Assembly: GCA_038212275.1 (NCBI GenBank)
Contig: JBBQUR010000017.1
Span: 1-64,000 of the forward strand
Length of the DNA stretch: 64,000 nucleotides
Direction: 5' to 3'
Source of the DNA: Planctomycetota bacterium
Lineage (GTDB): Bacteria; Planctomycetota; B15-G4
Of the stretch, positions 1 through 64,000 are shown one piece after another; position 1 is the stretch's first letter, and the number at the start of each line of letters is the position of its first letter. Under the pieces are notes generated by a model, which had not been told where the DNA came from, ran no database searches, and saw nothing but the letters and a program-made list of their open reading frames with translations. The position numbers and the translations under genes are program-made.

Positions 1-171
1 TCCGGCGCGAAGGGCGCCGCTCCCGGAATTGCTCCGTGTCCTGTTGCTCCACGGGCGCAGCGCCGGACAATCCTCCCGCCCCGCGCACTCCCCGCCCCAT
101 GCGACTCCCGCGCATCTCGCCCGCAGGGGCAGCTCCCGGCCAAGCGAAGCTGCGCCCCAGGCGCGCTCCCC

Positions 172-882
172 TCAGGCCTTCGCCGAAACCAGCGTCCCGA
201 TGCCTTCCCCCGCGATGACGCGGCGGAGGTTGCCTGAGGTCAGCACGTCGAAGACCACGATGGGCAGGCTGTTGTCGAGGCACATCGTGATGGCGGTCAT
301 GTCCATCACCTTGAGGTCGCGCTCGATGACCTCGCGATAGGTCAGGTGCGTGAAGCGACGCGCGTTGCTGTGACGCTCAGGGTCGGCGTCGTACACGCCG
401 TCCACGCGCGTGGCCTTCAGCATGACGTCGCAGCCGAGTTCGGAGGCGCGCAGGGCGGCGCTCGTGTCCGTCGTGAAGAAGGGGTTGCCGGTGCCGCCCG
501 CGAGCACGATGACGCGCCCTTTCTCCTGGTGGCGGATCGCGCGGCGACGGATGAAGGGCTCGCAGATCTGGTGCGCGGCGACGGCCGACATGAGGCGCGC
601 TTCGCAGCCGTTGCGCTCGAGCCCGTCCATGAGCGCCAGGCCGTTGATCATCGTGGCGAGCATGCCCATCTGGTCCGCGGTGGCGCGCACCGAGATGGTG
701 TCGGCCACGTCGCGGCCGCGCAGGATGTTCCCGCCGCCGACGACGACCGCGAGGCGCACGCCGGTGGCCGACACCTCCGCGATCTGCGCGGAGATGACGT
801 CGATGGCCTTGCGATCGAGACCATGCCCCTCGTCACCGAGGGCCTCGCCGCTCAGCTTGAGCAGGACCGAGGCGTAGGCCAC
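172..882 (-). CDS. pyrH: UMP kinase
   Basis: LLKLSGEAL, VVGGGN, DQMGMLAT and GTGNPFFTTD motifs; follows tsf. Confidence 0.97.
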   Translation of the reverse strand: MAYASVLLKLSGEALGDEGHGLDRKAIDVISAQIAEVSATGVRLAVVVGGGNILRGRDVADTISVRATADQMGMLATMINGLALMDGLERNGCEARLMSAVAAHQICEPFIRRRAIRHQEKGRVIVLAGGTGNPFFTTDTSAALRASELGCDVMLKATRVDGVYDADPERHSNARRFTHLTYREVIERDLKVMDMTAITMCLDNSLPIVVFDVLTSGNLRRVIAGEGIGTLVSAKA

Positions 883-886
883 GGCT

Positions 887-1483
887 TCAGGCGCCGCCGA
901 CTTCGAAGCGCGCGAAGCGCCGGATGATCAGGTTCTCGCCCAGCTTGCCGACGGTCTCGGCCCGCAGCTGCTCGATGGACTTGGACTCGTCCTTCACGAA
1001 GGGCTGCTCGAGCAGACACGTCTCCGCGAAGAACTTGGCCATGCCGCCCTCGAGGATCTTGTCCTGCACGTCCTTGGGCTTGCGCACGTCCACCTGCGCC
1101 GCGCGGATCTCGCGCTCCTTGGCGACGAACTCCGCGGGGACCTCGTCGCGCGACAGGTAGGTCGGCGCCATCGAGGCGATGTGCAGCGACACGTCGCGGC
1201 AGAACTCCTTGAAGGGCTCGGTCTTCGCGACGAAGTCCGTCTCGCAGTTCACCTCGAGCAGCACGCCGACGCGGCCGTTGTGGTGGATGTAGCTGCCGAC
1301 GAGGCCTTCCTTCGCGTCGCGGCCGGCCTTCTTGGCCGCCGAGGCGATGCCCTTCTTGCGCAGCCACTCGGCGGCGAGCGTCATGTCGCCCGCGTTCTCG
1401 TTGAGCGCCTTCTTGCAGTCCATCATCGGAGCGCCCGAGCTGTCGCGCAGCTCGCGCACCATCGTTGCGCTGATCTCGGTCAT
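887..1483 (-). CDS. tsf: Elongation factor Ts (short, ~198 aa form)
   Basis: ISATMVRELRDSSGAPMMDCKKAL, EVNCETDFVAK; start moved to ATG at 1483, preceded by GAGGA. Confidence 0.96.
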   Translation of the reverse strand: MTEISATMVRELRDSSGAPMMDCKKALNENAGDMTLAAEWLRKKGIASAAKKAGRDAKEGLVGSYIHHNGRVGVLLEVNCETDFVAKTEPFKEFCRDVSLHIASMAPTYLSRDEVPAEFVAKEREIRAAQVDVRKPKDVQDKILEGGMAKFFAETCLLEQPFVKDESKSIEQLRAETVGKLGENLIIRRFARFEVGGA

Positions 1484-1490
1484 GACTTCC

Positions 1491-2351
1491 TCAGCCTTCC
1501 GAGCCGCTGGCAGCAGGCTCGCCGTCTTCCGATGCAGCCACCACGCGCTCGGCCATGCCGGAACTGGCCAGCATCTCCTTCGCGGTCTCGAACGAGGCGC
1601 CGCCGCCGCGTCCCTGCTGGGCATGCCGCACACCCAGCGCGTCTTCGGGAGCGCGTCCCGACGAGCGGAAGCGCGTGTTGCCCTCGATGATCGCGTCGGT
1701 GAGCTTGCCCAGGATCAGGCCGACGGAACGGATGCTGTCGTCGTTGGCCGGGATCGGGATGTCCACGAACTGCGGATCGCAATCCGTGTCGAGGATGCCG
1801 ACGACCGGAACGCCCATGCGCCGGGCCTCGGCCACCGCGATGTGCTCGCGGCGCGGGTCGATGATGAGCAGCGCGCCCGGGATGCGGTTCAGCGTGCGCA
1901 GGCCTTCGAGGTTCTTGCGGATGCGGCGCAGCTCGCGCCCCATCGAGGACTGGGCCTTCTTCTTCATCGTGGCGAGCTGCCCGCTGCTGTCGAGCCCCTC
2001 GATCTCGTCGAGGCGGCCCAGGCGCGAACGCACCGTCTTGAAGTTGGTCAGCGTGCCGCCGAGCCAGCGCTGGGTGACCCAGGGCATCTCGCAGCGCGTG
2101 GCCTCCTGCAGCACGAGGCTCTGCATCTGGCGCTTGGTGCCGACGAACACGATCTGGCGGCCGGTGGCCGACACCTCGCGCAGGAAGTGCGCGGCGCGCG
2201 TGAGGCCACGCACCGTGTGCACGAGGTTGATGATGTGGATCTTGTTGCGCTTGCCGTGGATGAAGGGCTTCATCCGCGGGTTCCAGGTATGCGTGAGCGA
2301 GCCGAAGTGCACGCCCGCATCCAACAGATCCTGCATGGTCATCGCGGCCAA
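1491..2351 (-). CDS. rpsB: 30S ribosomal protein S2
   Basis: LLDAGVHFG, WNPRMKPFI, FVGTK, RWLGGTLTNF, DTDCDP, PANDD; TTG start 5 nt after GGAGGTG. Confidence 0.96.
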   Translation of the reverse strand: MAAMTMQDLLDAGVHFGSLTHTWNPRMKPFIHGKRNKIHIINLVHTVRGLTRAAHFLREVSATGRQIVFVGTKRQMQSLVLQEATRCEMPWVTQRWLGGTLTNFKTVRSRLGRLDEIEGLDSSGQLATMKKKAQSSMGRELRRIRKNLEGLRTLNRIPGALLIIDPRREHIAVAEARRMGVPVVGILDTDCDPQFVDIPIPANDDSIRSVGLILGKLTDAIIEGNTRFRSSGRAPEDALGVRHAQQGRGGGASFETAKEMLASSGMAERVVAASEDGEPAASGSEG

Positions 2352-2664
2352 ACTGTCACCTCCGAGCCTGTCTGAGAATCCCCGGTTTCTGCAGCGAAAC
2401 GGGCCCGGGAACGTACCAAACCGCCGGGTCATCGCACAATCGCCCATCCTCCGCGTCGGGCTCGGCGGCTGGTCTTCCCGCTCGGAAGCTCCCGCGTGAG
2501 GCGCCCGAGGATGGCCGCGGCATGCGGGATTGCGGTCGGCGCCTCGAATCCCCTCTCGACGCCAACGGCCCCGAGCGGATTCGTTCCGTTGCCGCCCCGG
2601 ACCCCACCGGCTAGCCTCGACCCATGGCCGTCGCGCCCCACCACCCGCACGGATCCCCCTCATC

Positions 2665-3657
2665 GTGACCGGACACTCCGGACCGCGCCTCCTCCTCGCC
2701 CGGCACCAGCCGGGCACGGCCGACGGCCTTGCGGCTGCCCTCGACGGCCTCCCGGCGCTCGGATTCACGGTGGAGGATTCGCGCAACATGGCGGTGACGT
2801 GGGTCACGGTGCGCGACCGCCCGCCCGAGGCGGTCCTGCTCGCCCCGCTCTCGCGCGACGTCGCGTCGGCCGAATTCCTGAGCCTCATCGAGCTCTGCTC
2901 CGCGCACGGCGGCCCCGCGCTGCTCGTCCTCACCGACGACCCCGAGTTCCTCGTCGGCCGGATCGACGGGATCGACGACTTCCTGCCGACCGACATCTCC
3001 GCCGAACGCGCGGCGCGCCGCGTGCGCTTCGCGCTGGCCCGCCGCCGCGTCGTCTCGCACCTGCGCGGCGAGCGCGAACGGCTCCTGCAGCAGTCCATCA
3101 CCGACTACAAGACCGGGCTGTACAACGACCGCCACTTCGCGGAGCGCGGCGCCAGCGAGCTCTCGCGCTCGCGGCGCCAGGACCTGCCGCTCGCCGTGCT
3201 CATGATCGACTTCGACGGATTCAAGGCGATCAACGACGTGCACGGGCACGGCTTCGGCGATCACGCGCTGGCCACGTTTGCCGTCGCGCTGCGCAGCCGG
3301 CTGCGTGATTTCGACATCGCCGCGCGCATGGGCGGCGACGAGTTCGCGGTGCTGCTGCCGTCCACGCGACTCGAGGATGCCATCGGGATCGCGGAGCGCC
3401 TGCGCGCCGCGGTGACCGGCCTCGATCTGACGCACGACGGGCGAAGGGCTGCACTCTCGGTGTCCATCGGCGTGGCAGGGTGGCTGCCGCCCGAGCCGCA
3501 CACGCTGGAGCAGGTGCTCGCGCAGGCCGACGCGGCGTTGCTGGCAGCCAAGGCCGAAGCGCGCGGCCGCATCGGCGTCCACGAGCACGGAGCACCGCGC
3601 GTGCTGGGCCAGCCCGTCTCCGCCAAGGCCGGCAACGGCCGGCACGCCAAGGGCTGA
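2665..3657 (+). CDS. Diguanylate cyclase (GGDEF) with degenerate receiver-like N-terminus
   Basis: TDYKTGLYN, DFDGFKAINDVHGHGFGD, RDFD (RxxD I-site) and RMGGDEF; start uncertain (2530-2665). Confidence 0.9.
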   Translation: MTGHSGPRLLLARHQPGTADGLAAALDGLPALGFTVEDSRNMAVTWVTVRDRPPEAVLLAPLSRDVASAEFLSLIELCSAHGGPALLVLTDDPEFLVGRIDGIDDFLPTDISAERAARRVRFALARRRVVSHLRGERERLLQQSITDYKTGLYNDRHFAERGASELSRSRRQDLPLAVLMIDFDGFKAINDVHGHGFGDHALATFAVALRSRLRDFDIAARMGGDEFAVLLPSTRLEDAIGIAERLRAAVTGLDLTHDGRRAALSVSIGVAGWLPPEPHTLEQVLAQADAALLAAKAEARGRIGVHEHGAPRVLGQPVSAKAGNGRHAKG

Positions 3658-3703
3658 CCGCGCGCACGGCGGCGCGGGCGCAGCTGGCCCGCCGCGCAAC
3701 GAC

Positions 3704-7147
<3,444 letters not shown>

Positions 7148-7153
7148 CGCCGC

Positions 7154-8260
7154 TCAGTCCCAGCGGTGCGCGCGGATCTGCTCCGACACGCGGAAGGCGA
7201 CTTCCATCGCGGCCAGGCCGTCGGCGGCCGGCACGCCCTGCCGCCCGCCGGGCGCCGGCTCGCCGCGCACGGCGGCGATGAACGCGGTGAGCTCCTCCTG
7301 CAGCGGATTGCTCGCGTCCATGTCGATCTGCTTCGTCTCGAAGATGCCCTGCTCCACGAACTCCTTGAAGCTGGGCTTGAGCGGGAGCTTGACGGCGGAC
7401 TCGGGCGAGAGCGAGCCCAGGTCGAAGCCCTCGGCCTTGCGCACCACGAAGGCGCGCCGCGTGGCGAAGTCCATGGTCACGAAGGTGTCGTCGCCGAAGA
7501 CGCGCGTCTTGCGCACAGGCTCGAAGGAGACGCGGCTCGCCGTCACGTTGGCCACGCAGCCGTTCTTGAAGGACAGCCTCGCATTGGCGATGTCCACCTC
7601 GCGCCCGAGCACGCGGCTGCCGACGGCCTCCACGCCGGTGAGCGGCGACGCCGCGAGCTGCAGCACGATGTCGATGTCGTGGATCATGAGGTCCATGACC
7701 ACGGAGACATCCAGCGCGCGGTAGGTGAAGGGTGCAAGCCGCGTGGCCTCGATGAAGCGCGGCTGCACGGAGAGCGAGGACATCACGGCGAGCGCGGGAT
7801 TGAAGCGCTCGACATGCCCCACCTGCAGCACGAGTCCGTGCCGGGCGGCGAGCGCGGCCATCGCGCGCGCCTCGTCGAGCGTCGCGGCCATCGGCTTCTC
7901 GACCAGCACGTGGATGCCGCGCTCGAGCAGCGGACACACCACCGCATGGTGCAGCGACGTGGGCACGGCCACCGACACGGCGCGCACGCTGTCCGGCAGT
8001 GCCTCCGCCGACGGCAACCACGGCACGCCGAGATCGGAAGCCACCGCGCGCCCCTGCTCCTCGCGGCTCTCGACGACGGCGACGAGCTCCGCGCCGGGCA
8101 CGTCCTTCATGAGCCTCGCATGGTGGCGCCCGAGGTGGCCGACGCCGATGACGGCCGCCTCGACGCGGCCGCGCGCGTTGAGCACGCTGTGCGCCGCACG
8201 CCCTGAACCCGCCGCGCCGCCGCGCCCTGCCGCTCCGGTCGCCCGATCGTCAGTGGCCAC
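7154..8260 (-). CDS. Gfo/Idh/MocA oxidoreductase, GnnA-like
   Basis: VIGVGHLG Rossmann motif, HVLVEKP, QVGHVERFNP, DLMIHDID; overlaps lpxA stop. Confidence 0.85.
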   Translation of the reverse strand: MATDDRATGAAGRGGAAGSGRAAHSVLNARGRVEAAVIGVGHLGRHHARLMKDVPGAELVAVVESREEQGRAVASDLGVPWLPSAEALPDSVRAVSVAVPTSLHHAVVCPLLERGIHVLVEKPMAATLDEARAMAALAARHGLVLQVGHVERFNPALAVMSSLSVQPRFIEATRLAPFTYRALDVSVVMDLMIHDIDIVLQLAASPLTGVEAVGSRVLGREVDIANARLSFKNGCVANVTASRVSFEPVRKTRVFGDDTFVTMDFATRRAFVVRKAEGFDLGSLSPESAVKLPLKPSFKEFVEQGIFETKQIDMDASNPLQEELTAFIAAVRGEPAPGGRQGVPAADGLAAMEVAFRVSEQIRAHRWD

Positions 8261-9047
8261 GGAGCGACTCCCGGAAGCGGCCGAAGCGCCCGGCTTCCTT
8301 CTTCAGCAGGAATTCCGCCAGCTCGCGCACCATGGGCGAGTCGTCGTTGATGAGCGTGTGCGCCTCCTCCACGACCGAGCGGCCGAGGCGGAAGATCGAG
8401 CGATACACGTGCTTGATCTCGTCGATGTCGGCCTGCGCGATGCCGGCGCGGCGCATGCCCACCTCGTTGACCATGCGCACTTCGGCCGGGTCACCGGCCA
8501 CCTTCACGAAGGGCGGCACGTCCTGCACGATGCCGGTCTGCCCGCCGACGTAGGAGAGCCGGCCGATCGTGGTGAACTGCGTCACCGCCGCGTTGCCTGA
8601 CAGCACCACGTTGTCGCCGACGTGCACGTGCCCCGCGAGCAGCACGCAGTTCACCATGACGATGTTGTTGCCGAGGTTGCAGTCGTGGCCGACGTGGCTT
8701 CCCGCCATGAACATGTTGCGGCTGCCGACCTGCGTGAGCAGCTGCTCCTTGGGCGTGCCGCGGTTCATCGACACGTACTCGCGGATGAGGTTGTCGTCGC
8801 CGATGACGAGCCGGCTCTCCACCGCGTGATACTTGAGGTCCTGCGGTCCGGTACCGAGGCAGACGAAGGCCGAGAGGTTGTTGCGCGCGCCGAGCGTCGT
8901 GCCCTTCGCCAGGTAGCAGTGCGGGCCGATCTTCGTGTCGGGGCCGACCTTCACGCCCGACTCGATGACGGTGTACGGGCCGATCTCCACGGTCGGGTCG
9001 ATCTCGGCGTCGGGGTGCACCACAGCGGTTGCGTGAATCAGTGTCAT
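8250..9047 (-). CDS. lpxA: Acyl-ACP--UDP-GlcNAc O-acyltransferase
   Basis: IHATAVV hexapeptide repeats, PQDLKY, IREYV, HVGHDC, DVPPF; ATGA overlap with lpxC-fabZ. Confidence 0.95.
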   Translation of the reverse strand: MTLIHATAVVHPDAEIDPTVEIGPYTVIESGVKVGPDTKIGPHCYLAKGTTLGARNNLSAFVCLGTGPQDLKYHAVESRLVIGDDNLIREYVSMNRGTPKEQLLTQVGSRNMFMAGSHVGHDCNLGNNIVMVNCVLLAGHVHVGDNVVLSGNAAVTQFTTIGRLSYVGGQTGIVQDVPPFVKVAGDPAEVRMVNEVGMRRAGIAQADIDEIKHVYRSIFRLGRSVVEEAHTLINDDSPMVRELAEFLLKKEAGRFGRFRESLRGH

Positions 9048-10351
9048 CCTGCGTCCACCAGCGTGAAAGTCATGTGTGCTTCTGCGGCGATGTGCTCGTT
9101 CACCTTCGCGAGACAATCCACCTTGCTCATCTGGTCGCGTACCTTCACGGCCTCGACCTCGAGGCGCAACTGGTCGCCGGGCACCACCGAACGGCGCAGC
9201 TTGACCTTGTCGATGGCCCAGAGCACGGGCAGCTTTCCCGTGAATTCCATGCGGCGCAGCAGCAGCGTGCCGGCGAGCTGCGCCATGGCCTCGAGGATCA
9301 GCACGCCCGGCATGATGGGCTGCCCGGGGAAGTGTCCCATGAAGAAGGGTTCGTTCACCGTCACGTTCTTGATGCCCACCGCGCGACGGTAGCCCTCCAG
9401 CTCCAGCACCCGGTCGACGAGCAGGAACGGGTAGCGGTGCGGGAGGAGCTGCGAGATCTCGCGGATGTCCATCGCCGTGGCGCGCTGCACCCGGCCGTGT
9501 GTCTCCTGATCGTGCATCTCGCGCACGAGCCGGCGCACCAGTTCGTGGTGCGTCCGGTGCCCCGACTTGGTCGCGACGACGCAGCCGTGCAGGTCGGCGC
9601 CCAGCAGGGACAGGTCGCCCATGAGGTCGAGCATCTTGTGGCGCGCGGGTTCGTCCGGGAAGCGCAGCGTGCCGCCGACAGCTGCCCCCGTCGGATCGAG
9701 CACGACGGTGTTCTCGAGGCTGGCGCCCTGCCCGAGACCGGCGGCGCGCAGGGCCTCGGCCTCGGAGCTGAACACGAAGGTGCGCGCCGGAGCGATCTCG
9801 CGCAGCAGATCCGTGCCCGGCAGCGAAACCTCCACGAACTGCGGCGGCAGGCCGCGGCTGCGATAGTCGAGCGTGTAGGAAAGCGAGAGGCCTTCGCGGC
9901 TGGCCGGGAACGCCGACAGCGTGGCGCCGTCCTGCTCCACCGACACGGGGCGCTCGAGTTCGAAGATCTTCCGGGGCGCCTTCTGCTCCACCGCGCCGAC
10001 GCGTGCGATCGCCTCGAACCAGGGCAGCGCGCTGCCGTCGAGGCCGGGAAGCTCCGCGCTCGTGACCTCGATTTCCGCATTGTCGATCTGGCTGCCGAGC
10101 AGCGCCGCGAGCAGGTGCTCGACGGTGTGGACCTCGGCCTCGCCGCGCTTGAGCACCGTCCGCCGCTCTCCCTCGCCCACGGCGGAGTGCAGGGCCGGGA
10201 TCGGGTCGCTGTCGGGCAGGTCGCCGCGCTGGAAGCTGATGCCGGCGTCCGCGCGAGCCGGGCGCACCTGCACCGAGACCTCGCGCCCCTCGTGCAGGCC
10301 GACGCCGCGCATCTCGAACGGCGCGCGGAGCGTGCGCTGGTTACGCGCCAT
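9044..10351 (-). CDS. lpxC: Bifunctional LpxC deacetylase / FabZ dehydratase
   Basis: QRTL, GVGLH, TVEHLLAAL, ELPGLDGSA, RHKMLDLMGDL (LpxC) then LLPHRYPFLLVD, GHFPGQPIMPGVLILE (FabZ). Confidence 0.95.
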   Translation of the reverse strand: MARNQRTLRAPFEMRGVGLHEGREVSVQVRPARADAGISFQRGDLPDSDPIPALHSAVGEGERRTVLKRGEAEVHTVEHLLAALLGSQIDNAEIEVTSAELPGLDGSALPWFEAIARVGAVEQKAPRKIFELERPVSVEQDGATLSAFPASREGLSLSYTLDYRSRGLPPQFVEVSLPGTDLLREIAPARTFVFSSEAEALRAAGLGQGASLENTVVLDPTGAAVGGTLRFPDEPARHKMLDLMGDLSLLGADLHGCVVATKSGHRTHHELVRRLVREMHDQETHGRVQRATAMDIREISQLLPHRYPFLLVDRVLELEGYRRAVGIKNVTVNEPFFMGHFPGQPIMPGVLILEAMAQLAGTLLLRRMEFTGKLPVLWAIDKVKLRRSVVPGDQLRLEVEAVKVRDQMSKVDCLAKVNEHIAAEAHMTFTLVDAG

Positions 10352-11474
10352 GGCCTGGCCTCGCGGAACGCTCCGGCGCGCCGGCCGCATCGGGTCGGTC
10401 GGCGCCGGTCGGCGGCTGGTCGCCGGCGGCCGCCGCGGCCTCGAGCGCCTTGACGCGCGTGAAGAGCTCGCCGAGCCGGCGCACGTGGAACAGATCGCGC
10501 GCCCAGGCCCGGTGCGGGGTGGCCGGGAAGCCGCTCACGTGCGTGCCTGCCTCGACGTCCGCGTTGACGCCCGTGAAGCCGCTGACGGCGACGCGGTCAC
10601 CGAGGCGCAGGCCGTTGCCGAAGCCGCTGTGGCCGCCGACGAAGACGTGCTTCCCGAAGATCGTGCTGCCCGCGACACCGACCTGCGCCGCGAAGGCGCA
10701 GTGCTCGCCGAGCTCGACGTTGTGCGCGAGATGCACCTGGTTGTCGAGCTTGCTGCCCTTGCCGATGCGCGTTTCCGTGAAGCGCGCGCGATCGATGGTG
10801 CAGTGGGCGCCGATCTCCACGTCGTCCCCCACCACCACGATGCCGCGCTGCGGGATGCGGTGATGGCGGCCCTGCTTGTCCTGCCGGAAGCCGAAGCCGT
10901 CCTTGCCGATGACCGATCCGGCGAACACCGTGACGCGGTCACCGAGGACGCAGCGGCTGCCAATGACGACATGCGGGTGCAGCGTGACGTCGGCGCCGAT
11001 GACGGCGTGCTCGCCGATGCAGACGCCGGGCAGAAGCCGCGTGCGGGCCCCGATGGAGACGCCGCGGCCGAGCACCACGTGCGGCCCGATGCTGGCCTCG
11101 TGTCCGAGCGACACGTCCGGCCCGAGGATCGCGGTCGGGTGCACGCCGGGAGCCTGGACGTCCTCGGCCGGCGTGAGCGCGAGCACGAGCGCATCGAGCG
11201 CGAGGTCGGCATTCTCGACGCGGATGATCGCGCACGGTGCGGCGCCAGCCCCGCGCGCAGGCAGCGTCGCCGACGCGCCGGCGAGCAGGGCTCCTGCCCG
11301 GGACGCCGCCAGCGTGGCCGTCGCGACCGCGCCCTGCGCACCGAAGACGGGCGCCAGATCGTCCGGGCCGGCCTCCTGCAGCGACAGCAGCTTCGCAAGT
11401 CGTCGGTCGGCGGGACCCTCGACGCGACCGCCCACCAGGGCGGCGACCTCGGCGACGGTGCGGTCCAGTCTCAT
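10341..11474 (-). CDS. lpxD: UDP-3-O-acylglucosamine N-acyltransferase
   Basis: GVHPTA, hexapeptide repeats, IGKDGFGF, TIDRA, KLDNQVHLAHNV. Confidence 0.95.
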   Translation of the reverse strand: MRLDRTVAEVAALVGGRVEGPADRRLAKLLSLQEAGPDDLAPVFGAQGAVATATLAASRAGALLAGASATLPARGAGAAPCAIIRVENADLALDALVLALTPAEDVQAPGVHPTAILGPDVSLGHEASIGPHVVLGRGVSIGARTRLLPGVCIGEHAVIGADVTLHPHVVIGSRCVLGDRVTVFAGSVIGKDGFGFRQDKQGRHHRIPQRGIVVVGDDVEIGAHCTIDRARFTETRIGKGSKLDNQVHLAHNVELGEHCAFAAQVGVAGSTIFGKHVFVGGHSGFGNGLRLGDRVAVSGFTGVNADVEAGTHVSGFPATPHRAWARDLFHVRRLGELFTRVKALEAAAAAGDQPPTGADRPDAAGAPERSARPGHGA

Positions 11475-11568
11475 GCGCGTGCGGAACCCGGGAGTCGTGC
11501 GGGGCTTCACACGTATCATGGCGGCCGGCAAGGGCCGAGGGAAGAGCGCCGCAGGCGCGAGACGCCGA

Positions 11569-14007
11569 TCAGAAGCGCCGCGACAGCTCGAAGCTGAGGG
11601 CCCGGATTTCGTCCTCCTGCTGGTCGTTGATCAGCAGCGCGTAGTCGAGCGCCAGCGTGATGCCGCCGAGCGCCGGCAGGCGGAGCCGGAAGCCCGTGCC
11701 GGCGCCGGTGCGGATCGACGAGCCCAGGTCGCCGAAGTTGCCGTCGGGCACGAGGTTGCCGGCGTCGAAGAAGATGACGCCCTTGAGGATGGTGTCGTCC
11801 TCGTCGCGGAAGGGGTTGTACTGCGAGATGAGCGGGAACAGCGCCTCCACCGAGGCCGCCGCCCCGAGCAGCCCGCCGAGCGCGTTGCCGTTCTCGTGCG
11901 GACCGACGCCCTGGAAATCGAAGCCGCGCACCGCGAACGGGCCGGTGGCGCCGCCGACGAAGTAATTCTCGAAGAAGGGCAGGTCGTTGCCGCCGGTGCC
12001 CTCGACGCGCCCGATGGCGATGCGCGGGTGCAGCACGGTCGTGTGGCCCTCGTCGTCACGGCCCAGCGGCATGTACCACTCGGCGGTGCCCAGCGCGCGC
12101 ACCAGGTCGATGTCGCCGCCCAGCCCGTTGCCGGCGTCCTCGAGGCGCAGGGCTGTGGTCATGCCCTTGGTCGGCTCGTAGAGCGAGTTGAGATTCTGCC
12201 AGGAGATGCCGCCCTCGAGGGCCTGGCTGCGGAAGGTGCCCTCGTCCATCGCGATCGTGGGTACCTTCTCCTCGTCTACGTGAAAGATGTCGACGTCCTC
12301 CACGCGCGTGCCGATGGACACCGTGGTCTGGCGCGACAGCTTGTGGTCGAAGCCCACGCCGATTCCCGTGGTGCTTCGGTCGTAGTCGTCGAACTGGCGC
12401 GTGTTGTTGTAGAGCTCGACCGTCAGCCCCCAGGGATGGATGTCGCTGCTCTCCAGCCAGGGATCGCGGAACAGGATGTCGATGGAGGTGGTCTGGGTGC
12501 CGGGCGCCACGCTGAACGTGAGCCGCTGGCCCGCGCCGTGGAAGGCCTTGCCGCTTCCGAAGAATTCGGAGATGACGAGGCCGGCGCTCGACGGCACCTT
12601 GGTGATGTCGAAGTTGTACTTGTTCACCGAGGCGCCGACGAAGATGCCGCTGTCGCTGCCGGCCCCGACGAGGAAGTTGAACAAGCCGCTCTGCTCGTCG
12701 TTCACGTCGATGAGCACGTCCACCTGGTCGTCGGCCGGCGCCTGCTCGGTATCCACGCGCACCTGCGGCGCGCCTTCGAAGCTGGTGAAGTATTCCAGCG
12801 AGATGAGCTGGTCCTCGCTGTAGCGCAGCTCGGCGGTGTTGGCGATGTCGCCGGGATCCAGGGTGAGGTAGCGGCGCACCACGTCGTCGCGCGTGGCCGT
12901 GTTGCCGCGGACGATGACGTCGCGCACGGTCTTGGGCAGGCCCTCCTTGACCTTCAGGACCACGTCGATGAGCGGCAGCGTCTCGTCGTAGTTCTCGCGC
13001 GGGTCGATCTCGACGTCGATGTAGCCGAGCTTGCCGTAACGATCGCGCATCGCGCGCAGGGTCCGGATCAGGTCGGGTCGGCGCCACGGCTTGCCGACAC
13101 CCACGGCGGCGCCCTCGAGCAGCTCCTCGGTGGGGATCGCGCTGTTGCCCTCCACCTCCAGGGTGCGCACGGTGTAGCGCGGCCCCTCGTCCACGAGCAT
13201 GGTGATCGTGACCTCGTCGCGCTCGTCGCTCCACTCGAGGCCCTTCAGCGCGACGCGGCCGTCGAGGTAGCCCTCGCCGCGCACGAAGTTCTCCAGCAGC
13301 ACGACGTCGGCGTCGACCTCCGAGCGGATGAACTCCTTGCCGACGAGCCAGCTCCAGAAACCCCGCGGCGAGCGCATCACGGACAGCGCATCCTTCGGCT
13401 TCAGCGCGGTGAGTCCTTCGATGCGCACGTCCTGAGTCTCGACCTGCGGGCCCTCGAACACGCGCAGCACCGCCGTGCGCTCGCCGGCGGCGCCGGTGCG
13501 GGTGCGGATGTCGATCTGCGCGAAGGCGTAGCCGGCGTTCAGGTATTTGTCGCGCACGAGATCGCGCCCCACCGCGACCTGGTCGGGAGTGGCGTCGCGA
13601 TCCTGCTTCAGGCGCGCGACGCCGAGCAGTTCATCCTCGTCGTACTGCACGGCGCCCTCGACGCTGACGCCGTCGTAGCGGCGGATGCGCGACAGCTTGA
13701 AGCGCACCACGGGCCCGGGCTCGACGGTGACCTCTGCCAGCACGCCGTGCGTGTCCGCAAGCCAGCGCATGTCCTCGTCCACGAGGTTCTGGGTGAACGG
13801 CACGCCGGCGCGGCAGCGGAGGTTGGCGCGCAGCAGCGCGTGATCGACACCGACGTCGCGTTCCAGGATCACTTCCTTGATGGGCTGGCCGTCCTGCGCC
13901 GCAGCTCGCCCCGCGCCGAGCAGCAGGAGCAGGAGCGCCGCGACGAGGCGCACGCAGGCGCCTGCGGCACTCCGGCCGGACACGAGGCGGGAACCTCCGT
14001 TCACCAC
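11569..14007 (-). CDS. bamA: Outer membrane protein assembly factor BamA
   Basis: Signal peptide, POTRA-like repeats (VRGNTATRDDVVRR), VRGF lid motif, FFDAGN, terminal Phe. Confidence 0.92.
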   Translation of the reverse strand: MVNGGSRLVSGRSAAGACVRLVAALLLLLLGAGRAAAQDGQPIKEVILERDVGVDHALLRANLRCRAGVPFTQNLVDEDMRWLADTHGVLAEVTVEPGPVVRFKLSRIRRYDGVSVEGAVQYDEDELLGVARLKQDRDATPDQVAVGRDLVRDKYLNAGYAFAQIDIRTRTGAAGERTAVLRVFEGPQVETQDVRIEGLTALKPKDALSVMRSPRGFWSWLVGKEFIRSEVDADVVLLENFVRGEGYLDGRVALKGLEWSDERDEVTITMLVDEGPRYTVRTLEVEGNSAIPTEELLEGAAVGVGKPWRRPDLIRTLRAMRDRYGKLGYIDVEIDPRENYDETLPLIDVVLKVKEGLPKTVRDVIVRGNTATRDDVVRRYLTLDPGDIANTAELRYSEDQLISLEYFTSFEGAPQVRVDTEQAPADDQVDVLIDVNDEQSGLFNFLVGAGSDSGIFVGASVNKYNFDITKVPSSAGLVISEFFGSGKAFHGAGQRLTFSVAPGTQTTSIDILFRDPWLESSDIHPWGLTVELYNNTRQFDDYDRSTTGIGVGFDHKLSRQTTVSIGTRVEDVDIFHVDEEKVPTIAMDEGTFRSQALEGGISWQNLNSLYEPTKGMTTALRLEDAGNGLGGDIDLVRALGTAEWYMPLGRDDEGHTTVLHPRIAIGRVEGTGGNDLPFFENYFVGGATGPFAVRGFDFQGVGPHENGNALGGLLGAAASVEALFPLISQYNPFRDEDDTILKGVIFFDAGNLVPDGNFGDLGSSIRTGAGTGFRLRLPALGGITLALDYALLINDQQEDEIRALSFELSRRF

Positions 14008-15389
14008 GCAGCGGCCGAGGACGCGCTCGCGCCCGTCGGGTCGGGGATGAAGGTCGGGTTCTCGAAACGCATCATGTTCGGGAAGAAGAAGAGTTCGACG
14101 CTGCCCGTGGGTCCGTTACGGTTCTTGGCGAGGATGACCTCGGCCTTGCCGCGCGACTCGAGCTTGTCCTTGTTGTAGTACTCGTCGCGGTAGAGCAGCA
14201 TCACCGCGTCGGCATCCTGCTCGATGGAACCCGACTCTCGCAAGTCGCCCATGAGCGGCCGCTTGTCCTGGCGCTGCTCCACCGAGCGGTTGAGCTGCGA
14301 GAGCGTGATCACCGGCAGTTCGAGCTCGCGCGCGGTCTGCTTGAGCGCCGCGGAGAGGCGCGAGATCTCGATCTGCCGGCTCTCGACGTTGGACCCGAGC
14401 GACAGCAGCTGCAGATAGTCCACGACGATGAGGCCGATGTTGTGCCGCGCCTTCAAACGGCGTGCCTTGGCCCGCAGCCGCGTGAGCGTGAGCCCCGGCG
14501 TGTCGTCGACGAAGAGCGGCGCCTTGATGAGCCGGCCTGCGGCTTCCGGCACGCGCGCATACTCGTCATTGGAGAGTTCGCCGCGCATCAGCCGGTGCGC
14601 GTCCACGCGGGCATTGCTGCACAGCATGTTCTCCGCGATCTGCTCCTTGGTGACCTCGAGCGTGAAGAGCACGGCAGGCACGTTGTCCCGCACGCAGACG
14701 TGCTCGAGGAGGTTGAGCGCGAAGCTGGTCTTGCCCATCGACGGGCGCCCGGCGATGACGTAGAGGCCGCCGGGTGCGAGGCCGTTGAGCTTGCGATCCA
14801 GGTCTCCGTAGTGCGTGCGCAGTCCGCGCACCGCCTGGCCGCCCTCCTCCTGGCTGGCGTCGATGCGCTCGAGCGCGCCCTTGATGAGCGACGACATGTC
14901 CTGGACCGTCTCCTGACCGCGGCCGTGCGCGATGGAGAAGATCTTCTGCTCGGCGCTGTCGAGCAGTTCGCTGACGTCGCGCGAGCTGCCGTCCTGCGCG
15001 TCGCGCAGGATCTCGGAGGCCACGCCCATCAGGCGCCGGCGCTCGCTCGTGTCCCGGACGAGGCGCGCATAGGCCAGCGCGTGACTCGCATTGGGCACGC
15101 TCTCCATGAGGCCGACGAGGAAGGCCACGCCGCCCACCGCCTCGAGCCGGCCGCGCGAGGTGAGCTCGTTGGTGACGAGCACGAGGTCCACCGGCTCGTT
15201 GCGGTCATACAGGCCCGACAGCGTGCGGAAGAGCTCCGCGTTCGCCGGCATGTAGAAATCCTCGGCGTCGATGAGCAGCAGCACCTCGCCGATCATCTCG
15301 CGGTCGAGGAGCATCGACCCGAGCGCGCACTGCTCAGCCTCGATGTTCTGCGGCGGCAGCCGGTCGAACGCCTCGTTGTGCAGGATCAT
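14001..15389 (-). CDS. dnaB: Replicative DNA helicase
   Basis: PPQNIEAEQCALG, AGRPSMGKT Walker A, VDYLQL, LSQLNR, DLRESGSIEQDAD, KNRNGPTG; no intein visible. Confidence 0.97.
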   Translation of the reverse strand: MILHNEAFDRLPPQNIEAEQCALGSMLLDREMIGEVLLLIDAEDFYMPANAELFRTLSGLYDRNEPVDLVLVTNELTSRGRLEAVGGVAFLVGLMESVPNASHALAYARLVRDTSERRRLMGVASEILRDAQDGSSRDVSELLDSAEQKIFSIAHGRGQETVQDMSSLIKGALERIDASQEEGGQAVRGLRTHYGDLDRKLNGLAPGGLYVIAGRPSMGKTSFALNLLEHVCVRDNVPAVLFTLEVTKEQIAENMLCSNARVDAHRLMRGELSNDEYARVPEAAGRLIKAPLFVDDTPGLTLTRLRAKARRLKARHNIGLIVVDYLQLLSLGSNVESRQIEISRLSAALKQTARELELPVITLSQLNRSVEQRQDKRPLMGDLRESGSIEQDADAVMLLYRDEYYNKDKLESRGKAEVILAKNRNGPTGSVELFFFPNMMRFENPTFIPDPTGASASSAAAW

Positions 15390-15627
15390 GCTGGCCCCCT
15401 CCGGGTCGCTGCGGCCGCAGGAACTCCGGCACGCGACGCGCCCGCCAGCAACGCCGCACCGGTCCGCCGCCTCACGGCCGTGCGCGCTGCGCGATCGACC
15501 TTGCGTGGACGACGATTCATCGCGACCACCGAAGAGGCCCCGCGACGAGGGAGCAGTCTAGGTCCCGTGTGCCGGAGCGGTCAATCGGACGGACCCGGCG
15601 CTGAGCAGCCGGCGTCACGCGTCCGGC

Positions 15628-16185
15628 TCAGGAAGCGCTCGCCTCGTCCGGCACGTCGAAGTCGGTCTGCGCATCGGCCGCAACGGACGCCGCCGCCGAG
15701 GCCACGCGCGCCGCACCCACGTCGATCACGTTGCCCTCGCCGTCCATCGGCACCACGTCGATGTTCACCGTCGCGGTGATCGTGCCGTGCAGGTGGAGCG
15801 TGACCTCCGTGATGCCCGCGTCCTTGATGTGGTTGGGCATGCGCACCGCGCGAGCCGGCAGCTGCCAGCCGGCCACGGCCAGCGCGGCCATCACGTCCTT
15901 GTCCGTCACGGAGCCGAACAGGTGACCCTCGTCGGTGGCGCGCGCCGGGATCTTCACGCTGAATCCGGTGACCTTCTTTGCCAGCTCATCCATCGAGGTG
16001 AGCAGTTCGCGCTCTTCCTCGTCGGCGCGGGCCTTGAGCTTGGCAATGCCGCGCAGCGCGTTCGCGGAGAGCGCCACAGCCTTCCCGTGCGGAAGCAGAA
16101 AATTGCGCGCGTAGCCGGACTTGACCTTGACCTGGTCACCCGGACGGCCGAGACCATCAACCGACTGCAGCAGGATCAGTTCCAT
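15628..16185 (-). CDS. rplI: 50S ribosomal protein L9
   Basis: MELILLQSVDGLGRPGDQVKVKSGYARNFLLP, GHLFGSV. Confidence 0.96.
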   Translation of the reverse strand: MELILLQSVDGLGRPGDQVKVKSGYARNFLLPHGKAVALSANALRGIAKLKARADEEERELLTSMDELAKKVTGFSVKIPARATDEGHLFGSVTDKDVMAALAVAGWQLPARAVRMPNHIKDAGITEVTLHLHGTITATVNIDVVPMDGEGNVIDVGAARVASAAASVAADAQTDFDVPDEASAS

Positions 16186-16215
16186 CGTTGTTTCCTTCCG
16201 TTCTCGGTCGAATCG

Positions 16216-16833
16216 TCAGCGGGCGACGAAGGGGAGCAGGGCGAGGACGCGGGCGCGAAGCACGGACTGGCGCAACTCGCGCTGGTGCTTCGCATGCAGC
16301 GTGCTGCGCACGCGCGAGAACAGCTTGCCCTGGCTGGTCACGAGCCGCCGCAGGACGTAGACGTTCTTGTAGTCGAGGCTCTCGTGGAGCTTCTTCTCCT
16401 TCTCCTCGCCCGGCAGGCGCTCGATGATGTCGCTCATCGACGGCACGCCGTCGAGACCGTCGAGGCCCTCGTCGGCGCGGCGCGACGGCCGTGCGACCGG
16501 CTCGGCCAGCGGGCCGGGGAGTTCCTCGGTGGTCGGCAGCTTCTCGATCACCAGGGCCATGTGCCGCAGGCAGCGATCGGAGAGTGCGACCTCGCGATTG
16601 AGCTTGTTGCAGGTCTCCGACGGGCCGCTGAAGTACGTGAGGACGTACGTGCCGGTCTGGTTGCCCGCGATCGGGTAGGCGAGCTTGCGGTTCGTCCACA
16701 CCAGCGCGTGCGCCACCGTGCCGCCGGCCTTTTCGACGAGCGCCGTGGCGACCTGCTCGGGCGTGGTGTTCTCGCCCTCGGGCAGTTCGCGGTTGTGGAG
16801 GACGAACATCCCCTCGTAGTGCTTCACGTTCAT
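16216..16833 (-). CDS. rpsF: Fused 30S ribosomal proteins S6 (N-terminal) and S18 (C-terminal)
   Basis: YEGMFVL and WTNRKLAYPI (S6), an acidic linker, then LDYKN...GKL...AKHQREL...RARVLALLPF (S18) in one stop-free frame; GGAGAG SD before the ATG. Confidence 0.88.
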   Translation of the reverse strand: MNVKHYEGMFVLHNRELPEGENTTPEQVATALVEKAGGTVAHALVWTNRKLAYPIAGNQTGTYVLTYFSGPSETCNKLNREVALSDRCLRHMALVIEKLPTTEELPGPLAEPVARPSRRADEGLDGLDGVPSMSDIIERLPGEEKEKKLHESLDYKNVYVLRRLVTSQGKLFSRVRSTLHAKHQRELRQSVLRARVLALLPFVAR

Positions 16834-16900
16834 GCTCTCCGGTCTGTGCGGGCCAGCCTGATCGTGACGCGATGCCACGGCCTTCTGGCCAGAGATGAGC
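16834..16900 (-). promoter_or_regulatory. Possible S6:S18-binding leader hairpin that sequesters the SD
   Basis: Minus strand: CUCU-GGCCAG ... CUGGCC-cgcacagacc-GGAGAG can pair, with a CCG at the stem/loop junction; location matches the known rpsF leader. Not folded computationally. Confidence 0.3.
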
Positions 16901-16977
16901 CGCGAAGCGTAGCGCACGTCCGGGGGCCGCGTAAAGCGTGCACTGCCGTCCGAAGCGCCCGGCGTGCGACACGATGC

Positions 16978-17574
16978 TCAGGGAGGGGGCGGCGCCGCGT
17001 TGCAGACCTGGATCAGTCGCGTGAGGTCGCCGGCCGTCAGCCAGTCGGCCAGTCCGTCGGCCGCGCGAGCCACCATCGCGTCCACCTCCGGCTGCTCGCC
17101 GCGCCGGAAGCGCCCGAGCACCCAGTCTTCGGCCCGCATGCCGTCGGGCGGTGCCCCGATGCCGAGGCGCAGGCGCGGCACCTCGCGGCCGGCCAGCAGC
17201 GCAATCACCGAGGCAAGTCCCTTCTGCCCGCCGTCGCTGCCCGAGGCCCTGCAGCGCAGCCTCCCCAGCGGCAGGTGGAAGTCGTCGCATGCGACGAGCA
17301 ACTCGGCGGCGGGGCCGCCCTCGCCGGCCTCCAGGTCATCCAGCAGGTCGCGCGCCGCGCGTCCCGAGTTGTTCATGAAGGTCGTGGGCTTCGCGAACAC
17401 GCACGCGACGCCGTCGCGCTCCACCGTCGCGACGAGCGCGCGTCCCCGCGCGTGGAAGTGCTTCGCGAATCGCTCCGCGAGCGCATCCACCAGCAGGAAG
17501 CCGACGTTGTGGCGCGTGCCATCGTACTCGGCACCCGGGTTGCCGAGGCCGAGCACGATGCGGGCGCGCGCCAC
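16978..17574 (-). CDS. pth: Peptidyl-tRNA hydrolase
   Basis: GLGNPGAEYDGTRHNVGF, KPTTFMNNSG, RLRLGIG. Confidence 0.96.
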   Translation of the reverse strand: MARARIVLGLGNPGAEYDGTRHNVGFLLVDALAERFAKHFHARGRALVATVERDGVACVFAKPTTFMNNSGRAARDLLDDLEAGEGGPAAELLVACDDFHLPLGRLRCRASGSDGGQKGLASVIALLAGREVPRLRLGIGAPPDGMRAEDWVLGRFRRGEQPEVDAMVARAADGLADWLTAGDLTRLIQVCNAAPPPP

Positions 17575-17601
17575 GATGCGATGAGCTCCGGACAGAAGTC
17601 C

Positions 17602-18312
17602 TCAGCCCTTCTTGCCGCCCTTGTCGGCCCCGCCGCCCTTGGCGTCGCCACCGGCGGCGGGAGTCGCCGCACCGGCCGCAGGAGCCGCCGCACCGGCCGC
17701 AGGCGCCACGACCGCGCCCTCCGCGGGAGTCGCCTCTGCTTCGACGACGGCTTCCACGCGGGGCGCCACCACGCCGACGATCGGCTCTTCCGCGACCATC
17801 TTCTTGAGGTCGAGCTTCACGCCCTCCGGCAGCTTCACCTCACCTGCATGCAGCGACTTGCCCAGGCCGAGCTCCGCGATGTCCACCTCGATGAACTCGG
17901 GAATGGCGGCAGCGAGGCAGCGCACCGCGAGCTGCGGATGCTGGATGACGAGCTGGCCGCCATCGGTGATGCCCTTGGCATGGCCCATGTAGTGCACGGG
18001 CACCTCGACTTCGACCTCTTCGGTCAGGCTCACGCGCGCGAAGTCCACGTGCAGGATGTCCTGCCCGAAGGTGTCGTACTGCACGCTCTTCACGAGACAG
18101 GGCTGCTGCTTGCCGTTGATGTCGAGCGTGAACACCTGCGTCGCCGTCGCGAGGGCGATCGCCAGCGAGTGCTCGCCGATGGCGAGGCTCTGGCACTCTT
18201 CGCCGTGGCCGTAGATGTTCACGGGCACCTTGCCGGCGACGCGATCACGGCGCGCGGGGCGCGAACCGATGCCGCTGCGGGATTCAGTCTTCAGGATGCT
18301 GGGCTTGGCCAT
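17602..18312 (-). CDS. rplY: 50S ribosomal protein L25 / Ctc (long form)
   Basis: GKVPVNIYGHG, VQYD, ILHVDF, VEVPV, IPEFIEVDI; Ala/Pro-rich tail; lies between prs and pth. Confidence 0.94.
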   Translation of the reverse strand: MAKPSILKTESRSGIGSRPARRDRVAGKVPVNIYGHGEECQSLAIGEHSLAIALATATQVFTLDINGKQQPCLVKSVQYDTFGQDILHVDFARVSLTEEVEVEVPVHYMGHAKGITDGGQLVIQHPQLAVRCLAAAIPEFIEVDIAELGLGKSLHAGEVKLPEGVKLDLKKMVAEEPIVGVVAPRVEAVVEAEATPAEGAVVAPAAGAAAPAAGAATPAAGGDAKGGGADKGGKKG

Positions 18313-18410
18313 GGTCGTGTGCGGCGCGCGTTCTGCGGCCGTCCTCGTCGGGTCTGGATCGTGTGTCGGTGAAAAGCGGATTGATAAGGCGTGAAGCGGT
18401 GGCGTCCGGG

Positions 18411-19352
18411 TCAGTCGATGAAAAGCGAGCTGACGGACTTGCAGTCGTGGATGCGCCGGATGGTCTCGGCGAGCAGCGGCGCCACCGAGAGCACCTCGAT
18501 GCTCTTGGGATAGGGGCTGTGCGGGCGCACCGAGTCGGTGACGACGATCTTCTCGACCTCGGCCTTCGCGATGCGTTCGAGCGCCGCGCCGCAGAACAAG
18601 CCGTGCGTCGCGCAGATGTACACGCGGTTCGCGCCGTGCTTCTTCACCATGCGCGAGGCGTCGGTGATCGTGCCGGCCGTGGAGATCAGGTCGTCCACGA
18701 GGATGACGTCCTTGCCGTCGACCTCGCCGATCAGGTGCTCCGAGACGACCTGCTCGGGGCCCATGCGTCGCTTGTCCACGATGGCGAACGGCATGCGCAG
18801 CGTGTTGGCGTAGGCGCGCGCCATCTTGATGCCGCCCGCGTCCGGCGCGACGACGACCGTCTTGTCCGGGTCGAGCACGCGGAAGTAGTCCGCGAAGATC
18901 GGCTTGGCGTAGAGGTGGTCCACCGGCACGTCGAAGAAGCCCTGGATCTGCGGTGCATGCAGGTCCATCGTGAGGATGCGGTCGACGCCGGCGACGGTCA
19001 GGCAGTTGGCCACCAGCTTGGCGGTGATCGGGACGCGGCCCTCGTCCTTTCGATCCTTGCGCGCATAGCCGAAGTACGGCATGACCGCAGTGATACGCCC
19101 CACCGAGCTGCGCTTGCAGCAATCGATGAGCGTGAGCAGCTCCATGATCGACTCGTTCACCGGCGGGCACGTGGGCTGCAGGATGAACACGTCGCGGCCG
19201 CGCAGGTCCTCGCTGACCTTGATGTCGATCTCGCCGTCCGGGAAGCGGCCGACGTGCGCCACGGTCAGCGGCGTCTCGAGCATCTCCGAGATCGAGCTTG
19301 AGAGCTCGGGATGCGCGGTGCCCGACAGGAGGCTGATGCCGTTGTAGTTCAT
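18411..19352 (-). CDS. prs: Ribose-phosphate pyrophosphokinase
   Basis: FPDGE, MPYFGYARKDRK, DLHAPQIQGFF, VAPDAGG, VDDLISTAGT. Confidence 0.97.
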   Translation of the reverse strand: MNYNGISLLSGTAHPELSSSISEMLETPLTVAHVGRFPDGEIDIKVSEDLRGRDVFILQPTCPPVNESIMELLTLIDCCKRSSVGRITAVMPYFGYARKDRKDEGRVPITAKLVANCLTVAGVDRILTMDLHAPQIQGFFDVPVDHLYAKPIFADYFRVLDPDKTVVVAPDAGGIKMARAYANTLRMPFAIVDKRRMGPEQVVSEHLIGEVDGKDVILVDDLISTAGTITDASRMVKKHGANRVYICATHGLFCGAALERIAKAEVEKIVVTDSVRPHSPYPKSIEVLSVAPLLAETIRRIHDCKSVSSLFID

Positions 19353-20626
19353 GAATCCTTCCGGGGGCGGAGCGGACGTGCGGGGACGCCGACCCAGGTC
19401 TCGCGCGCCGGCACGACGGAGCGCCGCGTCACGACCGCCCCGGCGCCGGTGACAGCCTCGTCCTCCACGGTAACCGGAGCGACCAGCACCGTGCCGCTCC
19501 CGATGAAGGCCCGGTCGCCGATCTTCGTGGGGTGCTTGGACTTGCCGTCGTAGTTGGCCGTGATCGTGCCGGCCCCGATGTTCGTGTTCGCACCGATGAC
19601 CGAGTCACCCAGATAGGACAGGTGCTTGGCCTTCGTGCCGGCGCCGAGCGTTGCAGCCTTCGTTTCCGTGAAGTTGCCGACCTCAGCCCCGGCCATCAGG
19701 ACGGTGCCGGCTCGCAGATGCGCGAATGGTCCGACCTCGCAGCCGCTCGCGATGCGGGTGTCCCCCTCGATCACCGTGCAAGGCAGGATCCGGGCCCCGG
19801 CCTCGATGCGGACGTCCGCGTCGATGAATGTGGTGTCCGGATCCACGATCTCGACGCCGGCCGACAAGTGGCGGTCGAGGATGCGGCGCCGCAGCAGGCC
19901 ACGGACCTGCGCAAGTTCGCGGTGGTCGTTGAAGCCGAGGACCTCCGTGGCGTCGTCGCAGCGCAGGCTGGCCACACGCTCACCTCGCCGAAGCGTCAGG
20001 GCCACCAGGTCCGTGAGGTAGATCTCGCCCTGGCTGTTGTCGCGCCCCGCCTTTTCGAGGTCATCGAACGCACCGGGCAACTCGACGACGTAGACGCCCG
20101 TATTGACCTCCGTAAGGGCGCGCGTGGCGGCATCGGCGTCGCTCTCCTCCACGATGCGCACCAGCTGGCCGGCGGCATCGCGCACGATCCGGCCGTATCC
20201 CGCGGGCCGTTCCAGCGCCACGGTGAGCACCGTGACGGCGGCCCCCGCCGCGAGATGCGCCGCGACGAGCCGCGACAGCAAATCAGGCGTGGTCAGCGGG
20301 CAGTCCCCGTAAAGAACCAGCAAGGGCCCTTGAGCCCCGGCAAGCGCCTCGCGCGCGGCGAGCAGCGCGGCCCCCGTGCCCGTCGGATGCTCCTGCCGGG
20401 CGAAGAAGACATCGGCCCCTGAGCCGGCGGCCAACGCCGCCTGGATGGCGGGCAGGTGTTTTCCGGCAACGACCACGATGCGTTCCGGCTGGAGTGCCCG
20501 GGCAGCTTCCAGCGGGTAGCGCAGGGCCGGCCGCCCCCACAGCGGGGTCAGGACCTTGGGTCGGCCCGCCCCCAGGCGCTTGCCTTCTCCTGCAGCGAGT
20601 ACTGCGACGTGTCTGACCGAGGGCAT
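19349..20626 (-). CDS. glmU: Bifunctional UDP-GlcNAc pyrophosphorylase / glucosamine-1-P acetyltransferase
   Basis: LAAGEGKR...PKVL, GTG, LYGDCP, GYGRIVR, EIYLTD, VGPFAHLR, KHLSYLGD, NYDG. Confidence 0.95.
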   Translation of the reverse strand: MPSVRHVAVLAAGEGKRLGAGRPKVLTPLWGRPALRYPLEAARALQPERIVVVAGKHLPAIQAALAAGSGADVFFARQEHPTGTGAALLAAREALAGAQGPLLVLYGDCPLTTPDLLSRLVAAHLAAGAAVTVLTVALERPAGYGRIVRDAAGQLVRIVEESDADAATRALTEVNTGVYVVELPGAFDDLEKAGRDNSQGEIYLTDLVALTLRRGERVASLRCDDATEVLGFNDHRELAQVRGLLRRRILDRHLSAGVEIVDPDTTFIDADVRIEAGARILPCTVIEGDTRIASGCEVGPFAHLRAGTVLMAGAEVGNFTETKAATLGAGTKAKHLSYLGDSVIGANTNIGAGTITANYDGKSKHPTKIGDRAFIGSGTVLVAPVTVEDEAVTGAGAVVTRRSVVPARETWVGVPARPLRPRKDS

Positions 20627-20762
20627 GGCAACCGCGCACAGGGTATTGGCCTGAAAATGGGCGTGAGAGCGTTGCAAAAAACGCCGAAAGGATCAAGCCT
20701 GCGAGCGGCCCTCAGCGCAGGCGGTCGGATGCCATACCCTTCATGGGGCAGGCCCGCGGCGA

Positions 20763-20791
20763 TTGACAACTTTCAGGGACAGGGATATGGT
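20763..20791 (+). promoter_or_regulatory. Sigma70-type promoter
   Basis: Perfect TTGACA (20763-68), 17-nt spacer, TATGGT (20786-91); ~195 nt upstream of the 20988 ATG. Confidence 0.7.
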
Positions 20792-20987
20792 TCACCCCGC
20801 ACAGCACTGCCCCCGAAATCAGCCTGCTGCGCACGGCCTGACCACACCTTGACGAGACAGCCAGGAGCCTGATCAGACCTCTCTCCCCCGGCGCACTTGA
20901 TTCCTCCCGGATGACGTTCGCCGGTTCTTTCGTACCACCCAGCGTGTTCCCACTTTGTGTCCATCCCTCCCAACGAGGAGTTCTTCA

Positions 20988-22547
20988 ATGACGTTTGCAA
21001 CCAGTTTTTCCCGCGGCCTGACGCTCAGCGCGCTGGCCATGGGCCTCATGCTCTCTGGCGCCAATGCCCAGAACGGCACGAACTACCACGTTCTCACGAA
21101 CGACGGTGACGTGCAGTACGGTGGCTTCGGCTCGCAGGGCGCCGGTGTCGCGCACTCTGACGGATTCGGTGTCTGGACCGCGGGCGAGAACATGACGGGT
21201 TCCCACCGCGTCCAGTTCTCCGGCGACTTCGGCTACCGGCTTTCCGGCTGGCGTGAGAACTTCTGCGCCAACAACGCGGGAAACCTCGCTTACAAGTATC
21301 GCAGCCTGTCGTTCACCGAGTTCGACGGCATGAACGGCAATGCGCCGAAGATCTTCCTCAATCCGGCTTGCCCGCTCCCGGGTCCGAGCTTCCCGCTCGG
21401 TACCGGCAGCTTCATCCCCTACGGCACCTTCGGCGGATCCAGCTTCGTGCTGAGCCTGCTGCCGGCCGGCACGGGTCCCGCCGCGAGTTCTGCCTTCCTG
21501 CTGCCCAATGAAGGACTCACCGGCGTCGGTACCGGCACGGCCACCGTCGTTGCCGTCGCAGTCAACGCCAACGGCACCGTGCCCGCGGCTGGTTGCTACA
21601 CGCAGCAGTTCGGCTGGGTTGGTTCGGCTCTCGCGCTGAACGACCACATCGACGGCCTCTGGCACTACATCCTGAACTCGGACCTCGCGAACCAGCAGTA
21701 CTTCGTGTTCTCGAACGACGAAATGAACATCTGGCAGAGCCACACGGTCGCGACCGCTGGTGCGCTGACGCAGGTCGTTCAGTTCTTCGCGAGCACGGAC
21801 TACGCGCTCTTCTACTCCACGGTTGAGCCGAACACGACGGCCACCCTGGCTCCGCGCGGCCTCAATCTGGCGGGTCCGTACTACACCCAGACCCTGAACG
21901 TGCGCAACGCGCTCGGTCCGTTCTCGCTGGCCCAGAACCCCAACAAGGGTTTTGACGTCGGCGGCGGCAGCAACGCGCTCTCCTTCAGCGGCACGGCTGG
22001 CGTGCCCAATGCCCTCAACGGCGGCCTTGGCAACCAGAACGCGGTCAACAACCCGACCTCGATCGTCACCCTCGGATTCGCCACGTGGGACAACCTGCCC
22101 TACCAGGCGCCGATCCCGCATAACGGTACGGTCCGTGTCACGTGGGTCTCGATCGACCTGCTCGGCGCGTCCGGCGGCAACCCGGACACGGATCCGGGCG
22201 CTCTGGTCCTCGGCGGCACGATCCGGGTGCCGGTGGTTTCGGCTGGCCTTCTGCAGCCCACCACCAACCTGACCTTCGGCATCTTCCAGCACGCCACCAG
22301 CGCGACGACCCCGGGCTGGCCGGATCCGGCTGGTGTCACGTCGGGTGCCTTCGGCATCCCGGCGATCGCTGGCGCGTCGCAGCAGATCGGCCTCCCGCCG
22401 CTGCCGGCCGCTTGCGCTGGTATCGCGCTGAACCTCACCTACGGCACCTCTGCCCGTCTCGGTGTGGCCGGTGCGCCTGGTGTCAAGACGTGGGACTACA
22501 CCAAGGGCGACACGTCCGGTACGAAGGAGCTCTTCCTCTTCAACTGA
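20988..22547 (+). CDS. Secreted Gly/Asn/Thr/Ala-rich protein of unknown family; candidate major surface or S-layer protein
   Basis: GAGGAG SD; signal peptide ending ANA/Q; distinct codon usage (frequent GGT/GCT/GTT); own promoter and terminator. Confidence 0.8.
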   Translation: MTFATSFSRGLTLSALAMGLMLSGANAQNGTNYHVLTNDGDVQYGGFGSQGAGVAHSDGFGVWTAGENMTGSHRVQFSGDFGYRLSGWRENFCANNAGNLAYKYRSLSFTEFDGMNGNAPKIFLNPACPLPGPSFPLGTGSFIPYGTFGGSSFVLSLLPAGTGPAASSAFLLPNEGLTGVGTGTATVVAVAVNANGTVPAAGCYTQQFGWVGSALALNDHIDGLWHYILNSDLANQQYFVFSNDEMNIWQSHTVATAGALTQVVQFFASTDYALFYSTVEPNTTATLAPRGLNLAGPYYTQTLNVRNALGPFSLAQNPNKGFDVGGGSNALSFSGTAGVPNALNGGLGNQNAVNNPTSIVTLGFATWDNLPYQAPIPHNGTVRVTWVSIDLLGASGGNPDTDPGALVLGGTIRVPVVSAGLLQPTTNLTFGIFQHATSATTPGWPDPAGVTSGAFGIPAIAGASQQIGLPPLPAACAGIALNLTYGTSARLGVAGAPGVKTWDYTKGDTSGTKELFLFN

Positions 22548-22584
22548 GCTGAAGCCAGGAGACCCGGAGATTCCGGGAGTCCTG

Positions 22585-22627
22585 AGAGCCCCCCTCACCT
22601 TCGGGTGAGGGGGGCTCTTCCCTTTTC
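22585..22627 (+). terminator. Rho-independent terminator
   Basis: Perfect 15-bp stem AGAGCCCCCCTCACC / GGTGAGGGGGGCTCT with TTCG loop, followed by TCCCTTTT. Confidence 0.88.
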
Positions 22628-22676
22628 AGGGAGCGGGTCTCCCGCCCAGGTGGCGATCCGGGGGAAGGGGCCCGGC

Positions 22677-23633
22677 TCAGATCGCCCGGCGAACCGGCTT
22701 GCCCAGCAGGTCGAGAATGCGTGGCAGCGCCTCGCGGGCCGCGCACGCGCCGGCTTCGACGACCTGATCAAGCTGCGTGGTGTCCAACCAATGCCGGTCA
22801 CCCAGCTCCGGTGCCAGCACGACGTCCGCATCGGCGGCCCAGCGCCGGTTGGCGAGGCGGGTGCTGATGTCCTGCGCGCGCAGCAGCACCTCCATCCCTG
22901 CGGCATCGGGCCTGCAGGGGCCGAGACCCGCGGAGAGGTCCACGGCCACCACGCGCCGCGCCCCCGCCAGTCGCGCCAGCCTGGTGGGCAGGTTGTCGAC
23001 GATCCCGGCATCGCAGAGCAGGGAGCCTTCCCATTCCACCGGCGGAAAGAACCCCGGCACCGCGCCGCTCGCCGTGACGGCGGTCGTGAGCGGCCCACGC
23101 GTGAGCAGCCGCTCCTCACCGCTCTGCAGGTCCAGCACGCAGATCGAGAGCGCTGGCGACAAGTCCGCGATGTCTCCCTTGGGGACGAGGCTGCGCACGA
23201 TGAAGCGCAGCGAGCTGCCACCGAAGGCGCTGCTGCGGCGGAACATGCGCTCCAGCGCCACCTGCCGCCGGATATTGGCGACGAGCCGGCGCACGAGCGG
23301 CACCCGCCCGGTACGGCGCCTGAAGCTGGGCAGGCCGCGGAAGCTGGGCAGGCCACGACTCCGCAGCCCCTCGCTTTCAAGGAATCGCATCACGAGAGCA
23401 TGCGTGCGCTCGGCATTGCGCTGGTGACAGTAGCTCGCGCCGATGAGCGCCCCGGCGCTCGAGCCGATGAGTCGCTCGATCGGCACGCGGTGCTCCTCCA
23501 GCACCCGCAGGACGCCAAGATGCGCAACGCCCTTGAAGCCGCCGCCTCCGAGAACCAGGGTGATGCCTTCCGCGCCCTCGGACGTGGTCACGCCCAGCCC
23601 CGTCCGGATCGGTCGGAACGATGCCTGCAGCAT
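22677..23633 (-). CDS. Patatin-like phospholipase
   Basis: LVLGGGGFKG, GSSAG nucleophile elbow, ASGAVPG, DAG motif; internal GLPSFR duplication. Confidence 0.9.
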   Translation of the reverse strand: MLQASFRPIRTGLGVTTSEGAEGITLVLGGGGFKGVAHLGVLRVLEEHRVPIERLIGSSAGALIGASYCHQRNAERTHALVMRFLESEGLRSRGLPSFRGLPSFRRRTGRVPLVRRLVANIRRQVALERMFRRSSAFGGSSLRFIVRSLVPKGDIADLSPALSICVLDLQSGEERLLTRGPLTTAVTASGAVPGFFPPVEWEGSLLCDAGIVDNLPTRLARLAGARRVVAVDLSAGLGPCRPDAAGMEVLLRAQDISTRLANRRWAADADVVLAPELGDRHWLDTTQLDQVVEAGACAAREALPRILDLLGKPVRRAI

Positions 23634-23773
23634 CGACCGCTAGTGCGCATGGACATGGAAGACTCCGGTGGCGATCGCTGGATTCGGCTGGAGCCGCCCT
23701 GTCGCTGAAGAGAATCCGCCGCGGCCCGTGGGCACGGACTTCGCCGTGGCGCAGCGAGCGGCGGGGCGACGGC

Positions 23774-24679
23774 TCAGCGTGAGGCCAGCGCCCACCCCCA
23801 CGCCCCGCAGATGAGCGCCAGGCTCACCACCGCCGCGAGCCATTGCACCTCGCGGCGCGCCAGCGCGACCCGAGCCGACAACCAGGGCATCGAGCCCAGG
23901 GCGAGTCCGGCCAGCAGCCCCGTCACGTGCGCGACGAGGTCCGTGCGCACCCCCTCCGTGCCGAGGTATCCCAGCAGGAACACGGCCATGACCAATGGCG
24001 TCCAGCGTCGCAGCCGGCTCTGACGCCTGCGCACGCGATACCTCCATTGCAGCGCGGCGAGGGTGCCAAGTGCCCCGAACACCGCGGTCGAGGCACCGAG
24101 CGACCTGTGCGACGCTCCCTGAAGCAGTGCATTGAGCGCATTGCCGAGCGCGCCGGAGAGCAGGCACAGCAGCGCGGCCACCCCCGTCCCTGTGAACTGG
24201 CACAAGGCGGCCACGAACAGCGCCCCGAACAGCACGTTGCCCGCCAGGTGCGGCAGGTCGGCGTGCAGCGTGAGCGCGGTGACGGCACGCCACCACTCGC
24301 CGGCCCGCATCGCGGCAGCATCGGCGAGCCCTCGCGCCTCCCAGTCGAAGCCCCACGCAGCCCGGGCCGCCAGCAGATACGCGGCGATCATCAGCAGCGC
24401 CCAGGCCAACGCCCCGTCCACGCCCGACGCGAGCGGCTCCGGCTCCTCATCGGCAACCGCAGCCCGCGGCGGGTTCTCGGCCCGGAAGCGACGCAACTCC
24501 TCGACCGCGCGCCGCGCGTCGAACGGCGCGACGAGCAGCACGAAGGCTCCGTCGAGAAGGCGCACGTCGTGTTCAATGCCCATGGCGCGCAGCACGAGCG
24601 CGAACTCGGCCACTTCGCGCTCGATCCGGCTGCGGTGCACGATGACAGGCCCATCCGGCCCGCCCTCCTGGCCGTCCAC
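23774..24679 (-). CDS. Rhomboid family intramembrane serine protease
   Basis: GEWWR, LHADLPHLAGN, GAS catalytic motif, AHVTG; several TM helices; start uncertain. Confidence 0.88.
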   Translation of the reverse strand: MDGQEGGPDGPVIVHRSRIEREVAEFALVLRAMGIEHDVRLLDGAFVLLVAPFDARRAVEELRRFRAENPPRAAVADEEPEPLASGVDGALAWALLMIAAYLLAARAAWGFDWEARGLADAAAMRAGEWWRAVTALTLHADLPHLAGNVLFGALFVAALCQFTGTGVAALLCLLSGALGNALNALLQGASHRSLGASTAVFGALGTLAALQWRYRVRRRQSRLRRWTPLVMAVFLLGYLGTEGVRTDLVAHVTGLLAGLALGSMPWLSARVALARREVQWLAAVVSLALICGAWGWALASR

Positions 24680-24714
24680 GCCGCGTTTCGGCGGCTGCCC
24701 CGGCACGCCGCCGT

Positions 24715-25023
24715 TCAGGAGCTGCCCAGCCCCTTGCGAAAGCCCGAGTACTCGTCGAGCACCAGCTTTGCCGGCGGGCTGCAGGTCTCCAGCCCCTTCG
24801 TCTCGTAGCGCATCAGGTGCTGCGCGGACGACACGACGAGGTCGCAGTTGGCGGCCTTCTCCTTCGGGTCCACCGCGCGCTCGAAGACGTGCATGGCCTC
24901 GTAGATCACGTTGCTGTGCTTCTCGATGTCGGCCGAGACCGTCGGCCCGCATTCCTTGCACAGGCCGGTCTTGTCGACCTTCTGAAAGAGACCGCCCTTG
25001 TCGCACCATCTGCACTTGGCCAT
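24715..25023 (-). CDS. Small hypothetical protein with N-terminal CxxC...CxxC
   Basis: MAKCRWC...GLCKEC; coding-like codon usage; co-oriented with the rhomboid gene. Confidence 0.75.
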   Translation of the reverse strand: MAKCRWCDKGGLFQKVDKTGLCKECGPTVSADIEKHSNVIYEAMHVFERAVDPKEKAANCDLVVSSAQHLMRYETKGLETCSPPAKLVLDEYSGFRKGLGSS

Positions 25024-25184
25024 GCGAACCCTGCACTCCGTGAGGCGCCAGCTTCCGGGCGCCGCGCTGCGGCCACCACCGGAGCGCCCATCCTACGCAG
25101 AGCGCAGCCGCAAGTCGCGGGCCTTGCCCCGGGCACACGGCCGGTGTGTCGCCCCGGACCGGAATCGGCGACGATGCCGACGTC

Positions 25185-26414
25185 ATGACCCGACCGTACG
25201 ACGACATGCACCTTCCCGAAGCGCTGACCGCCATCCGCGCCGCCGCGGAGGTCATCGGCCCGCACATCCGCCACACGCCGACGGTCTACTCCTACACGTT
25301 CAGCGAGAGCACCGGCTGCGACGTGTACCTCAAGCTCGAGAATCTGCAGCGAACGGGATCGTTCAAGATTCGCGGCGCGCTGCACAAGCTGCTCACGATG
25401 GATGCTGCCCGGCGCGACCGGGGGCTCATCGCGGCGTCGGCGGGCAATCACGCGCAGGGCGTGGCGCTGGCCGCTCGCATCTGCCACGCCCCCGCCACCA
25501 TCGTGATGCCGGAGAACACCGCGCTCATCAAGGTGCAGCGCACCGAGGGCTACGGCGCGCAGGTCATCCTCCACGGCCACAACTACGACAGCGCGCAGCG
25601 CCACGCGACGGCCCTTGCCGCGGAGCGCGGCCTCACGCTGGTGCACCCTTTCGATGACCGCACCCTCATCGACGGCCAGGGGACGGTCGGACTCGAGATC
25701 CTCGTCGAGGTGCCCCAGCTGGACACGGTCGTCGTGCCGATCGGCGGCGGCGGACTCATCGCGGGCATCGCGCTGGCGATCAAGGCGCAGGCGCCGCACG
25801 TGCGCATCGTCGGCGTGCAGGCCGAGGGCGCCGCGCCCACGGTGCAGTCCTTCCACGGCGGCAGGCCGGTCACCATCACCGAGCCACGGACCATCGCGGA
25901 AGGCATCCGCGTCGGCACCGTCGGCAGCACCACTTTCGAGATCGTGCGCCGCCTCGTGGACGAGTGCGTCACCGTGACGGAGGACGAGATCGCCGACGCC
26001 GTGGTGCAGACGATGGAGAAGAGCAAGCTCGTCTCGGAGGCTGCGGGCGCCGTGGGCATCGCGGCCGTGCTCTCGGGGCGCGTGCGCAGCGAGGGCCACA
26101 TCTGCGCGGTCGTGTCGGGCGGCAACATCGATCTCAACCTGCTGTCGCGCCTCATCGAGAGCGGGCTTTCGCGCGCGGGCCGCTACCACCTTGTGAAGCT
26201 GCAACTGCCCGACATCCCGGGTCAGCTGTCGGCCGCCATCGGCATCATCGCGGAGAGCAAGGCCAACGTGCTCGACGTGCAGCACTATCGCTCGGGCTGG
26301 AAGGTCCCGATCGGTTCGGTGGACATCGAGATCCTGATCGAGACCCGCCATGCCGAGCACGCCGAGCTGGTGGACCAGTCGCTGCGTTCGCACGGATTTC
26401 ACGTGCATGCCTGA
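25185..26414 (+). CDS. ilvA: Threonine ammonia-lyase (medium form with C-terminal ACT domain)
   Basis: KLENLQRTGSFKIRGA, ASAGNHAQGVA, PIGGGGLI, SGGNID, LPDIPGQL. Confidence 0.9.
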   Translation: MTRPYDDMHLPEALTAIRAAAEVIGPHIRHTPTVYSYTFSESTGCDVYLKLENLQRTGSFKIRGALHKLLTMDAARRDRGLIAASAGNHAQGVALAARICHAPATIVMPENTALIKVQRTEGYGAQVILHGHNYDSAQRHATALAAERGLTLVHPFDDRTLIDGQGTVGLEILVEVPQLDTVVVPIGGGGLIAGIALAIKAQAPHVRIVGVQAEGAAPTVQSFHGGRPVTITEPRTIAEGIRVGTVGSTTFEIVRRLVDECVTVTEDEIADAVVQTMEKSKLVSEAAGAVGIAAVLSGRVRSEGHICAVVSGGNIDLNLLSRLIESGLSRAGRYHLVKLQLPDIPGQLSAAIGIIAESKANVLDVQHYRSGWKVPIGSVDIEILIETRHAEHAELVDQSLRSHGFHVHA

Positions 26415-27777
26415 ATCGAGTCGCTTCCGCGCCGCTCTCGCACGCTGCCTGCTTCCGTGTGCGCTTCTCGCAGCCGGCATGTCGGATGGGGCCCGGGCGC
26501 AGCTCGACACGGGCCCTTCCGCCAGCCTGCCTCGCGAGTTCACGCCGTCGTGGGCGGCCGCACCGGCGCGATGCCTCATCGATCTCGTCCAGGATCCGCG
26601 GCGGTCGCCGGCCGATCGCGGGGCCGAGCTGGCCGCGCGACTCGTCGGCCTGCAGCCCGGCGATGAATTGCGCTTGCACGGGGGCACCTACCTGCTGCCC
26701 GGCCTCGTGACGCTGGAAGCGCACGGCAAGGAGGGCGCTCCGGTCCGCATCACGGCGCAACCCGGCGAGCGTGTCGTGCTCACGCGCGCCGACGCCTCGC
26801 AGAACGTCCTGAACCTCGGCTCGCTGGACGGGGTCCCGTCGGCCTACATCGTGCTCTCGGGACTGGAGTTCACCGGAGGCAGCCAGGGACTGCGCCTGCT
26901 GGGCTGCCATCACGTGTGGATCGATCGCTGCCACATCCACCACACCGGCGCGGCGGGACTGACGGCCAACTCACGCAACACGTCCGCACTGGTCATCACG
27001 CGCAACGAGATCGACCACACGGCCGGAACGGGCGAGGGCATGTACCTCGGCGCGAATCACGGCGCCTTCATCACGAGCGGCGCGCTCGTGGCGCTCAATC
27101 ATGTGCACCACACCGGAGGCAGCCAGGGCGACGGCATCGAACTCAAGCAGGGGAGCTGGGGCAATCGCATCGTGGCCAACCACGTGCACCACACTCCCTA
27201 TCCGTGCATCCTCGTCTACGGCACCGACGGGCGCGCGAACAACGTCATCGAGCGCAACGTGTGCCACGACTCGGGCGACAACGTGCTGCAGGTGCAGGGC
27301 GAGGCGCTCGTCGCCAACAATCTGCTGATGCGAGGCGTGACCGGCCTGCACAGCCATGACCATCAGGGCAGGACGACCGGCCTGCGCGTCCTCCACAACA
27401 CGATCATCAACGCCGGCCCCGCCACGGATCTCGCGAGCTGGAACGACCGGCCCGGCATGGTGTTCGCGAACAACGCCGTGTACAGCCTCTCGGGGCCGTC
27501 GCTCTCTTTTCCGGGAGGCTGCACAGGCGTGACGCTCGCGGGCAACGTGGTGTTCGGGCCTGTCGTCGGCGTGTCGAGCACGGACCCAGGCCTCGTCGCC
27601 GGTCGCGGATTGTCCGACTTCGTGCGCGCTGCCTGGCGGTCGGGAGACGTCGACGCCACGCCGGCGCCGGGCAGCGCCCTGCGTGCGGCCGGCGCCGCCG
27701 CCTACACCGTGAAGGACGACCTGCGCGGCACGAGCCGCACCCCTCCGTCGGACGCCGGCTGCCTCGACACCCCCTGA
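26407..27777 (+). CDS. Secreted right-handed beta-helix (pectin lyase-like fold) protein
   Basis: Signal peptide; LQPGDELRLHGGTY; repeated NxIHHT/NHVHHT coils; GEGMYLG, GDGIELKQG; C-terminal DAGCL. Confidence 0.8.
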   Translation: MPESSRFRAALARCLLPCALLAAGMSDGARAQLDTGPSASLPREFTPSWAAAPARCLIDLVQDPRRSPADRGAELAARLVGLQPGDELRLHGGTYLLPGLVTLEAHGKEGAPVRITAQPGERVVLTRADASQNVLNLGSLDGVPSAYIVLSGLEFTGGSQGLRLLGCHHVWIDRCHIHHTGAAGLTANSRNTSALVITRNEIDHTAGTGEGMYLGANHGAFITSGALVALNHVHHTGGSQGDGIELKQGSWGNRIVANHVHHTPYPCILVYGTDGRANNVIERNVCHDSGDNVLQVQGEALVANNLLMRGVTGLHSHDHQGRTTGLRVLHNTIINAGPATDLASWNDRPGMVFANNAVYSLSGPSLSFPGGCTGVTLAGNVVFGPVVGVSSTDPGLVAGRGLSDFVRAAWRSGDVDATPAPGSALRAAGAAAYTVKDDLRGTSRTPPSDAGCLDTP

Positions 27778-27800
27778 CGGCACGGCGATTCCGTCCGCGC

Positions 27801-27836
27801 TCAGTTCAGCGGTCAGTTCAGCGCTCAGTTCAGCGC
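27801..27836. repeat. 12-bp tandem repeat x3 (TCAGTTCAGCGS)
   Basis: Seen directly in the convergent intergenic region. Confidence 0.85.
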
Positions 27837-27899
27837 GCGGGACAGTGCACGGTTCAGCGCCGGTCAGCACGCATGTCTATACGGGTCAACACACGTGGC

Positions 27900-27946
27900 G
27901 GCACGAGGCCCGGCACGAGGCCCGGCACGAGGCTGGCGCGAGGCCC
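27900..27946. repeat. 12-bp tandem repeat, ~4 degenerate copies (GGCACGAGGCCC)
   Basis: Seen directly. Confidence 0.8.
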
Positions 27947-27970
27947 GGTGCGGGACTCGACGCGCGGGAC

Positions 27971-28939
27971 TCAGGGCGTGACGCCGCGCAGTCCGTTGCT
28001 TGCCGCGAATCCGTGCGAGCCCAGCGGATCGGGGATCCAGTGCTGGAAGTACAGGGACATATCGCCGGGCAGTCCGGTCGGCCACGGCCCCGAGAGCACG
28101 AGCTGGCCGAAGGCGTCGATCGGCAGCGTGAGCAGGATGTCGGGCGCCGGCACGAGCACGCCGCCCTTGACCGGCGAGTCGACCTCCGTGAAGCCGATGA
28201 CGAGAAAGGTCGTCCCACCGGGCAATGCCCCGGAAAGCTCGAGGCTCATCTCTTCGCCGCCGACGAGCGTGCCCGAGCCGGCGAGCAGCGGTTCGCCGTC
28301 GCTGCCCGGCGTGGCGTGGCCCTGGTCGAACCAGGTGGCGTGGAGGCCGAGCGAACCCGCGATGCGGATGCTCGTGATCTGCACGTTCTGCTGCCCGAAG
28401 GGGAAGCCGAGATCCACGAGCAGCGTGCCGAGCACCACGTTCGTCGCGGAGAAGAAGCCGGCGCCGCCGGCATCCATCCCCGACGTCACGAGTGCGGCCA
28501 CCGACGGCGCGGCAGGCAGCGCCGGATACGCGAGCAAGTCGGAAAAGATCGTGATCGGCGCCGGGCCGGGAATCGGCCCCACGCCCGCAAGCTGCTCGGG
28601 CGGGATCTGATCGGTCACGTCGAAGGGCCCGAAGGGGATGTTCAGGAACTTCACCGTGACGGCGACGGTCGAGATGGCGTAGGTCGTGTCGTAGATCGAG
28701 GCGCCAGGCTCCACCGACGTGGGCGCCGCCCAGTGGATGTCCTGCCCCGAGGTCGTCTGGTCGAAGGTCCACACCGCGGCGTTGGCTGCCAGCGGAAGGC
28801 CCGGACCGGCCGGCGCCGCCCGCGCCACCGCGAGCTGGGCGTGCACGGTCGCGGCGAGGGCCGCAAACAGGGCAATCGACTGCGCGGCACGAGCCAGGCG
28901 ACCGCCCGGTGAAGGGCGCGGGGTGGAGCAACAGGACAT
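27971..28939 (-). CDS. Secreted hypothetical protein with the shared C-terminal domain
   Basis: Signal peptide (IALFAALAATVHA/Q); ends KGGVLVP...WPTGLP...YFQHWIPDP...AASNGLRGVTP; start approximate. Confidence 0.8.
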   Translation of the reverse strand: MSCCSTPRPSPGGRLARAAQSIALFAALAATVHAQLAVARAAPAGPGLPLAANAAVWTFDQTTSGQDIHWAAPTSVEPGASIYDTTYAISTVAVTVKFLNIPFGPFDVTDQIPPEQLAGVGPIPGPAPITIFSDLLAYPALPAAPSVAALVTSGMDAGGAGFFSATNVVLGTLLVDLGFPFGQQNVQITSIRIAGSLGLHATWFDQGHATPGSDGEPLLAGSGTLVGGEEMSLELSGALPGGTTFLVIGFTEVDSPVKGGVLVPAPDILLTLPIDAFGQLVLSGPWPTGLPGDMSLYFQHWIPDPLGSHGFAASNGLRGVTP

Positions 28940-29155
28940 GGGAATCCTCGGCGAGGCGTGCACGGAAGGCGTCGCGGCCCGCGCGACGATGTCGACCGGA
29001 ACATATCCCGCTCCCGACCCGCTGCCTAGCCACTTGCCCGAACGGTGGCGCACGCGGAATCGGGATAGACTTGGCGGTACCACCACGGCCGCCGCTCGTC
29101 GCTCCCGAAACCGCGACGAACAGGCAGGCCGCCAGTCTTCCCAGGGGCCACCTCG

Positions 29156-30850
29156 ATGCGGCAGATCCGCTGGATCGCGCTCTTCGTCTCGCTGCTTCTC
29201 TCGCCCGTCGCCGCCTTCGGCCAGCGGCACAACGTGCTGCTCATCATCGCCGACGATCTCGGCGTGGATCGCATTGGCGCCTACGCCGCCGTGCCTGATC
29301 CGGGGCACACGCCGCGCATCGACGCGCTCGCGGCGCACGGCGTGCTCTTCCAGCGGGCGTATGCGAATCCGGTGTGCTCGCCGACGCGCGCCACGTTGCT
29401 CACGGGCCGGTTCGCCTATCGCACCGGCATCGGCCTCGCGATGAACTACATCCTCGACACGTATGAACTCGCCGGATCCGAAGTGAGCCTGCCGCAGGTG
29501 CTGGCCCCCGTGACGCGCAGTTCGATCGTCGGCAAGTGGCACCTGTCCGCGCAGACCGTCGGCGGGCTGCTGCACCCGCTGCTGGTGGGCTTCGAGCACC
29601 ATCTCGGCTCGATCACGATCCTCGACGGATTCATCGGCAATGCCTACACGATGTTCTCGAAGAACATCGACGGCATCGAGTCGCCCGCGACCACCTACAA
29701 CACGACCGACATCGTGAACGACGCGCTCTCCCAGATCACGGCCTTCGGCAACGACCCGTGGTGCCTCTGGGTCGCGTTCAACGCGCCGCACGCGCCGTAT
29801 CACAAGCCGCCGGCGAACCTGCACACCTTCACGCTGCCGCCGTTGACCAACGCCACCACCGCGATCCACACCAAGGCCATGATCGAGGCCATGGACACCG
29901 AGATCGGCCGCCTGCTCGACAGCATGGATCCCGCAGTCCTCGCGAACACCGTCGTGATCTTCATCGGCGACAACGGCACCGACAAGCCGGCCGCGTCGCC
30001 GCCGATCATCCCCGACAAGGTCAAGGGCACCCTGTACGAGGGCGGCATCCACGTGCCGCTGATCATCTCGGGGCCGGGCGTGACATCTGGCGCTTCCTGC
30101 GCCGCGCTGGTCAACTCGACCGACCTGTTCGCCACCATCGCGGAGCTCTCCGAGGCACCGCACGACACGGCCACCGACTCGATCAGCCTGCGCCCCTATC
30201 TGGAGAACCCGGCACTGCCGTCTCTGCGCAACTTCGCCTACGCGGAGATCTTCCAGCCCAACGGCTTCGGCCCCTACGCATCGCGAAGGCGCACGGCGCT
30301 CAACGACCGCTTCAAGCTCATCTGGAACTACTCGCTCTCCGACACGCCCGGCACTCAGGAGTTCTACGACCTGCAGACCAACCCGACGGAGACGGTGAAC
30401 CTGCTGTTGTCGCCGCCGCTCGCACCGGATGCCCAGGCGGCGTACGCCGCGCTGCGGGCCGTGCTCGTCGAGCAGAAACTGCTCTGGTCCTCGCAGACGC
30501 ACGGCCTGGCGGGCACGACCGGCATCCCGACGCTCACGGGCACGGGCACACTGATCGCCGGAGCTCCCGTGACGCTGTCAGTGGAAGGCGCGCGCCCTTT
30601 CGCGCCGGCGACGATGGTCGTGGGCCTCTCGTACATCATCAAGAACTTCAAGGGCGGCGTCATGGTGCCGGCACCGGATCTCGTGCTCTCCGGCCTCATG
30701 ACCGACGAGTTCGGTTCGCTCGTGCTCCCCGCGAACTGGCCGGCCGGAGTGCCCTCCGACACGAACACCTACTACCAGTGCTGGCTCCTGGACCCGGCCG
30801 GCCCGGCGGGCCTTGCGGCCAGCAACGCGCTGCGCTCGTCCACACCCTGA
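29156..30850 (+). CDS. Secreted formylglycine-type sulfatase with the shared C-terminal domain
   Basis: NVLLIIADDLG, CSPTRATLLTGR (CxPxR), VGKWHL, APHAPYH, FIGDNG, KGTLYEGGIHVPL. Confidence 0.93.
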   Translation: MRQIRWIALFVSLLLSPVAAFGQRHNVLLIIADDLGVDRIGAYAAVPDPGHTPRIDALAAHGVLFQRAYANPVCSPTRATLLTGRFAYRTGIGLAMNYILDTYELAGSEVSLPQVLAPVTRSSIVGKWHLSAQTVGGLLHPLLVGFEHHLGSITILDGFIGNAYTMFSKNIDGIESPATTYNTTDIVNDALSQITAFGNDPWCLWVAFNAPHAPYHKPPANLHTFTLPPLTNATTAIHTKAMIEAMDTEIGRLLDSMDPAVLANTVVIFIGDNGTDKPAASPPIIPDKVKGTLYEGGIHVPLIISGPGVTSGASCAALVNSTDLFATIAELSEAPHDTATDSISLRPYLENPALPSLRNFAYAEIFQPNGFGPYASRRRTALNDRFKLIWNYSLSDTPGTQEFYDLQTNPTETVNLLLSPPLAPDAQAAYAALRAVLVEQKLLWSSQTHGLAGTTGIPTLTGTGTLIAGAPVTLSVEGARPFAPATMVVGLSYIIKNFKGGVMVPAPDLVLSGLMTDEFGSLVLPANWPAGVPSDTNTYYQCWLLDPAGPAGLAASNALRSSTP

Positions 30851-30938
30851 CGAGAGCATGCGCCGTGCGTGCGCAAGGCCGGCCTCGCGGCTCGCAACTC
30901 AGCAACTCGCCGGCCTCGCGGCGTCGGCCGCGCGGCGT

Positions 30939-31784
30939 TCAGGGGTCGATGAGGCCGACGATTTCCTCGCGCAGCGTGGACTCGTGCGTCCACGGCAGGA
31001 AGTGGTCCGCGCCGGTCAGCGACACGACCCTCACGCTTCGGGCATTCCCGAAGTGGCTCTGCATGAAGTCGACATTCGCGAAGGGCACCAGCGTGTCGGC
31101 CGTGCCATGCACGATGACGACGGGACAGGAGAGTCGCGGCAGCTGCGCCTGCAGAAGCTCCAGCTCCGCCTTGAACCCGTCCAGCTCGCGATTGCTGTTG
31201 CGCATCGGGCGCGAGAGCAGCGGTTCGAGCAGCGAGCCGACGTCGTTGTACCAGTGCAATTCCTCGAGGCCCGGATCGAGGTTCCCCGCGACGATGACCA
31301 GCCCGCCCACGCGCTCCGGCGCATCCGTGGCGACTCGCACCACGATCGGCCCGCCGAGAGAGTGCCCGATGAGAATCGGCCAGCGACCGCGCCGCTCCAC
31401 CAGCAGCGGCTCGATCGCGGCGGCTTGCAGCGCCAGCGAGGCGACCTCGCCTTCGGGTTCGCTGGAGCCGAAGCCGGGTCGATCCACCGCGATGGATTCC
31501 CAGCCGGGGATCGGGTCTGCGAGATAGTCGAGCCATGCCGTGGCGTCGCCCGGCGTGCCGTGCACGAAGATGAGGCGCGGGCCCTCCGGATCACCGGAAC
31601 GGAGATAGGCGAGCGTGCCGGTGGGCGCTTCGATCCGCTCGTGCAGCACGTGCGCGAAGCGCGGATCGTGCGGGTCGGGATCGGCCATCACGCAGCTCAG
31701 CGCGGTTGGTACGAGCAGCAGCGCGAGGATGGCCAGCGCGCCGAAGACGGCCGCAAGGCGCAGCCAGCGTGATCGGCGTCTCAT
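30939..31784 (-). CDS. Alpha/beta hydrolase, exported or membrane-anchored
   Basis: FVHGTPG, DRPGFG, GHSLGG, HGTADTLVP, ADHF. Confidence 0.9.
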   Translation of the reverse strand: MRRRSRWLRLAAVFGALAILALLLVPTALSCVMADPDPHDPRFAHVLHERIEAPTGTLAYLRSGDPEGPRLIFVHGTPGDATAWLDYLADPIPGWESIAVDRPGFGSSEPEGEVASLALQAAAIEPLLVERRGRWPILIGHSLGGPIVVRVATDAPERVGGLVIVAGNLDPGLEELHWYNDVGSLLEPLLSRPMRNSNRELDGFKAELELLQAQLPRLSCPVVIVHGTADTLVPFANVDFMQSHFGNARSVRVVSLTGADHFLPWTHESTLREEIVGLIDP

Positions 31785-31794
31785 GCCGGGCAGC

Positions 31795-32988
31795 TCACGT
31801 CGGACGAGGCCGATCGGAGGGCGTGGGCGGCAGCCGTGCGCCGCGCAGGATTGCGCCGGAGCCGAAGCGTTCGCGCACGGCATCGGTCGCGCGGTCCAGT
31901 GCACGACTGCGCTCCGCCTGCGCATCCACGAACAAGGCGCCTTGCCCGACGCCCGCGCCTAGCTGCCCGAGGCTGACTCCGATGAGCCTCACCGGCTGGA
32001 ACTCGCGCGCGGCCCAACGCTGCCAGAGAAGGCACGCGGTGTCGCACACCACGTCGGTGCGATCGGTCGGCTCCTCGAGCGTCATCGAGCGAGTCACCGT
32101 CTTGAACGCACCGTAGCGGATCTTGAGCGTGACGGTGCGCGCGAGCAGCGCGTGCCGGCGCAGCCGCACGACGACGCGCTCGGCCTGGCCGCGCAGCACA
32201 CTGCGCACCACGTCCGGATCTTCGAGGTCGCGCTCGAAGGTCTGCTCCGCTCCGAGGCTGCGCGCTGCGGAATCCGGCGTCACCGGCCGATCGTCCTCGC
32301 CGCGCGCAAGGCGCCACAGGTGTTCGCCTTCGGAGCCGAGGCGCGCGATGGCCCGGGCCTCCGTGAGTGTCGCGAGGTCCCCGAACGTGGCCAGGCCAAG
32401 CCGGCGCAGGCGCTCCTCCTGCACGGGGCCGACTCCCCACAGCCGGCCGATGGGCAGCGCAGCCACACGCGTGCCGATGTCGGCCGCCGTCAGTACGGTG
32501 AGCCCATCGGGCTTCTCCCAGTCGCTGGCGAGCTTGGCGAGAAACTTGTTGGGTGCGATGCCGACCGATGCCGTCAGCCCGGTGACCTCCCGCACGCGCC
32601 GCTTGAGTGCGGCGCCGATCTCCCGCGGCGTGCCGAAGAGGCGCTCGGTGCCGGTCACGTCCAGAAAGGCCTCGTCGATCGAGAGCGGCTCGACCAATGG
32701 CGTGACTTCTTCGAAGAGCGCGAACACGCGTTCGGAGAGTTCCCGGTAGCGTTCGCCGCGCGGCGGCACGATGACCGCGTGCGGGCAGCGGCGTTTCGCG
32801 ACCGCGACGGGCTGAGCCGAATGGCAGCCGAAGACGCGCGCCTCGTAGCTGGCCGCCGCGACGACGCCGCGCGGCCCGTCGTGCCCGACGAGCACCGGAC
32901 GGCCGGCGAGGCGCGGGTCATCGAGCTGCTCGACGGACGCGAAGAAGGCGTCCATGTCCACGTGCAGGATCGCCCGCTCGCCGCTCAC
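31795..32988 (-). CDS. dinB: DNA polymerase IV
   Basis: HVDMDAFFASVE, AASYEAR, PLSIDEAFLD, APNKFLAKLASD, TLKIRY; GTGA overlap with the upstream gene. Confidence 0.96.
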   Translation of the reverse strand: MSGERAILHVDMDAFFASVEQLDDPRLAGRPVLVGHDGPRGVVAAASYEARVFGCHSAQPVAVAKRRCPHAVIVPPRGERYRELSERVFALFEEVTPLVEPLSIDEAFLDVTGTERLFGTPREIGAALKRRVREVTGLTASVGIAPNKFLAKLASDWEKPDGLTVLTAADIGTRVAALPIGRLWGVGPVQEERLRRLGLATFGDLATLTEARAIARLGSEGEHLWRLARGEDDRPVTPDSAARSLGAEQTFERDLEDPDVVRSVLRGQAERVVVRLRRHALLARTVTLKIRYGAFKTVTRSMTLEEPTDRTDVVCDTACLLWQRWAAREFQPVRLIGVSLGQLGAGVGQGALFVDAQAERSRALDRATDAVRERFGSGAILRGARLPPTPSDRPRPT

Positions 32989-33974
32989 GAGGGCAGCAGT
33001 TCGCGTTCGCGCGCGACGCACTCGCGGAACAGCGACGCGAGGCGCCGCGTGAGCGGTCCCGGGGAGTCCGCCGGCCAGGCGCCCTTTCGGCCGTCCGGCC
33101 CGTCTCCGGGCGGAGAGATGCGGCGGCCGTCGATCGCCGCCACGTGAGCCAGCTCACCCATCGTGCCCGTCGTGAAAACTTCGTCCGCGACGTGGAATTC
33201 GGCCAGCGCAACGCGCCGCTCCTCGACGGGAATGTGCGCGGCGCGCGCGAGCTCCAGCACCACGCCGCGCGTGATGCCAGGGAGGCAGTGTTCGCCGAGC
33301 GGCGTGACCAGCGTGCCGCCGGCGACGAGAAACAGGTTGGTCGCGTTGGTCTCCGCCACGAAGCCTTCGACGTCGAGCATGATCGCGTCGTCGGCGCCCA
33401 CCGCGTTGGCCTCCAGCTTGGCGAGGATGTTGTTGAGCAGGTTGGCGTGATGGATGCGGCTGGGCAGGCACTGCGGCGCATGGCGCCTCACCGACGACGT
33501 GACGAGGTGCAACCCGCGCGATCCGTACACGGGCGGCTTCCATTCCGCGAGCACGATGAGGCAGCTGCCTTCGGTATTCCACGCCGGGCTCATGCCGGAA
33601 GTGAGCTTGCGACCGCGCGTCAGCGTGAGCCGGATGTGCGCGCCGTCGCGCATGCCGTTGGCAGCCAGCGTGGCGGCGATCGCGGCGCGGATCTCCGCGG
33701 CCGTCGGCACATGAGCGAAGGACAGCGCACGCGCGGACGCCGAGAGCCGTGCGAGGTGCGCGTCGAGGCGGAAGATCCCGCCGTCGTACACGCGCAGTCC
33801 TTCCCACACGGCATCGCCGCCCTGCACCGAGCTGTCGAAGACGGAGACGGTGGCCTCCGCACGCGGCCGCAGCGCTCCGTCCACCCAGACGAAGATGTCC
33901 GCGTTGCGCGGATCGGGCAGGGCCGTGCGCGGCGGCACGATCGAGTGCGCGTCGGGGCGACCGTCAGAGGGCAT
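32985..33974 (-). CDS. PLP-dependent aminotransferase class IV family protein
   Basis: VSVFDSSVQGGDAVWEGLRVY, HLARL, ETNATNLF, LPGITR, DEVFTTGT; IHHAN where the PLP-binding Lys is expected. Confidence 0.88.
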   Translation of the reverse strand: MPSDGRPDAHSIVPPRTALPDPRNADIFVWVDGALRPRAEATVSVFDSSVQGGDAVWEGLRVYDGGIFRLDAHLARLSASARALSFAHVPTAAEIRAAIAATLAANGMRDGAHIRLTLTRGRKLTSGMSPAWNTEGSCLIVLAEWKPPVYGSRGLHLVTSSVRRHAPQCLPSRIHHANLLNNILAKLEANAVGADDAIMLDVEGFVAETNATNLFLVAGGTLVTPLGEHCLPGITRGVVLELARAAHIPVEERRVALAEFHVADEVFTTGTMGELAHVAAIDGRRISPPGDGPDGRKGAWPADSPGPLTRRLASLFRECVARERELLPS

Positions 33975-34692
33975 GCGCCGACAACTCCTCGTAATGGGTG
34001 CGACAGGTGGCGAGCAGCGGCAGCAGCGCGGGGCGCAGGCGGCTCTCCGCGGGCCGGGCCGGAGCCACCCACGGCGAGAACCCCGTGGATCGGTGCACCG
34101 CGGCGTACCAGTGCGGCGCCCAGCAGCCGTCTTCCGGACGCGGCCCCGCTTCCCACGACAGCATCGAGTCCTCGAAGGGGAGGCCGAGCCGCGCGCAGAG
34201 CTTCGACAGCACGGCCTGCGGATCCTGCAGCAGGCGCCGGCTGTCGAGCACCGGCGGGTCCTGCCCCAGGGCGACCAGCCGCGCGAACAGCTGAGACTGC
34301 GCGGCGAGTCCCGTGTCGCGCAGCGTCGGAGTCTCCAGCACCGACGACAGCGAGGCCAGCATGTCGGCCGGTTCGCGCACGAGGAACACGTGGGCCGTGT
34401 GTGCGAGGAATACCCCGTCGAGTTCCACGAAGTGGTGCGCCATCTGCTTGCAGAACAGGACGGGCCGCGAGCAGGGGCCGAGGATCACGTCGCGGACGAC
34501 CCGCTCGCCATCCGGGTCCTGCGACGAGAGCACGGCCTCGCGCCCCGGATGCTCGGCGCCCGACACGCGCAGGTAGTGCGCGTACAGCGGCTCGTCCACC
34601 ACGGTGGTGTCCGAGCGCTGGGCAAACGAGTACATGAGCGCCGTCGAAACGTTGCGCGGTCCGGACCAGAGGGAAATGCGCAGCTTGGCCAT
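33964..34692 (-). CDS. Sulfotransferase-like P-loop protein (BCAT-associated type)
   Basis: LWSGPRNVSTALMYSFAQR, DEPLY, KQMAHH, MLSW, WAPHWY, STGF. Confidence 0.85.
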   Translation of the reverse strand: MAKLRISLWSGPRNVSTALMYSFAQRSDTTVVDEPLYAHYLRVSGAEHPGREAVLSSQDPDGERVVRDVILGPCSRPVLFCKQMAHHFVELDGVFLAHTAHVFLVREPADMLASLSSVLETPTLRDTGLAAQSQLFARLVALGQDPPVLDSRRLLQDPQAVLSKLCARLGLPFEDSMLSWEAGPRPEDGCWAPHWYAAVHRSTGFSPWVAPARPAESRLRPALLPLLATCRTHYEELSAHAL

Positions 34693-34768
34693 GATGCGTT
34701 CGACAGTGTAACCAGTCGCGCGCGGCCTCGGACGCCGGCGTGCGGCCGGCCTGTCGGCCTCCAGGCCT

Positions 34769-35125
34769 TCAGGTCGCGGGGCTGCTCTCGTGTTTCTGCG
34801 TGGCGTAGCCGACGATCATGCCCATGAGCGAACCGGGCAGCATGATCTCCCAGAAGTAAACCTGCCCGTTCTCGTTCGGCATGAGCGCGATGGGCGCCGC
34901 CAGCGCGGCGCCGATGGCAAGCCCCGCCACGAGCCCCAGCGGCAGCGAGCGGAACCTGCGCGCGAAGAAGCCCGTGGCCAGACCCGCCACCAGCCCCTTG
35001 AACGTGGAGCCGACGACGATCGTCGCGATCTGGTCCTTGACCTCGGGCGCCGAGAGCAGCGCACTGAGGCCATCGAAAATTCCGAGGACGCCTCCGAGCA
35101 GCAATCCGAACACGGGCTTGTTCAT
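34769..35125 (-). CDS. Small membrane protein with about 4 TM helices
   Basis: Hydrophobic GxxxG-rich segments; GGAG upstream of the ATG. Confidence 0.8.
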   Translation of the reverse strand: MNKPVFGLLLGGVLGIFDGLSALLSAPEVKDQIATIVVGSTFKGLVAGLATGFFARRFRSLPLGLVAGLAIGAALAAPIALMPNENGQVYFWEIMLPGSLMGMIVGYATQKHESSPAT

Positions 35126-35237
35126 GCGGGTTCTCCATTCTCCGGGGAAACGCCAGCGTCGAAGCTGGTCGTGGATGCGCGGCGGAGGCCGTCCTTCGGC
35201 TCCGCCGGGATCCTGTTCAACATCCGCGAGCGATCCT

Positions 35238-36320
35238 TCACCGAACCGGGAAGAAAAGAAGCGCCGCCCGGACGGCGAGGTATGCGAGCACCAGCAGCAG
35301 GGCCGTGCGGTGGCGACGCGCCAGTCGCAGAGCCCGCTCCCACGTCGCCTCGCGATAGGCCGACACCTGGCGGCCCGACAGGAAGTTGCGGAGATCGGCG
35401 CCCATCTCGCGGGCATCGGCGTAGCGCGACGCCTGCTCCGAAGCGAGCGCTTTGCGGCAGATGGCCGCGAGCGGCCGCGGCACCCCGGTGGCGCGCCAGG
35501 CCTCGGCGGAGGCGGGCACGGATCCCGTCAGCATCACGACCAGAAGCGCGCCCAGCGCATGGACGTCCGTGCGGCAGTCCATGCGATCGATCGCGCCGAC
35601 GGCCTGTTCGGGCGCCATGAAGCCCGGCGTTCCCAGCACGGTGCCGTGATCGGTGAGCGTGTCGTCATCCTCGGTGACGGCCCGAGCGAAGTCCCCTGCG
35701 CCGACGCGTGCGGTGTGCGTCGCCGCCGGCCACGTCACGGGACTTCCCGGAACCCCGGCAGAGTCGACAGCCTCGGCAGCGTCGTCGTGTTCGGCGGTAC
35801 GCGTGAGGCGCTTGGCCACGCCCCAATCCAGCACGAGCACCTCGCCGAATGCGCCCACCATGACGTTCGCGGGCTTCAGGTCGCGATGGATCACGCCGTG
35901 AGCATGGGCGAAGGCGAGCGTGTCGCAGAGTCTCTCCATGAGCGCGAGGCGTTCGCGCAACGGCGGCATCGTGCGCAGATGGTCGTCGAGCCGGCGGCCA
36001 CGCACGAGTTTCATCACGTAGTAAACACGCCCGTCTGGCAATTTCCCCACGTCGTAGACGGGCACGATGCCCGGGTGCTCCAGCCGCGCGATGATGCGTG
36101 CCTCGCGCACGAGCCGTTCGGCCAGGTCGGGAGCGAGCACCGCGTCATCGAGCAGCTTGAGCGCCACCTCGCGCCGAAGCTCCGTGTCCAGGACGCGATA
36201 GACGCGCGCCATGCCCCCGCGTCCCGCCAGGCCGAGCAGCTCATAGCGCGTGCCGCTCAGATCCGGCTCCGCGAGCAGGTCCCGGAGATGGTGCAGCGTG
36301 CGATCGGGCAGGAACGTCAT
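35238..36320 (-). CDS. Hanks-type Ser/Thr protein kinase with C-terminal TM helix
   Basis: GRGGMARVY, VALK, HPGIVPVYD, IHRDLKPANV, DWG, GTPGFMAPEQ; ATGA overlap with the sigma factor gene. Confidence 0.93.
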   Translation of the reverse strand: MTFLPDRTLHHLRDLLAEPDLSGTRYELLGLAGRGGMARVYRVLDTELRREVALKLLDDAVLAPDLAERLVREARIIARLEHPGIVPVYDVGKLPDGRVYYVMKLVRGRRLDDHLRTMPPLRERLALMERLCDTLAFAHAHGVIHRDLKPANVMVGAFGEVLVLDWGVAKRLTRTAEHDDAAEAVDSAGVPGSPVTWPAATHTARVGAGDFARAVTEDDDTLTDHGTVLGTPGFMAPEQAVGAIDRMDCRTDVHALGALLVVMLTGSVPASAEAWRATGVPRPLAAICRKALASEQASRYADAREMGADLRNFLSGRQVSAYREATWERALRLARRHRTALLLVLAYLAVRAALLFFPVR

Positions 36321-37093
36321 GTCGGCACGATGCCGAGCAGTTGCCTGGCCTCGTCGCGGAACTCCTCGTCGCTGCCGGTGATGTCGCGCAGCACGGCCAG
36401 CACCTGCACGCGAAACTCGCGTCGCGCCCAGCCGAGCTGGTGCGTGACCTGGGTGACGGGCTGGCCCGCCTCGACCGCCAGTTCCGCGTAGCTTGGCACC
36501 GCAGCGCCGTCCTCGACGAGGTCGTGTCGGAGGAAGAGAGTCAGGCTCGCGTCGCGCCCCGCTTCGCCGCAGCGTCGGCGCAAGCGCTCCAGCGCAAGCT
36601 CGAACAGGCTGCGGGTCCACTCGCGGTCGAAGACATCGCCAGGCGCTGTCCCGGCTGCCGGTTCGACGCCGGCACCGCCGGCGCGCGTGAGTTCGTCCTC
36701 CGCCGCGGCGAAGTCCAGCGACAACAACGCGAGGCCACCTCCGCGCTTCTGGCGCCCCGCTGCCTTGCGCTCGTTGCTCACGAAGCCGTCGAGGCACAGG
36801 CGCAGCCAGGTGCGGAAGCGCGCCCTGGCGGGATCGAAGGCCTGCAGCACGTCGCGCGCCAGCGCATGCGCGAAGAAGCCCTGCACCAGATCCTGAGCTT
36901 CCTCATGGTCCGCATGCCAGGTCAAGCGCACGTGCTTGTAGGCCGGCTTCCAGTAGCTCTCGATGAGTGCGCCCAGCGCCCGCTGTCGCTCTCCCGCGTC
37001 GAGGCTGCGGCTCCTGCCGATCGCCGAATGCCGCGTGGGCGGAAACGGGCCGCCGGCACCGTGGAGGCCGTCCGTGTCGATCGTTCCGCTCAT
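36317..37093 (-). CDS. ECF sigma factor, Ser/Thr-kinase-associated type
   Basis: FPPTRHS N-terminus, YWKPAY, AQDLVQGFF, RFRTWL, QKRGGG, FDREW, SYAELA HTH. Confidence 0.88.
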   Translation of the reverse strand: MSGTIDTDGLHGAGGPFPPTRHSAIGRSRSLDAGERQRALGALIESYWKPAYKHVRLTWHADHEEAQDLVQGFFAHALARDVLQAFDPARARFRTWLRLCLDGFVSNERKAAGRQKRGGGLALLSLDFAAAEDELTRAGGAGVEPAAGTAPGDVFDREWTRSLFELALERLRRRCGEAGRDASLTLFLRHDLVEDGAAVPSYAELAVEAGQPVTQVTHQLGWARREFRVQVLAVLRDITGSDEEFRDEARQLLGIVPT

Positions 37094-37182
37094 GCGCCCG
37101 CCCTGCAGGGTGCCGCGGCGCGACGGAGCCGCGTGCACGGTCGCCAGAGACTAGCGGACGGCCGGTGGCCGTGCGACGAAGC

Positions 37183-38865
37183 TCAGGGCGTGACCACCTG
37201 GAGCGCGTTGCTCGCGGACATGCCGGACTCGACGCCGGGATCCTGGCTCCACCATTGCATCGTGAGCGTGAGGCCTCCCGGCACTCCGGCGGGCCAGACG
37301 CCTGCGATGCTCAGCTTGCCGGCCGCGTCGGTCGGGATCGCCATCGAGATGAAATCGGGACGCGGCACCATCGTCGCCCCCTTGAAGGGTGCATTGATCA
37401 CGGCCAGGCCGACAACCAGTGCCGAAGGTGCGAACGGTGCGGCGCCGGCGAGCGAGAGCGAGTAAGGCTGCTCCGGATGCAGGTTTCCCTTCGCGGTGAA
37501 GAACTCGCTGCCCTGGTCCCCGGGCCCGCCGGACGCGGGGAGGCCGAGGTTGAGCCACACCGTCGCCGAGTACACGCGCGCCTCGCCGGTTCCGAGGCCG
37601 TTGACCGTGTTCGCGAAGGGCAGGCCGACGATGATGTCGTCATTCCCGTCGCCGTCCACATCGTGGCCGCCGCCGACGGCGTAGCCGAGCTGTTCGTTCG
37701 GGCCGCCGTGATAGGTGTAGAGCGCCTCGCCGGTGGCCCCGCTGAAGACGGTCGCTCCGCCGCAGTTGCTGCCGTCGCAATGATCGTGCGGTGCGCCGAC
37801 GATCAACTCGGGTCGGCCATCGCCGTTCATGTCACCCGCCCCGAAGACCGCCGTCCCGAACAGATCGCCCGCGGCCACGCCGTGGAACTCGCGCAGCAGC
37901 GTTCCGTCGGCTCCCGAGAAGAGGTAGGCGCCGCCGGAGTTCACGGCGCCGACGTCATCGAGCCTCGCGCCCACCGCGATGTCGTCCGTGCCGTCGCCAT
38001 TCACGTCGCCGGCGGCCGCGACCGAGGAGCCGAAGTCGTCCTCGTTCCCCGCACCGTGCCAGGTGAAGAGCGTCTGGCCGTCGGCGCCCGAGACCAGCCT
38101 CACGCTGCCGACCGTGATACCCGCCAAGGTGTCGCCGGGGCATCCCACCAGCAGGTCGGCGTGACCGTCGTGATTCACGTCGCCCGCACCGGCCACGGAG
38201 GCGCCGCAGCGGTCGTAGGCGGAGTCGCCGGTGATCAGGAAGAGCGTCATGCCCGTGGCCCCCGAGACGACGCGCGCGCTGCCCGAACTCAGGCCGTGCG
38301 GGTCGTCCGACGGCGCGCCGATGATGAGGTCATCGTGCCCGTCTCCGTCGACGTCGCCGGCACCGGCCACCGCGCTGCCGAAGTAGTCATAGGCGGAATC
38401 GCCCGACAGCGCGAAAAGCACGGCGCCCGTCGCGCCGGAGAACAGGGTCGCCGTCCCGCTGCCCTGCCCCATCACGTCGGCCTGCGGAGCTCCGACGACG
38501 AAATCCGGGAAGCCGTCGGCATCCGCATCGCCTGCTCCCGCCACCGCACGGCCGAAGTCGTCGCCGAGGCTCGTGCCCGAGATCGTCTTCATCGTGGCGC
38601 CCGTTCGGCCCGAGATGAGCAACACCGCTCCCGTCGGCCCCACGAAGATCGTCTGGAAGGCCGGTGCGCCCACGATCACATCGGCATATCCGTCGGCGTC
38701 GACGTCGCCCACGAAGGCCGTCGACGTCCCCCGGCCTTCGTCGACGGCGAGGCCCACCGAATCGATCAGGACAGCCTGTGCGCTCAACCGCGAGGCGCAC
38801 ACCAGCACGAGGCTGAGGCCGAGGCTGAGGCTGAGGTCATGGAAAGGCCGGGTCACGAAGTGCAT
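37183..38865 (-). CDS. Secreted FG-GAP (integrin-alpha-like beta-propeller) protein with the shared C-terminal domain
   Basis: Seven GDVxGDGxxDxxVGAP / FGxAVAGAG repeats; signal peptide. Confidence 0.92.
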   Translation of the reverse strand: MHFVTRPFHDLSLSLGLSLVLVCASRLSAQAVLIDSVGLAVDEGRGTSTAFVGDVDADGYADVIVGAPAFQTIFVGPTGAVLLISGRTGATMKTISGTSLGDDFGRAVAGAGDADADGFPDFVVGAPQADVMGQGSGTATLFSGATGAVLFALSGDSAYDYFGSAVAGAGDVDGDGHDDLIIGAPSDDPHGLSSGSARVVSGATGMTLFLITGDSAYDRCGASVAGAGDVNHDGHADLLVGCPGDTLAGITVGSVRLVSGADGQTLFTWHGAGNEDDFGSSVAAAGDVNGDGTDDIAVGARLDDVGAVNSGGAYLFSGADGTLLREFHGVAAGDLFGTAVFGAGDMNGDGRPELIVGAPHDHCDGSNCGGATVFSGATGEALYTYHGGPNEQLGYAVGGGHDVDGDGNDDIIVGLPFANTVNGLGTGEARVYSATVWLNLGLPASGGPGDQGSEFFTAKGNLHPEQPYSLSLAGAAPFAPSALVVGLAVINAPFKGATMVPRPDFISMAIPTDAAGKLSIAGVWPAGVPGGLTLTMQWWSQDPGVESGMSASNALQVVTP

Positions 38866-39310
38866 GTGTCTCCCTCCGGCGAGGGCCGTTGCCCGCGCCA
38901 CACGTCTCGGCGGTTTCTTGCGAAAGACGCGCGCCCGCTTTCACGACGCGTCCTGACGGACTCCGGGAACGGCCTCGATGCTGCACCGAACGGACGCGCG
39001 GGGAGTGACTCGCCGGTGACCAGTGACCAACGAGAGCGTGTCCGGGTTTCGCAACGTCGCAGGTAGAAGCCGGGCTCGTCGGAGTGACCGAAGCGCGGTG
39101 ATTCGAGTGCGACTCATGCAGCGGGGCTGCGGCACCATCCCGATCCGTGTGCCGCACGAAACACGGGATGTCGCGCACCCGCATCTCCGTCAGGCCAGGT
39201 GCTGCGCCAGACTTTCGTCAATCCTCCTGCGCCGAATCTCAAGAGGACATCAAGAAAAAGTCTGGCACCGATGAAGCGCAGATGGCCGGTGTCTCGGCTC
39301 CCGCTTCGTG

Positions 39311-39354
39311 GGGAATCGCCGCGAATCGTCGCGAACCGTCGCGAACCGTCGCGA
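39311..39354. repeat. 10-bp tandem repeat x4 (GCGAACCGTC consensus)
   Basis: gggaatcgcc gcgaatcgtc gcgaaccgtc gcgaaccgtc gcga. Confidence 0.8.
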
Positions 39355-39469
39355 CGCGACTTCGCCGAGGCCACTTGCGACTCTGCAATTGCAATGGCCC
39401 GGAGTCCGGTGCAGAGTGCTCCTGCATGAGCATTCGCTGCACGCGCGGCCCGCGCCGGATACCGCCCGC

Positions 39470-39868
39470 ATGAACTTCGTCCAGGCGGCTGTCGTGCCCT
39501 ATCGCCGCCGCGCGGGGGCCATCCAGTTCGCGCTCATCACGACACCGGACCGTCGCCGCTGGATTCTCCCGAAAGGCTGGATCGACGACGGCGAGACGCC
39601 GGCCGAGTCCGCCGTGCGCGAGGCAGGGGAAGAAGCCGGGCTGCTCGGCGTGGTCATGGGCGAAGCGCTCGGGCATTACTGCTACAGCAAGGCGAAGGAG
39701 TCGCGCTCCGTGGCCGTCTTCATCATGCGCGTCACGCGTGAACTGGAGCGCTGGCCCGAAGACCATCGCCGGCGGCGCTGGCTGCACCTCGAGGACGCGC
39801 TCGACCACATGGAGCACGACGAGCTGCGGCGCATGCTGCGCCGGGCCGCGCGCCGCCTCGACGCCTGA
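39470..39868 (+). CDS. NUDIX hydrolase (polyphosphate/DIPP-like)
   Basis: QAAVVPYR, WILPKGWIDDGETPAESAVREAGEEAG NUDIX box, WPE...RRW. Confidence 0.92.
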   Translation: MNFVQAAVVPYRRRAGAIQFALITTPDRRRWILPKGWIDDGETPAESAVREAGEEAGLLGVVMGEALGHYCYSKAKESRSVAVFIMRVTRELERWPEDHRRRRWLHLEDALDHMEHDELRRMLRRAARRLDA

Positions 39869-40041
39869 GCCGGCCCGCGCCCTCCCGGCTTGCGCCGCAC
39901 CATGCGCCTCCCCAGAATGCCGGAGTCGCGCTGCGCCCGGCGCCTTCGGCCCGGCCTCTGCGCACCGACGCCTTCCCGGAGATTCCCATCCGCAAGCCGA
40001 GGTCGTCCGCCGCCGGAAGGATTTTCCGATTCGCGCCAGGC

Positions 40042-41694
40042 GTGGAAGCAGAGGCCTTCCTGGAGCGGCTCACGGCGGAGCGGCCATGCCGGCGATTCGC
40101 GGCGCGCAGGGAACGGCGCGTGCTGCTCGACACCTTCGACGGCCGGCTCGAGGGCAGCCGGTACACGCTGGCCGCGCAGCCCGAGGGCGACGGCACGCTG
40201 CTCAAGCTGGCGGGCACGGACGCATCGCGCGAACGCCGCGTGCTGGTCGGCGCCCCACCAGCCTTCGTGTCCGACCTTCCGCCGGCACTCGCCGACCTCC
40301 TCGCGCCGATCCTCGAAGATCGTCGCCTCTTCACCGTCGCGGAGGTCGAGAGTCGCGCGCGGCGGCTCACACTGCTCGACCGGCGTCGCGCGCCGCTTGC
40401 CCACCTGCTGGTGCTGGAGAGCGTGTCGCGCAAGCTGCCGATCCCGGGCTTCCCGTCGCCTGCGGATGGCCAGGCCGTGCTCCTGCCGGCGCTGCTCGCC
40501 GTGACTCCGGCGGCCGGCCGTGAGCGCGCGACGGCACCACTGATCCGCGGACTGGTCGAGGGGCGCCAGCTGCTGCCCACGGAGCACTCGCCGCGGGCGG
40601 TCTGGCGTCTTGCCTTCTGTGCGGCGGCCAGGGCGGGCCGCCCGGCCGGCGCCTCGACGCCCTCGGCCGAGCTGCACCATGACCTCGCGGCGGCCGAAGC
40701 GATGCGCCGCGTGCACCGCGTGCTGCTCGCCGCCATCCGTCTCAACGAGCGCGGCGTGCGACTCGACCTCGATGTCGAATTCCTGCACGAGCTGCGCGTG
40801 GCCGTCCGGCGCACCCGCTCGCTGCTCGGCCAGGTCAAGCGCGTCTTTCAGTCAGCCCATGTCGAGCACTGGCGCGAGGAGCTCTCCTGGCTCGGCCGGC
40901 TCACGGGTCCCGTGCGCGACCTCGACGTGTTCCTGGGACGGCTCGCGGATCCGTTGCTCGTGCCGCCCGAGGAGGCGGCGGCGCTCGCACCGCTCATCGA
41001 CAGGCTTCGGCAGCGCCGCCAGGCGGAACTCGGTCGCCTCCTGGCGCAGCTGGACACGCTGCGTTTCACGACATTGCTCGCGGGCTGGGAGGACTTCCTC
41101 ACGCGCGACGATCCGGCGACCGGCCGCGGCAAGCCGGCGCACCGCGCCGAGGCCCCCATCGCCTTCGTCGCTGGCCGGCGCATCGACCGCCTGCACGCGC
41201 GCTTCGTCAAACGCGGGCGCGCCCTGCGTGCCGACTCCCCGCCCGAAGATCTGCACGCCCTGCGCATCGAGGCCAAGAAGCTCCGCTACGTGCTCGACAG
41301 CACGAAGGCCGTCTTCGATCCCGTGACGGTCTTCGCGCTGCTGCCTCCGCTGAAGCTCGTGCAGGCTGCGCTGGGAGACGCGCAGGACTGCCACGTGCAG
41401 CGCGAGCTGGTGCAGCACACCGCGCTGGAGCTCGCTGCCGCCGGAATGATCTCGACCGAGACGCTCACGCTGGTGGCGAGGCTCGACGCGCGCCTCGCCG
41501 CGATGGCCGAGAGCGCCCGCATCCGCTTCGCGCAGCACCTGCCAGCGCTGCTCGCGGATGGCTTGCGGGCTGCCGTGCGCGAGATCTGGCGCGCACCCGC
41601 CGCACCGGCAACGAAGCACGGCCAGGCCGTCAGTGATCCGATGCTGCCCGTCGACCGGTCGGCATCAGCTGCCGCTCGAGTTGCCGGGCAATGA
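40042..41694 (+). CDS. CHAD-domain protein with CYTH-like N-terminal region
   Basis: DVEFLHELRVAVRRTRS, TGPVRDLDVF, LHALRIEAKKLRY, LGDAQD; LDTFDGRL near the N-terminus. Confidence 0.88.
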   Translation: MEAEAFLERLTAERPCRRFAARRERRVLLDTFDGRLEGSRYTLAAQPEGDGTLLKLAGTDASRERRVLVGAPPAFVSDLPPALADLLAPILEDRRLFTVAEVESRARRLTLLDRRRAPLAHLLVLESVSRKLPIPGFPSPADGQAVLLPALLAVTPAAGRERATAPLIRGLVEGRQLLPTEHSPRAVWRLAFCAAARAGRPAGASTPSAELHHDLAAAEAMRRVHRVLLAAIRLNERGVRLDLDVEFLHELRVAVRRTRSLLGQVKRVFQSAHVEHWREELSWLGRLTGPVRDLDVFLGRLADPLLVPPEEAAALAPLIDRLRQRRQAELGRLLAQLDTLRFTTLLAGWEDFLTRDDPATGRGKPAHRAEAPIAFVAGRRIDRLHARFVKRGRALRADSPPEDLHALRIEAKKLRYVLDSTKAVFDPVTVFALLPPLKLVQAALGDAQDCHVQRELVQHTALELAAAGMISTETLTLVARLDARLAAMAESARIRFAQHLPALLADGLRAAVREIWRAPAAPATKHGQAVSDPMLPVDRSASAAARVAGQ

Positions 41695-42901
41695 GCGTGG
41701 CGGCCAGCGCGTTGCCCGCCACGGACCAGTGCGTGTCGTCCGCGGAGTAGAGCGGCAGGTGCGCCTCGGCACCGCCGCCGTCCTCACTCTCGCCCCCGGA
41801 CTCGGCACGCATCGGCTGCAACAGATCGAGGCACGGAACGCCGTTCCGGGCGAGGAGCGCGTCCAGCCAGCGCTGCGGCGCGTCCCAGTCGAAGTCCGCA
41901 TCGGGGCGACCCAGCGCCGCGAGCACCGCCAGGCGCTCGCTTGAATTCACCTGGATGCGATCGGGCACGATGACGACGAGCAGTTGCGCGCCGCTGCCGA
42001 CGACCTCCGCCACGAAGGGCAGCAGCGTCTTCTCCAGCTTGGCGCACATGCCGTCGAATGCGGCGCGCTGTGAGAGGTCGCAGAGGCGCATGTCGCGCAT
42101 CTCGATATTCAGCAGCTGCGCGCGGGTGTAGAGCGGCCGTCGTGCCAGAAAAATGCGCCGGTAGTCCTCGACCTCGTAGCCACCCTGCGGCAGTTCCGCG
42201 CTCTTGTGGAACTCGGCGAAGGAGAGGGCGCCGGGAACGTGCCCCTCGCTGCCGGCCACGCGCCCGGCCCACGCGTTGCGCAGCACGGCCAGGACGTCGC
42301 TGTGGCGGCCGTAGCGCGAGAAGAAGCCGTCGTCGGGCACCCATGCCTCGTCGCGGAAATCATTGCCCACGTAGAACTCGAGCACCACGACATCCGGCCG
42401 CAACGCAGCGCCCTGCAGCTGCCACATGCGGCGCTCGAAGGACGGGCCGACCATGGGCATGCCGAGGTTGATGACTTCCACCGGCTGACGCAGGCCCTCG
42501 TGGAGCAGTTGCTGCAGCTTCGTGGTCCACAGGTCCGACCACGGCACGCCGCCGCTCGCGAACGTGAACGAATCGCCGAGCGCCACGACACGCAGCACAC
42601 CGGGTTCCCCGGCCATCTGAAACACCGGCGTGCGCAGGCCGCGCGAGTTGGTGACGAAGCCGCCGACGTCGCGGCACGGTCGGTACCCCAGGGCGGTCAT
42701 GTCGAGCAGGTCGGGAAGCGAGTCCGCCGACGCGAAGTCGTGACTGTCCTGCGGGACGACCGTCCACGAGCGCACGGACTGCGACCAGGGCGAGACCAGC
42801 CGCAACACGACTTCGAACAGGAGCAGCCCGACGACGAGCTGGAGTCCGAGCAGTCTGGCGAAGTCCACCAGCCGCCTGCGATGTCTGCGCGACTCGGCCA
42901 C
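41630..42901 (-). CDS. SGNH/GDSL-family hydrolase or acyltransferase with N-terminal TM helix
   Basis: TNSRGLR, VALGDSFT, EVINLG, FYVGND, DTHWSVAGN. Confidence 0.88.
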   Translation of the reverse strand: MAESRRHRRRLVDFARLLGLQLVVGLLLFEVVLRLVSPWSQSVRSWTVVPQDSHDFASADSLPDLLDMTALGYRPCRDVGGFVTNSRGLRTPVFQMAGEPGVLRVVALGDSFTFASGGVPWSDLWTTKLQQLLHEGLRQPVEVINLGMPMVGPSFERRMWQLQGAALRPDVVVLEFYVGNDFRDEAWVPDDGFFSRYGRHSDVLAVLRNAWAGRVAGSEGHVPGALSFAEFHKSAELPQGGYEVEDYRRIFLARRPLYTRAQLLNIEMRDMRLCDLSQRAAFDGMCAKLEKTLLPFVAEVVGSGAQLLVVIVPDRIQVNSSERLAVLAALGRPDADFDWDAPQRWLDALLARNGVPCLDLLQPMRAESGGESEDGGGAEAHLPLYSADDTHWSVAGNALAATLIARQLERQLMPTGRRAASDH

Positions 42902-43167
42902 CCCGGCCCTCCAGCGGCGGACCGGCGCCCGTGCCTCCGATCGCCTCGGGGGCGCACGGAACGCCGGAGGCGCCTGTTCCCGCGCCAGAAGTATGCCTTC
43001 CTGGGATCGTCGTCACCGCAGCGGCCGGCGCGACACGTCGCGCCGGGAGTCATCCCGCCGCGCGACGCGCGCGCCAGCCCCTGCAATGGCCTCTGCCGCG
43101 GCTCCCGCGATCCGTGCCTCAGTGAGAGCCACTGCTGGCCATGACGCCGCAGACCGCGGAGTCGCCG

Positions 43168-45681
43168 CTACGGCAGCAAAGTCACCTGCAGCGCATTGGA
43201 GAAGCCGAGGCCCTGCGGCTGTCCGGCATCGATGAGGACGCACTGCAGAAAGAGGACCGCGGGGCCGTTGCCACCCGCGATGCCCGGGATGGAGATGTCG
43301 CCGTCCGCGTCCGTGGTCAACGGCACGATGACAGCCCACGGCTGCGGCACGAGCAGGCCGCCCTTGAGCGGTCCCGGCGCGTTCGTCGCACCCACGACGA
43401 GGAAGGCAGGTGCGAAGGCCGGCCCGCCCGTCAGCTGGAGAGCCGCGCTGCCGCCGGTAGACAGGTCGTCGCCACACAGGGACAGCGTCGAGGAGCCGGG
43501 GCCGCCGAAGCCGAGGTCCGGCTGGCACACGACGGTCGAGGTTCGCGGGAGATCGCGCGCGAGGATGGTGATCGTCGCCGTGTCCACCGCATGCATGCCG
43601 CTGCTGTCCTCGGCGGACACCTGCAGGACATGCGTGCCCACGCTGAGATCGGCCACCGAAGTGAGCCGTCCCGATCCGAGCGAGCCGTCCAGACTGGAAG
43701 ACCATTGCAGGCTCTGTCCCTCCAGAGCGTGATCCTCGAGATCCCAGCCCGAGCTGTGCAGGATCACCGTGGCGCCTTGCCGGAAGACGCTGCCATCGTC
43801 GGGAGTGACGATCTGCACCCATGGTGCGTTGCCGCCGCCGAGCTGCGCCGACGAGAGATTGAGCGGCTGCGTACGCGTGACGGTCGTGTTGAGGCCGTCG
43901 CTGGCGAGCAGCTCGAAGAAGGCCTTGCCGGCGACGGGCGCGGGCAGCGCGTTCAGATCGACGTCCACGCTGGTGAGGTCGAGGCCCGAAGCGAGCGGCA
44001 CGAAGCGCTTGCCGCCGTCGGGGCTGTAGCGCAGATAGCAGTGAAGTGCGTCACCGTCCGCGTCCGAACCGGTCCACGAAACGACGAGCTTGCCCGCGTT
44101 CACGACTCCGTTGATGGGTGACGTGAAGCCGACGTGCGGAGCCCAGGACGTGCGCTGCCGTTCGAGCGGCAGCGCATGGGCCCCGCCCGCTGCGGCAACG
44201 ACGACTCGATCGATCGAATCGACGCCCTCGGCATTCAGCGGCAGGATCGCCGTGAAGGGCACGACGGGATCGGCCGGGCCCGCGGAGTCCGCATCGCCGC
44301 CACCGCACTCGGGGCACTCGTCCGCGGAGCTTCGCGCCAGCAGCGGAAGTTCGGTGACCAGCGTGGATCCGGCGAAGGCACGCACCACGAGATTCGCCTC
44401 GTGCGGCGAGGCAGGCACCGATGCCACGGCTGCGGGCAGGGTCAGCATGTCGGTCAGCCGGATTTCGCCCGACTGCCTGTTCCACAGGCCCGCGAGCAGC
44501 AGTCCAGGCGGCGCGTTCGTCGATGCCGCGGTCAGTGCGGGCGCATCGAACAGCGGGAGATTGCAGAAGTAGTTGAAGGTGCTCGGCGCGACCCAGGCCT
44601 CCTGCGTGAGGAGCCCGGCGAACATGATGTCCTTCAGCGTGGCCGCCTTGATCTGCGGCAGGTTCTGCGTGAGGTGGAGGTGGTGCTCCACATCCACGCC
44701 GATGACGCCGGTCGTCAGGCTGTTGTGCTGCAGGCCCACGTTGTGACCAAGCTCATGAGCGAGCGTCCGCTGGTAGCGGATGAGTTCCGTGTTCCCCATC
44801 GACACGTTGCCGTTGATGTAGGACTGGCCGTTGTAGGACAGGCCGCCCGGCACGAAGCCGTAGAGGAAGTCGGGCTTGGGCTGCATGAGGTTGATGTCCA
44901 CCTGCAGCGCATTGAGCAGGTCGACGCCGGTGCCCGCGAGCGACGATGTCCACAACTTGCTGGGGGCGTCGGTCCGGTGGTAGCGCCAGTCGGGCGCCGG
45001 GTAGATGCCCTGCACGAAATTGTCACCCATGCCGGGCTCGATCCGCGCTGCATCCGGAAGATTGGGAATGCTGCCGCCACCCGGCCTGTAGTCGATCGGC
45101 ACGTAGGCCAGCTCGGGCGCGCGGAAGTACGCGAACGAGAGCGGGACGCTCGAGAAGGTATTGTTGGATGTGTTCGCCTCGGCCACGAAATTGGGACCGG
45201 CCGGATTCACTTCTGCGGTGAGCACGACCTGGGCGGATTCGGGAGCCAGGAAAATGAAATTCAGCGAGCCGTCTTCGACGGTGAAATCGATGGGAAGCTT
45301 TGCCGGGAAAGGCCCGTTGTCGGAGTAGATGGGCGAGTCGGCCGCCTCGACGCCGTTCACGTAGATGCGCAGCAGGCCATCCACGAGGGGAGTCGCGGGC
45401 AGCGGGTTGGTGACGCGTACGGAAACTCGAGCAAAGGTCGTGCGCCCGGCGACCAGCGGCGTGGTGCCTGTCTGCACGGCCTGATTCACCTCGATCTTGG
45501 AGATTGAGTAGTCGAGAACCTGAGCCGCCACCGCGGGGACGGCCACCGCGAGCACGAGACCGCCTCGCGCGAGGCTCTTCAGGATGCCGGCAGAACGCGA
45601 GGGATCACGGGAACAAGCTTGATTTCGAGACAAGGGAGAACTCCATGGTGCCACGACGTACGCCGACGAAAGCAGGCGCAT
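43168..45681 (-). CDS. Secreted zinc metallopeptidase-like protein with Ig-like domains and the shared C-terminal domain
   Basis: Signal ...AVAVPAVAA/Q, IEVNQAVQ, TLAHELGHNVGLQH zincin motif, DIM Met-turn, DADGD/DLED Ig-like modules; start uncertain. Confidence 0.85.
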   Translation of the reverse strand: MRLLSSAYVVAPWSSPLSRNQACSRDPSRSAGILKSLARGGLVLAVAVPAVAAQVLDYSISKIEVNQAVQTGTTPLVAGRTTFARVSVRVTNPLPATPLVDGLLRIYVNGVEAADSPIYSDNGPFPAKLPIDFTVEDGSLNFIFLAPESAQVVLTAEVNPAGPNFVAEANTSNNTFSSVPLSFAYFRAPELAYVPIDYRPGGGSIPNLPDAARIEPGMGDNFVQGIYPAPDWRYHRTDAPSKLWTSSLAGTGVDLLNALQVDINLMQPKPDFLYGFVPGGLSYNGQSYINGNVSMGNTELIRYQRTLAHELGHNVGLQHNSLTTGVIGVDVEHHLHLTQNLPQIKAATLKDIMFAGLLTQEAWVAPSTFNYFCNLPLFDAPALTAASTNAPPGLLLAGLWNRQSGEIRLTDMLTLPAAVASVPASPHEANLVVRAFAGSTLVTELPLLARSSADECPECGGGDADSAGPADPVVPFTAILPLNAEGVDSIDRVVVAAAGGAHALPLERQRTSWAPHVGFTSPINGVVNAGKLVVSWTGSDADGDALHCYLRYSPDGGKRFVPLASGLDLTSVDVDLNALPAPVAGKAFFELLASDGLNTTVTRTQPLNLSSAQLGGGNAPWVQIVTPDDGSVFRQGATVILHSSGWDLEDHALEGQSLQWSSSLDGSLGSGRLTSVADLSVGTHVLQVSAEDSSGMHAVDTATITILARDLPRTSTVVCQPDLGFGGPGSSTLSLCGDDLSTGGSAALQLTGGPAFAPAFLVVGATNAPGPLKGGLLVPQPWAVIVPLTTDADGDISIPGIAGGNGPAVLFLQCVLIDAGQPQGLGFSNALQVTLLP

Positions 45682-45879
45682 GGCGTGCTCGGGGGAACAC
45701 GCGGCCGGGATGCTACCTCAGGCTCCCGGAAGCAGACAGTCGCAGAATCGTCATGCCTTCCATGCACGGGGTCCGATTCACACAGCCCTCGATGTCACGC
45801 ACGGGCCTGTGGGAACGCTTTCCGGAGAGCGAACGAGGCGATTCATGCAGAGTCCGCAGCCGATCTCACAATCTCCTTG

Positions 45880-45908
45880 TTGATTTGGCACGGCCCCTGG
45901 TTTCTAAT
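45880..45908 (+). promoter_or_regulatory. Possible promoter for the DNA-binding paralog cluster
   Basis: TTGATT-N17-TCTAAT in an AT-richer patch; overlaps TTGGCACG, a sigma54 -24-like element lacking the -12 GC. Confidence 0.3.
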
Positions 45909-45939
45909 GCACCCTCCCCCCCATTGAGTGAGGTCTCTC

Positions 45940-46413
45940 ATGGCTCTCAAATCCATGTCCACGCGTGAGCTCCGTCGCGAATTGGAGCGTCGCGAGGCGG
46001 GCGCCAGCAAGTTGAAGGCGCAGCACGCGGACCTCGCCAAGCGGCTGGCAGCGGTCGAGTCCGAACTCGCCGACCTCGGCGTGGAGAGCGTCCCGGCTCG
46101 CAAGGGCCGCAAGCCCGGCCGTCCGGCGGGCGCAGGCAAGGCCAAGGGCAAGGCCGGTCGTCCCAAGGGAAGCAGGAACAAGGCAAAGGGCAAGGGAAGC
46201 AAGCGCGCGAAGAACGAGATGACGCTTCCCGAGGCCATCATCTCCGGCGTGAAGGTCGGCGCCACCGTCTCGCCCGCGGAGGCTGCCGTGACCGCCAGGA
46301 AGGCCGGATACAGGAGTTCGAGCTCCAACTTCGGCATGATCGTCGCCAATGCGCTGGCCAAGGACAGCCGCTTCAAGAAGCTGGGACGCGGCCAGTACCA
46401 GCGCTCGAAGTGA
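45940..46413 (+). CDS. Putative nucleoid-associated protein, paralog 1 (coiled coil, Lys-rich linker, winged-helix-like domain)
   Basis: SMSTRELRRELERR; KPGRP / GRPKGSRNK; SPAEAA..RKAGY..NF..VANAL..FKKLGRGQY; GAGGT SD. Confidence 0.8.
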   Translation: MALKSMSTRELRRELERREAGASKLKAQHADLAKRLAAVESELADLGVESVPARKGRKPGRPAGAGKAKGKAGRPKGSRNKAKGKGSKRAKNEMTLPEAIISGVKVGATVSPAEAAVTARKAGYRSSSSNFGMIVANALAKDSRFKKLGRGQYQRSK

Positions 46414-46619
46414 CCGATACTCAGGCTGACATGCGCATCGACCGGGACTTCCTGCGGGAGATTGATCCGCGCAAGAGTTACGACCGCGGCCCGATGTCAC
46501 TTCCCGCCGCAGGGCCTCCCGTGACAGTTGCTGTTCCGAACTCCGAGCATGTGTCGGGTTCCGACGCATCCCGGATCAGCGGACACCTTCCGTCCATCAC
46601 CACCTGGACCCGCCGCGAG

Positions 46620-47069
46620 ATGAGTGATTCCGTACAAGACCTTTCCTCGATGTCTCTCGATGACCTCCGTCGTGAATTGAGGCGGCGCGAGGACGCCGTG
46701 TCGCGCCTGCAGGAAAAGCGCGCCAGGGTGGCTGCCGAGCTCGCCATGGTCGAGGCCGAGCTCCGCAAGTGCGGCGGCGAGGCAGCTCTCTCCGGCGGCG
46801 AGCCGGGGGATGAGAAGGCTCCGTCGGTTCCGCGAGGTCCGTCGCGCTCCGGCACGCCTCGACCCAGGAACACGCTCAACCTCGCGGATGCGCTCACGGC
46901 TGCGGTTGACGCGGGCATGGTGGTCTCACCCACCGAAGCAGCCGACCTGGTCCGGAAGAGCGGTTATCTCACCAACTCGAAGACATTTACCCAGACCGTC
47001 ACCGTGGCGCTGTCCAATCACTCGGGCTTCCGGCGCGTGGAGCGCGGTCGCTACGAGTGCATCCGCTGA
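46620..47069 (+). CDS. Putative nucleoid-associated protein, paralog 2
   Basis: SMSLDDLRRELRRR; SPTEAA..RKSGY..TF..VTVAL..FRRVERGRY; alternative GTG start at 46410 overlaps the paralog 1 stop. Confidence 0.78.
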   Translation: MSDSVQDLSSMSLDDLRRELRRREDAVSRLQEKRARVAAELAMVEAELRKCGGEAALSGGEPGDEKAPSVPRGPSRSGTPRPRNTLNLADALTAAVDAGMVVSPTEAADLVRKSGYLTNSKTFTQTVTVALSNHSGFRRVERGRYECIR

Positions 47070-47121
47070 GCACGTCTCGGCCGACATCCACCATGTCCGA
47101 CTCCCGGGCCCGGAACTGAAC

Positions 47122-47937
47122 ATGTCCGCGACCACGTCCGCGCCGTTCGCCGACCCTGAGGGCCATGCAAGCGAGTTGCCGGTCGTGTCGCCGGTCGGCG
47201 CGCCGGTCGCCAACGCGGCTTCCGATACGGCGGCTGCGCCCGTCGCGACAGCGCCCTCCGCGCCTGCCGCCGAGACGCAGACCGCCCGGCCTGAAGCCGC
47301 AAAGCCGCTGCCGCGCCGCGAGCCGCGCGACGTCGGCACATCCCGGAGCCGGCGCCCGGATGCAGTGCCAGCCGTGATGTCGCTGCCGCCGCTCGAGTCG
47401 GGCTTTCCGTGGGAGCGCTCGCCACTCGCGGGCATCTCGAGCACGAAAATCCTGGCTGAGCTGCAGCGCCGACGGGAGCGATCTGCGCAACTCCTCGCGG
47501 AACGCGATCGCATCCTCGAACTCATGGACGCCATCGAGGAACGCCTGACGATGATCGGGCACGATGGCGCAAAGTTCGCCACCACCGAACGACCACGGCC
47601 GGCCCCAACCGGTCGCCGAGGTCAGCCCGGCAAAGCCGGCAAGCCCGGCCAGCTCGGCAAGCCCGGCAAAGCCGACAAGTCCGGCAAGCCTGGTCGCCGA
47701 GGCCAGCCCGGTCAGCGCAAGACTTCCAAGGCCCGGAACACCGTCAGCCTGCGTGAGGCCATCGCGCTGGCCGTCGAGCCGCGCGCCCTGGTCACGCCTG
47801 CAGAGGCCGCCGAACTCCTGAAGCGCAACGGCTACCGCTCCACGGCGGCCAATTTCGCGACGCTCGTCGGCAATGCGCTCGCCAGGGACGAGCGCTTCCG
47901 CAGGCTCGGCCGCGGATCCTACGAACGGATCGGCTGA
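47122..47937 (+). CDS. Putative nucleoid-associated protein, paralog 3 (N-terminal Pro/Ala extension, GKP-repeat linker)
   Basis: ISSTKILAELQRRR; GQPGKAGKPGQLGKPGK; TPAEAA..KRNGY..NF..VGNAL..FRRLGRGSY. Confidence 0.78.
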   Translation: MSATTSAPFADPEGHASELPVVSPVGAPVANAASDTAAAPVATAPSAPAAETQTARPEAAKPLPRREPRDVGTSRSRRPDAVPAVMSLPPLESGFPWERSPLAGISSTKILAELQRRRERSAQLLAERDRILELMDAIEERLTMIGHDGAKFATTERPRPAPTGRRGQPGKAGKPGQLGKPGKADKSGKPGRRGQPGQRKTSKARNTVSLREAIALAVEPRALVTPAEAAELLKRNGYRSTAANFATLVGNALARDERFRRLGRGSYERIG

Positions 47938-47992
47938 CTCCTTCGCATCGCTCCGGCGCCGGTCGTGCCCGGCCCCATCCCGGACGGTACTC

Positions 47993-48721
47993 ATGAGCCT
48001 GGCCTACGAGGAACTCGACTTCGCGCAGACCCGTTTCGGCGAGTTGATCCTGCGGCGACGGCGCGCCCTGTCCGTGCAGGGAGTGGACATCTACGAGGTC
48101 AAGCTCGACGGTCAGTTCCTGATGTCCAGCCTCGTGAACGGCTCCGAGATCGCGCTGGCGGAACTCGGACTGGCGGAGGCGGGCAGCGGGGCACTGGACG
48201 TCGTGGTGGGCGGACTCGGATTGGGTTGCACGGCCGCGGCCGCGCTGGACCATGCCGCCGTCCGTTCGCTGATCGTCGTCGAATACCTTCCCGAGGTCAT
48301 CTCGTGGCACCGGCGCCACCTCGTTCCGCTGGGCTCCCGCCTCACGGGTGACTCGCGCTGCCGCCTGAGCCAGGGCGACTTCTTCGCGCTGGCTGCTTCC
48401 TCCGGCGGCGGCTTCGATGCCGAGGCGCCGGGCCGCCGCTTTCATGCGGTGCTGCTCGACATCGACCACTCGCCGCGCGGCCTGCTGCACGCGAGCCACG
48501 CCGGTTTCTATGGACCCGACGGCCTCGCTGCGCTCGCGGATCGCCTGCACCCCGGAGGCGTGTTCGCGCTCTGGTCGGCGGAGCCGCCTGACGAGGCCTT
48601 CACCCGACGCCTCGGCGAGGTGTTCGCCTCGGCGCGCGCCGAAGCGATCAGCGTCTTCAATCCGCTGCTCGACGAGGACGAGGTGAACACCATCTACCTC
48701 GCCGTGACGGCCACGCACTGA
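47993..48721 (+). CDS. Spermidine-synthase-like SAM-dependent methyltransferase
   Basis: GQFLMSS, VVVGGLGLG SAM motif, VVE, LLDIDHSP, PGGVFALWS. Confidence 0.85.
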   Translation: MSLAYEELDFAQTRFGELILRRRRALSVQGVDIYEVKLDGQFLMSSLVNGSEIALAELGLAEAGSGALDVVVGGLGLGCTAAAALDHAAVRSLIVVEYLPEVISWHRRHLVPLGSRLTGDSRCRLSQGDFFALAASSGGGFDAEAPGRRFHAVLLDIDHSPRGLLHASHAGFYGPDGLAALADRLHPGGVFALWSAEPPDEAFTRRLGEVFASARAEAISVFNPLLDEDEVNTIYLAVTATH

Positions 48722-48757
48722 GTCGCCTCGGGGGCGACGGCGCCGCACAGCGCCCGC

Positions 48758-49198
48758 TCAGTCGGCCGATTCGACGAGGCGCTTGAGTCGTTCGAGGTTG
48801 CCCGCCACCTGCTGCTGATTGGCGACGCGAATCATGGGCGCCATGAGCCGCAGCGTGAAGCTCTTCAGGTCGATGGACACGACGTGCGAGACGCGCGTGC
48901 CGTCGGGCAACGCGTCGAAGCGCAGCGCTACCGCCACGCCGAACATCTCGTCCGCGAACTCCATGCGCAGCTCGCGGCCAGGCGCCCATGCCGTGACACG
49001 GCCGGTCATGCGCACTTCGTGACCTCCCTGCTGGTGCACGTAGTGCAGCAGCGCCCCGTGCCCCCATCCCTCCGGCGACGCGAGCGACAGCGCCACGCAG
49101 CCCTGCAACCACTCCGGCGCGCGACTCACGTCGCACACGCATGCGAAGAGGACCGCGGCGGGGCGTCGGATGTCCAGACTGGCTTCGGCTTCGATCAT
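48758..49198 (-). CDS. SRPBCC / polyketide cyclase family protein
   Basis: IRRPAAVLF..V.D..RAPEW, GTRV, NLERLKRLVE. Confidence 0.85.
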   Translation of the reverse strand: MIEAEASLDIRRPAAVLFACVCDVSRAPEWLQGCVALSLASPEGWGHGALLHYVHQQGGHEVRMTGRVTAWAPGRELRMEFADEMFGVAVALRFDALPDGTRVSHVVSIDLKSFTLRLMAPMIRVANQQQVAGNLERLKRLVESAD

Positions 49199-49211
49199 GT
49201 TGCGCCGGCGC

Positions 49212-50456
49212 TCATGAGCTGGCGCCAGAGCAGGCGAAGGCCTGGAAGGCGCCGGGCAGCGCGACCTCGAGCAGCTCGAAGTCCTCGCTACACGCGCCGA
49301 GGGCATGCGGAACATGCGCCGGGATCACGAAGGCATCGCCCGGGGCGATGCGCACGGCGCCGGTCGCCGCCGCGTCGTGACCAAGGTCCGTTCCGGCTGC
49401 GCTCACGGCGTCACCGGCCCCATGAGCGCGATCGAGGGTCGCGACACGCAGCATCGCGTGCCCGCTCAGCACGAAGGAGAACAGCAGCTCCGCGTCGTGG
49501 GACCGGATTTCCTCAGCCGATGAGGAACCCTTGCCTTGTGCGCCGCGGGCGCGCAGCACGCGCACGCCGGCCAGCCCGCAGGTGGCCTCCGAGATGCCCG
49601 TTTCGGCGGACTGCAGGCCGGGGCGCCAGGAGGCCGCCCACGTGGACTCGGCCGCGCGGTGGCAGACGAAACGCTGGCCGGCATGCGTGCGCTCGCGTTG
49701 CACCACGGAATCGGGAAGCGCCAGCGCGTGATCCGCGCAGGTCTCGTGCTCTGCCGGACACGTGACCTCGACGACCTCCAGGCCCGGGGAACACTCGAGC
49801 ACGCGGTGCCGGATGCGCGGCGGCTGCAGCAGGCAGTCGCCAGCCTGCAGGACGAGCGATGGTCCCTGGCCCTCGTAGGCCACGCGCACCCAGCCGCGCA
49901 CGAAGTGGATCACCTGGAAGTGGATCTTGTGAAAGTGCACGTAGTCGGGCACGGGGCCGCCGTCCCTGATGCGGATGTGCGACGCGATGTATCGGCCGCC
50001 CAGCCGGTCCGGGATCAGGTCGCGGTATTCCATCCCGGCGCGGCCGCGCTTCCATGCGTCGGGTGCACCGGCGCCGTCCTGCCGTGTCAGCACGAAAGCG
50101 GGACGCATCGGCGGCAGGACGAGCTCGGGATCCGCCTGTGCCAGCACGATGCGCGTGCCGTTGGGCGCGGTGAGTTCGAGCGCGCCGCCGGCGACCGCAG
50201 CCCGCTCCGCCGCATGCAGGCGAAGCGTGACGGCGCCCCCCGCGCCGAGCGCGCCCCCCGCGCCGGCACGCTGCCGCTCGAGGCGCAGCCTCAGGCCGGC
50301 GCCGGACAGGATGGCGACGAGCGGATCGTCCGCCGGGATGATCGACTCGATGCAAAAACCCAGTCGCTCGACGAAGAAGCGTGTCGTGGCATCGAGCTCG
50401 ACGCACGGCAGCACGACCTCGCCCTGCGTGCATGCCGGCGTGCGCGACGGATCCAT
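49212..50456 (-). CDS. VOC-like N-terminal domain plus tandem cupin domains
   Basis: FFVERLGF (glyoxalase-like), GRAGMEYRDL, VHFHKIHFQ, GDCLLQPPRIRH, second cupin PGDAFVIP..PH. Confidence 0.82.
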   Translation of the reverse strand: MDPSRTPACTQGEVVLPCVELDATTRFFVERLGFCIESIIPADDPLVAILSGAGLRLRLERQRAGAGGALGAGGAVTLRLHAAERAAVAGGALELTAPNGTRIVLAQADPELVLPPMRPAFVLTRQDGAGAPDAWKRGRAGMEYRDLIPDRLGGRYIASHIRIRDGGPVPDYVHFHKIHFQVIHFVRGWVRVAYEGQGPSLVLQAGDCLLQPPRIRHRVLECSPGLEVVEVTCPAEHETCADHALALPDSVVQRERTHAGQRFVCHRAAESTWAASWRPGLQSAETGISEATCGLAGVRVLRARGAQGKGSSSAEEIRSHDAELLFSFVLSGHAMLRVATLDRAHGAGDAVSAAGTDLGHDAAATGAVRIAPGDAFVIPAHVPHALGACSEDFELLEVALPGAFQAFACSGASS

Positions 50457-50531
50457 GCCGCGATGATCCCAGATCCTGTGCCGAGCGGCGAGTGCGTGCA
50501 GCCGAAGGGCGTCACGCCCCTTCCGTGAAGA

Positions 50532-51830
50532 CTACGGCTCGTTCACGTAGATGAGGTGATCCGTGGGACGAACGCTGCCCATGATCGGGGTCGGGAACGG
50601 ACCGGCCAGCGGCGCGGTGTAGTTGTCCACGAGATCGGTGAAGTTGGTCGGCGAACCTGGGATCGACAGGACGGTCCAGCCGTTGCGTGTCGATGCGCCG
50701 TACTTCTGCTCGAGGAAGCTGCCCGTGCATGCATCCTGGTGAACGAACAGGCCTTCGTCGACCCAGACGGATTCCGTGCTCGGATACATGTTGGGATTGG
50801 TCCACCGGCCGATGCTCGTGCTCACCATGTGAAGCCAGGGCAGCGTCGGGAAGTTGATGTTGAGAGAGGTCCAGGCGCCCGGAGTCCCGGCCGTGGTCGT
50901 GCACTGCGTCTGTCCCGTGAACTGCCGCAACGTCTGCTGTTTGGGGCTGATCGACAGCGTGCACACGCAGCCCGCGCCGAGCGGCGTCATCGAGCCGAAA
51001 GCGACGGGATCCTCGACGGTGCATGCAAAGGGCGGCAAGCCGCTGGTGGTCACGCTGCGCGTGGCTTCCGCGAAGACATTGCCGCCGGGAGCGACGACGT
51101 TGACCGGCACGAACGGCTGCAGCGCCGAGTGTGGTGCGACGATCGCGAAGGACGAACTCGCGTGAAAAACGCCTGGCCGGTCGGAGAGTCCCGGCGCGTG
51201 GATGAAGCGGTCACACGCATGGTAGAGCACGAGAACGTTCTCCCAGGTGCCCGCCGCAGTGCAGTTGGTGTAGTCCACGTAGCCGTAGAAGAAGGCGGTC
51301 GGGTGCGGGCCGACGGGCGCAATGCAGTTGGGGACAGGACAGGGAGGCCCGCCTGGCGCCGCCAGTGAAACGAGGTCGGCCTTTGCCGTGAAGCGCCAGA
51401 CCTGAGCCACCGTGCCTGTCGTCGTGATTTCGTCCCAGGTGCGCGTGTAGTCCAGCGTCAGCTGGCCGCCGAGCAGCGGCAGGCCGGAGCTGCCGTCGAA
51501 CACCGTGAGCGTCGTGGTGTATTCGGCGCAGAACGGCTGCGCGGGCGGGGTCCAAGCCACCTTGAGCGTGCGCTGGTTGTTGACGGTGCACTGTCCCCAG
51601 CAGATGCCGAGGCCCGGCAGCGACGCTCCGGGAAACACCGGCAGGTTGGGGAGCGTGGCCGCGCAGCACGGGCCGAGATCCAGGTTGTCGGGCCCGAAGC
51701 ATTGCGCCGAGACGACGGGCGCAGCGGGAAGGAGGAGCGCCCCCAGCATCGCGAGCATCGCGATCTTTGTGATCTTTGTGATCTTCGCGAGCCTTGCGAT
51801 CGTTGCCGGCACGGCGGGTCGACGGATCAT
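50532..51830 (-). CDS. Secreted cysteine-rich hypothetical protein
   Basis: Signal peptide ending VSA/Q; about 15 Cys in the mature part; no recognisable family. Confidence 0.8.
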   Translation of the reverse strand: MIRRPAVPATIARLAKITKITKIAMLAMLGALLLPAAPVVSAQCFGPDNLDLGPCCAATLPNLPVFPGASLPGLGICWGQCTVNNQRTLKVAWTPPAQPFCAEYTTTLTVFDGSSGLPLLGGQLTLDYTRTWDEITTTGTVAQVWRFTAKADLVSLAAPGGPPCPVPNCIAPVGPHPTAFFYGYVDYTNCTAAGTWENVLVLYHACDRFIHAPGLSDRPGVFHASSSFAIVAPHSALQPFVPVNVVAPGGNVFAEATRSVTTSGLPPFACTVEDPVAFGSMTPLGAGCVCTLSISPKQQTLRQFTGQTQCTTTAGTPGAWTSLNINFPTLPWLHMVSTSIGRWTNPNMYPSTESVWVDEGLFVHQDACTGSFLEQKYGASTRNGWTVLSIPGSPTNFTDLVDNYTAPLAGPFPTPIMGSVRPTDHLIYVNEP

Positions 51831-52125
51831 GCGCGAAACGTGCAGCACGCAGCACCTCCTTGGAATGAGCAGGCCCCTGCCGAAGTCCCGAAGTTGCAGC
51901 CGTGGTGTGGTGCGCGGAGCCCGGGCGCATGACCACCTGCGCCGCGGATGATATGGCACGACCCGAGATTCGAACAGGCGGCGGCGGGAGAGGAATCCTC
52001 CCGCGTGAGGCGCGCGGCCCGGGCCCGAGAAGACTCAGGATGCGAGCCTCGCCGGGCGCTGGCGGGCGCCACGCGGCGGACGCCACCGTCAGGCGCACCG
52101 CAGCGCAGCGCGGCGCGCGGACGGC

Positions 52126-53772
52126 TCAGGGCGTGGTGCCCTTCACGGCGTTGCTCGCGGCAAAGCCGGACGGCCCGGCCGCGTCCTGAACCCAGAACTG
52201 GTAGTACGTGGCGAGGGCCGACGGCACGCCGACCGGCCACAGTGTCGCGATCGCGACGGTGCCGCCCGCGGTCGTCGGAATCGCGAAGACGAAGTTCACG
52301 TCCGGCACCATGAGGCCGCCCTTGAAGGGTGCGCCGAGCGCCGAAAGGCCGAGCACGAACCACGCCGGGCTGTTGCCGAGCGCCTGCGCGAGCGACACGC
52401 CGAGAGCACTGCCGGCGCTGAGCGTGCCCGTGAGCTCCAGCGTCGGATCGCCCGACGTGCCGGCAAGGCTGCTGCCGAGGTCGAGCCACGCGGAGGGAAA
52501 TTCCCGGGCGCCGATGTCCACGACCGGCGCCGGGCCGATGCCGGTGTCGGCGACGGAGAGCACGTCCGCGAGGCGCGGCTGGTGCGCGTAGTCCAGCAGG
52601 GCGCCGGCCGGCACGGCCGAGGAATCGCCGGCATCGATGCCGGGCGAGGCGGAGGTCGGCGAGAAATCACCCCCGACGAGATCCAGCAGGCCGGGATCCG
52701 CGGACAGATTGCCCGTGCCGGCGAAGCCGCCCTGCACGATGGAGTGCGTGACGACGGTCGCCGCATTCACCTGGTTGCCCGCGGCCTGCGCGCCGCCGGG
52801 CCCGGTGTTGTCCCAGAAGATGCAGTTGACGACCGTGGCATTGGTGGCGGCCTGGTTGCGCAATCCGGCGACGGCGTTCACCGTGGACGTGTTGCCGATG
52901 ATCGTGCAGTTGCGGATGCGCGGATCGCCGCCCGTGCCCACCCAGATGGCCCCGCCGCCGCCCGAACCGGTGGCCGTGTTGCCGGTGAAGACGCAGTTGT
53001 TCACCAGCACGCCGTTGGTGGAGAAGACCTCCAGCGCGCCGGCGCGAGCGGCCGTGTTGCCCTTGAACAGGCAGCGCTCGTAGAGCACCGCCCCGCCGGA
53101 GGCGATGTCGAAGGCGCCGCCGAAGGACCCGCCGACGCCGTCCTCGAAGCTGCAATCGGTGAAGCTCGGCGCCGCGCTGCTGCTGATGTAGCCGGCCGCG
53201 CCGCCGAAGCTGCTGCGGTTGCCGACGAAGCGGCAGTTGCGCACGGTCGGGCTCGCGCCGCTCAGGCACAGGATGCCGCCGCCGCGGTCCTGATTGCCTC
53301 CGTTGACAGTCGCGGCGCCGCTCGAAATCACGAAGCCGTCGAGCACCGCGCTCGGGCCGGTGCCCGTCGTGGTGATGAGGTGGATGGAGTTGTCGCCGAA
53401 GGCCAGTGCGCCATCGTTGCCCGCAAGATCGCCGCTGAGCACGCTGGGCGCCGTGCCGAAGGGCGGGCGCTGGGCTGGCGACGTCTCCGTCCCGAGGAAG
53501 GACCCGTAGATCGCGACGTCATTCTTGAGCGCGAAGGCCACGGTGCGCGACAGCGTGGCTGTCGGGAGGCAGGTGCCTTGCGCCACGAAGATCTGGTCGC
53601 CCGCGATGGAGACGGCGAGAGCGGCCTGCAGGCCGTGCGGCCCCTGAAATGCGTCGGCCCAGCTCGAGCCGTCGTTGGCCCCCGTCGCGAGGTCGGCATT
53701 CACGTGGTGCGTGCCGGCCGCCACGGCAGGCGAGAGCGCGAGCAGGCACGACAGGGCAAGGGCGATGTGCAT
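52126..53772 (-). CDS. Secreted right-handed beta-helix protein (GGA/FxxN repeats) with the shared C-terminal domain
   Basis: NDGSSWADAF, VAQG, LSGDL, LDGF, repeated NCxFxGN and GGA motifs, SPGIDAG, VDIGARE. Confidence 0.88.
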   Translation of the reverse strand: MHIALALSCLLALSPAVAAGTHHVNADLATGANDGSSWADAFQGPHGLQAALAVSIAGDQIFVAQGTCLPTATLSRTVAFALKNDVAIYGSFLGTETSPAQRPPFGTAPSVLSGDLAGNDGALAFGDNSIHLITTTGTGPSAVLDGFVISSGAATVNGGNQDRGGGILCLSGASPTVRNCRFVGNRSSFGGAAGYISSSAAPSFTDCSFEDGVGGSFGGAFDIASGGAVLYERCLFKGNTAARAGALEVFSTNGVLVNNCVFTGNTATGSGGGGAIWVGTGGDPRIRNCTIIGNTSTVNAVAGLRNQAATNATVVNCIFWDNTGPGGAQAAGNQVNAATVVTHSIVQGGFAGTGNLSADPGLLDLVGGDFSPTSASPGIDAGDSSAVPAGALLDYAHQPRLADVLSVADTGIGPAPVVDIGAREFPSAWLDLGSSLAGTSGDPTLELTGTLSAGSALGVSLAQALGNSPAWFVLGLSALGAPFKGGLMVPDVNFVFAIPTTAGGTVAIATLWPVGVPSALATYYQFWVQDAAGPSGFAASNAVKGTTP

Positions 53773-53842
53773 CAGTTGTCTCAGGTGTCGGGCACGGGTG
53801 AGGAAGCGGGGGATGTTAACACCCTCCGCGCCGCAGAGGGCG

Positions 53843-54814
53843 TCAGCTCTCCATCTCGCGCCCGAGAAAGAAGCCGTCGTCGCCCTGGCTCTGGTAGAGA
53901 GGAAAGACGAGCCAACCGTCCTCGTCCGCCCGCACTTCGCCGTGCCGATCGCGCGCGAGCAGCGTGCCGGCGCGGACGCGCTGCAGGTTCGCGAAGCCGG
54001 GCTCCATGCGGAAGTCGTCGTCCTTCCGGAGCGCGTGCCGGTGATGAACCTGAATCACGCGTGGCAGTCCGCGGCTCGCGCCCTGCAGCCGCGCGGCGTG
54101 CTGCGCGAGGTCCGGCAGCGCCGTGCCTTCCACCAGACCGGTGAAGGCAAGCGCCAGCATCAACACCGAGTGCAGCTGGTCGACCGAGCCAGGATCGTCG
54201 TTCTGCCCGCCCTCCACCACGAGCGAGACGCAGCCGCGACGAGTCAGGTATCCGGCGAGGATGCCGTGGACTCTTTCGAGCATTCCGCGGAGGGCGGGCA
54301 GGCCCACGGCCAGCGCGAAGCCGCTGCTGTCCGCCGTGCCGGCCACGATCGAGAAGGCGAAACCCGCGGCGGACGAGGTGTGCAGGTCGAGCACGAAGAC
54401 GCGCCGCCCGTCGTGCAGGAAGGGTTCGATGGCCGCGAGCAAGTCGAGCTGCTCGCGGTCCTCGGTCTCGGGCGCGGCGCCCGCTGGCGACCCGTTGCCG
54501 TTCCCGTGGCTGCCCGTCGCCGAGCGGAGATGCGCGAGGCTCTCCTCGGTCCAGCCGCGATTGAGGTCGCGCGTGAGGAAGCGTCGCTGCTGCTGCAGTG
54601 CACCGCGATTGCCGAGCAGCACGAGCAGCTCGCCGTGCATCGGCACGTGCTCCTCGCGGAGTCTCGCGAGCACGCGCCGGGCCGCCGCGATGCCGGCGGG
54701 CTCGTTGCCGTGAATGCCCGCGATGACGAGGAGCAGCGGGCCTCCCTGGGTGCCGCGCAGGTGGCCGAGCACACGGCCGTCGGCCGCGTTGCTGCCGGCG
54801 GCCCCCGCCGTCAC
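53843..54814 (-). CDS. M14 metallocarboxypeptidase-like protein (succinylglutamate desuccinylase/aspartoacylase family)
   Basis: AGIHGNEPAG, RDLNR, LDLHT, VEGGQ; GTGA overlap with the upstream ligase. Confidence 0.9.
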   Translation of the reverse strand: MTAGAAGSNAADGRVLGHLRGTQGGPLLLVIAGIHGNEPAGIAAARRVLARLREEHVPMHGELLVLLGNRGALQQQRRFLTRDLNRGWTEESLAHLRSATGSHGNGNGSPAGAAPETEDREQLDLLAAIEPFLHDGRRVFVLDLHTSSAAGFAFSIVAGTADSSGFALAVGLPALRGMLERVHGILAGYLTRRGCVSLVVEGGQNDDPGSVDQLHSVLMLALAFTGLVEGTALPDLAQHAARLQGASRGLPRVIQVHHRHALRKDDDFRMEPGFANLQRVRAGTLLARDRHGEVRADEDGWLVFPLYQSQGDDGFFLGREMES

Positions 54815-56721
54815 TCGGCGAGCTTCTGCTTGAGAAGCTGGCTGGCGATGTCGGCGAAGTCGCCGGGCGTGATCATGCCCACGAGACGTCCGCGGTGGAC
54901 GACGGGCAGGCACCCGACCTTGTGCGTGTTCATGAGCTCGATCGCGCGCATGGTGGTCGTGCCCGGTGCGACCGTGAACGGATCGCGGTGCATCACTTCC
55001 GAGACGGGGATCGCGTCGGCGCCGCGCGCGGCGTCCTGCGCCGTCAGCAGCCGCAGCAGCGAGCGATAGGAGACCAGGCCCACCAGCCGGTGCTCCTGAT
55101 CTTCCACCGGAACGTGGCGGATGCCGTGCCACTGCATGAGGTTGGCGGCCAGCTCCACCGGATCGTCTTCCTGCACGGTGTACAGGTCGGTGGACATGTA
55201 CTGCTCGATGTGCACGTAGTTGTGCTTCCAGCCGCCGGCCTCGACGCGCTGCGCGGGCTCCCACGACTCCACCGTGGCGCCGCTCTGCTGTCGCGCGGCC
55301 GTGGCGGAGGTCAGCGCGGTCAGTCGTTCGGCGGCCGTGCCGTGCCCCTTCATCTGGGCCAGCGAGAAGAGCAGCCAGCGCGCGCCGGTGCGGCCGGTGC
55401 GCACGCGGCGCTCGATGACGCCGAGATAGCGCTCGCGATCCGCATCGTCGACGCCGCCGCTGCGCAGGCCGGCCTCGGCGAGCGGCAGCAGGTGGTCCAG
55501 CACCAGGTGCGGCGCCGACATCTCCTCGCCGTCCAACCAGATCATGGGTGCGCCGAGTCCGTAGCGCGCGCCGGTGGTGAAGTTGGCCCGCGCGTGCTCG
55601 AACTCCATGACCTTCGTGATGTCCTCGTGCTTTGCCGCGAGGCCGAGCATGCAGCCGTACCAGAAGGCGCCGTTGGCGACTTCGTCAGTGACACTTGGAC
55701 CCGACGGCAGCACGCGGTTCTCGATGCGGAGGTGCGGCTTGCCGTCGGTCACGCCGTAGCAGGCGCGGTTCCAGCGGTAGACGGTGCCGTTGTGCAGGCG
55801 CAGGCTGCGCAGTTCGGGCACGCCGCCGCGCTCGAGAATCGCCATCGGATCCTCGCCGCTCTCGCCGCCGACCAGCGTGCGGAAGCGCGCGACGTCCTCG
55901 CGGTAGATCTCCACCACCGAGCGCCGCAGCCAGCGATCGCCGAAGGACACGCGCGCCTGAACGTCGCGCTCGTGATTCGGGCTGCGCGTGTCCACGGCCT
56001 GCTCGAAGAGCGCGATGCGCGTCTCGGTCCACAGCCTGCGGCCGAAGAGCAGCGGCGAATTGCTGCAGCAGGAGAGCAGCGGCCCGGCCAGGGCCTGCGC
56101 GATGTTGTAGAGATTGGGGAACTCCGCCGCTCCCGACTGCAGGTGCACCTGGAAGCTCGTGTTGCAGGCCTCCACCATCACCGAGTCGTGCTTGAGGCGC
56201 AGTTCGTCGGCGCCTTCGATGGCGATCTCGTAGTCCTGCCCGCGCAGCGCGGTCATCGCGCGGTTGAGCATCTGGTAGCGCGGGTTGGGAACCATGTTCT
56301 CCAGCCCGAGATCGGAGCGGCGCAGCGACGGCAGGATGCCCGTGAGCACGATCTCCAGCCCGGCAGGCCCGATCGCGCGACGCAGCTGCCCGAGCAGACC
56401 GGAGAGCTGGTGCTCCATGCGCCGGAAGCAGTCGCCGCCGAAGAGCTGAGGATCGAGGTTGCACTCGAGCTGGAACAGCCCCAGCTCCGTGGTGAAGTGC
56501 GGGTCATTCACCAGCTCGAGGGCCTTGAGCGATGCCGGCGCCGGGTGCCAGTGCCGATCCACGAGGAAGACTTCCTGCTCGGCGCCCACGCGGCGCACGC
56601 CTTCCTCGATCAGCCCGTTGGACAGCATGGCCTCGAGCGCCTGAAGGTCACGCAGGATCGCGCGCATGAAGCGCCGCCGGTCCGGGCCCGCGAACTCGGC
56701 ATCGACTTTCTGCTCACCCAT
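54811..56721 (-). CDS. Glutamate--cysteine ligase (GCS2) family carboxylate-amine ligase with C-terminal CBS pair
   Basis: GAEQE, TELGLFQLECN, NTSFQVHLQ, NSPLLFG..LW.ETR, YRWNR, HLRIENR, TGARW; CBS motifs IRHVPV and VGCLPVV. Confidence 0.9.
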   Translation of the reverse strand: MGEQKVDAEFAGPDRRRFMRAILRDLQALEAMLSNGLIEEGVRRVGAEQEVFLVDRHWHPAPASLKALELVNDPHFTTELGLFQLECNLDPQLFGGDCFRRMEHQLSGLLGQLRRAIGPAGLEIVLTGILPSLRRSDLGLENMVPNPRYQMLNRAMTALRGQDYEIAIEGADELRLKHDSVMVEACNTSFQVHLQSGAAEFPNLYNIAQALAGPLLSCCSNSPLLFGRRLWTETRIALFEQAVDTRSPNHERDVQARVSFGDRWLRRSVVEIYREDVARFRTLVGGESGEDPMAILERGGVPELRSLRLHNGTVYRWNRACYGVTDGKPHLRIENRVLPSGPSVTDEVANGAFWYGCMLGLAAKHEDITKVMEFEHARANFTTGARYGLGAPMIWLDGEEMSAPHLVLDHLLPLAEAGLRSGGVDDADRERYLGVIERRVRTGRTGARWLLFSLAQMKGHGTAAERLTALTSATAARQQSGATVESWEPAQRVEAGGWKHNYVHIEQYMSTDLYTVQEDDPVELAANLMQWHGIRHVPVEDQEHRLVGLVSYRSLLRLLTAQDAARGADAIPVSEVMHRDPFTVAPGTTTMRAIELMNTHKVGCLPVVHRGRLVGMITPGDFADIASQLLKQKLAE

Positions 56722-56727
56722 GTGCTT

Positions 56728-57453
56728 TCAGACGAACTCGTTCAGGTACAGCGGCAGCATCGTGCGCCACGTAGGCCAGTCATGGTGCCACTCGGCTCCC
56801 CACGGGTCCACTCGGTTGGGGATGCCCCGGCTGCCGAGCACGTCCGCCATGCGCCAGCTTTCGCCGATGTCCTCGGCGCGCCCCTGCCCGGAGGCGAGCA
56901 GGATGAAGCGCTTGCGGATCGCCTCGAGCGCCTCGCCCTGAAGCTGCGGAAGGAAGTGGATCGGGGACGCGTAGTGGAAGTCCTCGCCGCCGTCGCCCTT
57001 GAGGAAACGGGAGACGTCGTAGGTGCCGCTCATGCACAAGGCGTGCGAGAAGACCTCCGGGTAGCGGCAGACCATGGCCAGCGAGTGGAAGGCGCCGATG
57101 GACGCGCCGGTGGCCACCACCTCGACCGACTGCTGCCCGCAGTCGGCGGCGATGGCGGGCACCAGCTCGTGGCGCACGAACTCGTGGAAGCGATTCTGCA
57201 TGCGGCCGCGGTAACGGCTGCTGCCCTCGCCCGCCACCATGACCTGACCGGCCACGCTGTCGCAGGAGTAGACCTTGATGCGGCCCGCGTCGATGAGGGG
57301 CTGCACCGCGCCGATCATGTGAAAGCGCTCGACCTCCTCGGCGTCCCCGCCGGCGGTCGGGAAGAGCAGCACCGGCTTGCCGTAATGGCCCCAGCGCACG
57401 ACCGAGACGTCCTGGGCGACGCGCGTGGAATACCAGCGTGTGGCGTGCTTCAT
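56728..57453 (-). CDS. Putative esterase (alpha/beta hydrolase)
   Basis: WGHYGKPVLLFPT, GASIGA nucleophile, MSGTYD, HDWPTW. Confidence 0.9.
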   Translation of the reverse strand: MKHATRWYSTRVAQDVSVVRWGHYGKPVLLFPTAGGDAEEVERFHMIGAVQPLIDAGRIKVYSCDSVAGQVMVAGEGSSRYRGRMQNRFHEFVRHELVPAIAADCGQQSVEVVATGASIGAFHSLAMVCRYPEVFSHALCMSGTYDVSRFLKGDGGEDFHYASPIHFLPQLQGEALEAIRKRFILLASGQGRAEDIGESWRMADVLGSRGIPNRVDPWGAEWHHDWPTWRTMLPLYLNEFV

Positions 57454-58703
57454 TTCAGCCCCGCCGCTGCGCCGGACTCGTGCTCGCGCCAGAGCTGGAT
57501 GCGCGACCAGAACAGCTCCGTGAACTGGTCCACTTCGCGCGCGGGGAAAAGCGCCGCCACCTTGATGCGCACGGCGTGCTTCGCCGTGTCGGTGGCGAAG
57601 AACTCCCACGCGGTCTCGTCCAGGTGCGGCAGGTGCCGGGCGCAGAATTCCTCGAAGCGCGCGGCATCGAAGCGCTTGCGGGCCAGTGCGGCGCACGCGG
57701 TCAGCCGCTTGTTCGCGTCCGGCTCGTCGTTCGCGATCTCGAAAAACGGATTCCAGTCGAGGTTCTGGCGCATCGGGCGCTTCGTCGCCGCGCAGAAGAT
57801 CGACCAGCGCAGGTTCGCCTTGAGCAGCCACGGGAAGTGATAGTGCAACGAGGTCACCTGGCTGTCCGGGCAGGCATTGGCGAAGTCGATCGGGTGCCAC
57901 GTGCCGTCGCGGCGCAGCGCCTCGCAGGAATTGAAGTCCCAGCCGAAGAAGGCGTTGATCGTGAGGGTCATGTCGCGCAGCACCTGCGCCTGGTCGGGCG
58001 GCGCGACGTCGCGGTCCATCGTGTAGCGGTCGTGCAGCGGCGCCGAGGCGTCGTAGCGGATGAGCCGCGTCTGCGGCCCGAAGCCGATGCAGCGCACGAA
58101 GCTGTCGTGCGGGTCCACCGCCTTCTGCAGGTGCATGACGTTCGTGCCGCTCTTCTCGTAGGCGGCGCGCAGCGCGGCCTCGTCCTTGATCTGCGACACG
58201 CCCGCCCAGCCGCCGCCATCGTAGGGCTTCATGAATGACGGGTAGCCCAGCGCCTTGCCCACCTGCCCGATGTCGAAGAGCTTCGCGTAGCGTTCGAGCG
58301 TGCTCTGCAGGTCGTCCCTCGGGGCATACTCCTTGGGCGGCAGCAGCCAGGTGTCCGGCACCGGCAGGCCCAGCTTCATCATCGCGCAGTAGGTCGTGTG
58401 CTTCTCGTTGGCCTGGATGGACCACGGATTGTTGAAGACATAGAGCCCGTCCATGACGACGCACTTCTTGATCCACTCGCGGCTCGGCATGTACCAGTGC
58501 GTGAGCCGGTCGATGACCAGGTCGTAGCGGCAGGGCTGGCGCAGGTCGAAGGGCTCGATGCTGACGCGCTCGACCTCGAAGCGCACCGTGTCGCGCCCGA
58601 TGCGCAGCGACAGCTTGAGGCGCGCCATCAACTCCTCGTAGCAGAGCGGCCAGCACAGGTCCGCGCCCAGCGACAAGCCGATCTTTCGAACGATCTCAAC
58701 CAT
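57450..58703 (-). CDS. ATP-grasp (RimK-like) ligase
   Basis: IDRLTHW, FNNP, FMKPYDGGGW, LQKAV, FNSCE, IDFANACPD. Confidence 0.85.
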   Translation of the reverse strand: MVEIVRKIGLSLGADLCWPLCYEELMARLKLSLRIGRDTVRFEVERVSIEPFDLRQPCRYDLVIDRLTHWYMPSREWIKKCVVMDGLYVFNNPWSIQANEKHTTYCAMMKLGLPVPDTWLLPPKEYAPRDDLQSTLERYAKLFDIGQVGKALGYPSFMKPYDGGGWAGVSQIKDEAALRAAYEKSGTNVMHLQKAVDPHDSFVRCIGFGPQTRLIRYDASAPLHDRYTMDRDVAPPDQAQVLRDMTLTINAFFGWDFNSCEALRRDGTWHPIDFANACPDSQVTSLHYHFPWLLKANLRWSIFCAATKRPMRQNLDWNPFFEIANDEPDANKRLTACAALARKRFDAARFEEFCARHLPHLDETAWEFFATDTAKHAVRIKVAALFPAREVDQFTELFWSRIQLWREHESGAAAGLK

Positions 58704-58742
58704 CGTGAACTCCGTGAACCTCTCTGCCCGTGCGGGGTGCCA

Positions 58743-59909
58743 TCACTCGTAGACCATCCAGAGCTGGCCGGGGAAGAGCCAGGTGAGGCCGTCGCGCAGG
58801 CGATCGCGCCAGTTTTCCCAATTGTGACCGTCGCGCGCCTCCGTGTAGCGCACCTCCATGCCGGTCTCGATCAGCAGCGGGATCAGCGAACGGTTCTCGT
58901 AGATGAGCGGCTCGTAGATGCCGCAGCTCACGAAGACCTGCTCGGCGACGCGGATCGGCTTCTCGCGGAAGGTGTTCACGAAGTCCACCACCGGATCGTA
59001 CGCCGGCCCGCGCCGGTTCGGGCCGATGTCCGTGAAGCCGAAGGAGCCGGAGAGCAGCGCCAGCCTGCCGAAGGACTCCGGCCGGCTCGCGGCCGTCGCC
59101 AGCGAGGCCACAGCCCCGAAGCTCGCTCCCATGAGTCCACGCGCGGCGGGCTCGTCCAGCAGCGACTCCCTGGCCTGCAACCAGGGCAGCAGCTCCCCGG
59201 CGATGAACTGCGCGTGCCGCGGGTCCGCGGCATACTCGTGCAGGCGCTGCACGGGATGCGTGAAGGCCACCACCATCTCGGCCAGCTCGAGCCGGTGCGT
59301 GAGGTTGTCCAGCACCGTCTTCATGCTCGAATAGTTCAGGAAGTCGCCGCCGTCGTGGACGATGAGCAGCGGGTAGCGGCGCTCGCGGCGGTAGCGCGCG
59401 GGGCGATAGAGCGTGATGCGGGCGTCGCGACCCAGCGCGCGGCTCGGCAGCACCAGATCCTCCAGCGTGCCCGGGCGCGTCTCGGGATGCGGGAGCGTCC
59501 ACTCGGGGGTCTCGTAGCCGACGCCGTGCACGACCGAGGTCGTGCCGAAGGGATCGCGTGCGTGACGCCGGTTGAAGGCATCCTCGACCAGCGTCGTCGT
59601 GTCGCCCACTCGCACCTCGAATTTGTATTCGATGCGCGAGGCCTCCGGCAGGTCGAAGGCGAGGTGCCAGAACGGGCCGGGCGCCGCGCGGTTCAGCGGC
59701 AGCCTCGAGGTCAGGCCGGCGATGCGGTGCTGAAGGTGCACGGCGTCGGCCTCGCCTCGATAGAGGAACAGGCAGCGTCGGCCATCCACGATCGGGCAGC
59801 CGTGCGCGTCGACGAAGCGCTGCAGAGCCTCGGTCGACGGCGGATCCGCCGACAGCAGCGCGATGAGCTGGCGCAGGTCCTGCGATGCGTGACTGACGAT
59901 GGCCGTCAT
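58743..59909 (-). CDS. Fes-like esterase with N-terminal E-set/CBM48-like domain
   Basis: FLYRG...FWHLAFDLPEASRIEYKF...EDAFN; YPLLIVHDG, GASFGA, SGSF, DGHNWENWR. Confidence 0.85.
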   Translation of the reverse strand: MTAIVSHASQDLRQLIALLSADPPSTEALQRFVDAHGCPIVDGRRCLFLYRGEADAVHLQHRIAGLTSRLPLNRAAPGPFWHLAFDLPEASRIEYKFEVRVGDTTTLVEDAFNRRHARDPFGTTSVVHGVGYETPEWTLPHPETRPGTLEDLVLPSRALGRDARITLYRPARYRRERRYPLLIVHDGGDFLNYSSMKTVLDNLTHRLELAEMVVAFTHPVQRLHEYAADPRHAQFIAGELLPWLQARESLLDEPAARGLMGASFGAVASLATAASRPESFGRLALLSGSFGFTDIGPNRRGPAYDPVVDFVNTFREKPIRVAEQVFVSCGIYEPLIYENRSLIPLLIETGMEVRYTEARDGHNWENWRDRLRDGLTWLFPGQLWMVYE

Positions 59910-60853
59910 GCGCCGGTCCAGACGTGGACCGAACCGTCGGCCCCCATGCGGCGCGTGCCCGCCGGGAAGCTCCACGCGCCGTCGAGCAGGTCCACGCGCT
60001 CGCCGTCGTCGAGCGGCACGCAGAGGGCGGGCGCAAAGCGTCGCGCCGTGAGCAGCACGCGGTGCACGTCGTCGAATCGCAGTCGATGGCGCGCGTGCGG
60101 AAAGGGCAGCAGCGCAGGAGCCAGCGCCAGCCCTGCGCCGAACACTTCCGTGTGACCGGGTCCGTGCGGCGGCGTGTTGTGGAACAGGACGACGCGCTCG
60201 GCAAGCGCCATCGCGCCCGCCGACCACGCGAGCACGGTGGCGCCCTTCAGCAGCGAGGCGATGTCGAACAGTCGCAGGCGATTGAGCAGCACAGCCACCT
60301 GTCCGCCGGCGATCGCGACCGCGCCGGCGTCGCGCACCAGCGCCTCGATCTGCCGGCGCTCGTGGGCCACGGCCGGCCGCTGGACGGGCTGCCAGCGCGC
60401 GTCGAACTGCTCGTGCACGTCGGCCACGCGCCGCAGATGCTCCTCATCGAGGACTCGCAGGGCCTCGATGGAGGCGGCGCGCTCGTGCCGCAGCGGGACC
60501 TCATTGCCGGCTCGGTGCAGCAGCTGCATGCAGGCGGCCATGGCATGCGCGAGCCGGAGGCGGTAGAGCGCCTGCAATTCGCGCAGCAGCAGGAGCCGGT
60601 CCTTGAGGGCCTGCTCCAGCTCGGGGTCGCGCCTGAGAACCGTCTCCGAGCGGGACCAGAGATCCAGGTTCACGGTGCGGCCGCCGAAGTGCTCGTCCAG
60701 CTCGCGGTCCTCGCGTTCACGCTCCATCCAGCCGGCGGTGATCGTCGCGATCTTCGCGCCCTCGTCCACGCCCAGCACGCGCGCTGCCTCGACGAGCGAC
60801 GGCTTGTGCCGCTGCGGTCCGAGCAGACAGGCGCACCGCATGGCGCTGCTCAT
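59906..60853 (-). CDS. Class I glutamine-amidotransferase-like / S51 (cyanophycinase, PepE) peptidase-like protein
   Basis: ITAGW.ERE, IAGGQV, AWSAGAM nucleophile elbow, PFPH; ATGA overlaps on both sides. Confidence 0.75.
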   Translation of the reverse strand: MSSAMRCACLLGPQRHKPSLVEAARVLGVDEGAKIATITAGWMEREREDRELDEHFGGRTVNLDLWSRSETVLRRDPELEQALKDRLLLLRELQALYRLRLAHAMAACMQLLHRAGNEVPLRHERAASIEALRVLDEEHLRRVADVHEQFDARWQPVQRPAVAHERRQIEALVRDAGAVAIAGGQVAVLLNRLRLFDIASLLKGATVLAWSAGAMALAERVVLFHNTPPHGPGHTEVFGAGLALAPALLPFPHARHRLRFDDVHRVLLTARRFAPALCVPLDDGERVDLLDGAWSFPAGTRRMGADGSVHVWTGA

Positions 60854-62073
60854 GAAGCGTGCACCTTGAGCGTGCGGCCGACGTGATCGAGCATCTCGCG
60901 AAGCGTGTCGTAGTCCGGGTGCTTGAGGCGCAACCACGCGTTGGCCATGTAGCCGGCCTCGACGGGCTGCGTGGGCGTGCCGGCCGGCGGCAGGTGAGCG
61001 TCGATGATCCAGCGCTCGAACATCGAGCGGATCTCCTCCACGCCCGAGTAGCCGCGGATGGTGCCGTCGCAGTCGGGGCGCAGCGCGATGATGCCGGCCG
61101 AGAAGGCGCGCGAGGCCCGCTGCGACGGGCGGCCGTGCACGATCGCCATGGCCCATTCGCGATAGATGTCCATGTCGTTGGCCGCGGCGTAGAGGTCCCA
61201 CGCGCGCACGCCCGGCGGCCGGCAGCCGATCTCCGAGAACTTCAGCCCCTTGGGCCCGGCGAACCACTCCATGTGCGTGGCCGACGTGCCGATGCCCAGC
61301 ACGGGCAGCACGCGTCGACCGAGCGCCTTCACCTCCGCATAGCCCGGCTCGCTGTCGACGCGGTTCGTGGCGATGAACTGCGGCGAGATCCAGCGCGTGC
61401 GCATGGCCTCGAGAACGTTCGGGTAGTAGTGGCACACGAACTCGTGCGCGACTTCGCCGCCGATGGAGATGGTGTCGTAGAAGCCCTCGTGTCCCTCGAT
61501 GAACTCCTCGACGGCGATCGATCCACCGCGGTCGAAGGGCACGCCGGCCAGTACGGCCTCCAACGCCTGGCGGTCGTCGACGCGGTGCGTGCCCGAGGCG
61601 CCCGCGCCGTCGCGCGGCTTGAGGATGAGCGGATAGCCGACGCGCTCCGCGAAGGCGCGCACCGCGTCCGCGGACTCGCCGCCCAGCGAGGCCGCCGTCG
61701 GGACGCCTGCCTCGCGCAGCACGTCCTTCATCGTCGGCTTGTCGCGGCAGAGCCAGGCCGTGCGCGTGGAGGTGCCCGGAATGCCGCAGGCCTCGCGCAC
61801 GCGGGCCGCCGCACTGATGTGCGCCTCGACCGTGGCCTCCAGCCGCTCCACTCTGACCTTGCTCTGCACGAAACGCACGGCCTTCAGCAGTGCGTCCTCG
61901 TCCACGACGGAACGCACCTGCTCGTAGTGCGAGAGCCATTGCTTCAGTTCAGGATCGAGCGACTCCTTCGGCCGCTCGCCGATGCCGATGGTGGTCGCGC
62001 CCACCGCGTGCAGCGCGCGCGCGAACTCGCGCTGGTTGGCCGGAAAGCACGGCTCGACGAGGATCACGTTCAT
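60850..62073 (-). CDS. ATP-grasp ligase
   Basis: CRDKPTMK, GYPLILKPRDGAGASG, VEEFIEGHE, HMEWF, FSEIGCRPPG. Confidence 0.9.
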   Translation of the reverse strand: MNVILVEPCFPANQREFARALHAVGATTIGIGERPKESLDPELKQWLSHYEQVRSVVDEDALLKAVRFVQSKVRVERLEATVEAHISAAARVREACGIPGTSTRTAWLCRDKPTMKDVLREAGVPTAASLGGESADAVRAFAERVGYPLILKPRDGAGASGTHRVDDRQALEAVLAGVPFDRGGSIAVEEFIEGHEGFYDTISIGGEVAHEFVCHYYPNVLEAMRTRWISPQFIATNRVDSEPGYAEVKALGRRVLPVLGIGTSATHMEWFAGPKGLKFSEIGCRPPGVRAWDLYAAANDMDIYREWAMAIVHGRPSQRASRAFSAGIIALRPDCDGTIRGYSGVEEIRSMFERWIIDAHLPPAGTPTQPVEAGYMANAWLRLKHPDYDTLREMLDHVGRTLKVHAS

Positions 62074-63704
62074 GGCACTGCTTTCCCCGTGGTGGGCTTC
62101 GATGAGGACCTGGATGCCGGCGCCGACCGCGCGATCGGCACGTCTGGCGCGGCGGGCGCGGCCGGCGCGGCCGACCGTCCGTGCAGCCGCTCGTACAGCT
62201 CGATGTAGCGCCGGCACTGCGTGCGCCACGAGAAGTCGCGGAGCATGCCGTTGGTCTGCAGCCGCCGCCAGGCCTTGCGATCCTCGAAGACGGACAGCGC
62301 GCGTCCCAGCGCCCAGCGCAGCCCCTCGGCGGTGAAGTGGTCGAAGAGAAAGCCGGTGCCCTCGCTCGTGGCGGAGCTCCAGGGATCCACCGTGTCGGCG
62401 AGCCCGCCGGTGCGGCGCACCACCGGAACCGTGCCGTAGCGCAGGCTGTACATCTGGTTGAGGCCGCACGGTTCGTACAGCGACGGCATGAGGAAGAGGT
62501 CGCTGCCCGCCTCGATGCAGTGCGCGAGTTCCTCGCTGAAGCCGCGGAAGAAACAGACGCGCCCGGGGAAGCTCAGCTGGAGCCGCGCCAGCGCCGCCTC
62601 GTAGCTCGGCTCTCCGCTGCCCAGCGCGGCGAAGCGCAGAGTCGTCCGCTGCAGCAGCCCCGGCAGCACGGCCAGCAGCAGCTCCACGCCCTTCTGTGCC
62701 GACAGCCTCGAGACGAAGCCCGCCAGCGGCGCCTCCTTGTCGGCCGACAATCCCAGGCGCGCGAGCAGGTCCGACTTGTTCTTCGCCTTGCGCGCAAGGC
62801 TCTTCACGGAATAGTGCGTGGCGATGTGCGGGTCGGTGAGCGGATTCCAGATCTCGTCGTCGATGCCGTTCAGGATGCCGACCAGCGCGCCGGCGCTCGC
62901 GCGCGCGGCCAGCAGCGCATGCAGGCCCACGCCATGCGCCTCGGTCCGGATTTCCTCCGCATAGCCGGGACTCACCGTCGTGAGCACGTCGGCGTAGAGC
63001 AGACCGTGCTTGAGAAAGCCGATGCGGCCCGCGCGCAGGTCGTCCTGGTGGAGCATGGGCGCCGCGTCGCCCAGCGACAGGTCGGGCAGGATGTCGGCGC
63101 CGAAGCCGCCCTGGTAGCCGAGGTTGTGGATGGTGAGCACCGTGCGCGTGTTCGCGAAGAGCTTGTCCCACGCGTAGATCGAGCGCAGGTAGAGCGGCAC
63201 CAGCGCGGTCTGCCAGTCGTTGCAGTGCAGGATGTCCGGGCCCCACTGCGCGCGCTGCAGGCACTCGATCGTCGCGCGCGAAAGCAGCAGGAAGCGCAGG
63301 TGCTCGTCGGCGTCCTGCGTGTAGATGCCGGGGCGCTCGAACAGCGGCGGGCAGTCGATGAAGTAAACGTCCAGCTCGCTGCCGGGCAGCCGCGCCGTGC
63401 GCAGGGTGACCGGGTAGCGGCGCGAGCCCAGGGTCAGCAGGAAGGGCGGGATTCCGGGCACCGGCCGGAGCTCGACGCCCTGCTCGCGCACCCGCGCATA
63501 GAGCGGCATGAACACGCGCACGTCGTGACCGGCGCGCTGCAATTCGCGCGGCAGCGCCGCCGACACGTCCGCGAGGCCGCCCGTCTTCGCGAAAGACGCC
63601 ATTTCGGAGGTGACGAACGCGATGCGCAACGGATCTCTCGCTGGCTGGCCTGGCGGCCCGGGCGGGAGCGGAGTGTGGCGCGGGGCCCGAACGCGGCGCG
63701 GCAT
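62070..63704 (-). CDS. glgA: Glycogen synthase (GT5)
   Basis: KTGGLADV, HCNDWQ, TIHNLGYQG, TTVSPGYA, GILNGID, SRLSAQKG, MPSLYEPCGLNQ, TGGLADTV. Confidence 0.96.
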   Translation of the reverse strand: MPRRVRAPRHTPLPPGPPGQPARDPLRIAFVTSEMASFAKTGGLADVSAALPRELQRAGHDVRVFMPLYARVREQGVELRPVPGIPPFLLTLGSRRYPVTLRTARLPGSELDVYFIDCPPLFERPGIYTQDADEHLRFLLLSRATIECLQRAQWGPDILHCNDWQTALVPLYLRSIYAWDKLFANTRTVLTIHNLGYQGGFGADILPDLSLGDAAPMLHQDDLRAGRIGFLKHGLLYADVLTTVSPGYAEEIRTEAHGVGLHALLAARASAGALVGILNGIDDEIWNPLTDPHIATHYSVKSLARKAKNKSDLLARLGLSADKEAPLAGFVSRLSAQKGVELLLAVLPGLLQRTTLRFAALGSGEPSYEAALARLQLSFPGRVCFFRGFSEELAHCIEAGSDLFLMPSLYEPCGLNQMYSLRYGTVPVVRRTGGLADTVDPWSSATSEGTGFLFDHFTAEGLRWALGRALSVFEDRKAWRRLQTNGMLRDFSWRTQCRRYIELYERLHGRSAAPAAPAAPDVPIARSAPASRSSSKPTTGKAVP

Positions 63705-63857
63705 GGGGGCGACACTCTATCAACTCGGATCCGCGCCGCCGAGACATGCCGCCGAGACATGTGTCGGAGCAGTCGGAGCAACGGGCGCTGCAGATCTCGC
63801 TGCGGAGATACGCCGCTGTTGTCCCCTGCTCCCGCCGCCAGTAGATTGCTGCGGCCC

Positions 63858-64000
63858 ATGACCACGGTTGCGTTCGTAGCCCCGTATTCGCTCGAGACGA
63901 CGATGCGCTTCGTGCAAGCGGTCGCCGAGCTCCCGGGCGTTCGCTTCGCGCTCGTGACCCACGAGGCCGAGGAGCGGGTGCCCGAGGCGATCCGCGCGCG
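63858..64000 (+). CDS. Partial ORF at the window edge, divergent from glgA; possibly another ATP-grasp protein
   Basis: Open frame MTTVAFVAPYSLETTMRFVQAVAELPGVRFALVTHE; resembles the N-terminus of the 62073 ATP-grasp (MNVILVEPCF...REFARAL). Confidence 0.55.
   Translation, partial: MTTVAFVAPYSLETTMRFVQAVAELPGVRFALVTHEAEERVPEAIRA

Follow-up and report, generated by a model that had tools for sequence, protein, structure and literature searches.

A mostly C-terminal beta-sandwich domain shared by many exported proteins of an uncultured planctomycete: a candidate docking module of the cell envelope

Small domains that label many unrelated exported proteins are known from several systems, and to our knowledge little has been established about how proteins are placed in or beyond the planctomycete outer membrane. 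Among such labels are the C-terminal domains (CTDs) of the type IX secretion substrates of Bacteroidota, which are cleaved by a PorU-type sortase, with attachment of the cargo to anionic LPS, and which we take to be of two kinds, type A (Por_Secre_tail, PF18962/TIGR04183) and type B (CHU_C, PF13585/TIGR04131); of these accessions, PF18962 was confirmed in our analysis. The planctomycete domain reported here resembles type IX CTDs in that a Sec signal peptide is combined with unrelated cargo and one small, predicted beta-sandwich at the very C-terminus, in that tens to hundreds of proteins per genome are tagged, and in its restriction to a lineage. It differs from them in its phylum, in its greater length (~122 aa, with 11 predicted strands), in not always being C-terminal (4 N-terminal copies and 1 internal copy of 137) and in the absence of any match to Por_Secre_tail/TIGR04183 or CHU_C/TIGR04131 at E≤10 among 45 members. 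Dockerin and SLH modules likewise occur singly at one terminus, as a rule the C-terminus but at times the N-terminus, of many exported proteins that are unrelated to one another, and the planctomycete domain could in the same manner hold its cargo on one cell-surface partner, which is the working analogy we prefer. Nevertheless, dockerins are helical and bind calcium while this domain is predicted to be all-beta, and Dockerin_1 (PF00404) had no match in the 45 members or in the genome, although the controls of the genome search gave matches. The bacterial pre-peptidase C-terminal domain (PPC, presumably PF04151), also a beta-sandwich of small size, closes a number of secreted enzymes; it shows no sequence match to our domain, whose range of cargo is far wider and whose share of the proteome is far larger. 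Finally, the PEP-CTERM, LPXTG and GlyGly-CTERM signals consist of a short motif, a hydrophobic helix and a basic tail and work with a sortase, whereas the planctomycete domain has no hydrophobic tail.

The window, that is, the whole stretch of 64,000 nucleotides analysed here (positions 1 to 64,000 of contig JBBQUR010000017.1, assembly GCA_038212275.1, Planctomycetota), encodes five proteins that are closed by this ~122-aa homologous domain (Table 1). The five open reading frames were confirmed, and their stop positions agree with those of the original prediction, which had proposed that five unrelated secreted proteins share an undescribed end domain. An alignment of their C-terminal ~125 residues spans 133 columns, with 32-44% identity to the first protein and 18 invariant columns, among them the K-G, V-P, Q, D, S-N and final P that had been listed as conserved in all five. 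When the same genome was searched with a profile built from the five copies, 129 places were matched and the window copies scored E values from 1e-43 to 3e-58, so the homology among the five domains is far beyond chance. The N-terminal parts, on the other hand, are unrelated according to Pfam (Sulfatase, FG-GAP and Beta_helix, with no family for the hypothetical protein); the peptidase gave only sub-threshold matches to Reprolysin and contains the sequence HELGHNVGLQH. All five proteins begin with what, by eye, looks like a signal peptide. The first part of the prediction thus held, as did its statement that the domain lacks a transmembrane helix and PEP-CTERM or LPxTG motifs, since none of the five sequences has a hydrophobic tail; the domain is all-beta by prediction. 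The gene of the hypothetical protein has an ATG at 28939, and an 843-aa frame that would extend it to 30502, overlapping the sulfatase gene, is a high-GC artefact.

Table 1. Genes of the window that carry the shared domain, and a neighbouring kinase gene (positions in the window).
Feature	Position	Strand	Shared domain	Remarks
Hypothetical exported protein	27971..28939	-	27974-28345	322 aa; no Pfam family; stop codon 27971-27973
Sulfatase	29156..30850	+	30470-30847	564 aa; Pfam Sulfatase 26-331 and SGSH_C
Ser/Thr protein kinase	35241..36320	-		Same strand as the FG-GAP gene and two genes further downstream
FG-GAP beta-propeller protein	37183..38901	-	37186-37572	Gene start uncertain; gene call starts at 38865
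HExxH metallopeptidase-like protein	43168..45681	-	43177-43539	Gene start uncertain; gene call starts at 45555
Right-handed beta-helix protein	52126..53772	-	52129-52503	548 aa

The domain is not confined to the window. Across the 4.65-Mb genome, which is 91% complete, it was found on 137 of the 3385 called genes (~4%, about 1 gene in 25), always as a single copy and never in tandem. In 132 of these genes it lies at the extreme C-terminus, in 4 at the N-terminus just after the signal peptide and in 1 internally, and four of the five proteins with a non-C-terminal copy have a signal-peptide-like start. The same arrangement is seen elsewhere: profile searches of 1.84 billion representative proteins matched 18,633 clusters, and the best 150 of these carry one copy each, ending 0-11 residues from the end of the protein. 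A signal-peptide heuristic, crude and permissive and therefore indicative of enrichment only, was positive for 123 of 133 tagged genes compared with 1254 of 2484 others when any in-frame start was allowed, and for 94 of 137 compared with 815 of 2484 at the called starts. The cargo is diverse, as the original prediction had anticipated: in a scan that covered 102 of the 137 tagged proteins there were 23 FG-GAP proteins and about 41 without a Pfam family, and further cargo included DUF642, DUF7948/SBBP, M10 peptidases, beta-helix proteins, sulfatases, LTD+nuclease, CHRD and CCP_MauG. A multihaem cytochrome resembling MtrC also bears the domain and has no lipobox; in Shewanella, its counterparts are lipoproteins, brought to the cell surface by type II secretion.

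To determine the identity of the domain, we scanned 45 members against Pfam and NCBIfam and obtained no match at E≤10, and a literature search found no published description. These results support its treatment as a putative new family, without a Pfam or NCBIfam entry, as had been suggested from the five window copies. The predicted structure (pLDDT 96.7) is compact and all-beta, with 11 strands, and confidently points to a generic Ig-like beta-sandwich that would fold by itself. No solved structure stood out as a relative, and no characterised domain was matched. Of the observations that the original prediction had named as refuting it, neither was made, since the other, frequent occurrence at internal positions or in cytoplasmic proteins, is not what the 5 non-C-terminal copies among 137 show. 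The best superpositions, on macroglobulin (MG) and Ig-like domains (A2ML1, TEP1r, LILR), reached Z 8.0-8.7, which the comparison tool calls generic, with an rmsd of 2.5-2.8 Å over 86-101 residues and 6-15% identity, and we see no functional link to these proteins. The paralogous domains of the genome share a mean identity of 34%, and despite this divergence a few positions (in profile numbering) are kept: G78 and Q99 are present in 137 of 137 copies, P87 in 93%, D104 in 88%, S/T114 in 97% and N115 in 81%. In the best 150 of the 18,633 cluster representatives, which were picked by score so that the figures are biased upward, D104 was kept in 150, Q99 in 149 and N115 in 145. The last residue is Pro in 87 of the 132 C-terminal copies of the genome and in 128 of these 150 representatives.

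A beta-sandwich is the commonest fold of carbohydrate-binding modules (CBMs), the conserved residues are polar (Q, D, S/T, N), and weak fold matches to CBM56, to the beta-glucan-binding GNBP3 and to the N-terminal domains of GH66 enzymes were obtained. The domain might then be a CBM-like module that holds enzymes on an external polymer instead of on the cell. We consider this improbable: those fold matches lie in the same generic range and are tied with immunoglobulin and macroglobulin domains, none of the 45 members matched a CBM family by sequence, tandem copies were never seen, and most of the cargo (FG-GAP propellers, cytochromes, peroxidase, nucleases, peptidases) does not act on carbohydrates. 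About equally doubtful is a PPC-like folding or stability aid, or a pro-domain trimmed after passage through the periplasm, with no common partner. Such a role would suit a compact domain that is predicted to fold alone and is C-terminal on many exported enzymes; however, PF04151 had no match among the 45 members, the domain also occurs on non-enzymes and on a membrane enzyme, and polar, surface-type residues that remain near-invariant at 34% paralogue identity suggest a shared ligand. Least likely, and to our minds very improbable, is a module that associates with itself and so joins the tagged proteins in a coat on the cell surface. High copy number and sandwich edges that could in principle pair would be compatible with it, but positive evidence of any kind is absent and the domain occurs as single copies on very different cargo.

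A layout of signal peptide, domain and a malectin...Kelch remainder (1670 aa) is present in 13 of 15 genomes of the same family, and the N-terminal copy of a protein with a metallo-beta-lactamase fold retains all the conserved polar residues; the N-terminal placement is therefore genuine and conserved. Moreover, a polytopic inner-membrane glycosyltransferase of the PMT_2 type, with at least 8 hydrophobic segments, ends in a copy that is joined to it by a (Gly-Ala)n tether; this fusion is a single gene, and its product cannot itself be secreted. A search of 80 genomes for the enzyme part, with a stricter first look that may have missed weak matches, located it in 3, all from family f84, where it carries no copy of the domain, and in none of 5 genomes from the family of the window genome; the glycosyltransferase was accordingly rejected as a piece of conserved machinery. 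Together, the conserved N-terminal copies and the inner-membrane fusion lead us to prefer docking or anchoring to export by a strictly C-terminal signal. In the original proposal of an export or attachment tag, the export signal is thus the less probable role.

Our leading explanation, to which we give a little less than even weight, is that the domain is a shared handle by which Sec-exported proteins dock to a common partner in the cell envelope. The cargo would cross the inner membrane by Sec export with the domain attached, and the domain would then bind one shared partner at the outer membrane or the surface of the cell, which could be either proteinaceous or a glycan, probably through the near-invariant polar residues K57, Q99, D104, S/T114 and N115. 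Binding would hold propellers, hydrolases, peptidases, nucleases and haem proteins at the envelope in the way of a dockerin or an SLH-type module, for which a free C-terminus would not be needed. Both the common partner and retention as the outcome are what we infer from this pattern. Several points count against docking: the role of the conserved residues could be purely structural; the strong bias to the extreme C-terminus, like the terminal Pro, is equally expected of an export or processing signal; the glycosyltransferase fusion is a single gene, whose enzyme part occurs elsewhere without the domain; and the neighbouring genes yield no partner, only regulators.

The second of these points belongs to an alternative that we regard as possible, though less probable than docking, namely that the domain is recognized for transport across the outer membrane, either as an analogue of the type IX CTD or as a folded signal that a system of the secretin type (type II-like) would recognize, perhaps with later removal. 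With comparable caution, the domain might mark proteins for an undescribed pathway of delivery or attachment to the outer membrane, special to one large uncultured group of Planctomycetota and serving ~4% of the proteome, which would be a counterpart in the PVC superphylum of type IX secretion with its own receptor or translocon. The layout is type IX-like, with signal peptide, diverse cargo and one terminal beta-sandwich on 137 of 3385 genes, both the placement at the extreme C-terminus and the final Pro are conserved, and the MtrC-like cytochrome carries the domain and no lipobox. The genome also has 8 secretin-domain matches, so channels for folded proteins are present. Yet the number of secretins does not set genomes that carry the domain (median 6, n=45) apart from those that lack it (median 5, n=31), and an expansion of secretins was rejected as a correlate. 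The copy on the polytopic enzyme also speaks against transport, and the conserved N-terminal copies exclude a signal that needs a free C-terminus, while a folded signal that is independent of position would be compatible with them. SprA_N and Por_Secre_tail (PF18962) had no match in the genome, which is a weak argument because the control genomes (14 for SprA_N) were silent too. The PEP-CTERM model likewise had no match in the genome, with a silent control, and neither did the exosortase models.

Among the neighbours of tagged genes, one family of Ser/Thr kinase-TPR proteins was enriched (36 of 82, p 7e-6), as were ECF sigma factors (6 of 7, p 6e-4), p-values that are uncorrected and come from genes that are not independent; the enrichment concerned regulators only, and no conserved transport gene was found next to tagged genes. 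No cohesin-like or scaffold partner was identified. The tag on many exported cargoes has stood, and its restriction to a lineage with it, while the dedicated machinery that had been proposed is not borne out by regulator-only neighbourhoods, by similar secretin counts or by searches with the SprA_N, PEP-CTERM, exosortase and dockerin models. A rhomboid gene of the window (23777-24706) was set aside as a sorting protease because the domain has no transmembrane helix to cut. The kinase gene of Table 1 encodes a protein shorter than the enriched kinase-TPR proteins and is given for context only, not as part of the domain.

Finally, we examined the distribution of the domain. Of 401 Planctomycetota genomes sampled, 82 have it, and a family carries it either throughout or not at all, which bears out the predicted lineage specificity. 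The positive genomes occupy one part of an RpoB tree, within which two negative lineages, f27 (0 of 16 genomes) and f36, are nested. One unnamed domain thus labels about one gene in 25 here and thousands of clusters in public data, and this abundance, for a domain without a Pfam or NCBIfam entry, means that it marks out what is likely to be the surface or envelope proteome of an entire uncultured group. With a family name, thousands of proteins now called "hypothetical" could be better annotated, and the domain with its invariant Q/D/S/N residues offers a bait for finding the putative partner. Genomes with one or two copies were considered as a way to find a sorting enzyme encoded next to the domain, and no candidate emerged from them. 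In one of the sampled genomes (G265) the single strong match lies on a 14-kb contig, and in two f57 genomes the weak matches are internal domains of CCP_MauG proteins. Among 120 listed homologues of the DUF7948/SBBP cargo from elsewhere, Dockerin_1 was present in 3, FlgD_ig in 1 and Por_Secre_tail in none. In a genome that lacks the domain (G034), two paralogues encoded side by side have in common a different C-terminal region that lacks annotation, which a single-sequence search matched only in these two proteins and in one protein of a further genome (G187).

The five window proteins proposed to share a C-terminal domain are encoded by real open frames, and their last ~125 residues proved homologous (32-44% identity), with 18 invariant columns, among them the K-G, V-P, Q, D, S-N and terminal Pro positions named in the original prediction. 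The N-terminal parts are indeed unrelated: three belong to Sulfatase, FG-GAP and Beta_helix in Pfam, one is an HExxH peptidase (with Reprolysin matches below threshold only), and one protein is without a Pfam family. As read from the sequences, a signal-peptide-like segment opens all five. The start of the first gene carrying the domain (hereafter a tagged gene) is the ATG at 28939; a longer frame, of 843 aa, was rejected as an antisense-type artefact of high G+C, which is 68-71% in the window. Some C-terminal sorting signals are processed by rhomboid relatives, and a rhomboid-family gene lies in the vicinity (see table); the domain has no membrane helix for this protease to cleave. One of the three small ORFs beside the peptidase gene has a weak collagen-like Gly-X-Y match, and 4 of the 7 members of their family in the genome are near tagged genes.

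We searched the window's genome (4.65 Mb, 40 contigs, 91% complete; 3385 genes from our own gene calls) with a profile of the five sequences and found 129 places, while an iterated profile run on six-frame ORFs found 141, of which 136 end no more than 10 residues from the stop. Tagged genes number 137 of the 3385 called, each with exactly one copy, placed C-terminally in 132, N-terminally in 4 and internally in 1. The paralogues are old, since the mean pairwise identity among copies is 34%. Against 1.84 billion representative proteins, a 45-sequence profile matched 18,633 clusters with a cutoff of E<=0.001, 985 of them even at E<=1e-30; in the best 150 of the 18,633 the domain is single-copy, with 0-11 residues between its end and the C-terminus, and Pro is the final residue in 128 of these 150 representatives. 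Across the 137 copies G78 and Q99 (profile numbering) are invariant, and P87 (93%), D104 (88%), S/T114 (97%), N115 (81%) and K57 (77%) are largely kept, a pattern also seen in the best 150 foreign representatives, which were picked by score. The conserved polar positions may form a shared contact site.

None of the sorting, anchoring or binding domain models of Pfam and NCBIfam matched 45 diverse copies, even at E<=10. AlphaFold2, run on a 45-paralogue alignment, predicted a compact 11-strand beta-sandwich (pLDDT 96.7, pTM 0.89), for which Foldseek found nothing in the PDB at E<=0.001. Two VIA-align runs returned a plateau of immunoglobulin and macroglobulin domains (best Z 8.0-8.7, a range that VIA-align itself rates generic; rmsd 2.5-2.8 A over 86-101 residues), so that neither search found a specific fold relative. 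Neighbours in the ESM Atlas are unnamed clusters, most commonly from Planctomycetota, and the named cluster members and cargo homologues are called "hypothetical" or titled after their N-terminal part, mostly under the organism label "Planctomycetota bacterium". Full-text literature searches, at the level of listings and abstracts, yielded no description of the domain, nor did the passages retrieved from PMC11685898. The domain resembles the type IX C-terminal domain, dockerin, PPC and the tripartite-signal families in deployment only, and is a member of none of them. The family is large, real and unnamed, and the observation is solid.

A scan of 102 of the 137 tagged proteins left about 41 without a Pfam family. 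FG-GAP/VCBS propellers (23) are the commonest named cargo, followed by DUF642 (4), DUF7948+SBBP, matrixin peptidases and beta-helix (3 each), sulfatases, LTD+endonuclease, CHRD and TSP_C (2 each), and phytase-like and ice-binding-like proteins (1 each); GSDH, Kelch, an alpha/beta hydrolase, NHL/SGL propellers and a CCP_MauG di-haem peroxidase also occur. An MtrC-like cytochrome has a plain signal peptide with no lipobox cysteine, and no other multihaem gene adjoins its gene. The tagged set consists of exported, envelope or surface proteins and is not an enzyme class with one common substrate. This layout supports well the view of the domain as a common handle directing many exported proteins to one and the same fate.

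The exceptions bear on what that fate might be. In two neighbouring giant proteins (1670 and 1297 aa) a divergent copy comes immediately behind the signal peptide and precedes malectin, TIG, GSDH and Kelch domains, and the 1670-aa arrangement was found again in 13 of 15 same-family genomes at 36-46% identity. In a metallo-beta-lactamase-fold protein the copy is N-terminal and retains every conserved polar residue, and in a polytopic glycosyltransferase the hydrophobic segments lead through a long (Gly-Ala)n tether to the domain. This last fusion was not found in any relative searched; because relatives do not conserve the enzyme part along with the domain, we regard the glycosyltransferase as cargo and rejected it as machinery. 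Together, the N-terminal copies and the membrane-enzyme fusion show that a free C-terminus is not required by the module, and they indicate that it can function on a carrier that remains in the inner membrane. Because of these conserved N-terminal copies, the fusion and the invariant polar residues, we tentatively place first a role in docking or anchoring to a common, putative envelope partner.

A role as a folded domain recognised for transport across the outer membrane ranks second, as a less likely alternative. Secretin-domain matches number 8 in the window's genome, and every genome searched (this one and 80 others of the phylum) has 2-13 such genes, so many secretin-type channels are a general feature of the phylum; the medians are much alike in 45 genomes with the domain (6) and 31 without it (5). 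Models for SprA_N, Por_Secre_tail, PEP-CTERM, exosortase and Dockerin_1 had no match in the genome, control genomes being silent too for three of them. In the window, the five tagged genes are scattered among unrelated genes, including those for a DinB-type polymerase, an aminotransferase, a sulfotransferase, a kinase, and NUDIX, CHAD and SGNH/AlgX-like proteins. Genome-wide, the genes up to four positions away from tagged genes show an enrichment for Ser/Thr kinase-TPR proteins (36 of 82) and for planctomycete-type ECF sigma factors (6 of 7). The enrichment points to regulation, not transport, and suggests that a dedicated envelope-signal regulation governs the tagged proteins.

Features located in the window and in sampled genomes (C, contig; L, locus; G, genome)
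Feature	Position	Strand	Remark
Rhomboid-family intramembrane protease gene	window 23777-24706	-	~3 kb from first tagged gene
Beta-helix protein, 432 aa	window 26479-27774	+	just upstream of first tagged gene; without terminal domain
Three small paralogous ORFs	window 45982-46410, 46698-47066, 47374-47934	+	adjoin peptidase gene
Neighbour regulator examples	G000 (window's genome) L086:1-2940; L049:3464-4057
PMT_2-type polytopic glycosyltransferase fused to domain	G000 C20:72814-75138 (L044:4814-7138)	+	at least 8 hydrophobic segments
MtrC-like multihaem cytochrome ending in domain	G000 C25:40935-43262 (L065:6530-8857)	-	nine CxxCH motifs
DUF7948/SBBP pair	G034 C4:58576-61383 (L132:1063-3870), C4:61274-64111 (L134:1033-3870)
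CCP_MauG proteins with weak internal relatives, family f57	L098:9080-12190 (G187), L099:9273-12977 (G220)

The domain is present in 82 of 401 sampled genomes of the phylum (E<=1e-5), all-or-none by family: f1 (10/10), f2 (8/8), f3 (4/4), f7 (12/12) and f14 (8/8) are positive, and f6 (0/20), f15 (0/23), f24 (0/11) and f27 (0/16) negative. A quick RpoB tree of 27 genomes, which left out G069 (no match) and G279 and G094 (fragments only), placed all 14 clearly positive genomes within one subtree of 18 (SH-aLRT 82), together with two weak-hit genomes and two negatives (f27, f36). A single origin of the domain is compatible with this tree, and, with the positives so clustered, co-occurrence tests are low in power except via nested negative lineages. 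In the domain-negative G034, the C-termini of two adjacent DUF7948/SBBP proteins are formed by a different region of ~150 aa, 29% identical between the two and without a Pfam match, for which a single-sequence search found no spread to other cargo. Family f57 has only weak relatives of the domain, embedded in long CCP_MauG di-haem peroxidase proteins with ~330 residues still to follow, and this internal form may represent the state of the module before its spread.
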